Part shown: piece by piece, positions 1-64,000 of the stretch
How the letters are laid out: each line of letters opens with the position of its first letter
Numbering within the stretch: the first letter of the stretch is position 1
Source of the DNA: Prorocentrum cordatum
Lineage: Eukaryota
DNA: 64,000 bases
Direction: 5' to 3'
NCBI GenBank assembly: GCA_963575745.1
Contig: CAUYUJ010000114.1
Coordinates: 682,001 to 746,000 of the forward strand
The notes under the pieces: model-generated
Told to the model about the DNA's origin: nothing
The model's database searches: none
What the model saw: only the letters and a program-made list of their open reading frames with translations
Translations under genes and position numbers: made by a program

Positions 1-255
1 GCCGTGGGGGAGCCTCTTCGGGCCTCTTGGGAGCCTCTTGGAGGCCGTTTGGGGCGTCTTGGGGGCCTCTTGGCGGCCCCATGGGCTTCCAGGAGCGTCT
101 TGGGTGCCTCGGGGGAGCCTCTTGGGGCCTCTTGGGGGCATCTTGGGGGCATCTTGGGGGCCTCTGGGAGGCCTCTTGGGGGCCTCCGGGGGGCCTCTTG
201 GGGCCATCTTGGGGCCTCTTGGTGCCTCCTGGGCGCTTCTTGGGGCCATCTTGGA
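1..255 (+). repeat. Degenerate 10-11 bp GGGGCCTCTT-type minisatellite (also ~8205-8345, 36680-37260, 45465-46025, 54415-54585)
   Basis: Directly visible; it produces the spurious GASWGPLG ORFs. Confidence 0.9.
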
Positions 256-1443
256 GGAAATCGATCAAAGAAGAGGGGAGCTTTAATTAGCGCTGCCCCC
301 TCAGAAGGGCAAAATGGGACCAAAACCTTAGTAAAATCAATGATTTCGGCTTGAAAGAAGAGGGGAGCTTTAATTAGCGCTGCCCCCTCAGAAGGCCAAA
401 ATTGGGCCAAAACCATAGTAAAATCAATTATTTTGGCTTCAACGAAGAGGAGAGCATTTTTTCTCCCCCCCCCCCGTCGGGGCCAGAATCCTCGTGAGGG
501 GTGTCGTTTTTTAGCCCTCCCAGGAGTCGAAAAAGACCCCTCTGACCACCCGCGGGGCGCCCTCTCCAGGCCCAGGGGGAGGGGGGAGGGGGAGGGGTAA
601 ACCCATCCCCGAAGGGGAAGAAGGGGGGTTGAGAACAGAGAGAGCTCCCTAAACCACTCACGCCCAAAGGGCTGGTGGGATTCTTTGCTTTTTAGGGGGG
701 GTGCCAGATCCCTACATGTCTAATTGTTCTATCCTGTGCCTCTTCCTGGCCACCAGGGGGCCAGGAACAATTAGAAACGAGCACAATTAGAAATGAGCAC
801 GATTAGAGATGGGCGACGTGTACGTTTCACGCTTGGATCGGCGCGTGATGTTCCACACCCACACCGACAGTCCCCGCCAAGACAGTCCGCGGTGGGCAAA
901 AATGGCAGTAAGTTAGGTTGCCAGCGTGCCCTTCAATGGAGAAGAAGAATATTCCCCACGCCCCTTGGATCTGTAGAAGTCACGGGGCACCCTTAAATGG
1001 TGGACAGCCAAGATATCTCATCCCGTGCACCCACTTTACTCTCTCTCTCTCTCTCACTCTCGCCCTCTCTCTCGCTCTCGCTCTCTCTCTCATTCGCTCT
1101 CTCACTCTCTTCCTCACCCTCGAAGTGGTTTCAAAATGTCTTGAACAGTTGGGTCGAATCGGGGTGCGTCCTTCTTGCAGATCCATCCTCAACCAGCGTG
1201 GCAGCCAGAGCGAGATTACACCAAACCAGCGCCGAAGCTCGGGGGCACGGCGTTTCCAAGATCGCAGGCAAAGCTCATGAAGCTGTAAAGCGAGGCTTCG
1301 GCATACTTGAGAGGGGGTGAGCTGTGTTCTGGCGCCAACGAGGTGCCGCTCGGTCGCACGGGGAATCGTGGCCAGGCTGTCCGCGAGCCGCTGGCAGTCC
1401 CCTCGGGGGCTGCTGGCGGTCGCCCTCGTGAGACCGACGCATG

Positions 1444-1651
<208 letters not shown>

Positions 1652-2881
1652 GCGGAGACAGGCACTCCTCCTTCCGCCACGACATGGCAGCAACCGCCAG
1701 CCGCGGATGCGCCAACCGTACCTGTGACGGGTGCGCGGAGGCCGAAAAATGCCGCGGTGCCCGAGCTGTGTTTGCGGGCCTGGGCGTGCGGCCCGAGGGC
1801 GGACGGGAGGCGGGCGCCGTGCACAGAGAGCGGGAGGCAGGCTGGGCAGTGGCCGTGGTGATGCGCGCACGTTCTCGCGAAGGGGTCCAGCGCAGATCCA
1901 AGACATCAGAAATCCAGTGCAGATCCAAGATTCTCGTGAGGGGTCCAGTGCAGGTCCAGGGGCTCTGATGAGGAGGAGGAGGAGCAGATCCAAGAAATTC
2001 GCGAGGACCTCTGACAGTGGATGTTGATGCGCTCAGGTCGATCCTTCTCGTTCTAGGCAATGGCGGCGTGCATGCGCACGCATACACACATGCACACACG
2101 CCCCTGCGGGGGCCACGTGATGTGCGCACGTTCTCGCGAGGGGTCCAGTGCAGATCCAACATGGGGCCAAAAGCGTAGTAAAATCAGGGATTTGGGCTTC
2201 CTCGCCGAGGCCGTTCTGGACGCCCTGACGCCTCCCCGTGGACCCCTCCCCCACCCCTTCGAGGAGGGGTTTACCCCACCCCTTCGGGGAGGGGTAAACC
2301 CCTCCCCGAAGGGGTGGGGGAGGGGTCCACGGGGAGGGGGTAGGGGGAAGAGGGAGGGGTGGAAGAGGAAAGGCCCTAAACCACCGACGCCCAGAGGGCT
2401 GGTGGAATTCGCGCGGACCTCTGACAGCTGATGTTGATGCGTTCGGGTCGATCCTGCTCGTTTTGGACAATGGCGGCGTGCATGCGCACGCATGCACACA
2501 TGCACACGCGCCCCTGCACATTCGGCGGGTGGCGTGCGGCTCTTTCCGAGGCGCGCGAGGCAACGACACACGCACACAAACACACTCAAATCGTGCAGTC
2601 GCAGAGTATTGACACATGCGGTTCACTACATCCTGAAAGTCTAGACAACACTTTGATGTAGGAGGAGTCGTGATGCCGATGTTGCCCTGCAGAACGGAAT
2701 GAGAGCAATGACGTGCAGTTCACCGCCAAGTGGCTTGCGTGACCGCGTTGGAATACCGTATAGGTGTTGTGCCGCTGGCACTTGACCAGGCTTGAGGCCC
2801 CAGTCTGATTACGTAGCAGTCCTGATCCCAAGTTGCAATCGAACGGCAGCTTGTCGAGGCAGTGGATGATAAGATGCCGAG

Positions 2882-3052
2882 GCCTTGCACCACTACAAAC
2901 CCACCCCCTTGTACTTCATGGATGAGATCGATGCTGCCCTCGACTTCCGGAACGTGTCCATCATCGCCAACTACATTAAGGAGCGCACGAAGAATGCGCA
3001 GTTCATCGTTATCTCATTGCGAAATCATATGTTCGAGATGGCCGACCTTCTT
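2882..3052 (+). CDS. SMC4: Exon of condensin subunit SMC4 (C-terminal ATPase head, Walker B/D-loop)
   Basis: Translates ALHHYKPTPLYFMDEIDAALDFRNVSIIANYIKERTKNAQFIVISLRNHMFEMADLL, the conserved SMC4 C-terminus. It is preceded by AG (2880-2881) and followed by a GC donor (3053). No upstream exon was found in the window. Confidence 0.95.
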
Positions 3053-4732
3053 GCCAGGGCTTTAGCAGACCCTGATCCGTCCATGGATTTGCGATGACCG
3101 CGAAGACAACCGCGACAACGGCGATGGCGACGACGTAGTCGTTGCAGGGGCTCGCACATGGATCGGCAGTCCATTGATTGATCCGAGAACTTCCACGCTG
3201 TGGTTTGTTCACAACGTGGACCCCTGGAGGAGTGAATTTGGGATAGTTGTTTATTCCTGAGTTGTTTTTGACGTTATCAGGGCCCTGAGAGGGCCATCAC
3301 TGCCCGCAAATGGCCAGCAATGTCAGTCGTGCTTGTGCGCGATGAAAGGAGTTCTGGGATAGAGCCAGGGCGACCGATCCGATTAGTCCCTAGACAGGCG
3401 GGAGCTGGGTCCCCAGATTTCCCGCGATTGGACAGAACAAAAATGGCCAGAGGCTTCGTCGCTATTCTTCCGAGCCCCGAAACCGTCCTTGGGCGCCCAG
3501 GGGGCCCTCAAAGAACGACCTGCTACGAAAGTTTGGCCCCTGGGGCAGGGAGCGAGGGAGAGCTCCAAGGGGTCCGAGCAGATTGGGTCGGAGGACGCGC
3601 AGGGCTCGCTTCGATTCCTCCGATTCGATTCGACTCGACTTCGTTGGCTTCCGATTCCGATTCGACTCGACTTGGGACTCCGAGCTGGGTGCCGATCTCT
3701 CATTATTGGAGGCATGCCAGCCTGCCGATTTCCTGCGATTCGACTCTGCCCGGCTCGGCTGCCGGCTTTCGCCGGTTCGATTCATGTCAACCCGATCCGA
3801 TGTATCGATTCGATGCTGGGCTCTCCTGCCGCGCGCATCGCCGACGTCGTCGATGTATCCATTCGATGCTGGGCTCCCCTGCCGCGCCGCATCGCCGATG
3901 CATCGCCGACGTCGTCGAAGCGTCGCCGATGCACCGCCGACGCTCGCCCAGGCGTGAAGGTCTCTGAGGGGCCCGGCGGCTCGAGTCGTGTGAGGCGCCG
4001 GAGGCCTGGGGAGGAGGAGGAGGAGGAGGAGGAGGAGGAGGAGCAGGAGGGGGAGGGGGAGGAGAGGAGGAGGAGGAGGGGGAGGGAGGAGGGGGAGGAG
4101 GAGGAGGAGGAGGAGGAGGGAGGAGGAGGAGGAGGAGGAGGGAGGAGGAGGAGGAGGAGGGGAGGAGGAGGGTCACTGTGCAGCAGCTCATGGGTGCCTC
4201 GTGCCCAAAGGGGGGCAGCAGAAACAGACACGGGTAAACGCAGGTTTCTAGGAGCAGATATGGACACAGGAGACAGGGATGGGGAGACAAAAAAGCTCCA
4301 GGAACATCGTGTCCTGGAAAATGTGTGTGTATTTATGTCTCCCTGGGTCCCTCGGAATTCCGTCTTTAGAGAAAGTGCATTGGCGTGCGCTAGCGTCTGG
4401 TAATCGATGAGAAAGTGCCGATCTGGCGTCGATGAGCGTCGAGAGGCGCCGACTCGCGGGAGCCAGATGACATAGGAGGCTCCTACGAGTTGCCGCAGGA
4501 GGGTCAGGAATCAGACCGTGGATCACCCTGGGTCCCCAGGCCGACTGCGTGATTTTTTCACGTGGACCCCCGGAGGTCTGAACCCGTCCCTCGAGTCGGC
4601 TTGTCATCCTGAATCCCTTCTTGATTGTCGCTGGGCCTGGTGGGGGCCTCTGGTGCCCGAAAGTGAGGAGAAGCCTTCCGTCGTGATCCTGTCACGCCCA
4701 GAGGTGGTCTGGGCCAGGTCGGTGCTTCCGAG

Positions 4733-4840
4733 GTGGGGATCTACAAGACGCAGGATATCTCCAAGTCCGTGGGCATCAACCCCCACATTTTCGAGGTCAA
4801 GAAGGCGTTCGCCCCTCAGCCTGGCCAGAAAGCCCTCCAG
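4733..4840 (+). CDS. SMC4: Next SMC4 exon (3' end uncertain; frame stays open to 5011)
   Basis: AG acceptor at 4731-4732, then VGIYKTQDISKSVGINP, which continues ...MADLL in frame as expected for SMC4. The 3' boundary is a guess at a possible CAG|GA donor. Confidence 0.8.
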
Positions 4841-7800
4841 GAGACGCGGGCGACGAAGCCGTGGTGCTACGCTCTGGTCGGACAAAAGAGGGGGTTAGGG
4901 GAAGCGGGGGGGACACGAAGTCTGCTGCATGCCGCTGGCTTCGGCACTGCCGCTGGGCTCTTCCTTCCATGTATTGGCGCCTCGGGCGCCGGGAGGCGCT
5001 GGGAAAACTAGCTACCTGTCCACTCTTTGATGTGCACCCCCCTCTTTCTTCCAGCCCGATACGCTGATGGGGGACATGAGAGCACCGGTTTCGAAACCAT
5101 GCGCGGGGACCTCCGACATGCGATGCACATCGTCGTCTCGCGCTCCCTTCCTCCATCCCTCAGCGGCAACGTTCGGGGGGGATAGGCCAGGGGGGGGGAC
5201 GCATCGAGCCCTCATCGCCCACTCATCGCCGATATGGGGGCCCGACAGCCCACCTGCCCAGGAAAGGGCGGATCTGTTCTCCTGGAACGACCGCCGATCT
5301 ATTGGCAATGCATCGTCGGTTCGATTTCGGCATGTCCGCCCCTGAGTACTGCACGAACGAACTGGGCACGGAAGGAATGGGTTTAATACCCAACAGCAGT
5401 TCTTGTTCATTTTGAACAGGGCTCGCTGTCCGCGCCGCCGCGGCCTGTGTCCATTTGAGACAGAGGGCCGCCTGCCCAACAGCGGCCGCTGCTGGTTTGG
5501 GACAACATTTGTTGTTGGGCATTGTACCCATCCTTTCCGTACCCATTTCGGACGTCCAAATCCTCCTCCTCCTCCTCCTCCTCCTCCTCCTCCTCCTCCT
5601 CCTCCTCCTCCTCCTCCTCCTCCTCCTCCTCCTCCTCCCCCTCCTCCTCCTCCTCCTCCTGCTCCTCCCCCTCCTCCTCCTCCTCCTCCTCCTCCTCCTT
5701 CCGTGCCCATTTCGGGCGTCCAAATGAGCCGGTGCCCCCAGACTGTTCCCTTTCGCTCCCTCGACGGCGCGCCGCCTGCCTCTCGGGTTCACTCCACGGC
5801 GAGCCTTTAAGTATGCAGGGCGGTCCGCCCCTGCACCACCCCCACTCTGGCCGAGGGGGAGAAGACGAGGCCCACTTTCGGGCCGGACGAAAGGGGGGGA
5901 TTGGGAAAGGGGGGGTTACGAAATCTGCTGCATGCAGCTGGTTTCGGCCCCACCGAGGGGCCTATTCCTCGATACATAGCCGCCTCCGGCGCCGGGAGGC
6001 GCCGGGAAAATCAGCTACGCGAGCTGATTCTCAAACCCCCCCTTGGCTATCCCCTCCTTTCGCCCGACCCGACACCTGACCTTCCTGGTCTGTGGCGTGT
6101 CTTGAGGGCTCGGGGGTCGCAGGGGCCCATGTGCGCACACGAGTCTGCCAGGGGTGGTGGAGAAAGCCGGAGCGGATGCCGGCACTTTTCCACACGGCTT
6201 GACGTTTCCAAGAGCTCGGGGGTGGACAGAACCCCCAACAGTGACACGTCGATTGGAGAATTGTCCGTTTTCGGTTCTCGAGAGGGCGCCGTGGCCGTTA
6301 TTTTCCAGGCTTGCGCCCGCCAGGTTTGGGCCTCAGGTCGTTTTCACGAAACCACGTTTTACTAAAGGGGGGTCTGTCCATCCCCGAAGGGCCCTGTTCC
6401 ATACGTCTCGCCTCGCCGTTGCCCGACCGGCTCCTCGGTGACGCCCCGGGGCCCATAGGGTCCATTTCGATCCGACCGGTCCGACCGACATCGCTTCTGG
6501 CCGGCCCGATCGGATCCGATCTCGATGTGCCGACGATCCAGTGCGGCCCTCCTGCTGCTTCTCCTCCTCCTCCTTTTCCTCGTCCTCCTCGGCCTCGTCT
6601 TCCTCCTCCTCCTCCTCCTCCTCCTCCTCCTCCTCCTCCTCCTCCTCCTCCTCCTCCTCCTCCTCCCGATCTTCGCACGACGTGTGGTGCATATTGGCGC
6701 GGCCGATCCGGTCTGATTCCGACCCTCCCCATGCAGCCCGATGCGACGCACACTCCGATTCGGCGCACGTCCCCGCCTCGTTGCTGACTGATTATGCAGA
6801 TACGCCCGCGCCGATCCTGGCCAGGCCAGCCCCTGGGCCCAAGAGTGGTATACAGTCAACGCGCACGGTGAGGACACGCGATTTCCCGAGGCGGCTACTG
6901 CGTCCTTGCCGCTTCAGCCAGTGTGCTTCGGGTGGGGCAGTAATCGTCCCCCCTTGGATCCGCTGGGGGGTTGGGCACGTGCTGTCGAAACGGGTGGCCA
7001 GGAGGTTGTAGGAGGAGGAGGAGGAGGAGGAGGAGGAGGAGGAGGAGGAGAAGGAGGAGGGGCAGGAGGAGGAGGAGGAGGAGGAGGAGGAGGAGGAGGA
7101 GGGGGAGGAGGAGGAGGAGGAGAAGGAGGAGAAGGAGGAGAAGGAGGAGGAGGAGAAGGAAGAGAAGGAGGAGGAGGTGGAGGAGGCGTGGGCATGGGCA
7201 AGCTCCGTCGGAAGGTTTGTCGCCCACCCCTCGATTCACATCCCACCCAGAGTGCCCCTGGAGCTGGCGGCGTCCAAGGCGCTTTGCGTCCTCAACGCGC
7301 GCCCGTGCATGATCACTTGGCACTGCACACGCCCTCCTGGCAGGGCCAGGAGGGCGCATGCGCCGATCCTCGGCCCAGGATGGGCCTTGCCGGGACCGAT
7401 GCACAGGCGCACAGCACAGTTGGTGCCCCGCGATCCTCCCATTTCGGGGGATCGGCCACGGCCGTCCTCCCGCCCGTACGCCTCCTGCTGCCCCCCCGCT
7501 CCCAGGGGCGCCCAGGTGGGAGCAGGGCACGGGCAACCAGCAGCTTGGCTTCCCGTGGCCTGTTCTCTTTGTTCAAGCCGTGGCCCCCCCTCCTCGCATA
7601 GCTCCGGCGCGAGCAGGGGGATGCCCATGGGGAGGCTAAGCGCACCCAGCTTCCCTCCGCTCTGGGCGGCGACAACGATGGCGAGAGGGGGGGAGGGCCG
7701 GATGGAGGAGGGAGGAGGAGGAGGAGGAGGAGGAGGAGGATGAGGAGGAGGAGGAGGAGGAATAAGACCAGTGCAAAGCAAGATTCATCAACGATGTTGG

Positions 7801-8149
7801 AATATACACGTCCTCCAAGCTTCCTCTTCATAGGCCCATGCAAGGATTCATTCCCACTGAGGGAAGTGCTTGGAGATCCTGAAGCGTGCCAACACCGTTC
7901 TCATCATTTCAACGCCACGAGTCGACCTGGACATTCTGAATCGAGCCAGAACACCAGTCCTTGAATTTCAACACCGCGAGTCAACGTAACTGCTGTGCCC
8001 TGACAATCCAGATTCGTTCCAAATCGCATTTTCTGGTAAGTTAACCATGACAGTCCGCGAATCTCGGACAACTGTTTGAAAAGAATGCGCGTGCTGCTAA
8101 AGCGAGAGCCATATTGGAGAGGCCTTACGGCCGGTGCCGCCGACCCTGA

Positions 8150-8199
<50 letters not shown>

Positions 8200-11100
8200 C
8201 GCTCTCGGGGGCGTCTTCGGGGTTGTTTTGGGGCCTCATGGGTGGGTCTTGGGGGCCTCATTGGAGCCTCGAGGGGGCTTCTTGGGGCTTCCTGGGGGTC
8301 TCTTGGGGCCCTCTTGGGGCCTCGTGGGGGGCTTCCTGGGGGCCGCCCGCAAGACGGCTTCGAGAAGTCTCCAAGAAGCTTCCAAGATGGCCCCAAGATA
8401 GCCTACATGACGGCCCCCAGAGGCAAGCGTGCACGAGTGTAGTTATGTATGTGCGTATGAAAATTCCAAGGGGCAACACTTGGCCTGGCGAAGGGCCCAG
8501 CCCTATGCAGCTGCGCGCCCACGCCCACACACCCGCCGCCACACACACACACGCATACACTTTTCCACACACACACACAAACCCACACCCCCACCCGCGC
8601 CCACGCCCACGCCCACGCTCACACCCACGTCCACACTCACACCCACACTCACGCCCACATCCACAACCGCGCCCACACCCACGCCGAAGCCCACACCCAC
8701 GCCCACCCCCACGCCCACACCCTCACCCGCACCCACGCACACGCCCACACCCTCGTCCACACCGACGCCCACAAATACGCCAACACCCACACCCGCGCCC
8801 ACATCGCCCACCCCCATGCGAGACTGGTGCGGCAGTTCGCAGAACCCCTCCTGGATTCTCCCAGAGGAAATTGTTTTGAAGGTTTTCCAGGGCTCTGGGG
8901 GGGAGGGCGAGGAAGGTTTTAGAAGGTTGTTCCAACAATTGTCCAACAACCTTCCAAAAAAACACCTTCCAAAATTGAGCGAGATCGCCCAATAAATTCC
9001 AGAAACGTTCCCAAAACCTTCGAACACCTTCCAGAACTGTCCAACATCCTTCCAACACCCGTCCAACAACCCGCCAACAAGTTCTTGTACATAGAATAAC
9101 CTTCAGAAAGACCTTCCTGAGGCAGGCTTGAACAGAATTCGCGTTGCGCTAAAGCGAGAGCCATATTAAAAAAACGAGCCGTCCTCGATTTTTCAAGATC
9201 TTACAGGATTTTAGAACGAATGTGCTCGGCTCTAAGGCGAGAGCCGCATTTTGAAAACCACTTGTCCTGGATCCATGAGATTTCTGCAGTCGTTGAAACG
9301 AACGTGCGCGGCGGCGCCAATGCTAGAACCACATTTTGAACGCGACCCACCCTCCATCTGTGAAACTGGCGTCAGCTTTTTACCTTGAGGCTCATATATG
9401 GTAAGCAAGTCTCAGGCGAAACGCCCGGCCCGCCCTTCCGACTGGCCTCGGGGTGCGACAGGGAGGAGTTATCCATAAGGGCAAGGAACGGAGGAGGAGG
9501 AGGACGAGGAGGAGGAGGAGGAAAAGGAACGAGGAGGGAGGAGGAGGAGGAAAAGGAACGAGGAGGGAGGAGGAGGAGGAGGACGAGGAGGAGGAGGAGG
9601 AGGAGGAGGAGGAGGAGGAAAGGGAGTGGCTTGCGACGCCGAGGGCGGCAAAAAGGAGGCCACTGCGAGCTGCCTGGAGACAGCTGGCCACCCGCCGCCA
9701 GCCGCCGCGCCTGCCGCAGAGGTGGCCGCCCCTGCCGCGCTGGCCGCGCCGCGGCCCGTCGCCGACGTGCCCCCTTGGGCGCTCTACCCTGGAGTGGACC
9801 CGGGCAGTGGCCCCGGAAAGGAAGACAAGCTGGGTTCCCCCCGCGCGGGCCCCCTCGGCGCCCCCCCCCCCAGCCCTCGGGGTTACAGTGAGCGGCTTGA
9901 ATAAGGAACACTTACTTTTCAAAAGGGGCTCGGTCGTTCCTCAGGTTCCCATGGTTTATTTACAAGTCCTCATGCGTTCTTGATTATTTATCGTTCCTTA
10001 TGCGTTATTTCTTGGGATCAAAAGGGGCTTCGTTGCTTATTTATCGTTCCTTAGGTCAGGCCGATGATTGTACGTCGCCGAGGACCCCTCCCCCGCCGCC
10101 GCGGCCGGATCCGCCACGACATCCCGAGCTGCAGGTCGCGGCCGACCGGCTCATCCGCGTCGGCAAATTTCCCTTGGGGGCCGGGCGAACGCGGCCGCCA
10201 CTGCGGACACATTCTCCATGTGCTGTCCGATCAGCAGCGTGTGCTCCAGATTTCGTAATAAAAGAGAGGGGGTCACAACCCTCCCAGACGAGAAGTTTTA
10301 GACCCCCCCAGACCATCCACGAAAGAGCGGCCCTTTGCCCAGACCCCCCCCGAACCCTCAAGACAGCTCAAATCAGACCCCCCCCCAAATGTGACCCCCA
10401 CCACTTTATTGTGGAATCCGGAGTACATCAACAGGGGTCACACTCTTGCCACCTATTGCTCTAGCGCTGCGGGCGGGAAGGCAGTTTCGAAGATGAGCGA
10501 CGCATCGATCTGGGTCGCCACGATGCGGGTCAGACTCATCAAAGCAATAGGTCTAGGAGGACGCGGGCGAGGAGAAGGAGGGCGAGATGGAGGAGGGCAT
10601 CAAGTGCTGGGAGACCCCTGCCAGTCATACTGACGCCGAGGAGCTGCGTGGCAAGCAGCAGAAGGGCGACGAGAAGCCTCCATCTCGGCATGCCCGCAGA
10701 CGCGCTGGACAGCGCGGTGCCACAACCGCCTCCGTGTCTGCAGTAACCTACGACATGTTGCAGGACAGATCCCTGGAACGTCACGGATCGCCCCTGGATG
10801 CCCTTAAGAAGACCTTGCGCCAGAGCCCAAACGTCCCCTATTCTTGGCCGCTGCGCAAGTCATGGACATCAGCTATGCCAGATCGGGTCCGAGGCTGTGC
10901 GCAGTCTGCACGCCGGTCATCTCCGAAGGCGCCGTTGTGCTGACTTGCCCATGCGGCCACATCGCGCGCCCCGGTCCCAGGTCGACCATTGCGTCTCTTG
11001 CGCCATATTCGACGCCTTGCTCTGGTGAGCATGCTTCTCGCCGCGCCGTTTGTTCCGACGCGCGGCCTTACGTCTTGAGAAGTGCGCCTCGGGCACCGGG

Positions 11101-11993
11101 GCAAACTCCCCCATTGCCGCCCACGCCTCGCCCCGCCCCGCCGCCAGGAGGAGCCGCCCGCCTCCCAGCCGCCCGCCAAGCGCCGCGCGCTCGCGGCCGC
11201 GGCGCCGGAGGCGCCGGCGACCGACATCGACTGAGAGGCGGGGCCGCGCCGGGCCAGCACGGCGGGGGCGGGGCGCGGTGCTCTCGGGGGGGTGTCAGGC
11301 AGTGGCGAAGCGTCCTGTGGCGTGCCTATAGCCCTACCAGGCAAGGTTTTTAGAACCTCTTGTGGCTTCCACGACATGTTCTCAGAGCATTTCTGGCGGA
11401 GTCTGGCTTGTTGTATCACATCGGGATTCTGTTCTAAGAACTCTGTTTTCGTTCTTCGGAAATTCTGGGGTTCTAAGAACCTTTCGTGGTAGGACTATAG
11501 GAATGCCGGGACGGTCGGTCCCTGCTCAAGGGTGGGCGCCGCTTCCTCGGCGGAGGGGAAGCGGGGCGACTCCACCGGCGGAGGCCGCGGGAGCCGAGGC
11601 TGACCACCCCCCCCGGGCGAGGCGAGGGCGAGCGGTGCTCTCGGCAAGAGCGCCCTCGAGGGCGCGAAGTTGTTCGCGCTTCGCGGTTCGGCTCCGATCC
11701 CTCCTCATCCTCTTCTCCCCTGGGAGGCGCGGCGCGAGAGCGCGAAGTTATTCGCACTTCGCGCCTCGCGCAGCGCGAGGCGCGAAGTTGGGAGCCCTTG
11801 TCTCGGAGGTGGTTGGCGGGGGGCCGCAGACGGTGGGCGGGCCCGCGAGCCGTGGGCTCGCCGTGGCGCCGGCAGGTCTTCGGGGCAGTGGGGCCGGAGG
11901 TGTCCCTGCGGCGTTCGGCCTGGAGGCACGGAGCCCTGTGCAGGCCCTGGGGCAGTCACGGAAGCAGCTCTGGATGTATGATGCTCCAACCTA

Positions 11994-12022
11994 ATCCAGA
12001 AGCCGCATTAAAGTGATCATTT
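11994..12022 (+). repeat. Left terminal inverted repeat ATCCAGAAGCCGCATTAAAGTGATCATTT
   Basis: Exact reverse complement of 36055-36083. Confidence 0.95.
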
Positions 12023-12134
12023 CCCCCCTCTGTGACAGAGGGGGTGTTTTTCGGACCCCCTCTGTGACAGAGGGGGTGCGTTCGGAGGCCCTCTGTGACA
12101 GAGGGGGTGCGTTCGGAGGCTCTCTGCGACAGAG
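12023..12134. repeat. Left subterminal array of the palindrome CCCCTCTGT-G-ACAGAGGGG (3 good copies, 1 degenerate)
   Basis: Centres at 12034, 12066, 12097 and 12128 (period 31-32 bp). Confidence 0.9.
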
Positions 12135-12558
12135 TTGCTCGTCATCCCGTTCCTCCTCATCCTGCTTCTTGATTTCGGATATGTCATGCTACCACTGCGC
12201 TCATCATCTTTGCGTCTGTGATCCTCGTCGTGTTGTTCCATGCGTCCTTTTCACAATTTCCACCACATTATCCTCCGTTGCCGTTCTGGCCCGCCATCTA
12301 CCTCGTCACTCTCCTTCGTCTGCATGTCCTTATTCTTTTCCGCTCTTTTTTCGCCTCCCTCTGGTTCGATTTCCGCTCTTCGTCCACTTCGTTCATTCGT
12401 TTCCAACCCCCCTTCCTTTCAAGTTCTCCGCCGTCCAATCACGTCGCGTCGTCCGCCGCCGCTATGCTCAAACCACCCCGCGCCCGTGGGATCGCCCGCG
12501 AGCACCGGTGCAGCTGGGCCCGTCGCGGCCTAACGCGCGCCTGCGCCATCGTCTTGCA

Positions 12559-13704
12559 ATGGGCGATGCAGGCGGATACACATGGGATGGCGCGGGAGGA
12601 TGGTGGGATAGCCGCAGCAGCGGCTGGCGTGGCTGGGAGGACGGCCATGATTGGTCAGCGAGGGGTTGGAGAGACTGGCGACAAGACGGGCACACGCCAA
12701 CGGAGGACGCCAAATGGCGCGATGGCCCTGCCGCCGCAGCAGCGGCGGCGGTCTCGTCTCAACGGCCGTCTCGCTTCGCCGCGCTTAGCGTTGTGAGCCC
12801 CCGCGCCCCTGGTCTCGGCAAGCCCGAATTCGATAATTTCGTGAGGGCTGCCCTCCGAAACGTACCAGAACTTGGGAACACAGTTTCAGGAGAGGGGTCG
12901 GGATCCCGAGCCGCGCCTGCGGCGCAGGAGCCCCGCGCCACCGCAGCGGCGGCGGCGCGCGGGCCCCAGGATTTCGAGAAGTTTGATGTTAATTATTTTT
13001 TGAGTTATGAAGAGAGGCTCGGCACTTCGTTTAAGCAACACAATCAAGCGTTGAAATGGTGGCGCCATCTGAATGAAGACCCAACTGCCCCGTTCGAGTC
13101 AGAAGCCAAGTGGTTTGACAATGCGAAGCCCACCATGGTCGCTGTTTGCGACCACGGTGCGAGGACGAGCTTTGGTTTCAAAAGCGACGAGGAAGTCCCT
13201 TGGCGGTGGCAAGAGATGGTGGCGACGCTCTGGGAGGAAGATATCAGGGAGGTCGTGGAGGGGCCCCGCAGCAGCGGGGCTCTGATCGGCTGTCCCCTCG
13301 AAGTCCGGCCAAACAGCTACGACCACATGCGTCAGAGTATTGTGCGCGCGCGACAGTTCGCGGGGCAGCGGGTGAAAGTGAAGCTGCCGATGTGGGATTT
13401 CGTGTTGCACCGCGACGACGGGACAGGCGTCCGTTTACACCCGCACTGGGGCGACAGGAAGGTCGAAGCTCTGCCCCTCGTCCCCCGCGCGGACACGGCG
13501 AGGCCACCAACCGCGGGTTTGGGCGGGAGCGACGGGTCAGGAACTTTTCGCTGGTACAAGGACCTCGGTGTGGAGCGTAAGGTCAAGCTCGACGCCGCCA
13601 GAGAGAAGGGGAGGCCGACGCCCTCTCAGGGACCCCGCAGCAGCGGGGCCGCGGCGTCCAGCACCAGGCCCTCGGCGTCCGCAGCAGCGGGTGGCAAACA
13701 GTAG
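12559..13704 (+). CDS. Transposon cargo ORF1, hypothetical protein (~381 aa; W/G/R-rich N-terminus plus globular domain)
   Basis: ATG at 12559 after a pyrimidine-rich leader. Complex protein-like core (QHNQALKWWR...WRWQEMVA...WDFVLHRDDGTGVRLHPHW). No family recognised. Confidence 0.7.
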   Translation: MGDAGGYTWDGAGGWWDSRSSGWRGWEDGHDWSARGWRDWRQDGHTPTEDAKWRDGPAAAAAAAVSSQRPSRFAALSVVSPRAPGLGKPEFDNFVRAALRNVPELGNTVSGEGSGSRAAPAAQEPRATAAAAARGPQDFEKFDVNYFLSYEERLGTSFKQHNQALKWWRHLNEDPTAPFESEAKWFDNAKPTMVAVCDHGARTSFGFKSDEEVPWRWQEMVATLWEEDIREVVEGPRSSGALIGCPLEVRPNSYDHMRQSIVRARQFAGQRVKVKLPMWDFVLHRDDGTGVRLHPHWGDRKVEALPLVPRADTARPPTAGLGGSDGSGTFRWYKDLGVERKVKLDAAREKGRPTPSQGPRSSGAAASSTRPSASAAAGGKQ

Positions 13705-14695
13705 TTTTGGGACCGAATAACTCCCCAGACGATTTGGTTTCGGAGTAGATGGCTCCGCAGCAGCAGCGGGGCTCGAATGAAGGGCGCGTTGCATTTCTGC
13801 AGGGGCGCGCGCGTCGGCCGCCGAGATCGGGGGCGCTCGTGCAGGCGCCGTGGCGCGATCTTCGTAAAGAAGTCTTCCCTCTCCTCCCTGTCCCCCCATC
13901 CCGCCGCCCTCAACGTCGGCTCCTCGCCGCCCGTTCCTCGTCGCTCCACGCCTGTTCGTTCTCCTCCAATTTCCTCTCCCGCTTCCTCGTTCTCTCCTTC
14001 CCATTTTTCCCTCCATCCCATTGCATCCCTGGCACCCCAGCGAAGTTCGCAGTTCGAAGTTTGAAGTTCGGAGTTCGAAGGTTGCAGTTTGAATTTCGAA
14101 GCTTCGCACTTCGAGGTTCGATCTTCGAACCTTCGTCATCTCGTCGTCGTAATCGTCGTCCTCGTTCGTCGTCGTCGTTCCTCGTCGGCGTCGATTGTCG
14201 TTGTCGTCGTCGCTCGTTGTCGTCGTCGCCGTCGTCGTCGTGGTCGGCGTCGTCGTCGTCGGTCGTTGTCGTCGCTAGTCGTCGTCGCTGGTCGCCGTCG
14301 TGGTCATCGTCCTCGTCGTCGTCGTCGTGGTCGTCGTCGCCCTCGTTGTCGCCGTCGTGGTCATCGTCGTCGTCGTTGTCGTGAAACGCCCCACGTAGGA
14401 GGAGCAGAGAAGGGAGTAAGGAGAAATGAGCACGGTGGAGGGAGGAGGGAGGATTGAACAGGAAGAGGAGGGTACAGATGGAGGTAGAAGGGATGAGGTA
14501 GTTCAGAAGTGGGAGCAGCAGACTGGCGCAATGGGAAAAGCCATGTGAGTGCAGGGAGGGATGGAAATGCGATAAAGTGAAGCCGCAGCCGTTGCAGGTC
14601 TGCCTCCCGCCGCGCCCGCCCGCCTCCGCGACTGGAGCCGCGCAGGAGCCTCTGCCGAAGTCTCCGCAGCAGCGGGGACTGCCAGAGGAGGCCCC
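13700..14695 (+). repeat. Diverged duplicate of 15555-16595 (upstream region and 5' end of ORF2)
   Basis: Colinear similarity from GTAGTTT..GG to GCCAGAGGAGGCCCCT, including the (GTC)n tracts; offset ~1855 bp. Confidence 0.85.
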
Positions 14696-16386
14696 TTCGC
14701 GGTTTTTGCGCCGGCATGGCGAGCATCGCGGGCAAGTACGACGTCGATGACTTCGAGCTCATCACGACGGAGGGCAGTGTTTGGCACTGGGCGACCATGG
14801 TTGTGCGGTTTCTCCAGTGGCGCAATCGTTGCCGCCACGCACGCGCCGTTGGAGTGAAGGGCCAGATGCTCGTCGACCAGGCGCGGCAGATGATGGAGGA
14901 GGCGCGCCGCACCGAGGAGATGGGCAAGATGACGCTTGAGATGTCGAAGAAGAAGGTGAAGGACATCCCAGGCAATATTCGGTACTTTTGCCGCCAGCCG
15001 CACCAGGAGAGCTGAGCGGCGATCGGGGCTGGGCCGATAGAGGAGGACGAGGAGGAAGAGGAGGGGGGATGAGGAGAGGAGGAGGAGGGGATGAGGAGTT
15101 GGAGGCAGCACGCGCACCCGCACTAAGAGCCGCCAGCCGCGCCCGTCTCCGAGCATGAAACCCGAGCTTGGCTGGAAGGGGGGAGGGCGGTAGCAGAAAC
15201 AGCGCAGGACAGGGATGGGAGAGGTCACGCATCCGCCGCATTAGCGGCGGTGGTACGACAGTTCTCATGGCGGCGCGGCGGTCGCTGAGAAATGGAGCAC
15301 GTGCGTGGGCCTGCGTGCGCTTAATTATGAGTGGCTCTCGTCCCCTCCCCTCCTCTTCCTCCATGAGATCTCTCTCCTGGTGCATATCCCCTGCCAGTGC
15401 TCGTCCTGCTCCTCTATCCGCCCCCCCTCGTCCGTTCCTGCCACCAGCCACATGGGGCGTTCTCAATCAACACCCCATTGAGTGTCCCCATGTGAAGGTT
15501 GCCCTTTGTCATGAGGGCGGACTCGCAAGAGCCGAGTGGCTGAAGAACTAATTAGTAGTTTGGGGTCCGAACAGCTCCCCAGACGATTTGGTTGTGGAGT
15601 AGGTGGCTCCGCAGCAGCGGGGCTCGAATTAAGGGCGCGTTGCATTTCTGCAGGGGCGCGCGCGTCGGCCGCCGAGATCGGGGGCGCGCGCGCAGGCGCC
15701 GTGGCGCGATTTTCGTTTTGAAGTCTCCCCTCTCCTCCCTGTCCCCCCATCCCGCCGCCCTCAACGTCGGCTCCTCGCCGCCCGTTCCTCGTCGCTCCAC
15801 GCCTGTTCGTTCTCCTCCAACTTCCTCTCCCGCTTCCTCGCTTTTCCTTCCAATTTTCCCTCCATCCCAGTCCGTCCCTGGCACCCCAGCGACGTTCGCA
15901 GTTAGAAGCTGGAAGTTCGGAGTTCGAAGATCGAAGTTTGAATTTCGAAGCTTCGCGCTTCGAGGTTCGATCTTCGATCCTTCGTCATCTCGTCGTCGTA
16001 ATCGTCGTCCTCGTTCGTCGTCGTCGTTCCTCGTCGGCGTCGGTTGTCGTCGTCGTCGTCGCTCGTTGTCGTCCTCGCCGTCGTCGTCGTGGTCGGCGTC
16101 GTCGTCGTCGATCGTCGTCGTCGCTAGTCGTCGTCGCTGGTAGCCGTCGTGGTCATCGTCCTCGTCGTCGTCGTCGTGGTCGTCGTTGCCCTCGTTGTCG
16201 CCGTCGTGGTCATCGTTCTCGTCGGCGTCGTCGTCGTCGTTGTCGTGAAACGCCCCACGTAGGAGGAGCAGAGAAGGGAGCAAGGATAAATGAGCGCGGT
16301 GGAGGGAGGAGGGAGGACTGAACAGGAAGAGGAGGGAGCAGGCAGAGGTAGAAGGGATGAGGTAGTTCAGAAGTGGGAGCAGCAGA

Positions 16387-19116
16387 GTGGCGCAAGGGGA
16401 AAAGTCATTTGAGCGCAGGGAGGGATGGCATTGCGATAAAGTGAATCCGCAGCCGTTGCAGGTCTGCCCCCCGCCGCGCCCGCCCGCCTCCGCGACGGGA
16501 GCGGCCCAGGGCATGGAGCAGCCTGGCGCGACTGGAGCCGCGCAGGAACCTCTGCCGAAGTCTCCGCAGCAGCGGGGGCTGCCAGAGGAGGCCCCTGATG
16601 CAGTTCCGCATGGAATGGCAGATCCAGCACCGGCCTCCGCAGCAGCGGGGGGGGAGGTTGCAACGAAACTGCGGTCATTGTTTTCGTCGATGTCTGATGC
16701 CCAGGAAAGCGTTTCGAAGACCCTGCTGGTTGCCCAGGAATTGATGCAGAATGGCCTGATCGAAGATGCGCGGAAGTTAACGGCCGCCGCCAACCGCCTT
16801 GTAGTCATAACGGCTGAGGAGGCGGCTTGCGCAGCAGCGGGGGCATCCGTGGAGCCAGGCGCCGCCACAGTGGTAGTCGAGCCTGGACAGGGTGGCTCCG
16901 ATGACCCGAGACCGAGATCTCCCTGCGCGACTAATTGGCAACATCGGCAGGCTCTGATCGCAGCGCGCAAACTGCGTGAAAGCTCCTCCGCAGCAGCGGG
17001 GGCCCGCGTGATCAAGACTCTCGCCTTGACCTCGAAGGCTCGGTCGCCAGCGCTTCCTGTCCAAGAGGGCTTCCCAGAGGAAGGCCGCCCGCACTTCCCA
17101 TCGGAAGAGCGCGGCCCGAGCCATTCCAAGCCTCTTGTGCCCCTGCTGTACGACGACGAAGACCAGGTGCAGGAGGGGCAGACAGAGGCGCGCGTGAATC
17201 TGGCTTTTGCTTCCCTCGTCCTGCGCGCGGGCGCCTCCCTGTCGGATTGGGTCGCAGCTGTCAGGGACAGGCGCGAAGGGGTCGTCTTAGTCTCCTTCGA
17301 GCCTGGTGCACGCATCAATCGCGATCGGCGGAAGCAACATCTCGACGATCTCATCCGCCATAGTGGCTTCCACGGGGAGGTCGCGCGCGAGTGCGTTGGG
17401 GCTCTCCTCTGGGTTCCCGAGCGCGTCGAGCAGTGCGAGGTGCTTCGCTGGCACTGCCACGGGAAGTTCCTGGTTCAGGCCTGGTCGGTGACCCTGGCAG
17501 CGGTGGCTCACAATCCGAAAGCAAAGGAAGGCAAACTCTCCATAGCAGTGGGGGGCGTGTTCTTCCGACACCAGACGAGCCTCGCGGGACAACCGTGGCC
17601 CGAGAACTTCCGCAACGGGCTGCGGAACCTGGTGTTGTGGAACCGAGTGCGTATTCTCGCTGGGATCTTTGACGCAGGCAGGGAGGATCTTTCGGAGCTG
17701 CTCAGAAGTTGCGGCGCGTCTGGTACAGGCGTACTCGGCTTGGCTTTGTGGTGTCCGACAAAAGGTTGCCACGTGACGCACCCGCACTACATCGTGATTC
17801 TTGGCCCCGCTCAGGTTCGCGAGTGCCCTGCGGGCGGGCAGCCTGATCTGCCGCACTGGTTGAATCAGGATTCCCAGCCTCCGCAGCAGCGGAGGCTCCT
17901 CACCAGCCTGCAGTACCGCCAGTTGGATTGGGTGGCGCGTCCGACCTGGGTCAGGCTCACGGACGCGGAGCGCAAGGAGCAGGATACATATGACTGGCCG
18001 CACTTGCACAGGGTGATCCACAAGGCCCAGGATGCGAACCGCCTCACGGAACATTGCCACACATTGTTCGTTTTTGTAGAAGCCAAGAACAGGAAGTCTG
18101 GCAAAGGCGCCGCGGCCAGGAAGAAGGATCGGAAGCGGGAAGCCAAGTGGGAAAAACAGCGGGGAGAGTGGGCGGAGACAGAACCCGAAGCAACAGCCTC
18201 AGCAGCAGCGGAGGCGCACGGAGACCAGGAGGAGGCGGAGACAGAATCTGAAGCAGCAGCCTCCGCAGCAGCGGGGGCGCACGGAGCCCAGGAGGAGCTT
18301 GAGGGCGACGAGGCCCCGCTCTGGATCGACTCCTGCAGCCTCACGCCGCCCCAGGACGAACAGAGCAACCCTGACAGAGGTGAGAGGGAGGAGAAGAAGG
18401 AGAAGGAGAAGATGAAGAAAAACAAGAAGAAGAAGAACAAGAAGAAATATATCAGGAGCAGAACCCCAAAGAGGAAGAAGCCCTCGCAGCAGCGGGGGGG
18501 CAGCCGTTCCACACGCAGAAAGCGGGAGCAGAGGAGCAAAGACCGAATGAGGAGAGTGCCCTCGCAGCAGCGGGGGCGCAGCCGCTCCAGACGCAGAGGG
18601 CAGGAGCAGAGGGGGCGCAGCCGCTCCAGACGCAGTGGGCAGGTGGAGGGCGGCGACCGCAGGGCGGCGTGGGCAGGGCGGTTCCTGCCCGCGCCGCCCG
18701 CGCACCCCCCCCACACAGGTCAGGTGATGCTGAGGCCGAGGGCATGGCGCCCGCTCCTCCCAGGCCAGATATGCCGTCCGCCAGGCATGCCGCCAATGAT
18801 GCCACCACCACCGCCATTTCCCCCGCGTGGAGGAGGACGCCGCGGGGCCCCCCCGCTGGAGGAGACACCGCACCCTACGCCACCGCGGCTCGTCCCGAGG
18901 CAGCCGCCGCACCCTCCGCCGAAGCGGCTCCTGCCAAGAGAGTCGCAGACGCCCCGCCCTCTGGCAGCGCCGCTCGTCCCGAGGCCGCCGCCGCAGCCTC
19001 CCCCGCCGCAGCTCCTCTCCAGGGAGTCGCCGCTTCCTGCGGACACGCTTGCGTTCAACAGTGACGCGTTCGAGGCATTGTCGCGGCGCCGCAGCCCTTC
19101 AAGCGACTCCAGCTGA
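16387..19116 (+). CDS. Cargo ORF2 (~870-909 aa): degenerate EEP-like central domain with K/R-rich and Pro-rich C-terminus
   Basis: Long open frame, first ATG at 16513. LRNLVLWNRVRILAGIFD and HCHTLFVFV align by eye with LATILQDNSVDILCGDFN and AHYPLLFQM of the EEP cargo protein. Confidence 0.7.
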   Translation: MAQGEKSFERREGWHCDKVNPQPLQVCPPPRPPASATGAAQGMEQPGATGAAQEPLPKSPQQRGLPEEAPDAVPHGMADPAPASAAAGGEVATKLRSLFSSMSDAQESVSKTLLVAQELMQNGLIEDARKLTAAANRLVVITAEEAACAAAGASVEPGAATVVVEPGQGGSDDPRPRSPCATNWQHRQALIAARKLRESSSAAAGARVIKTLALTSKARSPALPVQEGFPEEGRPHFPSEERGPSHSKPLVPLLYDDEDQVQEGQTEARVNLAFASLVLRAGASLSDWVAAVRDRREGVVLVSFEPGARINRDRRKQHLDDLIRHSGFHGEVARECVGALLWVPERVEQCEVLRWHCHGKFLVQAWSVTLAAVAHNPKAKEGKLSIAVGGVFFRHQTSLAGQPWPENFRNGLRNLVLWNRVRILAGIFDAGREDLSELLRSCGASGTGVLGLALWCPTKGCHVTHPHYIVILGPAQVRECPAGGQPDLPHWLNQDSQPPQQRRLLTSLQYRQLDWVARPTWVRLTDAERKEQDTYDWPHLHRVIHKAQDANRLTEHCHTLFVFVEAKNRKSGKGAAARKKDRKREAKWEKQRGEWAETEPEATASAAAEAHGDQEEAETESEAAASAAAGAHGAQEELEGDEAPLWIDSCSLTPPQDEQSNPDRGEREEKKEKEKMKKNKKKKNKKKYIRSRTPKRKKPSQQRGGSRSTRRKREQRSKDRMRRVPSQQRGRSRSRRRGQEQRGRSRSRRSGQVEGGDRRAAWAGRFLPAPPAHPPHTGQVMLRPRAWRPLLPGQICRPPGMPPMMPPPPPFPPRGGGRRGAPPLEETPHPTPPRLVPRQPPHPPPKRLLPRESQTPRPLAAPLVPRPPPQPPPPQLLSRESPLPADTLAFNSDAFEALSRRRSPSSDSS

Positions 19117-20585
19117 CGGCGCGCGGCTGCGGAGACCTCCGCAGCAGCGGGGGTGGTCTCCGCAGGGGTGATCTCCGCAGCAGCGGGGGTTAGCATAATT
19201 AAGAGATCTGAGGCCCGGGCTCGGCGCGCGCGCGAGGAGGCAGGCGCTCGCATTGAGCGGCTGAAGAAATCGTGGTCGTTGTCGCCGTGCTCGTCGTCGT
19301 CGTTTGCTTTTTGCTGGGGGGGAAAGGGGGGCGAGCAAGAGGAGGAGGAGGAGGAGGGGTCCTGCAGGGGCCAGGACCGACACCGGGACCGGGACCGGGA
19401 CCAGGGGGAGAGCGGGACCGGGACCGGGAGCGGGACAGGGACGGGGAGCCCTGGACGAGCAGCAGAACCGACCACGGGACCGGGACCGGGACCGGGGCCG
19501 GGACCGGGACCGGGACCGGGAACGGGGGTGCTGGTCCCGGTCCCGGTCCCGTGGTCGGTCCTGCTGCCCGTCCTGGGCTCCCCGCCCCTGTCCTGCTCCA
19601 TGTGTCACCTCTTTGTCCCGCCCCCAATCTCTGCCGTGCCGTTTGGGTTCGAGATCGCCAGCCATGAGGGTTAGGAAGCCCGACACAAGGATCGGGCGAT
19701 GCCGCGTCGGCGAGTTGAGGAATAGGAAACCCGACACAAGGACGGGACGATGCCGCGTCGGCGAGAAGAGGGGTTTTCGGAAACCAGACCACAGACCTCA
19801 TTCGAGCAAGCGCGCTGGGGCGGCGGCGCAAGGCGAGCTCCAAGAAACAAGCCCTCGCAGTAGCGGGGGCTGCTGTAGCCCTCGCAGCAGCGGGGGCTGC
19901 TGTCTTGGAGCGTGGTGGGTTGTGGGATGAGAAGACTGCTCGGAGGATAGGCGTGGAAGATGACGATGGGTTCGATCAGGCACTTTGGTACCGCGACCAT
20001 TGGGGCAACTGGTACAAACTAGGGTCCAAGATGCCGCCAGTCGGCAGCTCCTGGCAAGAAGGCGCCGACCCCCTTCGCATGTAATTACGGGGCGGATGAA
20101 CACGACAGTGCCCCCACATGGTTGATTGTACGGTCCTCAGGATGACCGCGACATCCCGAGCGCACAAGGGGAACGCTCCTCCGCAGCAGCGGAGGGATGT
20201 CGCGAGAATTTCGCCGAGGGGGGGTGACCTCGGCGGAGGGGCGCACTCGCGCGCGCGCGGGGGAGCGCGGTTTCGCGCGTCGCGTGCGGCATCGCATGCG
20301 GTGTGGGGGAAAACACGACATCTGTGCTGTCACCTGTGTCCTGCTCTCTCCTTTGCTTCGCTTCCCCTTGCACTCCCTCCTGCAACCTCCCGCCCGTCAT
20401 TATGTCTTTGTAGTGATCATCGCTTCCATACACGCAACTCTCACAGCGCCCCTTTCTCTCACAGATGGGTTCGGGGTGGGCAACCTTTCTCTCACACAGG
20501 GGGGGGCCGATGTATCAATGCTTCTCCTGTTCAGGCGGATGTGCGCGTATCGAAAAACTGAGAAGGCCGCGTCGACCCGCCGTTC

Positions 20586-20630
<45 letters not shown>

Positions 20631-20851
20631 GTCTCTCTCTCTCTCTCTCTGTCTCTCTCCCTCTATCTGCCTTTCCTCTCCTTCTCCTTTTGCTCAAGTG
20701 CGGGCAGGCCGCGGATCCGTGAGGCCCCTCCTTCTGTCCGCGCGCGCGACAGGCACTCGTGCTTTAAGCGGGGCCCCGCAGCAGCGGGGGCAACCGTCGC
20801 GGAGCATCTGTTTGGGAAGCTGCCCCCGCAGCAGCGGGGGCGCCTGGATAG

Positions 20852-23344
20852 ATGTCCGAGGACATCAAGTCAGGTCCCCTGAATGATGCCGCCACGTTGC
20901 GCAGCCGCTATGCCTTGAAGGACTCCGAGGGCCAGCGGCTGAAGGCCAAAATTTCCTTGGAGGATATCTGCGTCCACCCGCAGAACAGAGGTGGGACGTA
21001 CCCCTCCGCTGCCAGAGTGGTTAATCTCCTGTGTGGCATTCTGAAAGACAGGTTCCTCTTGAACGAGGCGCAGCACGAAGCAGTGGTTGTTCAGGAACTC
21101 CCTGCGGGGAAGAAGGCCGATTACGAGCGCCTCCATGGCAGGCCGTGCACGGCGCACGCGGACCACAACTTGCAGAAAACGAAGTCCGTGGAGGCTCTAC
21201 GCTCGGCGTACACAAGCTTGTCAACGTTCAACTACGGGGCGCTGAGCCACTGCACCCTAACCCTTGGTCTGCTGAACCTCAAGCACGGCGCAGTGTGGGT
21301 CATTCCCGAAGACCACAAAGGATGTGGTTTGGAGGAGTTCCAGACAGGTACAGGTGGTTCCTGGGATATCCCAAAAATGCGTCGCGCACCGAAGTTCACA
21401 GAACTCATGGACGTGCTCGATAACGGTTTGCTTTGCGAGGTGCTCTCGTGGGAAATTCACTTCGATGCCGTCTTCGCGCAAGGCCCCGCGATCATTTCCG
21501 CGGCCCTGAACGACCCACAGGGAAAAGGTGTGACCTCTCACGAAATCGAGGTCCTGACGTCCGTCGCTGATTTCGTCGCCACCGCAGCAGCGGCGGGCAA
21601 GAAAGCATCGTGCGGATCTGAGACAGGACACCCCGTGAATATCTCGTACGAAACTGTTCTCAAGGCTTGCGCGCAACGACATCCCGAGTACGCCAAGGCC
21701 AAATGGTTCGAGGACATGTTTACTTTCGTCATCAACGTGGGGGCCGCATCAGGGCAGCTCATACCGCAAATTCTAGATTATGATCGACGTTGGGTGGATC
21801 ACAAAATACGTTCCCTGGCACCAGCCACCTGGAGCGTTCTCAACCAACTCCCCATAGATTGTCCCCATGTGAAGGTAGCCCTTGTCATGAGGGCGTACTC
21901 GCAAGAGCCGAGGTGCGGACAATGCCCCGCGCCGGAAACGGCTTGGGGACACAGCGAGGGCAACAGTCGGATACAGGAGCTCAATTCTTTGTTGGGGTAT
22001 GTCCGTCGCATATTGGCCCCCGCAGCAGCGGAGGCCCACGGGGAGGAGAAGAGCGCGACTTTGACCGCGGGGGCGGTTCTGACTGCGACGGACACCTTCT
22101 ACCAGGTGTACGTAAGGGTGAAGGCTACCAAACCTCGTCGGGAGGCAGTTGTGGAGGCCGTGTGCGAGACAGTGCGTCCGTACTATGCTGAAGTACGCGA
22201 GGCCTGGCAGAAAATGGAAAAGAACGCACAGAAAGAGTTCCCGCCCCCCCCTGCGCCGTGGACCGACAAGTTGCCCGCGGCCCCCGAGAATCCCGCTGGC
22301 CCTCGCAGCAGCGGAGGTGGCGAGGGCTCTCGCCCGCAGCCAGTATTGATAGAGTTCAACGAAGAAGACAAGCCTCTGAACAGGCAGATGTCTGAAGTGT
22401 CCAAGCCCGTGAACAGCCTGATGGTGGTCCCAGTGAAATCGTGGCACGCTTCGGCTCCGTCTGGCAATCTCGACACAGACAGGTGGCACCAAGCAAGCAT
22501 CGCGGAAGTCATGACTGGCTTCCATCGTCACGCGGACACTTGCGCCCAACCCGTCCAGATGCAATATGACGTTCAAGCCAAGAGTGTCCATGTGGTGGCT
22601 ACTGGGGACATCGCCGAGGGGAAACTGATGCTCTTCCCTTGCTGCCCCACCGCGAAGATTTTCCCGAAAGTCTCGAGCAATCCGCGGGCAGTGGAGGTGC
22701 TAGTCGGTGAGAAACGTCCGACTCCTGTCGAGAAAATGGAAACATATTGGGCACAACCTGATTTCAAATTACCAGAGCTGGAGCTCAAGCCCGCGCCGCA
22801 GGAAGCGGCCTCCGCAGCAGCGGGGGCTGCACAGGGCGAGGCGCCCGTGGGTCCGCAGCTCGACGAGGCGGCCCCCGCAGCAGCGGCGCCTGCACAGGGC
22901 GAGGCCGAACAGGAAGAGAATCCGTACCAGTTTAAGTTCGGAGGTACCGAGTCCTTGCACTTCTTTTGGGGAGTTGAGAGGATGACACCAGAAGAACTTG
23001 CCCGAGCCCAGCTAGTGCAGGGACAGGAGCACTGGAAGTTCAACGTTGCACTTCGACCACTAGAGTTCCAGACAATGACAAAGTGCCCGCCAGCCGCCCC
23101 CCTCCGCGTCTGCAGCGTGCTTGTCCCGTGCATGCACAACACGGTGCCGCTGGTGCGCGGAGATCGGCTGATGCTGCAGATCACAAAGGAGAAGAGGGCC
23201 ACCGACACCCACAAGGAGAAGCAGGCATGGCAAAAGGAGCAGAAAGAGCAGGAGAAGAAACGGAAGAAGGACGCCGAGGAGGGACGGAAAACCCCCAAGA
23301 GCGGCAAGATGACAATCCCTGGCCAGGGGGCCCACTTCGTGTGA
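20852..23344 (+). CDS. Cargo ORF3 (830 aa): N-terminal ParB/Srx-like domain and C-terminal SET-like domain
   Basis: Intact ATG-TGA ORF. ISLEDICVHPQNRGG...VVNLLCGILKDRF...YGALSHCTL resembles the ParB N-terminal fold. VVATGDIAEGKLML and VPCMHNTVPLVRGDRLML resemble SET N- and C-terminal motifs. Confidence in the ORF is high; the domain calls are moderate. Confidence 0.75.
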   Translation: MSEDIKSGPLNDAATLRSRYALKDSEGQRLKAKISLEDICVHPQNRGGTYPSAARVVNLLCGILKDRFLLNEAQHEAVVVQELPAGKKADYERLHGRPCTAHADHNLQKTKSVEALRSAYTSLSTFNYGALSHCTLTLGLLNLKHGAVWVIPEDHKGCGLEEFQTGTGGSWDIPKMRRAPKFTELMDVLDNGLLCEVLSWEIHFDAVFAQGPAIISAALNDPQGKGVTSHEIEVLTSVADFVATAAAAGKKASCGSETGHPVNISYETVLKACAQRHPEYAKAKWFEDMFTFVINVGAASGQLIPQILDYDRRWVDHKIRSLAPATWSVLNQLPIDCPHVKVALVMRAYSQEPRCGQCPAPETAWGHSEGNSRIQELNSLLGYVRRILAPAAAEAHGEEKSATLTAGAVLTATDTFYQVYVRVKATKPRREAVVEAVCETVRPYYAEVREAWQKMEKNAQKEFPPPPAPWTDKLPAAPENPAGPRSSGGGEGSRPQPVLIEFNEEDKPLNRQMSEVSKPVNSLMVVPVKSWHASAPSGNLDTDRWHQASIAEVMTGFHRHADTCAQPVQMQYDVQAKSVHVVATGDIAEGKLMLFPCCPTAKIFPKVSSNPRAVEVLVGEKRPTPVEKMETYWAQPDFKLPELELKPAPQEAASAAAGAAQGEAPVGPQLDEAAPAAAAPAQGEAEQEENPYQFKFGGTESLHFFWGVERMTPEELARAQLVQGQEHWKFNVALRPLEFQTMTKCPPAAPLRVCSVLVPCMHNTVPLVRGDRLMLQITKEKRATDTHKEKQAWQKEQKEQEKKRKKDAEEGRKTPKSGKMTIPGQGAHFV

Positions 23345-23899
23345 TCCCGCCGCAGCAGCGGGGGGTGCGCGAAACGGAGCGGCAGATGACAGCGGTCGAT
23401 GATCCACCCGTCGCAGCCCGCAGCCGTCAGCTGGAGGGGAGGAGGAAAAGGGCGGGGAGAGGAGGTCGAAGAGGGAGGGGGGAGGGGGGCAGCAGAAACA
23501 GCACCAGACAGGGATGGGAGAGGTCACGCATCAGCCGCAGTAGTGCCGGTGGTACGTCAATTTTCATGGCGGCGCGGCGGCCGCTGAGAAATGGAGCAAG
23601 TGCGAGGGCCTGCAAATGCGGAAAATGTGAGTGCCTCTCGTCCCCTCCCCTCCTCTTCCTCCATGAGATCTCTCTCCTGGTGCATATCCCCTGCCAGGTC
23701 TCGTCCTGCTCCTCTCCCTCTATGTTCGTCCTGCCCTCCCCTCGCGCCTCGCCTCCGTCTCCGTCCCCCCTCGTCCGTTCCCGCCTCCCTCCCGTGTCCT
23801 GTTTTCCTCTCTCCGTGCTCATCGTCCTGCTCATCGTCCTGCCGTCCTGTTCGCGGGACGCTCTGTGGGACAGGGGGGCGGTCGAAGCACACAAGGCCG

Positions 23900-24087
23900 A
23901 CCCCCTCTGTGACAGAGGGGGTCCCGCGCTTGTCCGCGGGACCCCCTCTGTGACAGAGGGGGTCCCGCGCTTTTCCGCGGGACCCCCTCTGTGACAGAGG
24001 GGGTCCCGCGCTTTTCCGCGGGACCCCCCTCTGTCACAGAGGGGGTCGGGTGGAAAAGCGCGGGACCCCCTCTGTCACAGAGGGGGT
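23900..24087. repeat. Central array of the same palindrome (5 copies, with degenerate copies on either side)
   Basis: Centres at 23911, 23952, 23993 (G centre) and 24035, 24076 (C centre); period 41-42 bp. Confidence 0.9.
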
Positions 24088-24445
24088 CGGGTCGTGCGTT
24101 TCCGCGCGCCCTCCTCTGTGAAACAGGGGTGGTCGTTCGATCAGGGCGCCCCCCCCCTGTGGGACAGAGGGTCGGTCAGAGCACACAAGGCCCCCCCTCA
24201 AGGGGCAGAGGGGCGGTCAAGGGACAGGGAAGGCAGCTGTGCTCGTTCGGAGAGAAGGAGGGGGATGGGTTGGATGAGATGGAAAGGATCTCGTGGAGGG
24301 AGCATGATGCGGATGAGGAGTAGGAGGATCTGTTCGAGACGAGGAGTCCGCCTTCCATAGCCGTTTTCAGGCGGTTCACTTTTGAGGGGGGGCGACACCT
24401 AGGACGCGCGCGCCTTCGCAGCAGCGGGGGCTTGCGCACGGCGGC

Positions 24446-25402
24446 ATGAAACGCAAGGCAGAGGACGCATGGCGGGAGGTCGCTGTCGGGAAAGCAGCGC
24501 GCCAAGATGGCGCGAGCATGGGGGTGATCTGCGCGACGGGCGGGCTGTGCCGAAGTCACGAGGGAGCAGCGGGATTTGCTCTGGAATGCGAGGAGCGCTG
24601 TGTTGTCTTGGGCGGCGAGATGAGCAATGAAGCCTTCGTGCCCGTCGGAAAGCACCGCCTGTGGATGCTCAAAGTGGTCGGTGGCCACAGTGCCGTGAAG
24701 GGCGCCTTGAGCGAAACAAACTTGTTAGAACAATTGTATGAGAAGCTTCGCGCTGGAGAAGGATACAACGTGGATGAAGCGGCGACTCCTGTGAAAGAGG
24801 CCCCCGCAGCAGCGGGGGTTGCAGCAGGGTCTCCCGCAGCAGCGGGAGAAAAAGGTCGGGATCCCATGGCGGATCTCCTTGGCACCGTCAAGGCCGCATC
24901 GAAAGCGAAGAAAACCCCTGAGAAACAGAAAGGGTTTCCTCGAGGCACGCTCTGCAGAGTAACCATGCCGATGTCTCCTAAGCCAGATGAGGCCGACACG
25001 AAAGAGATTTGTGTGTATGAGAACAAATATGGGCAACTACTCGTTCATAGTCAGGACCTGCCTTGGCTTCTGCATTACCTGTGCGAGGAGAGCCAGGGCA
25101 AAAGCGTCCCCGAACCCAACGACGACGACGAGGTCGACGCTTTGGACGAGAAGCGCCCGTGGACCACCAGGTGGTGCCCGTCTGGGATGTGGACACTGGA
25201 GGTCAAAGGAGGGCCAATGGCAGGCCGAACATGGGCCTCCAGGATTCAGGATCTGAACGAGGAGAAATGGTCCACAGGCGTGGCGTTGACGGAAGTGACG
25301 ACGCCCTTGAAACAGTCCACCCGTGCGCAGCAAAAGCAGGTTCTTCTAGCGTTCTTGGAGGACGTGGTCCAGAAAGCCATCAAACAGGACACACAGCAGT
25401 GA
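24446..25402 (+). CDS. Cargo ORF4, hypothetical protein (318 aa)
   Basis: Intact ORF with complex composition; a partial diverged copy lies at 26309. Confidence 0.7.
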   Translation: MKRKAEDAWREVAVGKAARQDGASMGVICATGGLCRSHEGAAGFALECEERCVVLGGEMSNEAFVPVGKHRLWMLKVVGGHSAVKGALSETNLLEQLYEKLRAGEGYNVDEAATPVKEAPAAAGVAAGSPAAAGEKGRDPMADLLGTVKAASKAKKTPEKQKGFPRGTLCRVTMPMSPKPDEADTKEICVYENKYGQLLVHSQDLPWLLHYLCEESQGKSVPEPNDDDEVDALDEKRPWTTRWCPSGMWTLEVKGGPMAGRTWASRIQDLNEEKWSTGVALTEVTTPLKQSTRAQQKQVLLAFLEDVVQKAIKQDTQQ

Positions 25403-25677
25403 TGCCCTCGTTATCCGCTCGCTGGCGCGCGCCGCAGCAGCGGCGCGCTGACCGCTACAACGGCTTTTTTTGTGCAAACAGACTCGGTGCATGCACCGCA
25501 CCAGCGGCGCGCTGACCGCTGAGGTGGATGCCTGCGGGTTCCTGTCGACTGGACAGGGGTTAGGGCACGCGCGGGGGATCGCGAGCCTGCGGCTCTCCAG
25601 CGCTCGCGCGCTAGAGGACAAAAAGGAACTCGCGGAATCTGGCGAGGACGGGGCGGAGGGGTTGGGACCAGTAGGAT

Positions 25678-25711
<34 letters not shown>

Positions 25712-25771
25712 AGGAGGAGCAACAGCAGCAGCAACATCACACTAGCAGCACCGACAGGAGGATCATTGCGA

Positions 25772-26140
25772 GGATGCGGCCGTTTGCTTGCCCTGCGGCG
25801 CTGGGCTCGAGACAAGAGGGCGGCCGCGTGCGCGCGCGCATGGCTTCCGCATCGTGGCCGCCGCAGCCGCTCCGCCCCCAGACCCAGGCGACGCTCGCCC
25901 TGCAAACGCGCCTCTGCGGGTCGGGCACGACCGCGAGGTCAACGAATGTGGAGTTTTTATAGCAACACGACAAAACTAAAGACCCCGACAGAGTGCTCAT
26001 GAATCCACGGAAACTACAGAGACCAATATTCGGATTCGGGTAATTACGTTATGCGCCGCAGCAGCGGCGCGGCTTGCCATTATGAATATGGCAAACGCAC
26101 ATGGAAGAATATTCATTTATGCTCGCAGTGGCCGTGGAAA
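25772..26140 (+). repeat. Degenerate duplicate of the transposase gene 5' region (27650-28010)
   Basis: GATGCGGCCGTTTGCTTGCCCTGC...GCTCGCAGTGGCCGTG occurs in both; offset ~1878 bp. Confidence 0.85.
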
Positions 26141-26308
26141 AGCGACCACAAGAAGTGGTTAGGTTTTGGAGTCCGATGAGAAGTAGGAGGATTTGTTCGA
26201 GACGAGGAGTCCGCTTTCCATAGCCGTTTTCAGGCGGATCACCAGTGAGGGGAGTTGACACCTAGAACGCGGGCGCCTTCGCAGCAGCGAGGGCTTGCGC
26301 GCGGCGGC

Positions 26309-26800
26309 ATGAAACGCAAGGCATCGGAAACATGGCGGGATGTCGTTATCGGGAAAGCAGCGCGCCAAGATGACGCGAGCATGGGGGTGCTCTGCGCGAC
26401 GGGCGGACTGTGCCGAAGTCACGAGGGAACATCGGGATTTGCTCTGGAATTTGAGGAGCGCTATGTTCCCTTTGGCGGCGAGGAAAACCTAGAAGCCTTC
26501 GTGCCCGTCGGAAAGCACCGCCTGTGCATGCTCAAGGTGGTCCGTGGTCTCAGTGCCGTGAAGGGCGCCTTGAACGAAACGACAATGTTAGAGCAAGTGC
26601 TTGGGAAGCTTCGCGTCGGAGAAGGAGGCAACGTGGATGAAGCGTCGACTCCTGTGAAAAACGCTTCCGCAGCAGCGGGGGTTGCAGCAGGATCTCCCGC
26701 AGCAGCGGGAGAAAAAGGTCGGGATCCCATGGCGGATCTCCTCGGAACCGTGAAGGGCGCATCGAAAGCGAAGCAGGTGGCGGCGCGTCGCCAACCATAG
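26309..26800 (+). pseudogene. Truncated duplicate of cargo ORF4
   Basis: MKRKASETWRDVVIGKAARQ...ADLLGTVKGASKAK parallels ORF4, then a short insertion introduces TAG. Similarity is lost after ~26845. Confidence 0.8.
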
Positions 26801-27731
26801 AAAACCCCTGAGAAACAGAAAATATTGTCTCGAGGCACGCTCTGCCTCTCGCTCCGTGCGGTCGTCTTGGGCGGCGTCGGGCCTCCGCTGACTGATTACA
26901 TGATGCATATATGTATATATTGTGTATGTATGGTGTGTCGACGTATATGTATGTACATACGTATATGTGTGTATTTATATATATGTATGTATATATAACA
27001 CGGTCGCAGGGGCGTGGCCCGCGGCCCAGGGCGGGGCCCGAGACTCTGGGACAGGACATAGGGCCTCATCATCGTAGGATGCTCATCATTCTCATCATCG
27101 CCATGATGGGGGGGGAGGAGGGGACAGCTACCAGCTGCGCGCTGGCGCCACCGCCGCTCCCCCGCGCCCGCTGGCGCATCCGCAGTGCGGCTGCGGGAGG
27201 GGCTGCGCCTCAATTCCTGCAGAGGCGGCCTGCAGGGATGTTGCACTTTTGGCGTCTAGTACAAACGCCCGAGCGGCCCGCTTTTTTTTGGGGGGGGCTC
27301 TTGCTTCACGGTGGAAGAGGAGACTATCATCATCCCCCGTGCCGCGTTCGCCTTCCCTCGACGACGATGTCGACGACTTCCTACATTCTGGCCTTGTTTT
27401 CTGGGGAGTGTTCTCGGAGTCGTTCGGGGCGTTCGTTCGTGTGCGCATGCTTCTGAGTTTTCGGCGCGTCGTTCGGGCCGCTCGTCCTGGTGTGAGTCGT
27501 TCGGGCCCCTCCTCACCAGCCCATCTCACAGCAGCAACCCTCGCGAAGCATGCCGACGGTCGTGTTTTTTCAGGCGTGTGTCCGCTGGTCCCCGCATATC
27601 TCCCTTGTTCCTCGTTCCTCCCGCCCCCTTGTACATCCTCCTTGTGGGGGGATGCGGCCGTTTGCTTGCCCTGCAGCGCTGGGCTCGAGACCAGAGGGCG
27701 GCCGCGTGCGCGCGCGCATGGCTTCGGCATC

Positions 27732-29192
27732 ATGGCAGCCGCAGCCGCTCCGCCTCCAGACCCAGGAGACGCTCGCCCTGCAAACGCGCCTCTGCGAGTC
27801 GGGCACGACCGCGAGGCCAGCGAATTTGTGGAGTTTTGGTACCAAGAAGACAAAAAGAAAGACCCCGACTTCGTGCTCATGAACCCACGGAAACTAAAGG
27901 GGACAATATTCGGATTCGGGTACGTTATGCGCCGCAGCAGCGGCGCGGCTTGCCATTATGACTCTGGCAGACGCATGTGTAAGAAGATTCATTTCTGCTC
28001 GCAGTGGCCGTGTCCCAGCGACCATCGTCTGGCGGACGGTTCCGTGGACTACAATAAGTGGTCAGACTTGCAAGCGCCCTGGCATTTAGTGCAATGCGCG
28101 GGCGGGTGGCCCGCAGGAGCGGGAGCCCCCGCAGCAGCGGAGGCGCCGGCCGAGGCGTGCGAGGCCCCTGCTGAAGCGGCAGCGGAGCCGTCGGTGGGCC
28201 CTGCTGAAGGCCCCGCAGCAGCGGGGCCGTCAGCGGAGGCGTGCGTGGCCCCTGCTGAAGTGGCAGCGGAGCCGTATGTGGGCTCTTCTGACGGCCCCGC
28301 AGCAGCGGGTGCGTCAGCGGAAGCGTGCGCGCCTCCTCCTGAAGTGGCGGCGGCGCCGTGCGCGTGCCCTTCTGCAGAGCCCGCCACAGCGGAGGCGTCC
28401 GTAGGTCCTGCTGGCGCGCCTGGCGCCGACGCAATCGCCGAGGCCGCTTCCGCAGTGGAGTCTGTCTTGAAGGACTCCGCGGCAACAGCAGCTCTCGCAG
28501 CAAAGGAGGTTGCCCCTGTCGCTTTCCCCCAACCCGCCCCGCTTGCTGTTCGCGACGTAGCGGAACCCGTGCTTCCAGGGGCGGAAGTTGCGGCAGTTAC
28601 CGCCTGTGAACAGACAGCCGCGACAGCAGGCGCTGCGGTTGCCCCTGCAGGCGCCCCCGCAGTAGCGGGGGCGCCTGCAGGGGCACTTTCAGAACAAGGC
28701 CAGAGGTGCTTCGAGAAATTGATGAAGCTGTCGCGCAGTATTCGCGGAAGGCCGGGGGGAGGCCGAGAGTGGATAGGATATTCTGCTTTCGTAATCTTTG
28801 CGCTGTTGCGGAAGGTGCGCGTCTACGTGTGGGAAGGACGCAACAGAGTCGACCTTTGCAAAGCTGTCTTGCCGCCGTGGAAACTAGAGGAGTTAACCCG
28901 CGAGCCTGCGGTGGACGCGATCGCGTGTTGCGCCGTCCCCCGAGACTCGGGGCCACCGGACTGGGCCCCCGTGTCGGAGGAGTATCCTTTGTTTCGATGC
29001 AATCATTTTATCGCAGGCGTCTCCACCGACTTTGTGGATTTCACGGGAGATGCTTCGACGGTGGACGGTTTCTATTCGGCTCTCGGTGTGTTCGTCGTGT
29101 CCACAGTCGCAGACGGGGACTGCGGTTTGGATTGCATGTTGCAGATGACCCAGGAGGTTTCCACGCGAGAGTCTCGCAGGGAGCTCCGCCAG
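27732..29192 (+). CDS. Transposase gene exon 1 (small Cys/His region, Ala/Pro/Glu repeat, OTU-like domain)
   Basis: In frame from ATG 27732. Ends ...TVADGDCGLDCM...RELRQ at CAG|GA and splices in frame to DIADYI at 29367. Confidence 0.7.
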
Positions 29193-29366
29193 GACAGTTG
29201 CTCTCTCCGACCACCCTGATCCTTCGCTTCCATCTCTGCTGCCCCCACATGCTCTTCCCCTCCTTGTCTCCCCATTCTGCCTTCATGCCTCTCCCATCCC
29301 GCCCTTCTCTCCCCTCGTGCCCTCCCCACCGAGTCTCCTTGCCCCTCCTCCATGCCCGCCCGCCAG

Positions 29367-32300
29367 GACATCGCGGACTACATCGTGCAAAGGGCGCGGC
29401 TGGCGTGGTTCCTCGACGCGATGGTCCTGACACAAGAAGTCACGCAGGATGACGTCCAGGAGCTTCGTCGCCTGCAGAGCGCCTTAGACGACGAAGAACT
29501 TGTCCCGCAGCCTGGCCACGCCGCCCCTCCGAGAGCACAGGGCGTTGCCGCCGCAGCAGCGGCGGCGCCACCTGAGGACTTGGCCGTGGTGGAAGTCGAC
29601 GCCGAGGCTGTCTGTCAGGAGCTCGTGCAAGCCATCCAATGGTGGACAGGACTGACAGACGCTGCGTGCGCCCTGGACGTCGCTCGGGAGTTGATGCCCG
29701 CAGAGCGGGAGGAGCAGCTCTTGAGGTACAGGAACCGCGGCTGCGAGCGCAAAGCCCCCGCCCAAAACAAGAAGCGCGTGGTGGTCCCGTCGCTCCTGTG
29801 CTCGAGGATGGAGATAGCGGGTGCTTTCGACGAGCACATGCGCTCTTTAGGCTGGACGCCTGGAGACCGCTTTCCGTATGGAGGGGCGCGTTCATTCATG
29901 GATGCGTGGGACTGGGGTTCCATGTCCCGTCTCCCTCTCAGGAAGCGCACGCACGTTGTGCGGCGCTGGCACAAGGCTTTTCTGTCGTCGAAATACGCCT
30001 CCGCAGTAGCGGAGGCTGTTCGGCAGCCGCGGGGACACGAGAAGCAGCACGGGCAGGGGCGCCTCCTGAAGTGGAAAGGGCGGAAAAGGATACCACAACA
30101 GGGACAGGGCCCAGCTCGAAAATGCCCTTGGTTGCGGCAAGCTCTGTTTGAATGGTGGAGTTCCATTCGGCACAGTGTGGATTGGAAGATGATCAAAAGT
30201 GGACTGCGAAGTACCCAAAGAGAGCCAGCGAAGATAGCAAGGTTCACGCAAAGCATGCTCCAGACCAAAGCGTTGGAGCTCATGAGCGAGTACGTCACGC
30301 AGCAGCTGCGGATCGGGCAGCGACCCGCCGCCGTGGAGTTGAGGTCGCGCTGGTGGGCCTCCTGGCGCAAGGAATACGGCCTCAGCATGCGGTACCCGAA
30401 CAGGAAGTACAAGTGCCCGCTGCCCGTCTTGGAAGAGCGCCTCGAGCGAGGCTGGCTGAACGTGTTTAGGGTGCGCGCCGCGTGCGTGCTACTCAACGAG
30501 CAGGATCCCGAGATGGAGAACTTCGACCAGTCGCCTTTCCACCACAATGAAACAGGATCAGCTGGCGTGAGGACCCTCGCAGTAGCGGGGGTCGAAGTGC
30601 CACTGGTGGAGTGCCACGGCGCGGTGCGGGAGCGGTGGACGGCCAATTTCATGACAATGAGCGACAAGGATCGACTGCGGAGAGAAGGCCCCCCACCGAT
30701 GGAGTGCACGTTCAAGGCGGAGGGGGGAGGAGAGAAGTTGAGGCCGCGCCTGCTCGAACACCTTCGGCGCCGAGGGTTCGGCAGATGGGTGTCGGCGACC
30801 ACCAGCACCAAGGGGTCTTACCGGACACCGTGCGTGCTCGCGTACCTGGACCGCCACCTCCCTCATCTGCCAGAGCCTCCGCAGCAGCGGGAGTGGAGAA
30901 TTATGATGGCGGATGATCATGGCCCTCACTTGTCCCCGCTTGTGAGTAAGCTATGTTGGTCTCGAGGGTACGTGTTCATCCCGCACGGGGGCGGCGTAAC
31001 CCCAATCCTCCAAACTGTGGACACACATCTGAATCAACACGCCAAGCGCGAGTACATGAAGAGAGAAGGAGCCGCGCTGCTGAGAGCCATGAGGCTGGGC
31101 CAGTGCGTCCCACAGCTGGACAAGTTAGAATGCATTGACTTGATGGTGGAAGTGATGTCCCAAATGAGTCTTCACTTGGCTGCGGCAGACGGGTACTGGG
31201 AAACTGGTTTCAAGGCAAATCTGTGGGATGCGGACTTGGACGCGCGCATATGCAAGGAGGCAGGCCATTTCTGGAGAAAGTTGGGGATGCGTAAGAAGGT
31301 CGCCGCCGCAGTAGCGGAGGTCGAAGAAGAGGTGCAGGCGGGGCGCTTGAGATGGACTTACAAAGACATCATGCGATTGGTCCTCCCGCACCCTCGACGC
31401 GGCCACTGCGACGACGTGTTCGCAAACCTTGGAGACGACGCGGCTCTGGACGAGGGCGACAAGATTTGGCATGGCATGGAGGGGGCGGAAGACGCAGCCG
31501 AGGGTCTCCGCAGCAGCGGGGGCACTGAGGGTGGCAATTCCGTCGACGCCCTCGAAGGAGATGAAGATGATGGGAGCGAGGACGACGACGGGTGGAGCGC
31601 CGCTGGCGAGTTTGACTACGAATGGGCCAATCAAAGTCTCACCGCAGCAGCGGCGGGGGAGAGCGCGCTGGAGGCACCGCCTGGCCTGTCGACGTCTCGT
31701 ATGGAAACTGCGGAGCAGACGTCTGAATTGATGAGAACGTATTCGTCGATCGCTGAGGAGTTGCGCAGCTGGGGCGACATCGCGGGGGCCACGTTCATGG
31801 AGACGCAATTACGGAAAGAACGGAGGCGAGTGCGTGAAGTGTCGAAGGAAGATCCTGGGGTTCAGCGAGCCCTCGCAGCATACGAGGACGCCCGCGAGGC
31901 GACGCTCAGAAACGAGAAACGACAGCGGGATGTCGAGGCGCGGCGCAGAGAAGAGCTAACCCGCCTGGGGGACGACGTAAAGAAAGCGCGCAAGCTGCTG
32001 AGGACACAGCAAGCCAAACTCTTAGACGCAGAGGCAGCCATAGATATCAAACACAGGATGAAGCATGTCGGGTTATCCGAGCTGGGCGCGGGCCTTCGCA
32101 GCTGCGGAGGCGTGGCGGGTCGAACGTCGAGGTACGACGCGCTGAATCGCCTTGCGATTTTGGGTTCTGGGCTTTCTGCAGCTCAGCGGTCAGATTTTGA
32201 CTGGTTTCGGCGGGAATGGGACGCCGCTGGCATGGAGGACTTCGGTGGAAAGTGGCCGGAGACGTTTGCCACATGGTTGCAGAACGTCATAGACGAGTAC

Positions 32301-32405
32301 TTGGGGGGCAACCCGAGAGCTTTCAGCATGTTTGTGCACAGTGAGACGCGACGCCGTCTGTCTGGCTCCCTGGCGCTTGCGCTCCCTGCAGCTGGGGGCC
32401 TCTGA
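29367..32405 (+). CDS. Pogo-like DDE_1 (DD35D) transposase, exon 2
   Basis: Motifs NFDQSPF, IMMADDHGPH and GVTPILQTVD, with 35 residues between D2 and D3. Preceded by a CENP-B-type HTH-like region (LRQALFEWW...SRWWASWRKEYGLSMR) and followed by acidic and coiled-coil tails. Confidence 0.88.
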   Translation, partial: DIADYIVQRARLAWFLDAMVLTQEVTQDDVQELRRLQSALDDEELVPQPGHAAPPRAQGVAAAAAAAPPEDLAVVEVDAEAVCQELVQAIQWWTGLTDAACALDVARELMPAEREEQLLRYRNRGCERKAPAQNKKRVVVPSLLCSRMEIAGAFDEHMRSLGWTPGDRFPYGGARSFMDAWDWGSMSRLPLRKRTHVVRRWHKAFLSSKYASAVAEAVRQPRGHEKQHGQGRLLKWKGRKRIPQQGQGPARKCPWLRQALFEWWSSIRHSVDWKMIKSGLRSTQREPAKIARFTQSMLQTKALELMSEYVTQQLRIGQRPAAVELRSRWWASWRKEYGLSMRYPNRKYKCPLPVLEERLERGWLNVFRVRAACVLLNEQDPEMENFDQSPFHHNETGSAGVRTLAVAGVEVPLVECHGAVRERWTANFMTMSDKDRLRREGPPPMECTFKAEGGGEKLRPRLLEHLRRRGFGRWVSATTSTKGSYRTPCVLAYLDRHLPHLPEPPQQREWRIMMADDHGPHLSPLVSKLCWSRGYVFIPHGGGVTPILQTVDTHLNQHAKREYMKREGAALLRAMRLGQCVPQLDKLECIDLMVEVMSQMSLHLAAADGYWETGFKANLWDADLDARICKEAGHFWRKLGMRKKVAAAVAEVEEEVQAGRLRWTYKDIMRLVLPHPRRGHCDDVFANLGDDAALDEGDKIWHGMEGAEDAAEGLRSSGGTEGGNSVDALEGDEDDGSEDDDGWSAAGEFDYEWANQSLTAAAAGESALEAPPGLSTSRMETAEQTSELMRTYSSIAEELRSWGDIAGATFMETQLRKERRRVREVSKEDPGVQRALAAYEDAREATLRNEKRQRDVEARRREELTRLGDDVKKARKLLRTQQAKLLDAEAAIDIKHRMKHVGLSELGAGLRSCGGVAGRTSRYDALNRLAILGSGLSAAQRSDFDWFRREWDAAGMEDFGGKWPETFATWLQNVIDEYLGGNPRAFSMFVHSETRRRLSGSLALALPAAGGL

Positions 32406-32689
32406 GAGGCGCGGCCCGCCGCAGCAGCGGCGAGGCGCGGGGTGTGAGTTCGGGCAGCAGCCGCTGCTCTTCCACCTGCCTGCGACTGAGGTGCCGCGTG
32501 CGCGCGCGGACGTAGCGCAGGCCTTGCGCAGAAGAAACAGGGAGGAGGGGGGGCGGGGGAGGAGGTGAGAGGAGGGGGAGAGCAGGCAGGGGGAGAAAAC
32601 CACGCGGGTGTCGATCACTCCGCCTCTCCTCCTGCTCTCCCCCCTCCTTCTCCCTGATCTCTCTTGGTCATTATATCATTCCTCTCTCT

Positions 32690-32905
<216 letters not shown>

Positions 32906-33034
32906 CCCGCCCTTTCCTTCCCTATCCGCCCCGTCTTCCTCCTCTTCGCCCCGCCCCCCTCCTTCCACCGCCGTTTCGGCCCCAGGAGTTCGGCTCTGAC
33001 GGCCGCCCCCCCTGCAACGCGGGGGCAGGGAGCG

Positions 33035-35016
33035 ATGGCCGCGGCCGCCAGCAGCAGCAGCAGCCCATTGGGCCCCGCAGCAGCGGGGCCTCGGGGCCGA
33101 CTGACGGCAGTGTTCACAGCGAAATCTGGGAAGGTTTGGCGACCTGTAGGTGGTCAGGCAGAACCCTGGAAGGGTCCTTGGGCCACTGTGCCAGAGAGAA
33201 CCCCCGCAGCAGCGGGGGCTGCGCGGCCTGGCGTCTCAAGCTCAGCAGCGGCGGCGCGATCAGAAGTTTCTACGATACGCACCCGCCCAGGCGACTCCGT
33301 GGTGGGTCCGAGCGACGACGAAGAGCCTCAGGAATTTAGGGGCTGCAGGCCGCCCAACGATGTCGAGCGGCGCGAATGCCGTCTTCGCGACACCGTCCCG
33401 CCAAAGTTCTTCTGCGAAAGAAGAGCGGCTGACGTGAACAGGCCACGGAACGACAACGTGGGCAACCTTTCCGTCCTGTTCGGGAACTGGGGCTCCATGC
33501 CGAGCGAGACCAACCACGCGGACCAGCGGCGGAGACTTGAGTTGCAGCTGCGGCATTGCCCTGCTCTCGTGGCGTGCTTTGCGGAATGTGAGGAGCAGAT
33601 GGAGTCAATCCTACAGCGGCCAGGGAGACCACCGCCGCTGCAGGCGGACGCCCCCGCAGCAGCGGGGGCGTCAGCAGCGGAGGGCCAAAGCAGCAGCAGC
33701 GGTGGGCCTTTTGTCGCCCCCGCAGCAGCGATGGCGACAGCAAGAGGAAGTCGTGCTGCGAGTGTTGGCGATTGCCAACAGCTCCAGAATCGACCAGAGT
33801 ACGAATACTTGACCCTGCGCGGGCGTGAGGACAAGTCCTTGTGCATCGCTGCGCGCGCAAATCTGTGTTACGAAATGCGGCTGCTCCACTGGGAAAGGAG
33901 TGTCGACGGCCACTACAGAACAGCAAGAGGGCGCAAGATGGAAGCGTTCTCGAGGATCATGGTGGTTGAGCTCTACTTCGATCAAACCTACGCCCACTTC
34001 GGCTCGAAAGTGCGGGCGCGCGCGGTGCACCTCCACCGCGACACGGCGAAAAATTCCAGAGGCTTTAACGAGGCTCACAAGACGTGGCGGCCGAGGTTGG
34101 CGACCATCTTGCAGGACAACAGCGTTGACATCCTTTGTGGGGATTTCAACATGGCGCTCACACAGACGCTGCCGAGTCTTCGGGGTCTAGGCATGCGATT
34201 GGAGACGGCAGCAGCGTACTTCTGGCGCGGATTGGACGGCACTCCGTGCTTGGACAGCTGCGGCATCTTCGTTCTCAACAGGCCTGGCGAGTACACCCTG
34301 TGCTGGCCGCTGAGCGCCGTGCACGACAGAGACGAGACGGGGTTGCTCTTCGCACGCAAGTCGGTGATCGGTGAGATCGGGTACCGTAACAGAAGCTAGG
34401 CAGAGGCCCCCGCAGCAGCGGGGGCCGCCACCAGCCCATCATCGCAGCCGACGTACTGGCACCACAGCCAGAACGGAGGCCCTGGGATGCCTTACTCTTG
34501 CTACTACCCGAAAAAAGACGCCCGCGAGCACCTCCAGGATTTACTGACTCAGTCAGAGGAATGCCAACGCAAGATCCAAGAGAAGGAGAGTGAGAAACTG
34601 AGGCGCGCCGAGGCTGAGGCTAGAGGGGGCCACCGCTTCTCGAGTAATCGCGGGGTGACCCTCTTCCGCGCGTTGCAGAAGACGTTCCCGCCAGAGACCG
34701 TGGAGGTGGAGGGGCGCTGGCACGGCGGCGCCCACTACCCTCTCCTGTTCCAAATGCGCATGGCCTGCGTGCGTTCGCCGGGGAGGAAGCGGGAGAGAGC
34801 CAAAGAGAAGAAAGACAGGCGCGCCCAGAAACAGCTGGCAGCTGCGCTCAGGGCGCCGCTGCCGCCCGAGCAGCACGGGCCCGAGCGCCAGGCACCAGAG
34901 CAGCACAGCGAGAGGGACGAGCAAGACGAGCGCGCCCAACAGGCGTGGCGCCCACCAAGATGGGCAGACGAAAGCGCGGACGACGGCCGCGACATGCCCG
35001 CGGCTGGCGATGGAAG
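33035..35016 (+). CDS. Cargo exonuclease/endonuclease/phosphatase (EEP)-fold protein, exon 1, with one in-frame TAG at 34397-34399
   Basis: EEP motifs in order: VLFGNW, FAECE, VHLH, ILCGDFN and GAHYPL. ORFs 33035-34399 and 34487-35104 share a frame and are separated by a single TAG. Confidence 0.7.
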
Positions 35017-35202
35017 GTCGCGGCGGGGGGTTGAAAGGGGGAGGGGGGGAGAGGGGCGGTGGAGCACGGGGAGGGCAGGAGGGAGGAGAGGGAATGAGGA
35101 ATAGGCTGAGCAGGACGAGGGATGACATAAGGAAATGAGTGTCGGGAAGGGGCGGGAGTTGACAGGGAGGGGATATAGAAATAATTATTTATCACCCCCC
35201 AG

Positions 35203-35749
35203 GTGGCAGCCGACCCCGCAGTGCCCATCTCCAGGGCCTGCGCCGCTGGAGCAGCGAGGGCAGCGCGGCGCCGCCATCTACATCTCGGACGCGATCGCTG
35301 CCCTCGGCCACGAGCCGCCAGAGCCCCCGCAGCAGTGGAGGCCACAAACGCCACGGCAGCAACCAACAGACGAGGAGTGGCGCAGGGATGAGTGGTGGCG
35401 CACCAAGGAGGGCGAGGAGCGCGAGTGGCAACAGCCGAGCGGCGAGGCTTCCTCGCTGCAGGACCGCATGGTCGACTCCGCCTGGCGCGACATGCAAGTT
35501 GCATTCGGCAGCGACCAACGCCCCAGTGACTGGTGGAGCAGCCGCAGTGGGTGGAGTAGCGGCCAGGGGCACTGGGAGGTCGCGACCACGACTTGGAGGT
35601 GGGTCGAACCCCCCCCCCCGAACCCAATCCCTGGGAAAAGCTTAGTTGAACCATCGCACAGGAGCCGCCCCTCCGCAGCAGCGGAGGGAGGCCTCATCGG
35701 CCGAACGTCGACCCTCCGCAGCAGCGGAGGCCTTGCCAATGCATCGTGA
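35203..35749 (+). CDS. Probable last exon of the EEP gene (W-rich low-complexity tail)
   Basis: A GT-AG intron at 35017-35202 joins ...GDG-R to WQPTPQ in frame (AG|G at both junctions). Confidence 0.5.
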
Positions 35750-35959
35750 GCGGCGGCGACTCGCGCGCGCCGTCGTGCTCGGCGACCGCTGCCCGAGCGG
35801 AGAAGGAAAAAGAATCGGTGCTTTCATCGGTGCTGTCGTTGCCTCCTCTCCTTCATCGTTTTCTTCTCCCTCCCCCTCCAATCCCCCATCCCGCTATCAC
35901 ATTTTATCGTCTCCAATCGTATCGGGAGCTCCCGTGGCAGAAGAGCACCCAGAACGAGG

Positions 35960-36044
35960 TCCTCCGTGACAGAGGGGGGGCATCTCAGACCCCCTCTGTG
36001 ACAGAGGGGGGGCATCTTAGACCCCCTCTGTGACAGAGGGGGGG
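35960..36044. repeat. Right subterminal palindrome array (3 copies)
   Basis: Centres at 35968, 36000 and 36032 (period 32 bp). Confidence 0.9.
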
Positions 36045-36054
36045 CCAAAAAAAC

Positions 36055-36083
36055 AAATGATCACTTTAATGCGGCTTCTGGAT
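36055..36083 (-). repeat. Right terminal inverted repeat
   Basis: AAATGATCACTTTAATGCGGCTTCTGGAT, followed by TA. Confidence 0.95.
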
Positions 36084-37957
36084 TATCCTTCGCCTTGATC
36101 ACCAGAAAGAAGTTCGAGCGCCCAGAAAAAGTACCGAAACTCAAGGGCTTTCACGTGTCGGGCCCTGGGAGACGCTCGCCCGACACGGTTTCGACACTCT
36201 TTGGGCCCTTTTCCGGGTGCTCGAAATTTTTTTTGGGATGTGGTCCTTAAGTAAGATGGGAACAACAATTCTGGATGAATGGGGGAGGCCCCGGGGTCCA
36301 GGCCCCGCTTCCCTCAGGGCCTGCTTGTTGGCCAAAGCCACGCGCGGCCCACACGTTTGTGTAGAGCCATTGCTTATTTTCTGCGGTTTAAAAAAAAAGG
36401 ACCCATCTATCCAGCTCCCTGGCAAGTCCCGCCACCATGCCAGCCCAAGGTGTTGGGTTTCGACCCTTCGACAGGGCACGGGTGCCTGTCATGTGCACCG
36501 CCCATTTGAACAGATTTTGGGGTCCTCTTGCGGGGTTCCTTGGGCTGTCTGTCAAGGTGCTGTGACCCGTTGGATTTTGTGACCAGTTGCGTTTAGTTGG
36601 CGTCAGTGACAGTGGCTTGCCCTGAGCTCTTGAGAGGTCGTCTCGGGATTCCCTCCGCTCCTTCTTCGGCCTTTTTGAGGCTCTCTTGGGCTATCTCGGG
36701 CTCTCTTGGGGCCTTCGTGACCGTTTTGGGAGCGTCGTTGGGTTACCATGGGGCCGTCTTGGGCCGTCCAGGGATCTCTTAGGCCGTCTTGGGTCCCTCC
36801 TGCGGGCCTTTAGGGTCAACTTGAAGCCCTCTTGAGACCGTCCTGGGCTGTCCAGGGGCCGTCTTGAGCTGCCTGAAGGCCGTTTTGGAGACCCCTTGGG
36901 CTATCTTGAGGTTCCCTTTGGTCGTCGTGGGGCCACCTTGGAGGCATCTTGGGTCGTCTTGAGCCGACGGGAGCTTGAAAAGGCGAGGATGGGAATACAT
37001 TCCAAGACAATGCAAATCTAAGATGTTGGCCTTTTCGGGCCTTTTTGGAAGCTCTCGTAGAACACTCTTTGCCCGTCTTGGAGGCCTCTGGTGCCGCCCC
37101 GAGGCCATCTTGGGCCATTTGGGAGCCATCTTCGGCCGTCTTGGAGGCATCTTCGGCCTCTTTGAAGCTGCGGAGTTCCGTCTTGGAAGCCATCTTGGGC
37201 ATATTGGACGCCTTGGAGGGCGCCAGGAACGTGTCTGGGCGACGACAGAGCCTCTGGAAGGGGGGGCGGTGCACGCAACTCTACGTGCCCTTTAGGAGCT
37301 CACAGACACCCTGCCAGACAGTACTTGGCATTCTAGCGCGCCTCGACGTGCCAGGGGGCACGGGGGCGGATCGTTGTCCTCATTCTATTATATCATATGC
37401 ATGGGCAGCCGGCAATTCTGACGTCGGAGTTCGGGGACACGGGGCTGGAGTAGAGGGGGTCGGAGGATGGCGCTGCATCCACGAAGCGGCTCGATCTGGA
37501 GTCCGACTATCGCCATGCCGACGTCACCGATGCATCGCCGATGCACCGGCGACGCATCGGCGGTGCGGCGCGATCCGTCGGTATGGTATGTTCGACTCCA
37601 GGACACGCAGCAGATTGTCCTGGGGCGCAAGGCTACCCTCAGGATAGGGGCCTGTAGCTCTGGGGGCCGCGGCTCGGAGCAGCAACACAGGAGCGACGCC
37701 AACAACACGGGGTCGTCTGCGCCGGCATCGGCGCGCAGGCTGCCCGCGTGAGCTCGCGCGTAAGCACCCGCAGGCTTCCGACAGAGCGTGCCGCGCTGGC
37801 TGCCCGCGCAAGCTGCGGCGCAGGCCACCAACCCGCCAACCCACCAAACCACCCCCACCCCAACCCGAAGGCCTCGAGTTGCCCTTCATTTCCAGTGGGG
37901 GGGGGTTCGGGGAACATGGACAAAGCACAGATGGAACCCTTACCCCCCCCAACCCGA

Positions 37958-38269
37958 AGGAGGAGGAGGAGGAGGAGGAGGAGGAGGAGGAGGAGGAGGA
38001 CAACTCGGGACCCCCCCCCAAACCCGAAGGAGGAGGAGGAGGAGGAGGAGGAGGAGGAGGAGGACAACTCGGGCCTTCGGGGGTTGGGGTTGGGGTGGTC
38101 CGGTCCGCAGTCACAGAGAGGTCACCGCGCCATCTCGCGCAGAGGACTTCCCTTCTCCGTCGTCGCTCCGCTCGCAGGGCGCCGGGGCCTGCGCCGAGCA
38201 CGACGCCGACGACGCCGACGCCGACGACGACGCCGACGACGACGACGACGACGACGCCGACGCCGACGA

Positions 38270-38368
<99 letters not shown>

Positions 38369-39727
38369 CGACCGCTGGGACTGGCTTCTCATCCTGGGGC
38401 TGGCTTTTCATCCTGGGTGTAGGCGCCCTCAGCGAGCCCCTCGAGGAGGCGGTGCGCGGTGGGCTCCGACGTGGGGGAGGGGGGGGGCGGGCCCTCCGGG
38501 CAGTGCGGCGGGGCCTCTCGGCGGGTGCGGCGAGGCCGGGGACCGTCGGCGAAGCTCGCGCCCACCGTCGTGCACCTACCCCACAGCGCCAGCAGCCCCG
38601 CGAGCAGGAAGCACCTTCGCCAGGAGGAGGCGGCGGAGGAGGCGGAGGAGGAGGAGGAGGAGGAGGGAGGAGGAGGGGGGAGGAGGAGGAGGAGGGGGGG
38701 AGGAGGAGAGGAGAGGGGGAGGCGGAGGAGAAGGGGAGGAGGAGGGGGAGGAGAAGAAGGAGGCGGAGAGGAGGAGGGGGGAGGAGAGAGAGGAGGAGGA
38801 CGAGGATCAAGTCGGGCTTCCCGGCGGCCCTGGGTCGTAGCTGCCCGGGCGTCTGAGGCCTCGGCTCGGGGGGGCCCAAGCTGACGGGCCTGGTTTCCAC
38901 CACCACCAACAGAAGTTGGAGGGGGAGGGGCTCCTCCTCCTCCTCCTCCTCCTCCTCTCCTCCTCCTCCTCTCCTCTCCTCCACTTCCTCCTCCACTCCT
39001 CCTCCCCACCACCACCATGAGTTGGAGGGGGAGGGGGTCCTCCTCCTCCTCCTCCTCCTCCTCCTCCTCCTCCTCCACTTCCTCCTCCTACTCTTCCACC
39101 ACCACCACCACCACGACCATAAGTTGGAGGGGAGGGGGCCCTCCTCCTCCTCCTCCTCCTCCTCCTCCTCTTCGTCCTCCTCCTCGTCTCCTCCTCGTTC
39201 CCCCCGCCAATTCATGGTGGTGGTGGAAAACGAGCCCATCGGAAGTGGGTACAGAGCCTTCTTCCGTCGGCGGCGAGGCAGAGGCAGCCCGCTCCAGCGT
39301 GTGGCACTCCGGGGCAACCGGACGGCCAATCGGCCAGCGTGCAAGAGAGGGGCAAGGACGAGGACGGCCGCGCGGGGGAAGGGAGAGGAGAGAGCGTCCA
39401 GACGTGGAAGATATTCCGCGTCGAGCGAGCTGGAGCGGGCGGCCTTGGCCCGCTCGGTGGGTACGGAAACAATGGGTACGGCGGCGGCGAGACTTTTTGA
39501 CGTCTGGGGCCCTGGCGATCGTCTGCTTGCAGACGGCCGCCAGGGCCTCTTTGACGATGGCCCATCCATCCCTCCCCCTCCTCCTCCTCCTCCTCCTCCT
39601 CCTCCTCCTCCTCCTCCTCCTCCTCCCCCTCTCCTCCCCTCCTCCTCCCCTCCTCCCTCCTCCTCCTCCTCCTCCTCCTCCTCCTCCTCCTCCTCCTCCT
39701 CCTCCTCCTCCTCCTCCTCCTCCTCCC
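37958..39727. repeat. Cluster of (GGA)n/(TCC)n and (GAC)n microsatellites; similar tracts at 4010-4170, 5560-5700, 6560-6665, 7010-7180, 9490-9620
   Basis: Directly visible. Confidence 0.9.
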
Positions 39728-42700
39728 CTGGGGATCTCAACCTCTCAACTGCCCACCTCACCGATCCACCGCGTCGTCCACCTGCGTCGGCGCCCCTGGC
39801 AGGCGGCGGGGCGCCCTCGCCGCGCGGCCGCCGACGGGGCGGCGACCGCGCCGCCTCGGGCGCCGCCGCCCCTCCTGGTGGGTGCGGGCATTTTGATCGA
39901 TCGATCGGTCGACATCTGTGGGCCGACAGGGTAAACCTGCGAGGCGCCGCAGGAGCGCGCGCCTCCGCAGGCAAGCTGGTGCAACGGCTTCGGAGGGAAG
40001 GCGAACAATTAGGGGAACAAAAAGTGACATAAATCAAGGGCAGAAGAAACGCCCCTACACTGGTTTACGAGGCGCTGTGCGCTGAAACATCTGTGGGCCG
40101 ACAGGGTAAACCTTGCGTGATGTGCCGCGCCCTGGCGGCTCTAGGCTTTTTGGGGTGCCCCGGAGGTTTGCAGACCACGCACTTGTAACCCAGGGTAGGG
40201 TCGTCTTTTCATCCCTCAAGGAACAGCAGAACACAAACTCTTTTTCGTCGGCGGCGACGCAGAGTGGGCTGCGCCAGCGCTAGAGCTAGACGGGGGCACC
40301 GAGGAGCGAATTGGCCAGCGTGCAGGAGCGGGGGAGAGGACGGACAGGGCGGCCGCGGAGGGGGGGAAGAGCCGGGGCCGTTCAGAGGCGGGAAACTTCC
40401 GTCCCGAGTGCGTTGGCGCGGCAGGCCCCGTCGGCGGGATCCATGGCAGCAGCCGGGCCGCAGCGCCGGGGCAATCACGGGCGATGCCGGGGCCCAGTAC
40501 GTGGACGCAAGTACTGCAGTAACGCTGCGGATGAGCAGCAGCGAAAGCACACGAACATACATATACGTGAACATGAATTGTCGGAGTCCCGCGCGGCTTT
40601 CTTCTAGGCCTCCAAGATGGGGTCGGAGTAGATGGGGTCGGAGGACCTCGCCTCATCGCCGATGCATCGGCGATGCGGCTCGAAGTGGGGCCCAATTTTC
40701 TCCATGCCGACGTCGCCGATGCAGCGCCGGCGTCGCCAGTGCATGGCCGATGCATCGCCGACGCATCGGCGATGCATCGCCGATGTTTCGGCGATGCTGC
40801 GAGATCTGCCGACCCCATTTACCCTGACCCCATCTAGGAGGCGTCTTTTTGGGGGGGTCGGCGCTGGAGCCTCCTGGCGCCGCCCCCGGCGCGCTCCCCG
40901 CTCCGGGGAGCAGGACCCAGCGCCGATCCGAGAAGTCCATGTCGAGCTCCGAAAGTTCACGCGTAATGTATGCCACGTGCTTCAGGAGCGGAAGAAACAC
41001 ACAGACACCATGAATCGTCGATTCCCCCGGAAATGTTGGACAACATATGGGAATTGGGGGGGGGAAGACAAAAACCTAGAAAATATTGGAAAATATAGGG
41101 AATCTGGTTCTTTGTGTCTATTTCTTTGTGTGCCCCAGTTCCCCTGCAGTGCTGTTCGGCTCATCTCTGGGGTAACGCCAGGGAGGTTTAGGGCCAGGCG
41201 CGGGAGCGTGCGTCGATCCACCATCGCCCCTTTCATCGCCGATGGGAGCCGGGGTACCGGGCGCCCCGCTCCGCGCAGATGTGTCGATCGTCGCCGCGCA
41301 GGATATACAGCAGGAATATAGCACCACCCACCAAACCACCCCGACCCAACCCGAAGGTTCAGATCTACCCTCGATTTCCAGTGGGGGGGGGGGTCGGGAA
41401 ACATCGAAAAAACACATGTGGAACCCTTACCCCCCCCAACCCGAAATTCGGGTCTTCGGGTTGGGTTGGGGTGGTCTGGTAGGTAGTCAGTATAGGCGTT
41501 CGAACGGTCCGCGCGAATTGTTTTCATCTCTGTGGGGTCCACCTTGTGGCGCCTACCAGGCAGCCACCCAAAGACGCGCTCCGCGCGCAATGGAGCGAGC
41601 CCAATATAGAAGAAATCTGCGCGGACCTCCGACAGTGTATGTTTACGCGCAGTTGCGTGTTTGATTTTGTTCGAGGGATCGACGTCTCCATCAGATCCCT
41701 CTTCGAAAATCCACGACCCCCAGATGAGGCTGGAGTCGATGGGACCAGAGTTCCTGGCCGCATCTCCGATGCATCGGCGACGCGGCGTGATTTGGAGTCC
41801 GATTTTCTCCATCTGGACGTCGCTTGCACATCGGAGATGCATTGGCGATGCGGTGCGATCTCCCGACCCACTTTTTTTCCTGGTCCTATGTGGCAGGCCT
41901 CCTCGAAAAGGCGCCCCCAAGATTCAAGCATTTGCCCAAGACACCCATACAGAGCACAGGATCCGCGCAATGCCGATCCATCGATCGACATCCATCGTTG
42001 TCGATTGAAGATCCATCGGCATGTCGATCGATGCTCGACGTTTCGGGTTCCAGACATCGTAGGATCGAGGCGCTTGGCTGTGTCTGGGCTATCTGTCGGG
42101 CAGTTTGGAACGGCCGCGGCGCCCGATACATCCTCCCGAGCCGCCATATCTCAGAGATCTCCGATTTTGGGTCCGGTTTTGTCCTGGCCCTGGCTTCGTC
42201 TTACTTTGGGGGGGCCTCGGGAGGGGGGCGCCCTCGTCGTGGCCGAGGCCGGCCGGATCCCGTGCCTTGGCTTAGGGGGGCAACGTCAGGGGGGCAGAGG
42301 CTCAGTGGGGACGCATCGACCCCCAGTCGCCCATGGATTGCCGATGGAGACTGGATAGCCTACCCCGCCCAGGACCATGCGGCTTCGCTATCGGGGGGGG
42401 CTATCGCCAGTCTGTCGGCGGTGCATCGCCGATTCCAGCTCGATGTTTCCCCCCTCCCCTGCTTCGTCCTCCTCCGTCGTCCTCGTTCCTCCTCTTCCTC
42501 CGAGTCGTCGGGCTGCGGTGGATCCTGGCCGGATGGCCGCTTTGAGGCCGAGGCGTTGCTGTGCACTCTTGGAGGCGCCACCCTGCTCCAGGCCCCTTGC
42601 CCACGCTGTGGCGCAAGCGGCATCTGGCGCGATCCACGGAGCTTCGTGCTTCCTATGCACGTGCGGTGCCGTGGTGTCTTCGTGCTGCGAGCGGGCGTTG

Positions 42701-45110
42701 CAAGGCGTCGGCGAGGCGCTGGGCGCGGGCGGGCCTGCGCTGCCGCAGGTGAGTGGGCCCCTGCGGGGGATGACCGCCCAGCCGAGGCTGCCGCGGCCGC
42801 GCCCGCAGGCTGCCACCTTTGTGGACGCTCTGGAAGCGGGCTGGCGCTTGGCTGATTTGCGTCTGGCCGAGGCTGCCTGCGTTGAGCCTCGCGGAGGTGA
42901 TGCTGGTGCTCGTGCCGATTGTGATGACGTCCTTGCTGATCCTGGCGTTCCTCACCAGGCTATCGTCGCCAAGATGATCGCGCCGAGGATGCATGTGTCG
43001 AGCCCCGCGCAAGTGTGCGAGAAACAGCTCCCGTCCGACGCTCTACCGTCAGTGGGGCGGACTGGTGGAATGCCCGCCAGGCGGTGGCGACTACACGGCT
43101 GGCCCCTCGTGGAAACGCTGGGTTCAAGTTTACTCCGAACTTCTTCCGCCCCTCTGCGCCCTCTGAGCCGCGCGGTAGATCTGTTCGATTGCGTGCCAAG
43201 CGCACTGTCTGTCGTGATGCGTGATGTCTTGTCTGCATGTTGTAGATAATCTCTCTCTCTCTCTCTCTTGTTAGATGCTCCTCTCCCGTGCCACCCAGGA
43301 GAGGTTTGGAGCTTGCTAGCCGCCAGCGTCTCTTGCCTTGCTGACTGTGGCCCTCGTGGTTTTCGGTCCCTTGTTCTTCGGTCGGTCCTTTCGGTCGGCT
43401 CTGTCTCTGGGTCCTGGGTCCGTCCAACGTCCCTTTCGGCCTTTCGGGCCCTCGCCGTTCGTCGGCTTTGCAGGGGGCTGAGGCTAGTCGTCAGCCCGCG
43501 TCCAAAAAAAAATGCGCAAGCTCTGGGCTGGTTTCTTTCATGGCATTCCCCCCCCTCCCCCTCCTCGCCGCTTTTCTTTTCAGCACTGGGCCAGAACTAC
43601 TTTCGATTTGCATGATCTCCAGCTTTCCTTTAGGTGCTAGCCGGTGAGCCCCCCCCGCCCATGCAAGCAAGCTTGCCCGAATTCGTGCTTAAAAACAACA
43701 TGGTCTTTTTCACGGTCCCAGGGCCGGGCAAAGGTCCCAGCGGGCCGAAAATTGCCACGAACCGCCCGCTTTGCGTTTCCGCGGCGCGAGGTTGTCTGGG
43801 GAGGACAGAGGACACCAAGAAGGAAACGCGTCCTACTCCGGCCTGGTTCCGCTTAGCCCAGCTCAGTCTCGCCCGATGGATGTCTGGCCCAATCTTCGGC
43901 CCGCTCTGGTCCAGCTTGGCTCGCTGGCACCCGAGGTCGGGCCTCGTCTTCCGGTCGTTCCCACGAAGATCTTCTCAGGAGCTGCCTCGAGAAAGGGGGG
44001 GCCGGGAGGGCGGGGGGCAGGAAACTGGCCCAGGGAAGGAGCACGATGACCATGACCAATATGTCGCAGGATCCTGGTGGCGCTGATCTTGGTCATGGTC
44101 CATGCCGGCCGTCGCCGACTCGCGAGGACGATCCACGAGCTGACGGTGACCACAATGGAGGGCGACAAAGATCGGCACCGCCGTTTCCGCGTTCAGTCTT
44201 GGTCATGGTCCTCGGTTTTTTTTCCCTCCATCGCAGGCGACCGCTCGCCCCCAGTCCCCGAGTTCCCCCCAACAGGCTGGCCGCTCAGAAAAGGAGGGGG
44301 CGGTCGAGGGATGCACCCCTTTGGGGGCTACTCGGGGGCACCCCCACGAGGCTTGGCGCCCCCGCCCCATCGTATCTCCGCGAGCTGTGCCCCGAATCTG
44401 CTGTACCGTCGCAGACCCCGCAACGTCTGGGGTGGGGTCGCCATCGCGCCCCGTTGGGGGCAGATGTGGCGCTGCAGAGAGGGCGCCTCGGGTCGGGCGA
44501 AGATGCGGGTCATGGTCACCGTTTCAGCTGACGGACGCACCCTCGTGCCTTTTTGCATGGGGATTTTTTGCGAGCGCCACCCTCACCCCAAAATCAAGAA
44601 TGGCGGGCTGCGCTGCGATGTGTCGATCTGCCGGCCCGCCGACATCCTACACCCCGCCGGCGGTGCCAACCAGCACTGCATCGGGGGCAGGGGGGCGTTG
44701 AAGTTCGCGCCGACCCCCCTGGTCGCGCGAGCGGTGCAGGATTGTGCCCATCCGCCGATCCGACCAGGAGCCGCCGGCGCCCCCAGCCGAGCGCCTGCCC
44801 CATCCCGACGGCGGCGCGGGGCGAGCGGCGGTGCCCCCCCCCCCCGCGCGCGCGCAGGCGCCGTCTGCCCGCGGAGCCCGCCGGGCAGCTGCAGCCCTGG
44901 ACCGCGCCAGCCGTGCCCGAGATCTCCGACAGTGCGGAGTGTGACAGAACGGACGGTGTGTCCGCAGGTTCGAAGGAGGAGATGTGGTGTTCCATCCCTG
45001 GCGCCTTGTGCTAAAAAACGGGCGGCCTCTCCATGGATCCGAGGGTCTGCGTTTTTCAGTCCCGGGCGTTCTGTCAGACCACGGACGGCTTTTCTATACA
45101 GACATATATG

Positions 45111-45141
<31 letters not shown>

Positions 45142-45152
45142 GTGAATATGTA

Positions 45153-45184
<32 letters not shown>

Positions 45185-45401
45185 CCCGAAGACCTGTCCT
45201 TGTGAAATCCTGGGCGTGTTTCCTCGCTCTCTGCCTCCTCAGCCCGCTATGCTGGGCCCGCCCCAGGGACCATCAACGAAGCTGATCTCTGCGGCACAAG
45301 AGACTGGCCCCGGGGGAGGGCTGTCGGGAGAGGTCAGTCGGAGGCGGCAAAGAGGGGGTGATGACTAGGGGGGTGGGGAAATCATGGCGTGGGCCATGAT
45401 A

Positions 45402-46199
45402 TTAATCGCTTCGCTCATTCCGCCGGCCCATATTGTCGCACCGTTGTGGGCTAGCCGAGTTTTGGGGCCTCTTGCTGGGGGCCGTTTTGGGGCCTCTTGG
45501 GGCCTCTTTTGGGCCTCTTGGGCGCCTCTTGGGGCGTCTTGGGGGCCTCTTGGGGGCCTCTTGGGGCCTTTTTGGGGCCTCCTGGGCGCCTTCTGGGGCG
45601 GAGGGCTCGATTTTTCAGTTCTCGGTTCCCCTCTTCAGCCCCTCTTGGGCCCGTCTTGGGGCCTCTTGGTCCGTCTTGGGCGGCACTTGGGCCGTCTTGG
45701 GGGCCCTCCTGGGCCGTTCCGGGGCCGTCTTGGGAGCCTCGTGGGCCGTCTTGGAGCGGTCTTGGGGGCCTCTTGGGCCGTCTTGGAGCGTCCGGAAGCC
45801 GAAAAAGCCAGAACGCAAAAAACATCGAAAAAAATGAAAATCAACGATTTTGGCCTCTTGGGGCCCTCTTCGGAGGCCTCTTGGAAGGCCCTTGGGGCGT
45901 CTTGGAGGCCTCTTGGGCTGTCTTGGGGCCCTGTTGGGCGTCTTCGGGCGATCTTTGGCCGTCTCGGGGCCCTCTTGGACCGTCTTGGAGGCTTCTTGGG
46001 GACCTCTTGGCCCGTCCTGGGGCCCTGTAACAGAACTCCGGCATCTCTGGCCCGACCTTGCCGGGGACTTGCCGGGGACCTTGCCGGGGTACTTTTCGTC
46101 CGGGGACCCCCAGGGGCCGCCCCGCGCGCGCGAACTAGAAATACTGTTAACCAGGTACCGGAGATCTTAGCACGCCCTGGCCCGTTGGGCCGGCGAATT
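45402..46199 (+). mobile_element. Non-autonomous Helentron/Helitron2-like insertion containing a GGGGCCTCTT array
   Basis: Interrupts a repeat whose empty site is at ~50095-50120. Inserted in a T-run without a TSD; ends in a hairpin (GGCCCGTTGGGCC) plus GGCGAATT. Confidence 0.55.
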
Positions 46200-49100
46200 T
46201 CCGCAGATTTCATGGCGCCTCTTCTTATCTCATGACGTCCCTGGCCCCCCCCCCCTGGGCCGCGCACGTGCCGCCTGCCAGGATTTGCCCCCCCCCCCCC
46301 CCCCCTCTTGGACGCCTCCCTCTCGGCCGCTCCCGAGTCGGGGGCCGCGGATCGAGAAAGCCATCTCCGAGGACGTCTCTCGGAGGCCAGTTGAGCGAGG
46401 CAGCAGAAGGGGGTCGTCTGCGCCGACAGTGGCGCGCAAGCTGCCCGCGTGAGGTCGCGCGTGAGCGCCCTCGTTGCCGCCGTGGCATGCCGCCGCGCGC
46501 GGGCGGCCCGCGTGAGCCGCCGCGTGAGGTCGCCGTGTCCCTTCGCGCAGGACCCGCTTTGGGTCTGCGCTCGGGTGCATGTCGTAAGTCGGGCCTGTCC
46601 CCCTGCAGGGGGATTTTCGACGAAAAATGAAACATACCCCAAACATAGTCCCAAAATAATCCAAAAATGGTCTGGGGACTATTTTTGGAGTATTTTTTTT
46701 TTAAACCTTTTTGGAGCATTTGTGGGGTATGTATTGTTTTTCATCGAAAATCCCCCTGTAGGGGGACAGGCCCGACTCAGTGCATGTCCAGATCTCAGCA
46801 TTCGGGGGCAGTTGTCAGGCCCCGGGGCCCCGTGTCCACGGGCCAGCCTTGGAAGATGTCACCTCCAGGGAAGGGGTCGTCGGGGCCTCTCGGACCGCGG
46901 GGCGAGGAAGAAAGCAAATGCTGAGCACGACACGCACATGAGCACATAGCCACTATCACGTGGCATCGCAATACTTGCTGATTGCGACACGCCACGCCGT
47001 GGCCGAAGAAATGCCAAAGCGCTGGGAGGGCCTCCACACCCGTGTCGTGAAAAAAACATGTGTCGTCGGGGCGAGAAAGGAAAACACGTGTGCCGTCGGG
47101 TGCCAAGCGTCCTTGAGACTTGAGAGTTGCATCCGTTTACCCCGGGCGTCTTCGCCCAGATTCGGACCTCCGAGAGTCCGCAACCCAGAATGACAAGCTT
47201 GACTTCATCATCCACCACATGGCCACGATAACTGCAATCGCGAACTCGCAGATCCAGGTAATGCGATCGACAAAGGTTTTGCTTAGCCGGGTCGAGACCC
47301 CATGAGTGATCCAGTTTGGGAGATGCCGCAGGAAGGTGGGGTCTGTGGCTCTGGACGTAATTCTTCACTGTGGTGCATGTTTGCTCGCGACGTCGGATCC
47401 CAGGAGCGCATGGCGGGCTCGTGTCGTGTCGACACGGCGGCGACCCCAGCGCTTACGATCAACGTTGAACGCCGCCAGAGGCTTGGAATGTGCCGACATC
47501 GAAGGATCATACGCCATCGGAGGGCTGCGATCCCTCGAGGTTGAGCGGTCCGCGCCGCGCAGTGTCAAAGGTCACCGCGCAGGTCGCCACGACACGGACC
47601 CGCCGTGGCAGGCCAGCTCTGCCGCTTGTGCCACCGCTCCGGGAAGCGTGCCCGGAGATCCGTCGCGCCGATTTGCTCCGTGCGGGGCCCCCCGCAGTCC
47701 CCACCCTTTCTCCAGGGCCGGCTTTTGGTCCCGATGCGTTGTTGGACGGCCACGGGGCTCGGCGAGGGCCCCTGGAGACCGAAACCGATGGGGCATCTCA
47801 CGGTGCGCGCGGCCGCGCGTGCCGAGCACGCGAGCGCGGAAGCGTGCCTCGAAGTGGTCTCGTGCACGGCTGGCCTCGTCCAGCGAGTGCGTCGGCCACG
47901 CGCAGAGGGGGGCAGGGGGAGAGGGGCCAGGGCTAGACCTAAACGGTGTTTTTGGTGATTTCGTGGGCCGTTGTCGTTTCGACTTCGTTTTGCGGTAAAG
48001 GTGGATTCGAGACAAAAGCGAAGGAAAACGAAAACAAAACGAAAACGAAAAACACAGTTTAGGTTCAGCCCTGAGAGGGGCAGGCTTCTTAGAAGCACCC
48101 TTGCGTCTTAGAAGGCGCGGGCCTTGTCTGTAGATGTGTGGCCGGCGCCTTCTAAGAAGCAGCCTCCTCCTAAGAAGCCTTCCCTCCTCCCCCCTGTCCC
48201 CTTGTGCGCGCCGCCAAGTGGGGACGGTCTACGAGCCGCTTGCTCGCCCTGGGCTGGCGACGCCGAGCAGGGTAGCCGGCCTCGGCGCCCTCGCCATCGC
48301 GGGTGGCCCCAGCGTCCCTGCTGAGGTGATTTGTTCGACCCGGTCGGCATCGGGACAACGGGGTCCTTGAGGATGCGGCGGGGGCGTCGACGAAGGGGTT
48401 GAGGGCCAGTCGGCTAGGCTAGGAGGGTGTGGACGTCATGCACGGGCCATGACATGTCCCAGGTTTCATCGCCCATACAGTCGGCCCAGATTAGTAGGTC
48501 GACCCTGCCAAATCAAGGGTACCCTTGTGTCCTTTGTCTCGCGACCCGTTCCTTCTCACACTCCTATAGCGATGTGGCCCGCGGAAGGGTCTTGTGTCCT
48601 CTCGCGTGTCCTGGCCAATCGAATCCGCCCATATTCACACAGCTCTCATGCTTTCGCCCCCTTGTCCCTCGTCGGCGCACCCGAGCCCTGGAGGCAGTTC
48701 GTTGCTCTCGGCCTCCCGGGGCCCTCCCCGGGTCCCGAGATCGTCAGAGAACGGCGCGCAGGAGGGGGAAAACACACACACACACTGACATACACACACA
48801 CACACTTACACACACAAACACACACACACAAACACACAAACACACAAACACACAAACACACACACACACAAAAACACAAACACACACAAACACAATGAAT
48901 GGTCGATGCCCCAGAAAAACATGGGAAACTATGTGAAGTGGGGGGGAATAGAAAAACCCAGACAATATGGGAAGATTTAGGGGATCTGGCTATTTGTGTC
49001 TATTTATGTTTGTGTGCCCCAGCTCCCTTCCAAAAGAACGACTCGGGATGCAGGACCCCATTCCCTCGGGACCCGCTTCCCTCGTGTCCGGGCCTCCTGG

Positions 49101-49509
49101 ATGGGGTCGGAGCAGAGCTGGGGCCGGAGGACCGCGCCGCACCGCCGACGCATGGACGATGCGGCTCGATGGTGGCGACCGTGCCTCCCCACGCCGACGC
49201 GTCGCCGATGCGTCGCCGACGTCGGCGGTGCAGCGCCGACGTCGGCGATGCACCGCGATGCGGCGCAATCCTCCGTCCCCTTCCAGGAGGCCTCGATCAT
49301 GCCCGTCCTTGATCTGGGCCTCCAGAGGCCGCTTGCGGGCCTCGGAGGCCTGGAGGCACGGATCTGGGACGGGAGATCTTCCCCCGGGGGCGGGGTGGAG
49401 GCCTCGCGCGCGTGCGGGCCGAAGAAGTCACTCCGCCGGCTGCCTGGGACCCCGGCTGCCTTGGAGCCACGCCCGGCTGTAAACTAGAGGTGCGCGGGCT
49501 TCCTCTCGT

Positions 49510-49703
49510 CGGGCCGGACGAAGGGGGGGGATTGGGAAAGGGGGGGGTACGAAATTTGCTGCATGCAGCCGCTTTCGGCCTCGCCGAGGGGCCCATTCCT
49601 CGATACATGGCCGCCGCCGGCGCCGGGCGGCGCCAGGAAAATCAGCCACGCGAGCTGCTTCTCAAGCCCCCCCTTTGCTATCCCCCGCTTTCGCCCGACC
49701 CGA
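49510..49703. mobile_element. MITE-like repeat family A (other copies ~4875-5060, ~5880-6070, partial ~54625-54715)
   Basis: Shared core ACGAAATCTGCTGCATGCAGC...GGCGCCGGGAGGCGC with imperfect TIRs (GGCCGGACGAA.../...TTTCGCCCGACCC). Confidence 0.7.
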
Positions 49704-49759
49704 TCTCGGCTCCCTCTCCAGCCGGCCAGGAAGTCCGGAGCAGCCTCGCGAGGATCTGC

Positions 49760-49962
49760 ACGCACGAAATGGGTACTGAAAGAATGGGTACAATGCCCAA
49801 CAGCGGATCTTGTTCATTTTGAACAGGGCTCGCTGTCCACGCCGCCGCGGCCTGTGTCCATTCGAGACAGGAGGCCGCCTGCCCAACCGCGGCCGCTGTT
49901 GGTTTGGGACAACATTTGCTGTTGGGCATTGTACCCATTCTTTCGGTACCCATTTCGGGCGT
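49760..49962. mobile_element. MITE family B with ~45-bp TIRs (second copy ~5365-5555)
   Basis: CGAAATGGGTACTGAAAGAATGGGTACAATGCCCAACAGC is inverted against GCTGTTGGGCATTGTACCCATTCTTTCGGTACCCATTTCG. Confidence 0.8.
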
Positions 49963-50149
49963 TCAAAGAGGAGGAATCCTCTCCCGCGTGGGCGGCTGAC
50001 GTGTTCGCACGCGCGGCCTCGCGAGCCGGGCGCCTGGGATCGGGGGCGGCAAAGAGGGGGGTGATGACTAGGGGGGGGTGGATATCATGGCGTGGGCCAT
50101 GATGTTTCCCCAGATTTCATGGCGCCTCTTCTTATCTCATGACGTCCCT

Positions 50150-50313
50150 CAGAGCGTGAATTACCTGCCCCGCTTTCGCTTCCAGGCAAAACCAAGCCAT
50201 ACCATGCGCCTCCTCGTCAAGCGGCCTGACCAGTACAGGCTGCAGTTTGGCATCGCTTGGTATCTCTTGGAGGCGAGGGTGGTCAAAAGCGAGGTAGGTT
50301 TGTTTCCCCCCTG
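50150..50313. mobile_element. 164-bp MITE with 6-bp TSD (GTCCCT)
   Basis: CAG...CTG imperfect TIRs; GTCCCT at 50144-50149 and 50314-50319; empty site GACGTCCCTGGCCC at ~46234-46247. Confidence 0.7.
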
Positions 50314-51075
50314 GTCCCTGGCCCCTCCGCCGGGCCGCGCACGTGCCGCCGGTCATGATTTGCCCCCCCCCCCCCCTCTTGGACGCCCCCCTCTTGGCTG
50401 CGCCCCCCTCTTGGCTGCGCCCCCCTCTTGGCTGCGCCCCCCTCTTGGACGCCCCCCTCTTGGACGCCCCCCCTCTTGGACGCTCCCCTCTTGGACGCCC
50501 CCCCTCCTGGCCGCTCCCGATGGGCCGCGACCCCCCGCGACTGCGGAGCGTGCCTTCGCGGGTGCCCCGCGCGGGTCGCACCCCGTGGGACCGCGCGTCC
50601 GCGGGAGCGCGCCCCGGAGGCCGGGCCGCGAGGGCGTGGGCAGGGAGACGTTTGAGCCGGGCCTGTCCCCCTGGAAGCCATTTCTTTCTTGCTTGGGGCA
50701 TGACGGGCGTCATGGCCCCCGCCCCCCCCCCCCCTATGACGTAACGCTCCCCCCCCAGTGCGCTGCGGGCACTGCCGCCGTGCGCATTGGGATCCGCGTA
50801 GGTGTCCGCGTAGGAATCCGCATAGGTGTCTGGTCCGCAGGCGTCGTCGTCGTCGTCATCGTCGTCGTCGTTCGTCGTCGTCGCTCGTGGTTCGTCGCTC
50901 GTCGCTCATCGTCGTCGTGCGCGCGGACGCGGCATGAGCCTGTTTTTAAGTCCGGGCCGATGACGGCAATCATCTGGGGGGGAAGGGGTCGATGACGTCA
51001 CGTTTCGCGCCGGCGGCGTTTGGGAATGGTTAGGAATGACGGAGGACGGGTAGCACGAACATGTAGGTGGCGATA

Positions 51076-52088
51076 TGCACCACAACGCCTGTGTACATCA
51101 AAATGCCCGCGTGCACCACAGCGCCTGTGTACACCACACCGCCGATGTACACCACAGCAGCCGCGTGCAACACAGCGTCAGTTTGTGCCACCGTGCCTGC
51201 GAGTACAGCAGCTCCTGTGTACACCACAGCGCCTCCGTACACCACATCAGCCGTGCGCAACACAGCACCAGTGTACACCACAATGCCTGCGTGCATTGCA
51301 GTGCTTGTGTACGCCACGGCGCCTGTGTGCACCACATCAGCCGTGTGCAACGCAGCACCATTGGTATGTATAGAATTTCAGAAGTAACCATTGTGACAAA
51401 ATGGAACGCGTGTGGATTCCAGAGAAAACAATGGAAAACAAATCCGCATGGACAAAGGAGCGCCGCTGGAATCAACGAGTCCCCCCGAGTCCGCCCGCAT
51501 CACCCTAACTCCCACTTGCGTCCAGGAGGCTCCAGCTAAACTGGCCGTCCGAGAACCAAGTGGACCGATTCAATCAACCATTCTGCGGTGCAAGCTGAGA
51601 TGTGCACGTGCGTTGTAACGCCAAGCCGCACGACAGGGGGTAAGAAGGAGGAAAAGGAAGACGAGGAGGAGGAGGAGGAGGAGGTGGAGGAGGAGGGAGG
51701 AGGGGAAAACGTCGCATTCGATTATCAAAGTTTTCCCGGCGTGACGTTTAGTTGTCCGCATCAGATCGTGACGCACATGTTCCTTCTACCTGTCATATGC
51801 ACGCAGGCACTGTGGTGTACACCGGCGCTGCGTTGCACGCGGATGCTGTGGTGTAGACAGGCGCTGTGGCGTGCACAGGCGCTGCGGTGCACGCAAGCAC
51901 TGTGGTGTACACAGGCGTTGTGTTGCACATGGCTGCTGCGGTGTATGTACACCGGCGCTGTAGTGCTCCTAAGTATTGTGGTATACACGGGCGGTGCGCT
52001 GCACACGGGTGTTGCGGTGTACGCGGGCGCTGTGGTGCACACGCGCGGTGTGGTGCACGCGAGCGTTGTGGTGTACACAGGCGCACTG
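51076..52088. repeat. Fold-back structure: two inverted arrays of an 18-bp unit (CACCACAGCGCCTGTGTA)
   Basis: Array on + at ~51076-51361 and on - at ~51797-52088. Confidence 0.8.
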
Positions 52089-52309
52089 GGCAGATCGCCG
52101 CTAACATGCTGCTCGCGTCGTCGTCGTCGTCGCTCGTCGCTCGTCGCGTCGTGCGCGCGGGCGCGGCTGTGGTGCCGGAGCCACACGGCGGGGGGGGGGG
52201 GCGTCACGTCATACCCCCCCGGCCTTCCCCCCCCCCCCATGACGCCCGTCATCGCCGAACATAAAGAAACGCCTTCCTGCAGGCCGATTTTCGACGAACT
52301 ATTAATCAA

Positions 52310-52530
52310 GCAGTGGCGAAGCGTCCTGGCCTTCCTATAGTCCTACCAAACAATGTTCTAAAAAAATGGTGTGGTTTCCACGAAATGTTCTTAGAACATT
52401 TCTGGCGGAGCCTGTCTTGGTTTCACACATCGGGTTCGTGTTCATTGTGTTTGTTCTTTGAACATTTCTGGGTTCTAAGAACATGTCGTGGTAGGACTAT
52501 AGGAATGCCGGGGCGGTCGCTCCCTGCTCA
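52310..52530. repeat. Dispersed ~220-bp repeat with internal inverted repeat (other copy 11300-11528)
   Basis: CAGTGGCGAAGCGTCCTG...CCTATAGTCCTACCA...TGGTAGGACTATAGGAATGCCGGG in both copies. Confidence 0.75.
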
Positions 52531-52830
52531 ATCCAGGCCGATGTTCGACGAACAATCAAACAGATAGTCAAACGTATCGAAACATGGTCAACTAAAAATG
52601 CTAAACAAATGATCTCCATATTATGGTTTGACTATTTGTGGATATTTCCCCCCCCGTAGAGGGACAGGCCCGGCTCAAGGACACGTGCGGCACGCCGGCC
52701 GCCCGCGGCTCTCGGCGCCACGCGGGAGCGGCGGTGTGCGCGCACCCGCCTCCTCGGGCCGGACGAGAAGGGTCGGGAGGGGAGAAAGCACACAGACACA
52801 ATGAATCGGGTCAGGAGGGGAAAACACACA

Positions 52831-52893
<63 letters not shown>

Positions 52894-53179
52894 ATACACA
52901 GACACGATCCATCGTCGATTCCCAGGAAAAGATGGGAAAACATGGGAAGTGGGGAGGAAGACGAAAGCACACACAACATGGGAAAGTATAGGGGAATCTG
53001 GCTATTGGTGCCTGTTTGTTTTTGTGTGTGCCCCAGTTCCCTCTCAAAAGAACGACTCGGGATGCAGGGACACAGACACGATTAATCTTAGATTCCCCGG
53101 AAAATGTGGGAAAATATGATAAGTGGGGGGAAGACAAACATTGGGAACATATGGGGAATCCTGTTATCTTTGTCTATTT

Positions 53180-53319
<140 letters not shown>

Positions 53320-56146
53320 GAGGGCCCCTTCAAGGGGGGGGGAGGGGCTTCGGGAGAGGTGGGGCTCCGCAAGGGCTCGAGGCGACCCCTTCTCCGAGCG
53401 ACCCGTGGGAGCGCAGTCAAGAGGCTGAAACAAGCGGCACGCATGCCCCGGCTCTTGCACCAGGGCGTGCGATGACCACGAGAAGCGGGATTGGGGGGCA
53501 GCAGGTTGGCGGGCTCAGTGGGGGAGCAGGCCATGGGGCAAGGGTGTGGTTCTGAACATGTGGCTCTCGCCTTAGCGCCGCGCGCATTCTTTTTACACAA
53601 TGGCAGGGGTTGCACGGATTCAGAGCGGGTCGTTTTCAAAATGTTGCTCTCGCTTCTCGCCGCAGCGCCGCGCACATTTGATGGCAACAGTTGTCAGAGC
53701 TTCACGGATTCAGGGCGGGTGGGGCGAGGACGACCGACCTCGAGCGAACCAACGAGGCCAGGGGCCAGAGGCCAGAGGGAGGGGCGTAGGGACGGGGGGG
53801 CACGTGCGCGAGGCCCTGGACGGGGGGGGGGGCGCACGTGGCCGCGGCCCGGGCGGGGGCAGATGGCCAAGGGCCGCGGCCGGATGGGCGGGCACACCCG
53901 GGGCGACGCCGACGTGAGGACCGCTGGGCTCGGTCAGGGGGTTCCCTGGTCCGGGACGACGCTGACATGATCAACGGCACCGTAACGGGTACTTACTAAC
54001 GGGTACTTTGAAATTTCGCCGAAAGTTGCCACTTTAGGGCCTTTTTCTGGCATTGCAGCGTTGCCCACATCGGGAGGGGTTGGGTTCGCTGGGTCACTGG
54101 CCAAAGTACCCGTTAGTGGAGTCCCCGTTTGAGGGGCGCTGACATGAGGACCACTGGGCTCGGTCAGGGCTCCGGGTTCCCGGGCCGTTCCTTCGATCCG
54201 GGTCGGGGCTCTTATAATGACGTGCGTGGCCGAGGCTCGACGTGACCCGAAAAGCCCCTGCGCTCCTTCTCCAGCGTTCCTCATGACAGCACGGTCCCTG
54301 CAGAGCCAGATAACATCGATGCAGGTCGACGTCATCCGACGTGGGCACAGACAAGTCGAGGTAAGTCCAGAGCTCGCCAGAGAAACCGGCAGATATCATG
54401 GAAGATGTGGCGGGAGCCTTCTTGGAGGTCCTTCATGGAGGCCTCTTGGGCTGTTTTGGGCGACCTTGATGCCATCTTGGGAGCATCTCGGCCCGTCTTG
54501 GAGACATCTTGGGCTTTCTTGGGGCCATCGTAGCGTAGCCGTCTTGGAGACCATCTTGGCCGTCTCGGAGGCCATCTTGGGCCGCAGAATCGCAGAGGTG
54601 GGTAAGCCTTTGAGTCCAGGATCTCGAAATCTGCTGCGTGCAGCTTGTTCTTTCGTTCCCGCCGCGGGGTGCGCTTCTCGATGCTGTACTGACGCCTCTG
54701 GCGCCGGGAGGCGCTGACGAAACCGGCCTTTGTGAGCTGACTCGTTGATTCGCCCCCTTCGCAATGCTAACCAGCCTTACCAGCCATGAGTTTATCTCTA
54801 TCCCCAAGATTGACGAGCCCAAAGGCCACGACAATGTCGGGGATACGCCCTCAGAAGCTGCAGGAATCCTCAAGGTCGGCATCGAGAGAAGGTGATGCCA
54901 ACCCCAGGGGTGCAGGGATGCGTTCCAGGACCACATGCCCCTGTCTCTTCCGACCCGAGCCTCTGTGCCCTCCCCCGCGGAGGCCTGCGCGCCAGGGGGA
55001 ATCGGTGCGCCAGGTCCTCGCGCGGCGCGCGCGCGCTGGGGAAACACCGCCGCTCGCCAGCTCGAGGGGCACAGCGCCGCACGAGCAGCAGCTGCCGGAG
55101 TGCCGCGCGGACCTCTTTATGGTTGGCGCTGGCCCCCGCCGCCGGCGACTCCTCCTCCTCCTCCTCCTCCTCCTCCTCCTCCTCCTCCTCCTCCTCCTCC
55201 TCCTCGCCCCGGTGCAGGCTGCGCGGTGCGGCGCCGCCCCTGGCGCGCTTCGCACGCCAAGGGATGGGCGGTCCAGCGCCGGCTCGGGAAGACGGCGCGG
55301 ACCTCGGACAGCGTAGGTGTCTGCAGTGCTTTGTCTTTTCTAGCGACTGCCTCTGCTGCTGCTGGTGCGGCTCGTCGTCGTTATCCTAGCTGCCGATGCC
55401 GTCGTCGTCCTCGTCCTGCTTGTCGTGGTCCTCCGACCTCCTTCCAAGCCTCATCCTCCTCTCTCCACTCGTTGTTTCCTCCCCCATCCTCCCACTCATC
55501 CTCGTCTTCCTCTTCCTCATCTTCGATGCCGTTCGGCTCGAACGGTAGGTCTTCACCGCACGCAGGGAATGTAGCATTGCTTGCGGGCTGTGCGAAGGGA
55601 CCTGTCCGCCAGCGTTTGTGGCTCAAGGTACCTTTTTTTTCCTGCGCCCTTTCTAATCCCGTTTTTAGACACCTACCAACAGGCATGTCCTGAAACAGGA
55701 GTGGTTTTTGTCCACATCGGTCTACATTCTTAGTTGGTAGCTGGGCTTCGGCACCCGCAACCATGGCCCGCGTGGCAACACTTCGCCCTCGTTGCGACCG
55801 CACTACGTCAACATGATTTGCGTGCCTCCGCTCCGCAACAACATGCTGCGTGTTTCCGGTATACGTTCGCCATCGCGCAGTTCTTGCCACTTCGTCGAGG
55901 CAGGCGATGTTTTGTTTTAGGGACCGTCGGGGCGCCGTTCGCCCACCGAGAAAGGACTGCGCACGAACACCTCCAGGGACTTCCACATCAAGGGCCGCGG
56001 CCCCGCGCCGCGTCTCTCGGCGCCTTACCAATGTATTCCCTACCTAGGCTCTGCCTAGAAGGGTTCTTACTCTCTTTGGAAACCGCCCCAGGCGGTTCCC
56101 CCAGTCCCCGCCCCGCGGTTCCCCCAGTCCCCTGGGAGCTTTATCC

Positions 56147-57614
56147 TTAGCTTTAGCTTCAGCTTAGCTTTAGCTTTAGCTTTAGCTTTAGCTTAGCTTT
56201 AGCTTAGCTTTAGCTCAGTGTTAGCTTAGCTTTAGCTTAGCTTTAGCTTAGCTTCAGCTTAGCTTCAGCTTAGTGTTAGCTTAGCTTTAGCTTAGCTTTA
56301 GCTTTAGCTTAGCTTTAGCTTAGCTTTAGCTCAGTGTTAGCTTAGCTTTAGCTTAGCTTCAGCTTAGCTTCAGCTTGGCTTTAGGTTAGTGTTAGCTTAG
56401 CTTTAGCTTAGCTTTAGCTTATCTTTTTTTGAGAATTAGCTTAGCTTTAGCTCAGCTTTAGCTTAGCTTCAGCTTAGCTTTAGCTTAGCTTTAGCTTAGT
56501 GTTAGCTTAGCCTTAGCTTAGCTTTAGCTTAGCTTTAGCTTAGCTTCAGCTTAGCTTCAGCTTAGTTTTAGCTTTCTTCAGCTTAGTGTTAGCTTGGCTT
56601 TAGGTTAGCTTTAGCTTAGCTTCAGCATAGTGTTAGCTTAGCTTTAGCTTAGGTGTTAGCTTAGCTTTAGCTTAGCTTTAGCTTAGTTTTAGCTTAGCTT
56701 TAGCTTAGCCTCAGCTTAGCTTTAGCTTAGCATTAGCTTAGCGCTAGCTTAGCTCCAGCTTAGCTGTAGCTTAGCTTTAGCTTAGCTTTAGCTTAGCTTT
56801 AACTTAGCTTTAGCTTAGCTTTAGTTTAGCTTTAGCTTAGCTTTAGCTCAGCCTTAGCTTAGCTTCAGCATAGCTTTCGCTTAGCTTTAGCTTAGCTTCA
56901 GCTTAGCTTCAGCTTAGCTTCAGCTTAGCTTTAGCTTAGCTTTAGCTTATCTTAGCTTTAGCTCCAGCTTAGCTTTAGCTTAGCTTTAGCTTAGCGTTAG
57001 CTTAGCTTTAGCTTAGCTTTAGCTTAGCTGTAGCTTAGCTGTAGTTTAGCTTTAGCTTAGTGTTAGCTTAGCCTTAGCTTAGCTTCAGCTTAGCTTCAGC
57101 TTAGCTTCAGCTTAGTGTTAGCTTAGCTTTAGCTTAGTGTTAGCTTAGCTTTAGCTTAGCCTTAGCTTTAGCTTAGCTTTAGCTTAGCTTTAGGTTAGCT
57201 GTGCTTAGCTTTAGTTAGCATTAGTTTAGCTTTAGCTCAGCCTTAGCTTAGCTTTATCTTAGCTTTCGCTTAGCTTCAGCTTAGCTTCAGCTTGGCTTTA
57301 GGTTAGTGTTAGCTTAGCTTTAGCTTAGCTTTAACTTAGCTTTAGCTTAGCTTTAGCTTAGCTTCAGCTTAGCTTTAGCTTAGTTTCAGCTTAGCTTTAG
57401 CTTAGCTTTAGCTTAGTGTTAGCTTAGCCTTAGCTTATCTTTAGCTTAGCTTTAGCTTAGCTTCAGCTTAGCTTCAGTTTAGCTTTAGCTTAGCTTTAGC
57501 TTAGCTTCAGCTTAGCTGCAGCTTAGCTTTAGCTTAGCTTTAGCTTAGCTCTAGCTTAGCTCTAGCTTAGCTTCAGCTTAGCTTCAGCATAGTGTTAGCT
57601 TAGCTTTAGCTTAG
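56147..57614. repeat. TTAGC/TTTAGC (11-bp TTAGCTTTAGC) satellite, left part
   Basis: Directly visible tandem array. Confidence 0.97.
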
Positions 57615-60395
57615 ATCTCACGACGTTGTCGATGCTTTTCCCCAGCATCAAGGGGGCGAATGTACCCCCAGCCCACCAGGGAAGGAGCCGCCAGGAGACG
57701 ACCTTGTGATCACCCCCCGAAACTTCCGTGCTGGCCGTCGCCTCGGGAAGCGGGAGCTGAGGCAGAAACGGCCGCGCACGGGCCGTGTGTGAATCCCTCG
57801 CCGCATCTACGCGCGCGTCGCGGCGCGAAGCAGGGGGGGCGGGAGGGCGATTGCGCGTTCTGCGACGCGGCCTGCACCCTGTGAGGCGTCCTGTCACGAG
57901 ACGGCAGGAAAGTGCGAAGCAGGGCGCCATGTGAGAAGCCCTGCGACGCAATGCGCCCTGTGCGGCGCCCTGCCAGCGGACGGCAGGCACTCGGCCCCGC
58001 GGGGGCGTGACCCCCCGAGCCTTAGCCCAGCGGCACAGTAGGCGCCGACGAAGCCGGGTAAGGCCGCCTGCGGACCATTGCCAGCACAGTAGGCACTGGC
58101 AGTGCTGATCGTGTCCCTGATGTCCGAAGCATCTGCGTCTCTAGATCGCCCATTATCCGAAAAGCTTCGCCTTCCTCCTAATAGGATCAATCTCACGACG
58201 TTGTCGATGCTTTTCCCCAGCATCAAGGGGGCGAATGTACCCCCAGCCCACCAGGGAAGGAGCCGCCAGGAGACGACCTGGTGATCACCCCTCGAAGCAG
58301 GCCCCCTTGAGGCGGTGTTCCGCGAAGCGGTGTGTGTTGGGAGCCGGCGGTCTTTTTTCCTTGCGGGCCTCCGAGCGAGCGCACGGATGCCGTCTTCTCT
58401 CGCAAGCGTTTGGTCGGCCGGTCCGTCGTCTGCTCTGCAGAAGAGGCTGCTAGGCTATCGACGAAACGCTGCATTAGCGTATCTGGGGATGTGTCGGCGT
58501 ACGTATGACGCATGACGTCCTCCGAATTCCACCCACCTTGCCGTTGGACCACGTGCGGGGGGATCTTTGCTACGTGCGTGAACCATTCTGTTCCGCCTCT
58601 ACGAAACGAATGCGTGCTAGCGGCTGGGTCCTTAAAGTGTGACGAAACCGCCTTGCGCCACGAATTCGCGCTAACAGGCTGGAGTTGGGAACCTGTCGCG
58701 GTGCAGAATAGGAAAGGCACGTGAGCTGCCGTCGCGGCTTTCCAATCCATCCAATCTTGCAGGAATTTCGCCGGGGATAGCCCAGCAATAACCTTGAACG
58801 GAATGAAACACCATTGGCCTTTGCCACACGGGTCGTTTTTCTGTTCCTGATGAAACAACACGCGCACGAGGCTTAAAATGCACGTCCTGAACGCGGAGGT
58901 TGATCGCCTCCGAAGCGCGGCGCAAGCCGAACAAACAAAACGACGCGAAAGCTGCATCCCTCCGCCCAGCCGGCGTGCCTGTTGCCGCCCTGGCCGTGCA
59001 AAACATCGCCCACTCTTCAACACTAATCGCACGTTTTTGGTGCGATGCGTGGGATGCTCTCTTTTTCAGGCCTCGCCAAAAATGCAAAGCCCGATCGTCC
59101 CAGCAATCGTCGAAGACCTGGCTGTAGTTGTTGCTCTGGTGCCACGCTCTGACGGCTGCTTTGTTGAGGCGTATGGTTTGCCATGCCACGCCGTCCATGC
59201 TGGCGAACAGGAGCATGAGCTCATCCGGGGAATCCAACGGGAGGATGTTGGAATCGACCTGCTGTTCGAAGCCGTGAGCGTGCACGGACAACGCTCGGCT
59301 GTACGTCCGGATCGTGCTTTGCTCCCACCCGGCTCGCAGGATGTCTTGCGCGGTGTCCATGGGCGCGGCCCGTGCGGACAATGCCCCTGTCTGCGTGGAT
59401 GTTTGCAGAACGTCGCCCCGAAGCGGCGCGAACTGGAGGGCCACGTCGCCCGCGGCAGGGGCGCCGACAAGTGCCCGCGGCCCTCTGGTCGCGGGGCGGG
59501 CCAGCAAGGCAGGCGCATCCAAGGCCCTGGGTCGAGGCCGGACGGCCCACCGACTATCAGGCAACGGTGCTGAGAGCAACTCAACACCCCATGGCGCCGG
59601 AGAGTTTGGCTGGCCAGACAGTGGTGCGCTCAACAGGTGCATGTCAAGGTCTTGAGCCGAGACGGCTGCAGGGGCGAGGGGGGCGGGGGGAGAGAAGGAG
59701 GCCAAGCGCGGGAGAAAAGGGCGGAGGTGGGGAGAGGGCCCTGCGCTGGAAGACGGCGCTGCGTCGCCTGCGTCCCTAAAGGAAGCCGCACTCTCGCTGT
59801 GCCTCGCGAGCGCTTTCCGGGGGCATCAGTGCCGACGGGGAATGTCCCCTGGAGCGGACCCGCCAGCGACTTCGCCCAGAACGTTTCTGGAGACCTAGCC
59901 AGGAGTCGGCCGCCGGAAGCCTCGAGGAGCGGACCCACACGGGCCTGATTACCTGTCGGATTCCACCACAACTGTTGGCTACCTGGGATCCCGGCCCGGA
60001 TCGCGAGCGGGCCCGCCGGCCATGTCCAAGGCCATGTGAGGCGTTTTGTCTGGCGATTGCGCGTTCTGCGACGCGGCCTGCACCCTGCGAGGCGTCCTGT
60101 CACGAGACGGCAGGAAAGTGCGAAGCAGGGCGCCATGTGAGAAGCCCTGCGACGCAATGCGCCCTGTGCGGCGCCCTGCCAGCGGACGGCAGGCACTCGG
60201 CCCCGCGGGGGCGTGACCCCCCGAGCCTTAGCCCAGCGGCACAGTAGGCGCCGACGAAGCCGGGTAAGGCCGCCTGCGGACCATTGCCAGCACAGTAGGC
60301 ACTGGCAGTGCTGATCGTGTCCTTGATGTCCGAAGCATCTGCGTCTCTAGATCGCCCATTATCCGAAAAGCTTCGCCTTCCTCCTAATAGGATCA
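57615..60395 (-). mobile_element. Tyrosine-recombinase element with split direct repeats (Ngaro/PAT-type architecture), no RT/RNase H seen
   Basis: A 344-bp repeat at 60052-60395 and 57846-58189, and a 107-bp repeat at 58190-58296 and 57615-57721, give the order A1-YR-B1-A2-B2 on the - strand. No TSD. Confidence 0.85.
58223..59705 (-). pseudogene. DIRS/Ngaro-type tyrosine recombinase, frameshifted near 58845-58875
   Basis: Catalytic motifs FGLRRASE (R), QKND (K), THSFRRGG (HxxR), QGGW (W) and RHTY (Y) are split between ORFs 58671-59705 and 58223-59032. Confidence 0.85.
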
Positions 60396-60938
60396 CTTTA
60401 GCTTAGCTTTAGCTTAGCTTTAGCTTAGCTTTAGCTTAGCTTCAGCTTAGCTTTAGCTTAGCTTTAGCTTAGCTTTAGCTTAGCTTTAGCTTAGCCTCAG
60501 CTTAGCTTTAGCTTAGCACCAGCTTAGCGCTAGCTTAGCGCTAGCTTAGCTTTAGCTTAGCTTTAGCTTAGCTTCATCTTAGCTTTAACTTAGCTTTAGC
60601 TTAGCTTTATTTTAGCTTTAGCTTAGCTTAGCCTTGGCTTAGCTTTAGCATAGCTTTCGTTTAGCTTCAGCTTAGCTTTAGCTTAGCTTTAGCTTATCTT
60701 TAGCTTTAGCTCCAGCTTAGCTTTAGCTTAGCTGCAGCCAGCTTTAGCTTAGCTTTAGCTAAGTTCCAGCTTAGCTCTAGTTTAGCTTTAGCTTAGTGTT
60801 CGCTTAGCCTTCGCTTAGCTTTAGCTTAGCTTTAGCTTAGGGGCAGCTTAGCTTTAGCTTAGCTTTAGCTTAGCTTTAGCTTAGCTTTAGCTCAGCTTCA
60901 GCTTAGCTTCAGCTTAGCTTTAGCTTTAGCTTAGCTTC
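60396..60938. repeat. TTAGC/TTTAGC satellite, right part
   Basis: The same array resumes in register after the inserted element. Confidence 0.97.
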
Positions 60939-62274
60939 ACTGTTACTACTAATGCTGCTTTCCTAGGGGCTCCAACTCATAGGTAGGGTCGCACTGGGAT
61001 AATGTATGAGCAGTTCGCGGAGTTGACGCCATCATTGCATTCGCTTGTGAGTGCACCCACAGAGGTCAGACAACTGCTTGACGCAGCGTTCACATATTCA
61101 CATATTCGGCATTGGCGATAGGTCCCGAGACCCCTGCGACAATGTTGCAGGACCCGGGGGGGGGGGGAAGTGGCAACGGACACGACGCCTCCGCTGCATC
61201 CGCCTGTGGTTGTAGCCGGCGGTGCCAGACAATCGATTGGTCCGACGTTCGCATCCCTGGCGTAGGCGAAGCGTCCCGTGCTCCTGGCGAATATGGTGCC
61301 AGAGCTGGGGGATTTCCAGGCAGAGGGGAGCGGGAAGACAAATGAGGGTCTGGCGATTATGTTGTAAGCATGTGGGGGGGGGGGGGGGGGGGGGGGCGTG
61401 AAACCAACGTGGGGCGATTCGTCTTCGACCTTCTGAAATAAGAGTTTCATTTTCCTTCACGCTCCCTGCTAACTGGCAGACTTGGATTCCGATGCAGACT
61501 CCTCTCGACAATCGTACAGCTGGCGGTGCTCAGTACCGTGCAACGTGACGCACGACGAGCATTCCCATGACTAGGTCGTGGGATGCTCCAAGTGCCGACC
61601 GTGCCCCAACCACACGTCGGAAGAGCACGCCGAACACGCAGATGAGGAAGAGCATGCCCAGGACAGATGCCCACGGCGGCGCTGAGGCAGTCTGCCTGAG
61701 CATCGCCGCTCGATGCGCCTCCTCGACCATGGCTCCAGGACTCCAACGCCTCCTCGATACATGGAGGGGAATCCTCTCCAGATGGAAGGCCATCGGGGTG
61801 GGCATGATCGCCGCCGCCAGCTCCGTCGCTCGCATGGGCGCTGGCGGCGGCGGTGGCGCCGACACGCGACGCCTCCGCACCTGGAGGCCGACCAGCAAGC
61901 TCGCCTGCCTTTCCAACGCAAGGCGCGGGAGGTCACGATCTGGTCAGTGGCGGACTCCGACCCCAACGAGTTCCGCCAAGCGGCCCGCGTCTCGTTTCGC
62001 CGCAGTGGCATGGACGAGCGGCCGCCAGCTGTCACATCAACGGCAATCCAGCGCCAGCCACGACACCCCCAACGCGCAGCTTGGCCGAACTGCGGGGCCA
62101 GCTGGGCGGGGAGGGGCGCGCTCGAGCGGCATCGGCCCTGGCGCGCTGCAACCGATTGCCGCGGAAGCGCATTTACAACCTCCTCACCGCGTTCGACATT
62201 CTTCGCAGCAGGCTAGTCAACTTACGATCGGCTACGAGGGGCAAGTGGCCCTTTGCTGCGCGCGGCGGGCGCGG

Positions 62275-63814
62275 CGACTGCACGACTCGCCATGACTTTG
62301 CAGCGCTGCGACGAGGCCTGCCCCGCGCACGCGCAGCAGCTGCCGCGCATGGCTGGCCGGCTGCGACGACGGCTTCGGCGCGTGATCGACTCTCTGGGCA
62401 ATCTCACCACGGCCGTTCGCTCGACCCATCGCCGCGCGTTTCTCGGGGGCGCGCCCGCGCGAGATGCGGCTCAGATCGCTTATCTTATTACGGCCGGATC
62501 GAGCCGGGTCGGCGCGGGCCCGGGCGCCCTGGGGGCGGCGCCGAGCCCGCCCGAGGCAGCGGCCGCCGCCGACGCTGGCGCGGCGCCCTCGAGGCAGGCG
62601 TCGCAGCAGGTGTCGCCTCGGGAACCGATTAGACAGCCATCAGCTCCTTCGGCGGAGAGATTGCCGCCGACCATTCCGAGCCACGCGACGCGCCAGTGGA
62701 ACATAGCGGCGCGTTTTTTTTTTCGGCTTGCGAACGCGCCGACTACGACGGGGCAGCTTCAGCAGCCGCATGCCCGCGCGCTGCGCCCGGATGGCCATTC
62801 AACGCGAAGGCAGAGGTAGCCGCGCTTCCTGGCCGAATTGCCCGAGAACGACCGCTGGGAGACCTCTGCCAGCTTCGGGAGTGGTCGGGGCTAGGGGGCG
62901 CAGAAGTTCAGGGGCAGTGGCGCGGGCCCAGGCCGCCGCGGCAATCCACTGGATCCCGACGGGGCACGTCTCGACTGCCGCGAGTGTGACTCCGCCGAGC
63001 ACCTCGTGCGCGACTGCCCCTGGCGCCGCCGGCGAGGGCGCGCCCTCTTCCTCGGCGCCCCAGCTTCGACGTCACCGCCACAACCTCACCGCCCTTGCAC
63101 TTGGGACATCAGGGAGCGCCTGGGCCAGGAGCTCAGCAACCCGCGCCAGGCGCATGCTCGGTTGGGGCGACTGAGGATGCGCCCGGGATTCCCCAGTCCG
63201 TGAATCGAGGCCCCGGCGGACCGCGGAGGTGATCCAATGGAGAGGGCCGACCTTTGGAACGGTGGGCGGGCCGCTCCAGCGGCGGCAGCGCCGCGGCCGC
63301 CCACGGCGGCGCCAGGTGCGTCGCCCCGCGGCTCGTTGTCAGCAGCATGCTGCAGCCGTTGGTCGAACTGGGCCGATGTCGACTGCACGACTCGCCATGA
63401 CTTTGCAGCGCTGCGACGAGGCCTACCCCGCGCACGCGCAGCAGCTGCCGCACATAGCTGGCCGGCTGCGACGACGGCTCCGGCGCGTGATCGACTCTCT
63501 AGGCAATCTCACCACGGCCGTTCGCTCGACCCATCGCCGCGCGTTTTTCGGGGGCGCGCCCGCGCAAGATGCGGCTCAGAGCGCTTATGTTATTACGGCC
63601 GGATCGAGCCCGGTCGGCGCGGGCCCGGGCGCCCTGGGGGCGGCGCCGAGCCCGCCCGAGGCAGCGGCCGCCGCCGACGCTGGCGCGGCGCCCTCGAGGC
63701 AGGCGTCGCAGCAGGTGTCGCCTCGGGAACCGATTAGAAGCCATCAGCTCCTTCGGCGGAGAGATTGCCGCCGACCATTCCGAGCCACGCGACGCGCCAG
63801 TGGAACATAGCGGC
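62275..63814 (+). repeat. ~435-bp direct repeat pair (62275-62710 and 63380-63814)
   Basis: CGACTGCACGACTCGCCATG...GTGGAACATAGCGGC occurs twice with few differences. Confidence 0.85.
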
Positions 63815-64000
63815 ACGTTTTTACTTAACAGCGAAGACTGATAGGTTTCTAGTAGTCTTAAAAGAGAGCAGCAGATGACTCCACAGGGGGGTCTGGGCGG
63901 GTGCCGGACAGGGTGCCGCAGAAGTCGCTTTAAGCAAACAGTCACACCCTTCGTGCTCTTCGACCTCCCAGAACTCCATTCCCGGGCCACATTTTGAATG

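Follow-up and report, generated by a model that had tools for sequence, protein, structure and literature searches.

Organization of the transposon

The window, by which we mean the whole 64-kb stretch of DNA that was analysed, comes from a GC-rich, eukaryotic genome and contains a 24-kb element that, as judged from its sequence, is a pogo-like DNA transposon with terminal inverted repeats (TIRs). Its parts are as follows.

11992..36085, +, whole element, 24,094-bp TIR DNA transposon; holds all 56 stem-loops, with every long ORF on +
11992..12022, +, left TIR, 31 bp, begins TA
36055..36085, -, right TIR, 31 bp, perfect match (31/31) to the left TIR
12026..12105, no strand, left subterminal palindrome CCCTCTGTGACAGAGGG, three copies; a motif distinct from the tag described below
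35992..36040, no strand, right subterminal palindrome CCCTCTGTGACAGAGGG, two copies
23903..24084, no strand, internal array of the subterminal palindrome CCCTCTGTGACAGAGGG, five copies, 3 + 2 in opposite sense
11995..13701, +, ORF_a, open frame with no assigned function; 5 stem-loops
16366..19113, +, ORF_c, no assigned function; Arg/Ser/Lys-rich basic tail; 8 stem-loops; 3 homologues found
20852..23341, +, ORF_d, earlier labelled 'ParB-like' (unconfirmed); 5 stem-loops; 12 homologues, lowest identity 25%
24446..25399, +, ORF_e, no assigned function; 2 stem-loops; paralogue of ORF_e2
26309..26797, +, ORF_e2, truncated ORF_e paralogue with the same 2 stem-loops
27134..27931, no strand, nested stretch, contig depth about 50-fold above its surroundings; 0 stem-loops
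27732..29195, +, transposase gene, first part: N-terminal region with an OTU-protease-like motif (by eye); 5 stem-loops
29196..29369, +, intron-like 174-nt insert flanked by the 10-nt direct repeat CGCCAGGACA; 0 stem-loops
29370..32405, +, transposase part, invariant D392, D522 and D557 (numbering of ORF 29352-32405); 7 stem-loops
33035..34399, +, ORF_f, no assigned function; 4 stem-loops; endonuclease/exonuclease/phosphatase-like 'GDFN' motif by eye only

A Pfam search of the element's ORFs recognized no domain, RNA-binding or other. The ESM Atlas clusters nearest to the transposase part bear DDE_1, and the OTU-like region is fused to the transposase in homologues P0002, P0004 and P0005; the intron-like insert is missing from homologues P0004, P0005 and P0010. 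The 'ParB-like' label given to ORF_d in the preliminary description found no support in Pfam, in a PDB profile search or in the ESM Atlas. The nested stretch at 27134..27931 is probably a foreign high-copy repeat, and its lack of hairpins counts in favour of reading the motif described next as a tag.

A stem-loop repeated on one strand of the element

The sequence CGCAGYAGCG has 56 exact matches in the window, compared with 0.68 expected from 100 dinucleotide-preserving shuffles, the highest of which held 3 copies. The + strand carries every one of them, and they span 12613-35726; the loop is AGCA in 51 and AGTA in 5. There are none on either strand in the remaining 39.9 kb, a control that represents repeat-rich DNA rather than ordinary genes, since 75 ORFs in the element's flanks gave no Pfam match and no recognizable host gene is present there. 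The preliminary description, which had counted some 55 to 60 copies by eye, all on + and none beyond the TIRs, was therefore accurate; the example coordinates that it gave refer to real copies, each displaced by 1-4 bases from the exact start of the core.

In each stem-loop copy of this tag, CGC and GCG pair as an invariant closing stem around a tetraloop, either AGCA or AGTA, and 1-8 outer pairs lengthen the stem; the sequence of these outer pairs is free provided that pairing holds. In the list below the loop is AGCA unless AGTA is given, stem lengths are those of the uninterrupted stem, and frames are given by the residues encoded.

12609..12626, +, stem 7 bp; ORF_a, RSSG
12728..12751, +, stem 10 bp; ORF_a, AAA
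13260..13283, +, stem 10 bp; ORF_a, RSSG
13633..13648, +, stem 6 bp; ORF_a, RSSG
13676..13693, +, stem 7 bp; ORF_a, whose stop codon ends 24 nt further on
14659..14680, +, stem 9 bp; between long ORFs
15605..15624, +, stem 8 bp; open frame 15559-16140, RSSG
16559..16580, +, stem 9 bp; ORF_c, PQQR
16634..16651, +, stem 7 bp; ORF_c, AAA
16830..16839, +, only the 3 core pairs uninterrupted; ORF_c; weakest copy (18.7 bits)
16985..17002, +, stem 7 bp; ORF_c, AAA
17876..17897, +, stem 9 bp; ORF_c, PQQR
18259..18278, +, stem 8 bp; ORF_c, AAA
18481..18498, +, stem 7 bp; ORF_c, SQQR
18556..18579, +, stem 10 bp; ORF_c, SQQR
19135..19154, +, stem 8 bp; core begins 24 nt past the ORF_c stop codon
19169..19192, +, stem 10 bp; tandem pair 3' of ORF_c, second member
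19850..19871, +, AGTA, stem 9 bp; intergenic, leading copy of a tandem pair with 27 nt spacing
19875..19900, +, stem 11 bp; between ORFs
20177..20196, +, stem 8 bp; between ORFs
20774..20789, +, stem 6 bp; upstream of ORF_d
20821..20842, +, stem 9 bp; 15 nt from the end of the core to the ATG of ORF_d
21582..21593, +, stem 4 bp; ORF_d, AAA
22020..22031, +, stem 4 bp; ORF_d, PAAAE
22303..22314, +, stem 4 bp; ORF_d, RSSG
22805..22830, +, stem 11 bp; ORF_d, AAA
22875..22886, +, stem 4 bp; ORF_d, AAA
23350..23361, +, core begins 7 nt past the ORF_d stop codon
24412..24431, +, stem 8 bp; 19 nt from the end of the core to the ATG of ORF_e
24799..24820, +, stem 9 bp; ORF_e, AAA
24830..24849, +, stem 8 bp; ORF_e, tandem partner, 30 nt spacing
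25427..25448, +, stem 9 bp; core begins 31 nt past the ORF_e stop codon
26052..26071, +, stem 8 bp; intergenic duplicate of the copy at 27933
26275..26294, +, stem 8 bp; 19 nt upstream of the ATG of ORF_e2
26663..26682, +, stem 8 bp; ORF_e2
26693..26712, +, stem 8 bp; ORF_e2
27928..27947, +, stem 8 bp; OTU-like part, MRRSSGA; same site in L001, L012 and L019
28129..28140, +, OTU-like part, first of three copies with 84 nt spacing
28209..28228, +, stem 8 bp; OTU-like part
28296..28309, +, stem 5 bp; OTU-like part
28648..28677, +, AGTA, stem 13 bp or more; OTU-like part, covered by a 21-nt block missing from L001
29546..29567, +, stem 9 bp; transposase; G-C here is A-T in L001, both sides changed
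29997..30016, +, AGTA, stem 8 bp; transposase, ASAVAEA
30572..30593, +, AGTA, stem 9 bp; covers conserved TLAVAG
30878..30891, +, stem 5 bp; PQQR, then conserved WRIM; hairpin in 7/18 aligned sequences
31306..31317, +, AGTA; covers conserved AVAEV
31504..31523, +, stem 8 bp; transposase, RSSG
31642..31653, +, acidic linker of transposase, AAAAG
32417..32432, +, stem 6 bp; core at 32420, the 15th base past the transposase stop (14 between); kept in L001
33070..33091, +, stem 9 bp; ORF_f
33201..33218, +, stem 7 bp; ORF_f
33647..33672, +, stem 11 bp; ORF_f
33721..33730, +, only core pairs uninterrupted; ORF_f; 20.5 bits
34405..34426, +, stem 9 bp; core begins 12 nt past the ORF_f stop codon
35669..35688, +, stem 8 bp; open frame 35126-35746
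35713..35730, +, stem 7 bp; final copy, some 360 nt short of the element's right end

Covariation and wobble in the stem

In the window, the stem extends without interruption for a mean of 4.5 bp beyond the core, compared with 2.8 bp when the 3' flanks are permuted among sites (n=1000; the highest permuted mean was 3.48), as expected from the earlier proposal that the flanks co-vary to lengthen the stem. For 150 hairpin copies the covariation score is 0.314, compared with 0.149 after shuffling; none of 500 shuffles reaches the observed value, and partners slid out of register score 0.107-0.162. Counting outwards from the core, the second pair shows many combinations in these copies (GC 43, CG 32, UG 21, UA 16, GU 6, AU 4, other 26). 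A covariance model trained on the 150 copies and applied with a cut-off of 22 bits or more finds 56 + strand matches inside the element, comprising 54 of the 56 exact copies and 2 variants (12934 and 32089). Outside the element it finds a single minus-strand match (50528-50553), which scores 24.3 bits and has the loop AGTC.

The mismatches also carry information about the strand. A strand-specific hairpin had been proposed, with a comparison of G-T and C-A mismatches as the check. Among the 280 cells formed by the five positions flanking CGC/GCG in the window, 213 are Watson-Crick, 41 are G.T, 10 are A.C and 16 are other combinations, which, together with the co-varying stems, bears that proposal out. 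The first two flank positions of related loci likewise hold 52 G.T and 21 A.C. Substitutions among genomic copies are strand-symmetric (C>T 19, G>A 23; run X5), so that the excess of wobble pairs is not explained by mutation bias. Duplicated copies within the element differ in their stems: relative to its duplicate at 24417, the stem-loop at 26275..26294 has a G to A change that turns a T.G wobble into T-A, and relative to the duplicate at 24805, that at 26663..26682 has two C to T changes that create T.G wobbles. Folding with RNA parameters gives window means of -16.2 kcal/mol for the sense and -14.9 kcal/mol for the antisense strand, and the sense strand is the more stable in just 28 of 56 copies; the asymmetry in energy between strands is thus small.

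Evidence for selection on nucleotides

Forty-two of the 56 window copies lie inside long + strand ORFs and 14 lie between them. The 42 are translated in all three frames, as Ala-Ala/Val-Ala (29), R-S-S-G (8) or P-Q-Q-R (5). When the codons of six window ORFs were shuffled with the proteins kept, 4.9 copies were expected and 33 are observed; with 200 shuffles per ORF, five of the six ORFs exceed every shuffle and the sixth ties the maximum. For 16 ORFs of related loci the corresponding values are 19.4 and 166. Where copies occupy the same alignment position, substitutions at the fourth loop base alter the encoded residue among S, G, C and R (SLRS[S/G/C]G, IRS[R/C]GY), and the hairpin is kept. 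In variable linkers, the frame in which one hairpin position is read differs between lineages. The AGTA loop is used where a valine codon is needed. The site at 22020..22031 reads AAA or AVA in ORF_d homologues down to 34% identity. The constraint is on nucleic acid, because copies exceed the codon-shuffle expectation, occur in three frames and between genes, and outlast changes of residue. This was the earlier reading of the three frames and intergenic copies, and the hairpin is evidently held by purifying selection on nucleotides, not protein.

The tag in related transposons

We compared the window with 23 non-redundant metagenome loci (L001 and so on) that encode transposase relatives of 28-80% identity, each oriented with the transposase on +. 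These contain 296 sense and 15 antisense matches to CGC-RGYN-GCG, compared with about 5.5 per strand expected from base composition; 12 of the 15 antisense matches are self-complementary loops at the sites of sense copies, leaving 3 that are independent. Across the family the tetraloop is R-G-Y-N, with loop types that vary by lineage. In an alignment of 18 sequences, which includes the near-duplicates L001 and L002, hairpins are found at shared positions in 15 (AVAEV), 11 (TLAVAG), 10 (IRSxGY) and 10 (SLRSxG). The comparison of motif positions across copies that had been suggested thus finds the same alignment positions in relatives, with the hairpin kept despite changes of residue. The window and L001 share 76.9% nucleotide identity over 6219 columns, and 12 of 17 window cores are identical at 10/10 positions; stem changes in these conserved-core copies are compensatory or to wobble. 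The distant relative L022 has no copies of the tag, and L014 and L016 have few, so that the tag is not an absolute requirement in this family. To judge from these loci, it is nevertheless family-wide: most relatives in this large group of transposons carry it, likewise on the sense strand, and its loops are lineage-specific. The preliminary description had missed both the family-wide occurrence and the lineage-specific loops.

These comparisons also bear on the suggestion that the motif is a micro-element that spreads within the transposon. Whole hairpin units are gained or lost locally, as seen in a single 21-nt indel and a single tandem repeat of 84 nt. As the main explanation, spreading does not agree with hairpins at the same positions in relatives with 35-50% protein identity, nor with the several copies that overlie conserved protein motifs without any indel.

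Position relative to coding sequence

Hairpins are enriched just past stop codons. In 8 of 12 loci a core begins within 45 nt past the stop codon of the transposase, compared with a random-position probability of 0.146, and in the window the core begins 7-31 nt past the stop codon of five ORFs. Other hairpins precede the next ORF by as much as about 1 kb (19856-20836), so that a reading in RNA needs long UTRs or read-through transcription. Two intron-like stretches (174 nt in the window and about 328 nt in L017) hold no hairpins, with about 1.4 expected.

Possible role of the tag

We would put at about even the chance that the element's sense transcripts carry the tag as a repeated stem-loop to which a protein binds. 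The hairpin would form in these transcripts, and a protein that recognizes its shape as well as its sequence would bind the repeated copies. This protein is probably encoded by the element itself, because loop types are lineage-specific and the tag is absent from the surrounding DNA. The hairpins just past stop codons suggest that the bound protein may handle or protect transcripts; it could, for instance, keep them from being degraded, set their 3' ends, or help in their export or packaging.

A double-stranded loading site for a 'ParB-like' cargo protein, as had been suggested, is not supported, because such a site would not produce co-varying stems, an excess of wobble pairs or strict confinement to one strand. 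The main rival is a role for the hairpin in single-stranded DNA, which the energies calculated with DNA parameters (sense more stable in 43 window copies, antisense in 10) fit equally well. T.G is nearly as frequent as C-G among the window copies at flank position 2 (16 and 19), and this tolerance is a better fit to G.U in RNA than to G.T in DNA.

We found no published description of such a tag in the literature. Its presence throughout the family is a new result that goes beyond the earlier observation of a single element. As a whole, the data suggest that these transposons carry a previously undescribed nucleic-acid tagging system, which probably acts in RNA.

A polar hairpin repeated through the element

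The decamer CGCAGYAGCG occurs 56 times in the window, between positions 12613 and 35726, and every copy is on the + strand; 51 carry the loop AGCA and 5 the loop AGTA. In 100 dinucleotide-preserving shuffles the mean count was 0.68 and the maximum was 3. The preliminary description had put the number of same-strand copies at about 55 to 60, judged by eye, and had seen none outside the terminal inverted repeats (TIRs). Both statements are borne out, the second by a count of zero on either strand in the other 39.9 kb of the window, flanks that are repeat-rich, contain no recognised genes and have an equal G+C content. One-mismatch variants of the core number 17 on the + strand of the element (including the 5 AGTA copies), 6 on its minus strand and 7 outside it. 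Such variants are few, and the core is therefore sharply conserved and does not behave as a decaying repeat. The features needed to follow the analysis are these:

11992-36085, TIR DNA transposon of 24,094 bp (the element), carrier of all 56 hairpins
16366-19113, + strand, ORF_c
20852-23341, + strand, ORF_d, at first described as ParB-like
24446-25399, + strand, ORF_e, which has a paralogue, ORF_e2
29352-32405, + strand, transposase ORF, 1017 aa
33035-34399, + strand, ORF_f

In each hairpin CGC pairs with GCG around a 4-base loop and the stem is lengthened by the flanks. Over 20 nt the window consensus is GCCYC-CGCAGCAGCG-GGGGC, which is common to most copies of this lineage. At the 280 opposed flank positions of the window copies (five per copy) there are 213 Watson-Crick pairs, 41 G.T, 10 A.C and 16 other combinations. 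Uninterrupted stems in the window span 3-13 bp, and the mean uninterrupted extension is 4.5 bp, compared with 2.8 bp when the 3' flanks are permuted (maximum 3.48 in 1000 permutations). The stems of relatives average about 5.7 bp, of which 3 are core pairs and 2.7 the mean extension. Covariation was scored on 150 copies, consisting of the 56 in the window and 94 picked at random from 288 in relatives, and gave a value of 0.314, compared with 0.149 for shuffled alignments (0 of 500 reached 0.314) and 0.107-0.162 when the partners were slid. The pair next but one to the core illustrates this variation: GC 43, CG 32, UG 21, UA 16, GU 6, AU 4, and 26 unpaired or other. The proposal that the flanks pair beyond what base composition predicts is thus upheld.

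It had also been suggested that a comparison of G-T with A-C mismatches would test for a strand-specific hairpin, and in the window these stand at 41 to 10, the wobbles being mostly a 5'-arm T opposite G (33 of the 41). At the first two flank positions in relatives the corresponding numbers are 52 and 21. Between genomic copies the substitutions show strand symmetry (run X5, for instance, has C>T 19 and G>A 23), so that the excess of wobbles is not a mutation bias, and the excess of G.T over A.C therefore identifies the + strand as the folding strand. Duplicated segments inside the element show the same wobble pattern in miniature: between the copies at 24417 and 26280 a single G to A difference turns T.G into T-A, and between those at 24805 and 26668 two C to T differences yield T.G wobbles. 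With RNA parameters the mean folding energy in the window is -16.2 kcal/mol for the sense and -14.9 kcal/mol for the antisense strand, with the copies divided 28 to 28. Under DNA parameters 43 window copies are more stable in the sense and 10 in the antisense strand, and in the loci of relatives described below these numbers are 182 and 90. None of 40 substitutions listed (from a total of 302, in contigs over 20750-32700) falls in a hairpin core, where only about one would be expected by chance. Some contig joints link one hairpin to another, for example 30591 to 22813, and these may be assembly jumps.

Hairpins within and between genes

The gene models used here are open frames plus homology. 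Within long ORFs there are 42 of the 56 copies, read as Ala-Ala/Val-Ala (29), Arg-Ser-Ser-Gly (8) or Pro-Gln-Gln-Arg (5), and 14 lie between ORFs; the density in the element is 2.5 per kb within ORFs and 1.9 per kb outside them. Synonymous codons were permuted within each ORF, leaving protein and codon usage unchanged, and after 200 such shuffles the family-wide form of the motif, CGC-RGYN-GCG, was expected 4.9 times in six window ORFs and was observed 33 times. Five of the six ORFs exceed all 200 shuffles and the sixth ties the maximum; the reverse complement of the motif shows no enrichment. For relatives, 16 ORFs together have 166 copies where 19.4 are expected. For these counts and the ORF assignments the OTU-like part was taken from 27747, five codons inside the ATG at 27732, which leaves the numbers unaffected.

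These data bear on the possibility that the motif is an artefact of composition or protein sequence, such as linkers in GC-rich DNA that are rich in GCN-encoded alanine. It is true that 29 of the 42 ORF copies read Ala-Ala-Ala or Ala-Val-Ala and that runs of GCC, GCA and GCG are self-complementary. But the 14 copies outside ORFs, the 13 in the other two frames and the empty flanks of equal GC richness do not fit this explanation, which is already contradicted by the dinucleotide and codon shuffles and which we regard as extremely improbable. The earlier assertion that no protein constraint is responsible therefore stands.

Hairpins are enriched directly past stop codons. In the window a core starts 7-31 nt beyond the stop codons of the transposase ORF and of ORF_c, ORF_d, ORF_e and ORF_f, five in all, and in 8 of 12 loci of relatives a core starts no more than 45 nt past the transposase stop codon (random-position probability 0.146). 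In three window ORFs, two of which are paralogues, a hairpin ends 15-19 nt ahead of the ATG. Tandem pairs of hairpins spaced 27-50 nt apart are common. Two candidate introns were found, both too short to inform the choice between RNA and DNA.

The hairpin is conserved in position across a transposon family

Metagenome contigs were scanned with the transposase alignment, providing 25 loci (28-80% identity), with the gene oriented +, that may represent few host lineages. The loci end in microsatellites and are therefore genomic contigs rather than cDNAs; a 12-nt 3' part of the dinoflagellate spliced leader was not found in any of the 25. In the 23 non-redundant loci (99 kb) CGC-RGYN-GCG is present 296 times in the sense and 15 times in the antisense orientation, with about 5.5 per strand expected from composition. 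Twelve of the 15 antisense matches are self-complementary loops at sites of sense copies, leaving 3 that are independent, so that for window and loci combined there are 352 sense copies and 3 independent antisense copies. The tag is thus family-wide, far broader than was apparent from the window, and this is our main new result.

The loop varies among lineages. In all 25 loci the totals are AGTT 110, AGTC 51, AGTG 36, AGTA 32 and AGCA 27, and in certain lineages one type makes up nearly all copies (51 of the 56 window copies, 23 copies in L023 and 18 in L005). Like loops group together in a quick tree. A distant relative, L022, has no copies, and L014 and L016 have few.

Table. Loops in the window and in loci encoding relatives of the transposase
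AGCA, with AGTA: window, L001, L002, L010
AGTT: L005, L006, L013, L018
AGTC and AGTG: L017
GGTG: L023 (23 copies in 4.9 kb)
GGTA: L015, L021
GGTC, GGTT and GGTG: L019
Mixed AGTN: L004, L007, L009, L011, L012

The preliminary description had recommended that motif positions be compared across copies. When 18 transposase ORFs were aligned, among which those of L001 and L002 are near-duplicates, hairpins were found in the same alignment columns.

Table. Transposase ORFs with a hairpin at a given alignment column
AVAEV motif: 15 of 18
TLAVAG: 11 of 18
IRSxGY: 10 of 18
SLRSxG: 10 of 18
GRSxG: 8 of 18
PQxR, before WRIM: 7 of 18

At shared sites the fourth loop base sits in an NGC codon, so that the residue is Ser, Gly, Cys or Arg depending on the loop, and the neighbouring residues and the hairpin are unchanged while this residue varies. 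At sites that require valine, the silent third position of GTN carries the lineage's preferred fourth loop base. In variable linkers the hairpin keeps one alignment position and the frame differs between lineages. The pattern is the same in 12 homologues of ORF_d, in which a single column holds PAAAE, SAVAD and PAVAG; distant homologues of this protein bear repeated SAVAG or SAVAD.

A closer comparison is possible with L001, which is 76.9% identical to the window in nucleotide sequence over 6219 columns. Twelve of 17 window copies have cores identical at 10 of 10 bases, so that 120 of 120 core bases agree at the 12 shared sites against a background of 77%. Changes in the stems are compensatory (G-C to A-T at 29552) or lead to wobbles. 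One hairpin, at 28658, lies within a 21-nt in-frame block missing from L001, at which a target duplication is not recognisable, and three others lie within an 84-nt tandem repeat; hairpin units are therefore gained and lost locally. As a whole, these results show that a sequence-defined hairpin, folding on the sense strand, has been kept by nucleotide-level selection across a large transposon family.

The carrier and its surroundings

Perfect 31-bp TIRs define the ends of the element, and each starts with TA, which could be the target-site duplication or part of the repeat. A subterminal palindrome, CCCTCTGTGACAGAGGG, is distinct from the tag and recurs in an internal array at 23903-24084. The array has five copies of CCCTCTGTSACAGAGGG, three in one sense and two in the opposite sense, and lacks the 31-bp terminal repeat; it could be a head-to-head subterminal junction, in which case the 24-kb element may be composite. 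All of the long ORFs of the element are on the + strand. Segments at 13700-14646/15554-16510, 24312-24910/26175-26773 and 25772-26136/27650-28012 are duplicated internally with 89-92% identity, and stem-loops are retained in both members. Several sequencing runs, of organisms and of metagenomes, contain the element as a highly repeated sequence, with 11,818 contigs on 12 kb of it in one run. Positions 27134-27931, which fall in a 1235-nt hairpin-free gap and contain no stem-loop, have a summed contig depth about 50-fold that found elsewhere in the element in all of four runs, with many loose contig ends at 27468-27652. In view of this depth the segment is probably a nested foreign repeat.

A close search with the transposase returned 39 homologues, and a profile matched 2818 representatives at a threshold of E<=0.001 and 584 at the stricter E<=1e-30. 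D392, D522 and D557, putative catalytic residues assigned by eye, do not vary among 12 aligned homologues, and 34 residues separate the second from the third. The nearest ESM Atlas clusters bear DDE_1 (0.95; 202 of 256 features). Pfam gave no family at E<=5 for the transposase ORF or for two homologous proteins, P0002 and P0004, and none in the transposase homologues, and a PDB profile search with the transposase matched no transposase. The TIRs beginning with TA, the three invariant acidic residues and the DDE_1 neighbours may point to pogo/Tigger elements (DDE_1, Tc1/mariner). Unlike these, the carrier has no Pfam match, a transposase of about 1000 aa fused to an OTU-like region, a length of 24 kb and several additional genes without an assigned function. 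From its sequence the transposase may be pogo-like, which we treat as a lead only.

Homologues P0002, P0004 and P0005 carry the transposase and the upstream ORF, with its OTU-protease-like motif, as one fused protein. OTU protease domains occur in other DNA transposons such as Ginger (PMC2836005). Between the OTU-like and transposase parts of the window element is a pyrimidine-rich, intron-like insert of 174 nt (29196-29369), missing from P0004, P0005 and P0010 (another homologous protein). It is flanked by a 10-nt direct repeat, CGCCAGGACA, would have GA..AG ends, and could be a non-canonical intron or a small insertion with a target duplication. The C-terminal third of ORF_c contains a tract that is rich in Lys, Arg and Ser and strongly basic, and after it a proline-rich one; the former is partly encoded by stem-loops (SQQRG) and is a candidate nucleic-acid-binding tail.

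Searches for other recognisable functions were negative. Pfam searches of four sets of ORFs (26, 12, 15 and 75) gave nothing above noise, and no capsid, replicase, reverse transcriptase, HUH, Rep or primase-like family was recognised by Pfam in the element ORFs. PDB sequence and profile searches with the transposase, ORF_d and ORF_f gave no match, ESM Atlas gave no usable match to ORF_d, and the element has no recognised RNase III gene. Viral contigs scanned with the transposase and ORF_d profiles yielded no relative, and an Rfam gathering search and a tRNA scan of the window found nothing.

The flanks (1-11991 and 36086-64000) contain the microsatellites (GAG)n, (TG)n and (GAC)n, five stretches of an 11-nt satellite, GGGGCCTCTTG, and, at 51040-52100, a tandem repeat of 18 nt; in 75 long open frames there was no Pfam domain and no recognisable host gene. 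The microsatellites and the satellite, the lack of tRNA genes and Rfam families, and bacterial-style ORFs in which Pfam recognises nothing give the window a eukaryotic appearance. An isolated stem-loop of the family type (24.3 bits) is present outside the element at 50528-50553 on the minus strand, adjoining the 11-nt satellite. Its AGTC loop is the type of other lineages, and it may be due to chance or be the relic of a related element. Direct repeats that are 97-99% identical (57846-58189/60052-60395 and 62275-62718/63380-63822) lie near an ORF on the minus strand, 58671-59705, with a weak phage-integrase-like Pfam match (E 0.008, below threshold), and this may be another mobile element. Among the relatives, L006, L012 and L016 have AT-rich islands of TAATTAATTA-like repeats, at their ends and in their interior, in contigs that are otherwise GC-rich.

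A proposed role for the hairpin in sense transcripts

The hairpin is a real, selected, strand-specific signal in nucleic acid that most likely acts in RNA. Three arguments favor RNA: the polarity of the hairpins follows that of the genes, wobbles of the G.U type are, at one position of the stem, accepted nearly as well as Watson-Crick pairs, and copies cluster directly past stop codons. We would give an even chance to the proposal that in sense transcripts the hairpin is a repeated binding site for a putative protein that reads the CGC/GCG stem and the RGY loop. Loops that are private to lineages, together with surrounding DNA that is untagged, suggest that this putative reader evolves with the element. 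Once bound, the protein could shield transcripts from the decay that follows upstream stop codons, set their 3' ends, or help in export, anti-silencing or packaging. A bolder version, which we hold to be doubtful, is that the hairpin is a code for self-recognition, in which an element protein would read the tetraloop on nascent or mature sense RNA and so discriminate the family's own transcripts from all else in the cell. Nascent RNA would then identify the family's own active copies, and loop and reader would co-evolve, with sub-families becoming private. If this were true, the element would be a DNA transposon with an RNA-guided cis-preference or with a virus-like route for selective packaging or export of RNA.

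The main alternative, equally doubtful in our view, is that the hairpin works as single-stranded DNA, extruded from the sense (non-template) strand while this is transcribed or from one strand in a replicative or repair step; an element protein (the transposase or a nuclease-like ORF) or a factor for priming or repair would then read it. Any single-strand fold would suit the polarity, the covariation and the wobble bias, the folding energies calculated with DNA parameters favor the sense strand, hairpins exist between genes, and ORF_f has a 'GDFN' motif of the endonuclease/exonuclease/phosphatase type, seen by eye, although Pfam did not confirm it. However, the transposase resembles a cut-and-paste DDE enzyme, and this chemistry employs double-stranded DNA; no HUH, Rep or primase-like protein was detected. 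Further, at one stem position G.T is almost as frequent as C-G, which is less expected in a DNA hairpin, and the enrichment directly past stop codons points to the message. In another reading the role is double-stranded: CCGC-N4-GCGG would be the site for a dimer, either the ParB-like ORF (with the site as its parS) or the transposase or a factor of the host, and binding would compact or mark the element. A loading site for the ParB-like cargo was among the suggestions of the preliminary description. An inverted repeat with a fixed 4-bp spacer is the usual shape of such a site, ORF_d is conserved in relatives, and its N-terminal 'HPQNRGG' resembles a ParB/Srx motif by eye. But binding to a duplex predicts neither outer stems that covary among four pair types, with G.T in excess of A.C, nor the absolute polarity of an asymmetric spacer in coding and non-coding DNA, and ORF_d had no ParB match by Pfam (E<=5), PDB profile (E<=10) or ESM Atlas. 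We therefore retain from the original interpretation a strand-specific hairpin acting at the level of nucleic acid and abandon the ParB/parS loading site, giving the duplex reading very little weight.

Finally, the hairpin might be a micro-palindrome without function that propagates or corrects itself, arising and kept uniform through gene conversion, small insertions, tandem duplication or quasi-palindrome template switching, and tolerated since all three frames give harmless peptides. This had been raised as the alternative when the motif was first described, and some observations fit it: the 21-nt in-frame indel covers exactly one hairpin, three copies are in the 84-nt tandem repeat, and the shared 20-nt consensus and the near-single loop types look like concerted evolution. 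On the other hand, hairpins occupy the same alignment positions in proteins that are only 35-50% identical, several of them over conserved motifs without an indel, the cores shared with L001 are identical against a diverged background, and insertion would give both orientations rather than the polarity that is found. Template switching, moreover, leaves the conserved asymmetric loop, the wobble bias and the post-stop placement unexplained. We consider this explanation to be quite unlikely, if less so than the duplex site.

Relation to known systems

The architecturally closest system appears to be that of dispersed RNA packaging signals, which are described in ssRNA viruses and in hepatitis B pregenomic RNA in PMC6281560 and PMC7612645, the latter including stem-loops that bear an RGAG loop motif. 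There, as here, many stem-loops on one strand share a loop motif, have variable stems and are located inside coding sequence. Packaging signals serve a single protein as repeated binding sites, as the window hairpins would. Unlike these signals, the hairpins are carried by a TIR DNA transposon in a eukaryotic genome, with no recognised capsid, replicase or reverse transcriptase, and have three invariant stem pairs. Particle formation by the element would be pure speculation.

The double-stranded-RNA-binding domain of yeast Rnt1p reads the shape of the AGNN loop, and the enzyme cleaves about 14-16 bp from it. The loops AGCA, AGTA, AGTT, AGTC and AGTG fit A-G-N-N on a G-C-rich stem, as in the AGNN-tetraloop hairpins recognised by this RNase III (PMC4334505). 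In contrast to Rnt1p substrates, stems of 3-13 bp are too short for the ruler of about 14-16 bp, L015, L019, L021 and L023 have GGTN loops, the closing CGC/GCG is invariant and the host is not yeast.

Bacterial REP/BIME sequences are GC-rich palindromes of 20-40 nt, extragenic and in both orientations, that are associated with the RAYT (TnpA-REP) HUH Y1 transposase. They resemble the hairpins in being many GC-rich palindromes with a short conserved tetranucleotide, and REPs are recognised as single-strand hairpins; but here all copies point the same way, ORFs contain 42 of the 56, and the element, with its DDE-like transposase, gave no HUH family in Pfam. Rickettsia palindromic elements and other in-frame mini-insertions are mobile insertions of 100-150 bp that are absent from orthologues. 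Like the hairpins they place palindromic DNA inside genes, where it is translated as extra peptide, whereas the present unit is 18-26 nt and its positions are kept over deep divergence, often without an indel. Insertion in the manner of a MITE or of these elements was rejected, since 12 of 17 copies are in place in L001, with a single indel and uniform orientation. ParB-parS was set aside as well: its palindromic duplex site can be used either way, whereas the hairpins are polar. Chi, KOPS and DNA uptake sequences are oriented oligomers, not hairpins, that function in chromosomal DNA, and they share with the tag a strict polarity across a long stretch. The Mimivirus 'hairpin rule' for transcript 3' ends, which also places hairpins directly after genes, is intergenic only and involves no shared sequence. 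A literature search, with most subscription journals outside its range, returned no account of the motif or of hairpin-tagged DNA transposons, and the 10-mer CGCAGYAGCG, present in 85 papers, appeared, among the matches listed, as primers or unrelated sequence.

Implications

DNA transposons are thought to be recognised via their ends. Here, the interior of an element, the coding sequence of every gene included, is studded with one sequence-defined, strand-specific hairpin, which selection held in place while the proteins diverged to 35-50% identity. The hairpin dictates amino acids, since the encoded residue follows the loop base, and this is a strong case of overlapping nucleic-acid and protein codes. 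It points to a hairpin-reading factor in a transposon family that has no Pfam model and thousands of members in aquatic metagenomes. If the reader protein were found, it could explain how transcripts are marked against decay or silencing, or for export or packaging, and it would supply a compact pair of RNA tag and binder.

Follow-up and report, generated by a model that had tools for sequence, protein, structure and literature searches.

A central array of end-type palindromes in a 24-kb pogo-type transposable element of Prorocentrum cordatum: a possible aid to the pairing of distant ends

The 64-kb stretch of DNA analysed here, hereafter the window, comes from the genome of a GC-rich marine protist, Prorocentrum cordatum, and contains a 24-kb transposable element in which one and the same 19-nt palindrome is arranged in three arrays: one beside each of the two terminal inverted repeats (TIRs), and a third in the middle of the element. 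We suggest, with a probability of roughly one in three, that the central array assists in pairing the two ends of the element, a reading that is built on a single copy and on analogy with known systems. To our knowledge, end pairing over tens of kilobases in very long cut-and-paste transposons is understood only for phage Mu. Should an internal array of end-type motifs prove to be regular and positioned in a multi-gene pogo-like family, it would represent the first eukaryotic built-in aid to synapsis, whereas an array specific to this copy would be simply an internal tandem repeat.

The limits of the element are set by its TIR pair (Table 1), 31 nt long and 100% complementary; terminal inverted repeats are a feature of the Tc1/mariner/pogo (IS630-Tc1-mariner) superfamily. 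A search of the 64-kb window at up to 3 mismatches returned no third copy of the TIR, with both of the two matches being the termini themselves. The outermost bases at both element ends are TA, which is compatible with a TA target duplication; TA being self-complementary, such a duplication is indistinguishable at the element ends from the opening dinucleotide of the TIR itself. All recognisable genes and long open frames of the element lie on the + strand, and the same polarity is seen in a hairpin motif, CCGCAGCAGCGG, of which the window holds 43 copies against 0.03 expected: all 43 are on the + strand and within 12612-35727, that is, inside the element, with 22 lying to the left of the central array and 21 to the right. 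Library searches gave little to name the genes by, with Pfam returning no credible match for either 10 or 140 ORFs (only scattered hits below the cut-offs), PHROGs none for 11 ORFs, and NCBIfam sub-threshold hits only for the same 11. A scan of the window for bacterial promoters and terminators was uninformative, and a search for relics of the dinoflagellate spliced leader gave two matches, each with 3 mismatches, which is not above chance. In the listed titles and opening lines of abstracts on dinoflagellate TIR transposons, no such family or array is described.

Table 1. Coordinates within the window of the element and of its principal features.
Feature	Position	Strand	Remarks
Whole element	11992..36085	+	24,094 bp, midpoint 24038.5; bounded by the perfect TIR pair
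Left TIR	11992..12022	+	31 bp; 31-nt inverted repeat, 100% complementary to the right TIR
Left subterminal array	12024..12135	.	Three good copies and one decayed copy, period 31-32 bp
Gene 4	20852..23344	+	830 aa, conserved; stop 555 bp before the first perfect central unit
Extended central array	23862..24218	.	About nine units, period 40-44 bp, outer units decayed
Perfect core of the central array	23899..24088	.	Five palindromes (central bases G, G, G, C, C) with palindromic, CpG-rich spacers; 91% matches in Tandem Repeats Finder
Gene 6	24446..25402	+	318 aa, conserved; first gene downstream of the central array
Pogo-type DDE transposase (predicted)	29352..32405	+	1017 aa, long C-terminal extension; 39 homologues
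Right subterminal array	35959..36045	.	Two perfect copies and one near-perfect or decayed copy, period 32 bp
Right TIR	36055..36085	-	31 bp; perfect partner of the left TIR

The palindrome was sought as the pattern CCCCTCTGTSACAGAGGGG, with up to 2 mismatches, throughout the 64-kb window, with 100 shuffles providing the expectation. Ten matches were found against 0.00 expected, nine of them perfect, and all are confined to the three arrays: beside the left TIR (starts at 12025, 12057 and 12088, the last with 1 mismatch), in the middle of the element (23902, 23943, 23984, 24026 and 24067), and beside the right TIR (35991 and 36023). Successive copies are thus spaced by 32 and 31 bp at the left end, by 41, 41, 42 and 41 bp in the centre, and by 32 bp at the right end, and Tandem Repeats Finder gives corresponding units of 31 bp repeated 3.5 times, 41 bp repeated 4.6 times and 32 bp repeated 2.7 times. 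With a looser 15-nt core and up to 3 mismatches, 19 matches are obtained against 2.47 expected, 14 of them inside the three arrays, and decayed copies lengthen every array: at the left a copy centred at 12128, in the centre copies at 23871, 24120, 24163 and perhaps 24206, and at the right one at 35968. The central base of the palindrome is G on the + strand in every terminal copy at both ends, so that, judged by this base, the two terminal arrays are direct and not inverted copies of each other; in the middle array it is G at 23911, 23952 and 23993, and C at 24035 and 24076. These measurements bear out the preliminary description, which had reported the palindrome at both ends at a spacing of 31-32 bp, five central copies of this terminal motif at 41-42 bp, and a flip of the central base from G to C between the copies centred at 23993 and 24035.

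The three arrays share an identical 19-nt core, and their spacers are unrelated in both sequence and length, with those of the termini measuring 12-13 nt and differing between left and right, and those of the centre measuring 22-23 nt and being CpG-rich and palindromic. This combination of an identical core with unrelated spacers points to selection on the core and not to recent copying of whole units between the arrays, and argues for a palindrome that behaves like a selected protein-binding site. The perfect 9+1+9 symmetry implies a symmetric dimer, and CCCCTCTGTSACAGAGGGG is most likely the binding site of a dimeric protein encoded by the element, as far as can be predicted from its sequence. 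The periods of 31-32 bp and 41-42 bp correspond to approximately 3 and 4 turns of B-DNA, and since both are near whole helical turns, the sites of each array would lie on one face of the helix. The termini therefore carry two kinds of cis-element, namely the 31-bp TIR, found at the two ends only, and the palindrome, which recurs at the centre. Tc1/mariner/pogo transposases bind within the TIR, and palindromic sites are unusual for this superfamily, which is normally regarded as a single-protein system. Given that the centre lacks the TIR to which the transposase would be expected to bind, the palindrome may have a second protein or domain as its reader, and the two-tier design of the ends, in which a unique TIR is coupled to a common palindrome, suggests an accessory DNA-binding protein.

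More units belong to the central array than first described, with the five perfect ones being accompanied by about four decayed ones. Its palindromic spacers, together with the G-to-C flip, turn the centre into a near-perfect inverted repeat: positions 23897-24090, some 190 bp, form an inverted repeat of 94-95% identity, and for 23855-24225 as a single strand the prediction is a single long hairpin of -160.4 kcal/mol, a stability attained by none of 100 shuffles (z = -18.65). The perfect core is flanked by an imperfect direct repeat of 36 bp (~23862-23898 and ~24156-24192, score 52). Inverted symmetry extending from the array into its flanks was considered and rejected, the score of 25 comparing with a shuffle mean of 23. 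The array is intergenic, occupying a 1.1-kb spacer between the conserved + strand genes 4 and 6, and lies 360-550 bp upstream of the start codon of gene 6.

The position of the array depends somewhat on the reference point that is chosen. Relative to the midpoint of the element at 24038.5, the centre of the five perfect copies (23993.5) is offset by -45 bp, the symmetry centre of the inverted repeat (24014) by -24.5 bp, and the fourth copy (24035) by -3.5 bp; the array had been placed at the element midpoint (~24038) at the outset, and in this one copy a cis site is indeed found at the centre, 3.5 to 45 bp off in 24,094 bp. Under uniform placement, the chance of an offset of at most 45 bp is estimated at ~0.4%, a post hoc figure for which, with ~10 intergenic spacers available, a few per cent is the fairer estimate. 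Both arms have also changed in length. The left arm contains a tandem duplication in which 13700-14696 matches 15554-16596, and the right arm one in which 24312-24955 matches 26175-26845 and 25772-26148 matches 27650-28024, with a shift of ~1.85-1.88 kb and an identity of 85-89% in both arms; gene 6 has a decayed tandem duplicate at ~26249-26920. As each arm has an internal duplication of ~1.86 kb, arm lengths are evolutionarily labile; one duplication per arm leaves the array centred, and a single one would shift it by ~0.9 kb. The left arm further holds fragments of gene 4 and its surroundings, with 15433-15536 matching the gene at 21809-21912 and 15174-15415 matching its 3' flank at 23473-23715, each at ~89% identity, and these fragments look like filler from aberrant repair or rearrangement.

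Two proteins of the element deserve consideration as binders of the palindrome. The larger is the putative transposase, in which residues D392, D521/D522 and D557 are invariant among 14 aligned relatives, with 35-36 residues separating the last two. The query itself gave no Pfam match and an empty PDB profile search; among the named Atlas clusters, all of the nearest (scores 0.92-0.98) contain PF03184 DDE_1, and the relatives and the Atlas together provide a DDE_1-type catalytic domain of RNase H fold with a D, D, D/E triad. By these sequence features the 1017-aa frame is a pogo-type transposase. HTH_Tnp_Tc5 (PF03221) matches 3 of the 14 aligned relatives (best E 2.8e-4), with the protein of the window itself being unmatched, and occurs in 14-99% of the members of the transposase Atlas clusters, and a Tc5-type helix-turn-helix region may be present. 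No second transposase gene and no second copy of the element were found in the window. A charged, helical C-terminal extension at residues ~786-918 (31700-32100) resembles the Rad50 coiled coil at a level below threshold (E 0.0078), and the extension might mediate multimerisation. The preceding frame (27078-29219) ends in a DGDCGLDC motif that resembles those of cysteine proteases, and the following frame (32516-34399) has a GDFN motif like that of endonuclease/exonuclease/phosphatase enzymes, both noted by eye and both below library thresholds. A single stop codon stands between the frame 27078-29219 and the open frame 29220-32402, in which the transposase lies, and since some relatives of the transposase are ~1,480-1,505 aa long, fused forms may exist.

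The other candidate is the product of gene 4, which has 12 homologues at 25-80% identity with full-length coverage. The model of its N-terminal domain (pLDDT 81) was compared with known structures by VIA-align, and all 11 PDB chains with Z of at least 2 were of the ParB/Srx fold, namely PadC (5.9, the best), KorB (5.3), Atu1540, sulfiredoxin and the ParB-N of pNOB8 (5.0 each) among them. Foldseek returned nothing for this domain at E of 0.001 or below, a PDB profile search of gene 4 found nothing, no Pfam family was assigned to it, and Pfam ParBc matched 0 of 11 family members even at E 10; the Atlas places the protein nearer to DUF2828 and DUF6589 (0.93). In the model, residues 231-460 in the middle of the protein are helical, and the C-terminal domain is SET/PR-like, with Z up to 8.6 and 49 of the best 50 matches being of SET/PR type. 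This combination of a weakly ParB/Srx-like N-terminal domain, a helical middle and a SET/PR-like C-terminal domain fits no known family that could be placed. Gene 4 as the palindrome binder is a lead, no more, suggested by a model of its fold; an accessory protein such as the gene 4 product and the transposase are equally possible in this role. Gene 6, on the other side of the array, has 10 homologues at 47-76% identity.

The reading that we favour can be formulated as a scheme of end pairing, in which we infer the binding of a protein to the palindrome, the identity of that binder, and the communication between the centre and the ends. The palindrome would be bound by the pogo-type transposase or by an accessory factor, with the sites being presented in helically phased arrays, at intervals of three turns beside the TIRs and of four turns in the middle. 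The central array would serve as a third, internal docking platform, at which bound protein would join the protein bound at both ends, folding the 24-kb element into two loops of ~12 kb and bringing the TIRs together for cleavage; occupancy of the sites may also modulate the downstream block of genes that contains the transposase. In favour of end pairing, the palindrome is confined to three arrays with one core and unrelated spacers, and the central array is intergenic, phased, near-central and without a TIR relic. The decay of the outer units counts against it, as this is expected also of an unconstrained tandem repeat, and so do the separate TIR at the extreme ends, the rarity of palindromic sites in this superfamily and the lability of the arm lengths. 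A three-site synapse does not need the exact midpoint, the Mu enhancer lying near one (left) end and not centrally, so the centrality of the array would be either a coincidence or the sign of a different, topological mechanism. A bolder form of the proposal, which we regard as improbable, would make the array the eukaryotic counterpart of the central site of Mu, namely a protein-bound and cruciform-prone loop apex by which ends lying ~12.0 kb away are brought into register, with the lengths of the arms being kept equal by selection; the presence of one ~1.86-kb duplication in each arm, with the array still centred, looks like compensating changes in length. Dinoflagellate chromatin is unusual and nucleosome-poor, and a platform at a loop apex could be suited to it.

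Several other explanations have to be weighed against end pairing. The array could be the operator or promoter control region of the right-hand gene block, which starts at gene 6, includes the transposase and extends to the end of the gene series, with the palindrome binder repressing or activating the block, perhaps also acting on transcription at the left end, and the midpoint position following from the similar size of the two gene blocks. This is possible, if somewhat unlikely: the array does lie upstream of the start of gene 6 and downstream of the stop of gene 4, and the left-end array likewise precedes + strand genes, yet the right-end array has no gene downstream of it within the element. 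Runs of T4-T5 are present in the central spacers and in the first left spacer, and a TBP-like factor of dinoflagellates prefers TTTT. A precedent is given by TNPA of En/Spm, a protein that binds to subterminal repeats and has a regulatory function in the element as well (PMC2613891). An operator made of five to nine phased palindromes in a 190-bp inverted repeat would nevertheless be elaborate, and dinoflagellate promoters are so poorly defined that nothing diagnostic can be drawn from them. It is doubtful, too, that the array is a tandem repeat devoid of function, or an ancient relic, that would have arisen when a subterminal-type unit was copied inside the element, for instance in the faulty repair of a gap left by excision, and was then expanded by slippage and inversion, its position being due to chance. 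The 19-nt core is perfect in 5 of 5 central copies and the same as at the termini, with the spacers sharing nothing with the terminal ones, both array periods match whole helical turns, and the inverted repeat has been kept, which suggests constraint, long perfect inverted repeats being generally unstable in genomes. What speaks for a relic is that the element has undergone other rearrangements (the gene 4 fragments in the left arm and the two ~1.86-kb tandem duplications), that its outer units are decayed and its inner ones uniform, as in a tandem repeat that is turning over, and that the centrality was noticed post hoc.

A further explanation turns on gene 4, whose product, if ParB-like, would use the arrays as parS-like loading sites, with the central one as the main site, and would act by bridging or coating the element, in the service of compaction, silencing, self-marking or maintenance of an excised form, instead of effecting synapsis directly. 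ParB-family proteins bind palindromic sites, often beside their own gene, and gene 4 ends 555 bp before a palindromic array and has an N-terminal domain whose modelled fold matches ParB/Srx chains in all 11 cases with Z of at least 2. We consider this distinctly unlikely in view of scores that all remain below 6, an empty Foldseek search (E of 0.001 or below), ParBc matches in 0 of 11 members even at E 10, and an Atlas placement that points to DUF2828 and DUF6589 (0.93) instead; the ParB/Srx domain is moreover not itself the DNA-binding part, and the SET-like C-terminal domain is absent from ParB proteins. That the array acts as a structure, whether as a cruciform or single-strand hairpin, for instance one that resembles an origin or is prone to breakage, or as a long hairpin in an RNA transcribed across the spacer, is very improbable: the predicted single-strand fold, at -160.4 kcal/mol more stable than any of 100 shuffles (z = -18.65), and the 43 one-strand hairpins elsewhere, which make nucleic-acid structure a theme of the element, would fit, but the terminal palindromes are simple tandem copies without a large inverted arrangement, and no replication-initiator gene was recognised with Pfam, PHROGs or NCBIfam. 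Finally, the midpoint position and the end-type motifs could be taken for the junction of two fused elements of ~12 kb with abutted inner ends, the G-to-C flip resembling two facing ends. A relic TIR beside the array had been named in the preliminary description as the mark of such a fusion; both TIR matches are the termini and none is central, and the window has a single transposase gene. Facing-ends fusion would also invert one half, and the hairpins and genes are on the + strand to the left and to the right of the array alike; the central base in the right terminal array is G and not C, the central spacers are unlike those of both ends in length and sequence, and the two halves show no paralogy (best blastp E 0.49). 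Lacking a TIR relic and paralogy, and with a uniform hairpin polarity throughout, the array is not a recent junction of two elements, and we regard a fusion as unlikely, with the abutted-ends form meriting hardly any credence.

The end-pairing role finds partial parallels in several known systems. Phage Mu, of about 37-38 kb, has a central strong gyrase site (SGS) that promotes synapsis of the distant ends (PMC10052514), and, going by the title of a reference cited there, its enhancer (IAS) is an internal site that joins both ends in a three-site complex (PMC10052514). The likeness is that of a long transposable element with a cis site near its centre. The SGS differs in binding host gyrase and not a protein of the element, in lacking end-type motifs, and in acting via supercoiling of the bacterial chromosome, whereas the element described here repeats its terminal motif at the centre and resides in a eukaryote. 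Sleeping Beauty, which belongs to the same superfamily as the pogo-type transposase, has several transposase-binding repeats per end and, in addition, the HDR, an extra non-terminal motif resembling these repeats that enhances transposition, as set out in the available part of PMC5224488. The HDR is, however, a single 13-bp half-site inside the left IR and not an array 12 kb from the ends, and the sites of Sleeping Beauty are asymmetric direct repeats of ~30 bp in place of 19-nt palindromes. En/Spm (CACTA) offers a two-protein precedent: its accessory protein TNPA recognises reiterated subterminal motifs, which are cis-determinants of excision, and regulates the element (PMC2613891). That element belongs to another superfamily, and its motifs are confined to the subterminal regions, with no central array being mentioned in the available part of the source. 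In ParB-parS and KorB-operator systems of bacterial chromosomes and plasmids, a dimer whose subunits have an N-terminal ParB/Srx-fold domain binds a palindromic site near the gene of the binder, and dispersed sites can communicate; KorB and other ParB-fold chains are the sole structural matches of the gene 4 N-terminal domain, but the match is weak, with no Z above 5.9, and lacks sequence support, and a eukaryotic transposon with a SET-like C-terminal domain in the protein and no recognised partition ATPase is a different setting.

Relatives of the element were also sought elsewhere. The exact palindrome pattern gave 0 loci in viral contigs and 7 loci in metagenome contigs, each with one copy, on contigs of 33-67% GC. 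These seven resemble the window in the palindrome only (at most 37 nt aligned) and were rejected as relatives, being taken as chance or terminator-like matches. Protein-guided scans of viral contigs found nothing for gene 4 or for the transposase, and a transposase-guided scan of genome contigs found one 2.9-kb contig (L008, 1-2886), which is too short to include ends or centre. It sits in a bin labelled Kiritimatiellae bacterium and encodes a 38%-identical relative of the eukaryotic-type transposase, and it is probably a stray eukaryotic contig in a bacterial bin. Among public sequencing runs, 20 contain part of the central 9.9 kb (19100-29000) as near-identical words, with 7 containing at least half of its words and no RNA run being among those listed.

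Two further features of the element may be recorded. It contains two (CT)n microsatellites, at 20591-20668 and 32682-32904, the first 8.6 kb past the left end and the second 8.8 kb past the central array; these tracts, together with the early duplication present in each half, had suggested that the halves are ancient tandem duplicates, an idea that was rejected on the best protein comparison (E 0.49). As to the CCGCAGCAGCGG hairpins, several are located only a few bases from gene boundaries, for example at 23350, which is 6 nt past the stop of gene 4, and at 20826, ~15 nt before the start, and others fall within conserved coding sequence, where they encode runs of alanine.

Follow-up and report, generated by a model that had tools for sequence, protein, structure and literature searches.

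A probable circularly permuted OTU-like protease joined to a mariner/pogo-type transposase within an inverted-repeat element of Prorocentrum cordatum

The window, a stretch of 64,000 nucleotides of contig CAUYUJ010000114.1 of the marine, GC-rich protist Prorocentrum cordatum, carries on its + strand a protease-transposase gene that lies inside a 24.1-kb element bounded by perfect 31-nt inverted ends. The left terminal inverted repeat (11992..12022, +) is a 100% reverse-complement match over 31 nt to the right terminal inverted repeat (36055..36085, −). The outermost bases are TA at both ends of the element, and a single copy cannot separate a TA duplication from the 31-nt repeat itself. Nearer the gene, comparison of 26.1-26.5 kb with 32.4-37 kb gave no inverted repeats, the ends of the element being further out. 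The 24-kb element also holds several further large ORFs and one-strand hairpin motifs, and Pfam searches with four of these other large ORFs returned no match.

The gene spans two ORFs (27078-29219 and 29220-32405) that share a common frame and have a single stop between them. Counted from the Met at 27732, which matches the relative P0002 with its equivalent opening MAAAG..., the conceptual spliced protein has 1,499 aa, in agreement with the polypeptide of about 1500 aa proposed in a first-pass annotation of this DNA. It is encoded by exon 1 (27732..29192, +; 487 codons) and exon 2 (29367..32405, +; 1,012 codons and a stop), each an open frame, which are separated by a predicted intron of 174 nt (29193..29366, +). 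The predicted intron is 79% pyrimidine, has GA..AG ends followed by a G, and is surrounded at its borders by an 11-nt direct repeat, CCGCCAGGACA, at 29186-29196 and 29360-29370. It contains one in-frame stop (29217-29219), at which the unspliced frame ends. The annotation had joined the exons as RELRQ|DIADYI, and this is the uninterrupted junction of 30 of the 31 aligned relatives, in which the insert is absent; P0002 alone reads through it at this point. On the strength of its sequence and of the relatives without it, the segment is predicted to be spliced out as an intron, and GC|GA-AG introns are described as frequent in dinoflagellates in the accessible part of a published account (PMC11453091). 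One run, of unknown kind, has contigs covering the gene at 90-100% likeness, and no joint across 29193-29366 was seen among them. Owing to the predicted GA..AG intron, gene models in databases would take one of two forms: they begin downstream of the protease, as for the near-identical paralogue P0001, whose record opens only at the Met immediately preceding exon 2, or they continue through the intron, as for P0002. This points to a problem with the gene models.

The protein is predicted to consist, in order, of an N-terminal Cys/His-rich module, an Ala/Pro linker, the protease, a second linker, a helix-turn-helix and a DDD transposase. The N-terminal module (27732..28103, +; …RRSSGAACH…IHFCSQWPCPSD…) is conserved in P0002, P0004, P0013, P0027 and P0061, and has no Pfam match and no neighbour scoring at least 0.8 in a protein-language-model Atlas search. 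Between it and the protease domain stands the Ala/Pro-rich low-complexity linker (28124..28399, +), in which a repeat search and the translation reveal three 84-nt-spaced repeats. Exon 2, for whose protein 76 homologues were found at E <= 0.001, encodes successively the end of the protease domain, a linker, the helix-turn-helix region, the DDD core, a coiled-coil-like tail and a conserved C-terminal module.

The transposase is of the mariner/pogo DDD type with an RNase-H-like core. The modelled core of 561 aa (29784..31466, +; pLDDT 82) has Mos1 among its Foldseek matches (4u7b_A, E 6.6e-5, prob 1.00), together with SETMAR and Sleeping Beauty. Three Asp residues, D248, D377 and D413, are invariant in the 51 sequences of alignment A2, and 36 residues separate the second from the third; their codons (30525-30527, 30912-30914 and 31020-31022, +) give a D-129-D-36-D spacing. 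Pfam DDE_1 was found weakly in 2 of 37 homologues (P0074 at 22.2 bits, against a cutoff of 22, and P0073 at 15.7) and HTH_Tnp_Tc5, below cutoff, in 4 of the 37; the window's own protein matched neither. Of the family representatives whose sequence continues for 300 residues or more past the protease domain, all 18 match the transposase core.

The putative protease domain is split by the predicted intron. Its exon-1 part (28707..29192, +), delimited by alignment A1, the structure model and fold matches, contains in order the N-terminal helices, the half of the beta-sheet that bears the His, and then the Cys loop and Cys helix. The exon-2 part (29367..29477, +), which ends at ...QELRRLQ, was placed from A1 and from model helices 150-167, 171-179 and 185-194, and comprises the remainder of the LR..I.DY helix and two final helices. 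The intron thereby falls within helix 150-167, between Q158 and D159. By their start positions the motifs run EWIGYSAF (28767), CNHF (28998), DGDCG (29112), RELRQ (29178) and DIADYI (29367), all on the + strand where the first reading had placed them, with the His-block motifs ahead of the Cys-block motifs. The putative catalytic His, H96 in model numbering (29004..29006, +), is invariant in A1, and the putative catalytic Cys, C135 of the D-G-D-C-G motif (29121..29123, +), is likewise singled out by conservation.

Conservation was counted over 146 family representatives with a pairwise identity of at most 50%. H96 is kept in 140/146 and C135 in 140/142, and within the DGxC motif D132 is kept in 138/144 and G133 in 141/144; past the Cys helix, the basic residues R153 and R157 are present in 122/134 and 127/129 representatives, respectively, R153 at a spacing of 57 from H96. 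In all aligned members the His comes first, 39 residues before the Cys, and the canonical OTU order of Cys first was not found. That the His precedes the Cys does not reflect a chance pairing of motifs: both residues are kept across the 146 representatives, and their retention in such diverged sequences argues for selection on catalysis. This bears on a contrary proposal, in which the domain lacks catalysis and serves as a scaffold or a ubiquitin-binding module, or in which a stop-carrying insertion has turned the window copy into a split pseudogene. The stop that retention of the 174 nt would leave at 29217, the truncated record of P0001, and the replacement of the Cys by Ser or Gly in four relatives (P0026-P0029) would all fit such a proposal. 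It is nevertheless quite improbable given the retained Cys and His, exons that are open throughout 1,499 codons apart from the stop in the intron, the intron-like ends and pyrimidine content of the insert, and the perfect ends of the element.

The structure of the domain was modelled with AlphaFold2 on the intron-free relative P0004 (model m059490cf46be), which is 52% identical to the window over aligned columns and stands in for the window's own spliced protein; translating the two ORFs across the stop under an altered genetic code was rejected as misusing such a code. The model (pLDDT 96.1, pTM 0.91) is a single compact papain-like domain of about 195 residues. DSSP assignments show H96 opening strand 96-102 and C135 opening helix 135-143, so that the Cys of D-G-x-C is at a helix N-terminus and the His belongs to a strand in the central sheet, both as in OTU proteases, and structure comparison of the P0004 model likewise points to the OTU fold. 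The model aligns end to end with one domain of EschOTU, at 15% identity. These results speak to the first-pass annotation, which had left the choice between a permuted OTU domain and the halves of two tandem domains. The permuted domain gained support from the compact, EschOTU-like model, and so did its presence in the same polypeptide as a DDE domain, now seen by Foldseek and alignment to be of mariner/pogo type. The second option, in which the motif blocks come from two successive OTUs, as the C-terminal half of the first and the N-terminal half of the second, did not hold up. Duplication with a subsequent deletion is a standard way for circular permutation to arise, according to the accessible text of PMC12501173; however, the 195 residues form one domain that matches one EschOTU domain throughout, only Ala/Pro low complexity lies upstream, the variable linker downstream contains no His block, and the spacing is constant across the family, which makes remnants of tandem domains very improbable.

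Assignment of the fold by database searching is less direct. PF02338 (OTU) had no match in the window pieces (E <= 1), in 24 domain sequences (E <= 10) or in 37 full homologues (E <= 0.1), and sequence and profile searches of the PDB (phmmer, hmmsearch) returned no OTU chain. A search with the A1 profile among proteins of 91-350 aa found 19, all of them unnamed and lacking Pfam domains. Foldseek with the protease model gave nothing at E <= 0.001 against either the PDB or viral models (BFVD). In the protein-language-model comparison, which serves as a lead only, the nearest named clusters bear PF02338, with scores of 0.90 and 0.89.

The main rival to the permuted-OTU reading is kinship with Ulp1, the domain being a divergent CE-clan protease (Ulp1/SENP/NEDP1-like, MEROPS C48-type) with deSUMOylase or deNEDDylase activity, comparable to the Ulp1 domains found in transposases of Mutator and Ginger1. 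Since the His precedes the Cys natively in the CE clan, no permutation of an OTU would then have occurred. The best rows of the Foldseek search against the PDB, weak as they are, belong to this clan (SdeA DUB, E 0.072; Ulp1, E 0.19; NEDP1, E 0.40), and the D-C-G triplet at the Cys is reminiscent of the Ulp1 motif and is counted on the same side. EschOTU itself may be a form that lies between clans CA and CE, according to the accessible part of Schubert et al. (PMC7396840). Against such kinship, EschOTU stood 2-3 Z units above the CE-clan structures in the structure comparison, with lower rmsd, and no match to Pfam Peptidase_C48 (PF02902) was found in the window pieces, the 24 domain sequences or the 37 homologues. 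CE-clan enzymes such as Ulp1 (1EUV), NEDP1/Den1 (2BKR), the SENPs and SdeA DUB carry an acid on the strand that follows the His, and a Gln ahead of the Cys; by sequence conservation the window family is without both: the next strand after that of the His, 124-127, is hydrophobic with no conserved acid, and position 129, six before the Cys, is Thr/Ser in 139/145 rather than the clan's Gln. Moreover, the D-G-x-C motif and the LR..I.DY helix are of OTU type, and the language-model neighbours are OTU, not C48. Taken together, this evidence makes a CE-clan origin somewhat unlikely.

We consider it probable that the locus encodes a permuted-OTU-like ubiquitin or ubiquitin-like (Ubl) protease fused to a mariner/pogo-type transposase in one protein of about 1,500 aa within an inverted-repeat element. 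As part of this whole reading, and as judged from the model, the chain would be threaded as in EschOTU, that is as a circularly permuted OTU in which the His half of the sheet is followed by the Cys loop and helix and then by the LR..I.DY helix. The putative Cys-His dyad would remove ubiquitin or a ubiquitin-like modifier. Candidates for a third catalytic residue are E39, D45, E116 and D134. No acid is conserved at His+2 (position 98), which is V in 100, L in 19, I in 16 and M in 6 of the 146 representatives (V/L/I/M in 141/146) and not Asp/Asn; across positions 97-131 an acid predominates only at position 116, where a helix starts, as judged by sequence conservation and not by geometry. By analogy with the OTU and Ulp1 domains of Ginger1, Helitron and Mutator, the substrate may be the transposase itself, or chromatin or repair factors at the transposition site.

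In an alternative role, the protease would act chiefly in cis, cutting the long protein that the element encodes so as to release, for example, its N-terminal module or its transposase, in the way that viral OTU/PLP proteases process polyproteins; it would leave host ubiquitin conjugates alone. The position of the domain between long flexible linkers of a 1,500-aa multi-domain protein would suit this role, as would an R-[STAC]-G-G motif directly past the domain in 9/141 relatives (25/141 in a looser form), which calls to mind the RGG tail of ubiquitin. RSGG-like motifs are, however, missing in 116/141 relatives and in the window protein (…ELRRLQSALDD…), the strong structural neighbours of the model are all ubiquitin/Ubl isopeptidases, and there are no known cleavage products. 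Processing in cis as the main function is therefore unlikely.

The family to which the fused protease belongs comprises 1,049 representatives at E <= 0.001, and 668 at E <= 1e-10. In the literature searched, the circularly permuted OTU proteases described, EschOTU and the EmcB family, were all bacterial, nothing joined OTU domains with dinoflagellate transposons or circular permutation with transposon OTUs, and OTU domains together with pogo/mariner transposases were found nowhere except in the Ginger paper. A wider proposal, which is rather doubtful, is that these sequences form a very large unannotated eukaryotic family of permuted OTUs (> 1,000 clusters at 50% identity), either independent of EschOTU/EmcB or a living CA/CE intermediate, and that in the giant multi-gene transposons of dinoflagellate-like protists a pogo/mariner-type transposase has them as its obligatory catalytic partner. 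If this large-family reading were true, transposition of such elements would depend on built-in deubiquitination or Ubl removal. The fused protease as read above would provide a eukaryotic permuted OTU borne by mobile elements, with > 1,000 diverged members, none covered by Pfam, and with them many natural sequences for asking how the OTU and Ulp1 architectures relate. With two predicted activities in one protein, it would be a clean system for studying why several DNA-transposon superfamilies repeatedly gain ubiquitin/Ubl proteases.

The closest known system is EschOTU of Escherichia albertii (PDB 6W9S). In the accessible text of its description (PMC7396840), His 262 and Lys 318, which supports the Cys loop, are 56 residues apart, comparable with the 57 between H96 and R153 in the window family, and R76 of wMelOTU is the basic counterpart of K318. 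The same text places Asp/Asn at His+2 in most OTUs, N264 in EschOTU, and the acid elsewhere in A20-type OTUs; the window family differs from EschOTU in having V/L/I/M there. At the sequence level there is no match between the two. EschOTU is a bacterial, effector-like, stand-alone enzyme, whereas the window domain is encoded by a eukaryotic mobile element, as a fusion with a transposase. The EmcB/CoxDUB family of Legionellales shares with the window family a Cys helix moved C-terminal and a permuted order kept family-wide; its members are bacterial Dot/Icm effectors, unlike the window family, and the likeness is by description only, from the accessible text of PMC12501173. No solved chain of the EmcB/CoxDUB family appeared in the structure searches made.

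Ubiquitin/Ubl-type cysteine proteases within DNA-transposon proteins are also known from Ginger1 (OTU/Ulp1), Helitrons/Helentrons (OTU/VTD) and Mutator (Ulp1), as described in the accessible parts of PMC2836005 and PMC9741609. The Ginger1, Helitron and Mutator domains match Pfam PF02338 or PF02902, have the canonical order and reside on integrase-like, RepHel or MuDR proteins. In contrast, the window domain has no Pfam match and a permuted order, and lies N-terminal to a mariner/pogo-type DDD core. With pogo/Tc1-mariner (IS630-Tc1-mariner) transposons such as Mos1, the window element shares the RNase-H-like DDD core and the TA outer ends. Classical pogo or mariner elements are 1-3 kb long, and the window protein of about 1,500 aa, with its added N- and C-terminal modules, and its element of 24 kb are far bigger.

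GC content is about 0.6 all along the window, and two long open reading frames, 27078-29219 and 29220-32405, lie in one frame of the plus strand with a single stop between them. The first-pass annotation had joined these frames by a splice between RELRQ and DIADYI, and every motif string that it named was found on the plus strand (EWIGYSAF at 28767, CNHF at 28998, DGDCG at 29112, RELRQ at 29178 and DIADYI at 29367). The 174 nt that separate RELRQ from DIADYI (29193-29366) constitute the predicted intron, in which pyrimidines account for 136 of the 171 nt counted. An 11-nt direct repeat, CCGCCAGGACA, spans both of its borders (29186-29196 and 29360-29370), and on our reading of the sequence the sole cut within this slack to end in AG has GA as its first bases and a G just after it. 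A review describes GC|GA-AG introns as common in dinoflagellate genomes (PMC11453091). The repeat flanks the predicted GA..AG intron as if an insertion had duplicated its target, in the manner of an introner, and the paralogue P0002 carries a diverged insert at the same position. No joint over 29193-29366 was present in the contigs of one gene-covering sequencing run of unknown kind.

A search with the exon 2 protein (29367-32405) recovered 76 proteins with E <= 0.001 among 8,000 candidates scored; many are 1,320-1,555 aa long, and none has a name or a Pfam domain. The region around the Cys motif was aligned for the 31 homologues that have this motif within their first 600 residues. LR. joins.(I/L).DY without an insert in 30 of the 31, P0002 (80% identical) being the sole exception, with an insert that is read through; the splice proposed earlier thus restores the normal protein sequence of the family. 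The predicted spliced product from the Met at 27732, which is also the start of P0002, has 487 + 1,012 = 1,499 residues, whereas P0001, a database protein 99% identical, begins only at the Met immediately before exon 2. Since P0001 starts after the protease and P0002 reads through the insert, existing gene models miss or garble the protease part. The nature of the product would hinge on splicing because the predicted intron interrupts a helix of the protease domain: spliced RNA would encode the entire protease-transposase fusion, and unspliced RNA a shortened N-terminal protein or, with translation from the internal Met, a transposase lacking the protease. The N-terminal module (27732-28103, with RRSSGAACH and IHFCSQWPCPSD) is conserved in distant relatives, gave no Pfam family match and no Atlas lead, and is possibly a metal- or DNA-binding domain.

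Conservation of the protease domain was assessed in an alignment (A1) of about 195 residues from 23 relatives and the exon 1 stretch of the window. G20, H96, D132, G133 and R157 are invariant and F24, C135, D138, R153 and E182 nearly so, and the window copy has all ten, with the alignment placing its R153 and R157 codons at 29175-29177 and 29187-29189 on the plus strand. The A1 profile, run against 1.84 billion cluster representatives, matched 1,049 at E <= 0.001, 668 of them at E <= 1e-10. Residues were counted in 146 new representatives among the 150 matches listed, the other four having already appeared in the exon 2 search. Among these listed matches H96 is kept in 140/146, C135 in 140/142, D132 in 138/144, G133 in 141/144, D138 in 141/142, R157 in 127/129, R153 in 122/134, G20 in 114/114, W38 in 119/127 and W54 in 113/130. 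Such conservation in a family of mobile elements argues for a working active site. In one subgroup of relatives (P0026-P0029) DGDS or DGDG replaces DGDC, exchanging Cys for Ser or Gly with the His kept, and such variants may lack activity or use Ser as their nucleophile.

The fold was predicted for an intron-free relative (P0004, residues 337-531), which shares 52% identity with the window across the aligned columns, with A1 as the alignment. The model is a single compact domain (mean pLDDT 96.1, pTM 0.91) in which H96 opens a strand (96-102) and C135 opens a helix (135-143). In papain-like proteases the catalytic His likewise heads a strand and the Cys a helix. The first-pass annotation had read the domain as a permuted OTU-like protease or, alternatively, as halves of two tandem OTU domains; the second version is excluded because the model shows one domain and its flanks are of low complexity. 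A Foldseek search of the model against the PDB gave no match at E <= 0.001, and the weak top rows (all E > 0.001) were the CE-clan ubiquitin/Ubl proteases SdeA DUB, Ulp1 and NEDP1. A protein-language-model look-up with the P0004 domain, which provides a lead only, placed PF02338 OTU clusters among its three best rows (scores 0.90 and 0.89). With structural rows second to those of EschOTU, the permuted OTU deubiquitinase of Escherichia albertii (PDB 6W9S), and a native order of His before Cys, the CE clan supplies a serious, if rather unlikely, rival in the form of a Ulp1-like protease. This assignment is countered by the absence of a Pfam C48 match, by a strand following the His strand that has no conserved acid, by Thr/Ser rather than Gln six residues ahead of the Cys, and by a D-G-x-C loop and an LR..I.DY helix of OTU type. 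The loop, the helix and the single-domain model back the permuted reading, and we lean towards a permuted-OTU-like domain. The distinction between OTU and CE is partly a matter of definition, since EschOTU is itself possibly between the two clans, as discussed by Schubert et al. (PMC7396840).

Exon 2 itself has no Pfam match; among 37 homologues, DDE_1 reached the cutoff in P0074 alone (22.2 bits) and was weak in one more, and HTH_Tnp_Tc5 fell slightly under the cutoff in four. Three aspartates, D248, D377 and D413 (codons at 30525, 30912 and 31020, plus strand), are invariant in a 51-sequence alignment, with 36 residues between D377 and D413. The mariner transposase Mos1 (4u7b_A, E 6.6e-5, prob 1.00) is a structural match to a model of the transposase core (561 residues, pLDDT 82), as are SETMAR and Sleeping Beauty. 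The earlier claim that protease and DDE domain share one polypeptide of about 1,500 aa agrees with the predicted spliced length and with this Mos1-like DDD core in exon 2. Among the 146 listed representatives, the core follows the protease in 26 of the 30 with at least 200 residues after the domain, and in 18 of 18 where at least 300 residues follow. Judged from these sequences, the family has a fixed protease-transposase pairing.

The structural neighbours of weight for the protease domain are all isopeptidases for ubiquitin, SUMO or NEDD8, and published accounts describe Ginger1 transposases with OTU or Ulp1, Helitrons with OTU/VTD and Mutator elements with Ulp1 (PMC2836005; PMC9741609). The roles proposed in those accounts, to keep transposition proteins from being degraded or to act on repair factors, are untested. 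On the strength of these neighbours and precedents the domain is probably a Cys-His ubiquitin/Ubl protease, which would work in cis or nearby during transposition. Processing of its own protein is possible but weakly supported: R-[STAC]-G-G (R-S-G-G-like) occurs at the C-terminal domain border in 9/141 relatives, and a looser form in 25/141, but the motif is missing from the window copy. The motif at this border recalls the tail of ubiquitin.

The gene is present in the window as one complete copy, with its 5′ region partly duplicated upstream. A perfect 31-nt terminal inverted repeat (11992-12022 and 36055-36085) with TA as its outermost bases delimits an element of 24,094 bp (11992-36085), the ends of which are consistent with a TA target duplication of Tc1/mariner/pogo type. 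The 21-nt palindrome CCCCCTCTGTGACAGAGGGGG is matched 10 times in the window (0 expected), clustered just inside both element ends (12024-12107 and 35990-36042) and once mid-element (23901-24086). The middle cluster sits directly before the upstream duplicate and may point to a composite or nested structure. There are 29 occurrences of the 16-nt hairpin-forming motif CCCCGCAGCAGCGGGG (up to one mismatch allowed), against 0.02 expected by chance, always on the plus strand and only within the element (13264-34423); in coding parts it translates as P-A-A-A-G. Segments 24312-26136 and 26175-28012 form a tandem duplication (about 1.85 kb, about 89% identity) that takes in an upstream 338-aa ORF (24386-25402; shortened in the second copy, 26249-26800) as well as the opening ~125 codons of the transposase gene (25773-26152 versus 27650-28012). 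Several further ORFs exceed 250 aa, including 11995-13704, 16366-19116, 20852-23344, 24386-25402 and 32516-34399, and these five gave no Pfam match. The last, of 627 aa and directly past the transposase gene, contains CGDFNMAL, which by eye recalls endonuclease/exonuclease/phosphatase enzymes, an identity that Pfam did not confirm. A long CT dinucleotide-type repeat (32674-32924) also lies right after the transposase gene. Lower-GC satellite-like arrays at 56137-57614 and 60396-60937 (GC 0.47 at 56-58 kb) have an apparent period near 11 nt, their self-match offsets being mostly multiples of ~11.

Permuted OTUs are reported only from bacteria in the literature searched, and prior description in subscription journals or Repbase, which lie outside its reach, is possible. 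Within the open literature no publication was found that joins OTU domains with dinoflagellate transposons or treats circular permutation in transposon OTU deubiquitinases, and for OTU with mariner/pogo transposases only the Ginger paper was found. According to Schubert et al. (PMC7396840), EschOTU is an OTU fold with permuted N- and C-termini, so that His precedes Cys, an arrangement known at that time from EschOTU only, and an engineered permuted viral OTU remains active. Conserved OTU features listed in that account are an aromatic residue holding the Gly-Gly tail, a basic residue supporting the Cys loop (K318 in EschOTU, 56 residues past H262) and an acid or amide at His+2 (N264). The present family has a conserved Arg 57 residues past the His, and is hydrophobic at His+2 (141/146 among the matches listed). 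A 2025 paper describes EmcB/CoxDUB as a second bacterial family with a permuted OTU fold (PMC12501173). On the permuted-OTU reading, the protease-transposase gene is a variant on two known themes, the transposase-DUB fusion and the permuted OTU fold.
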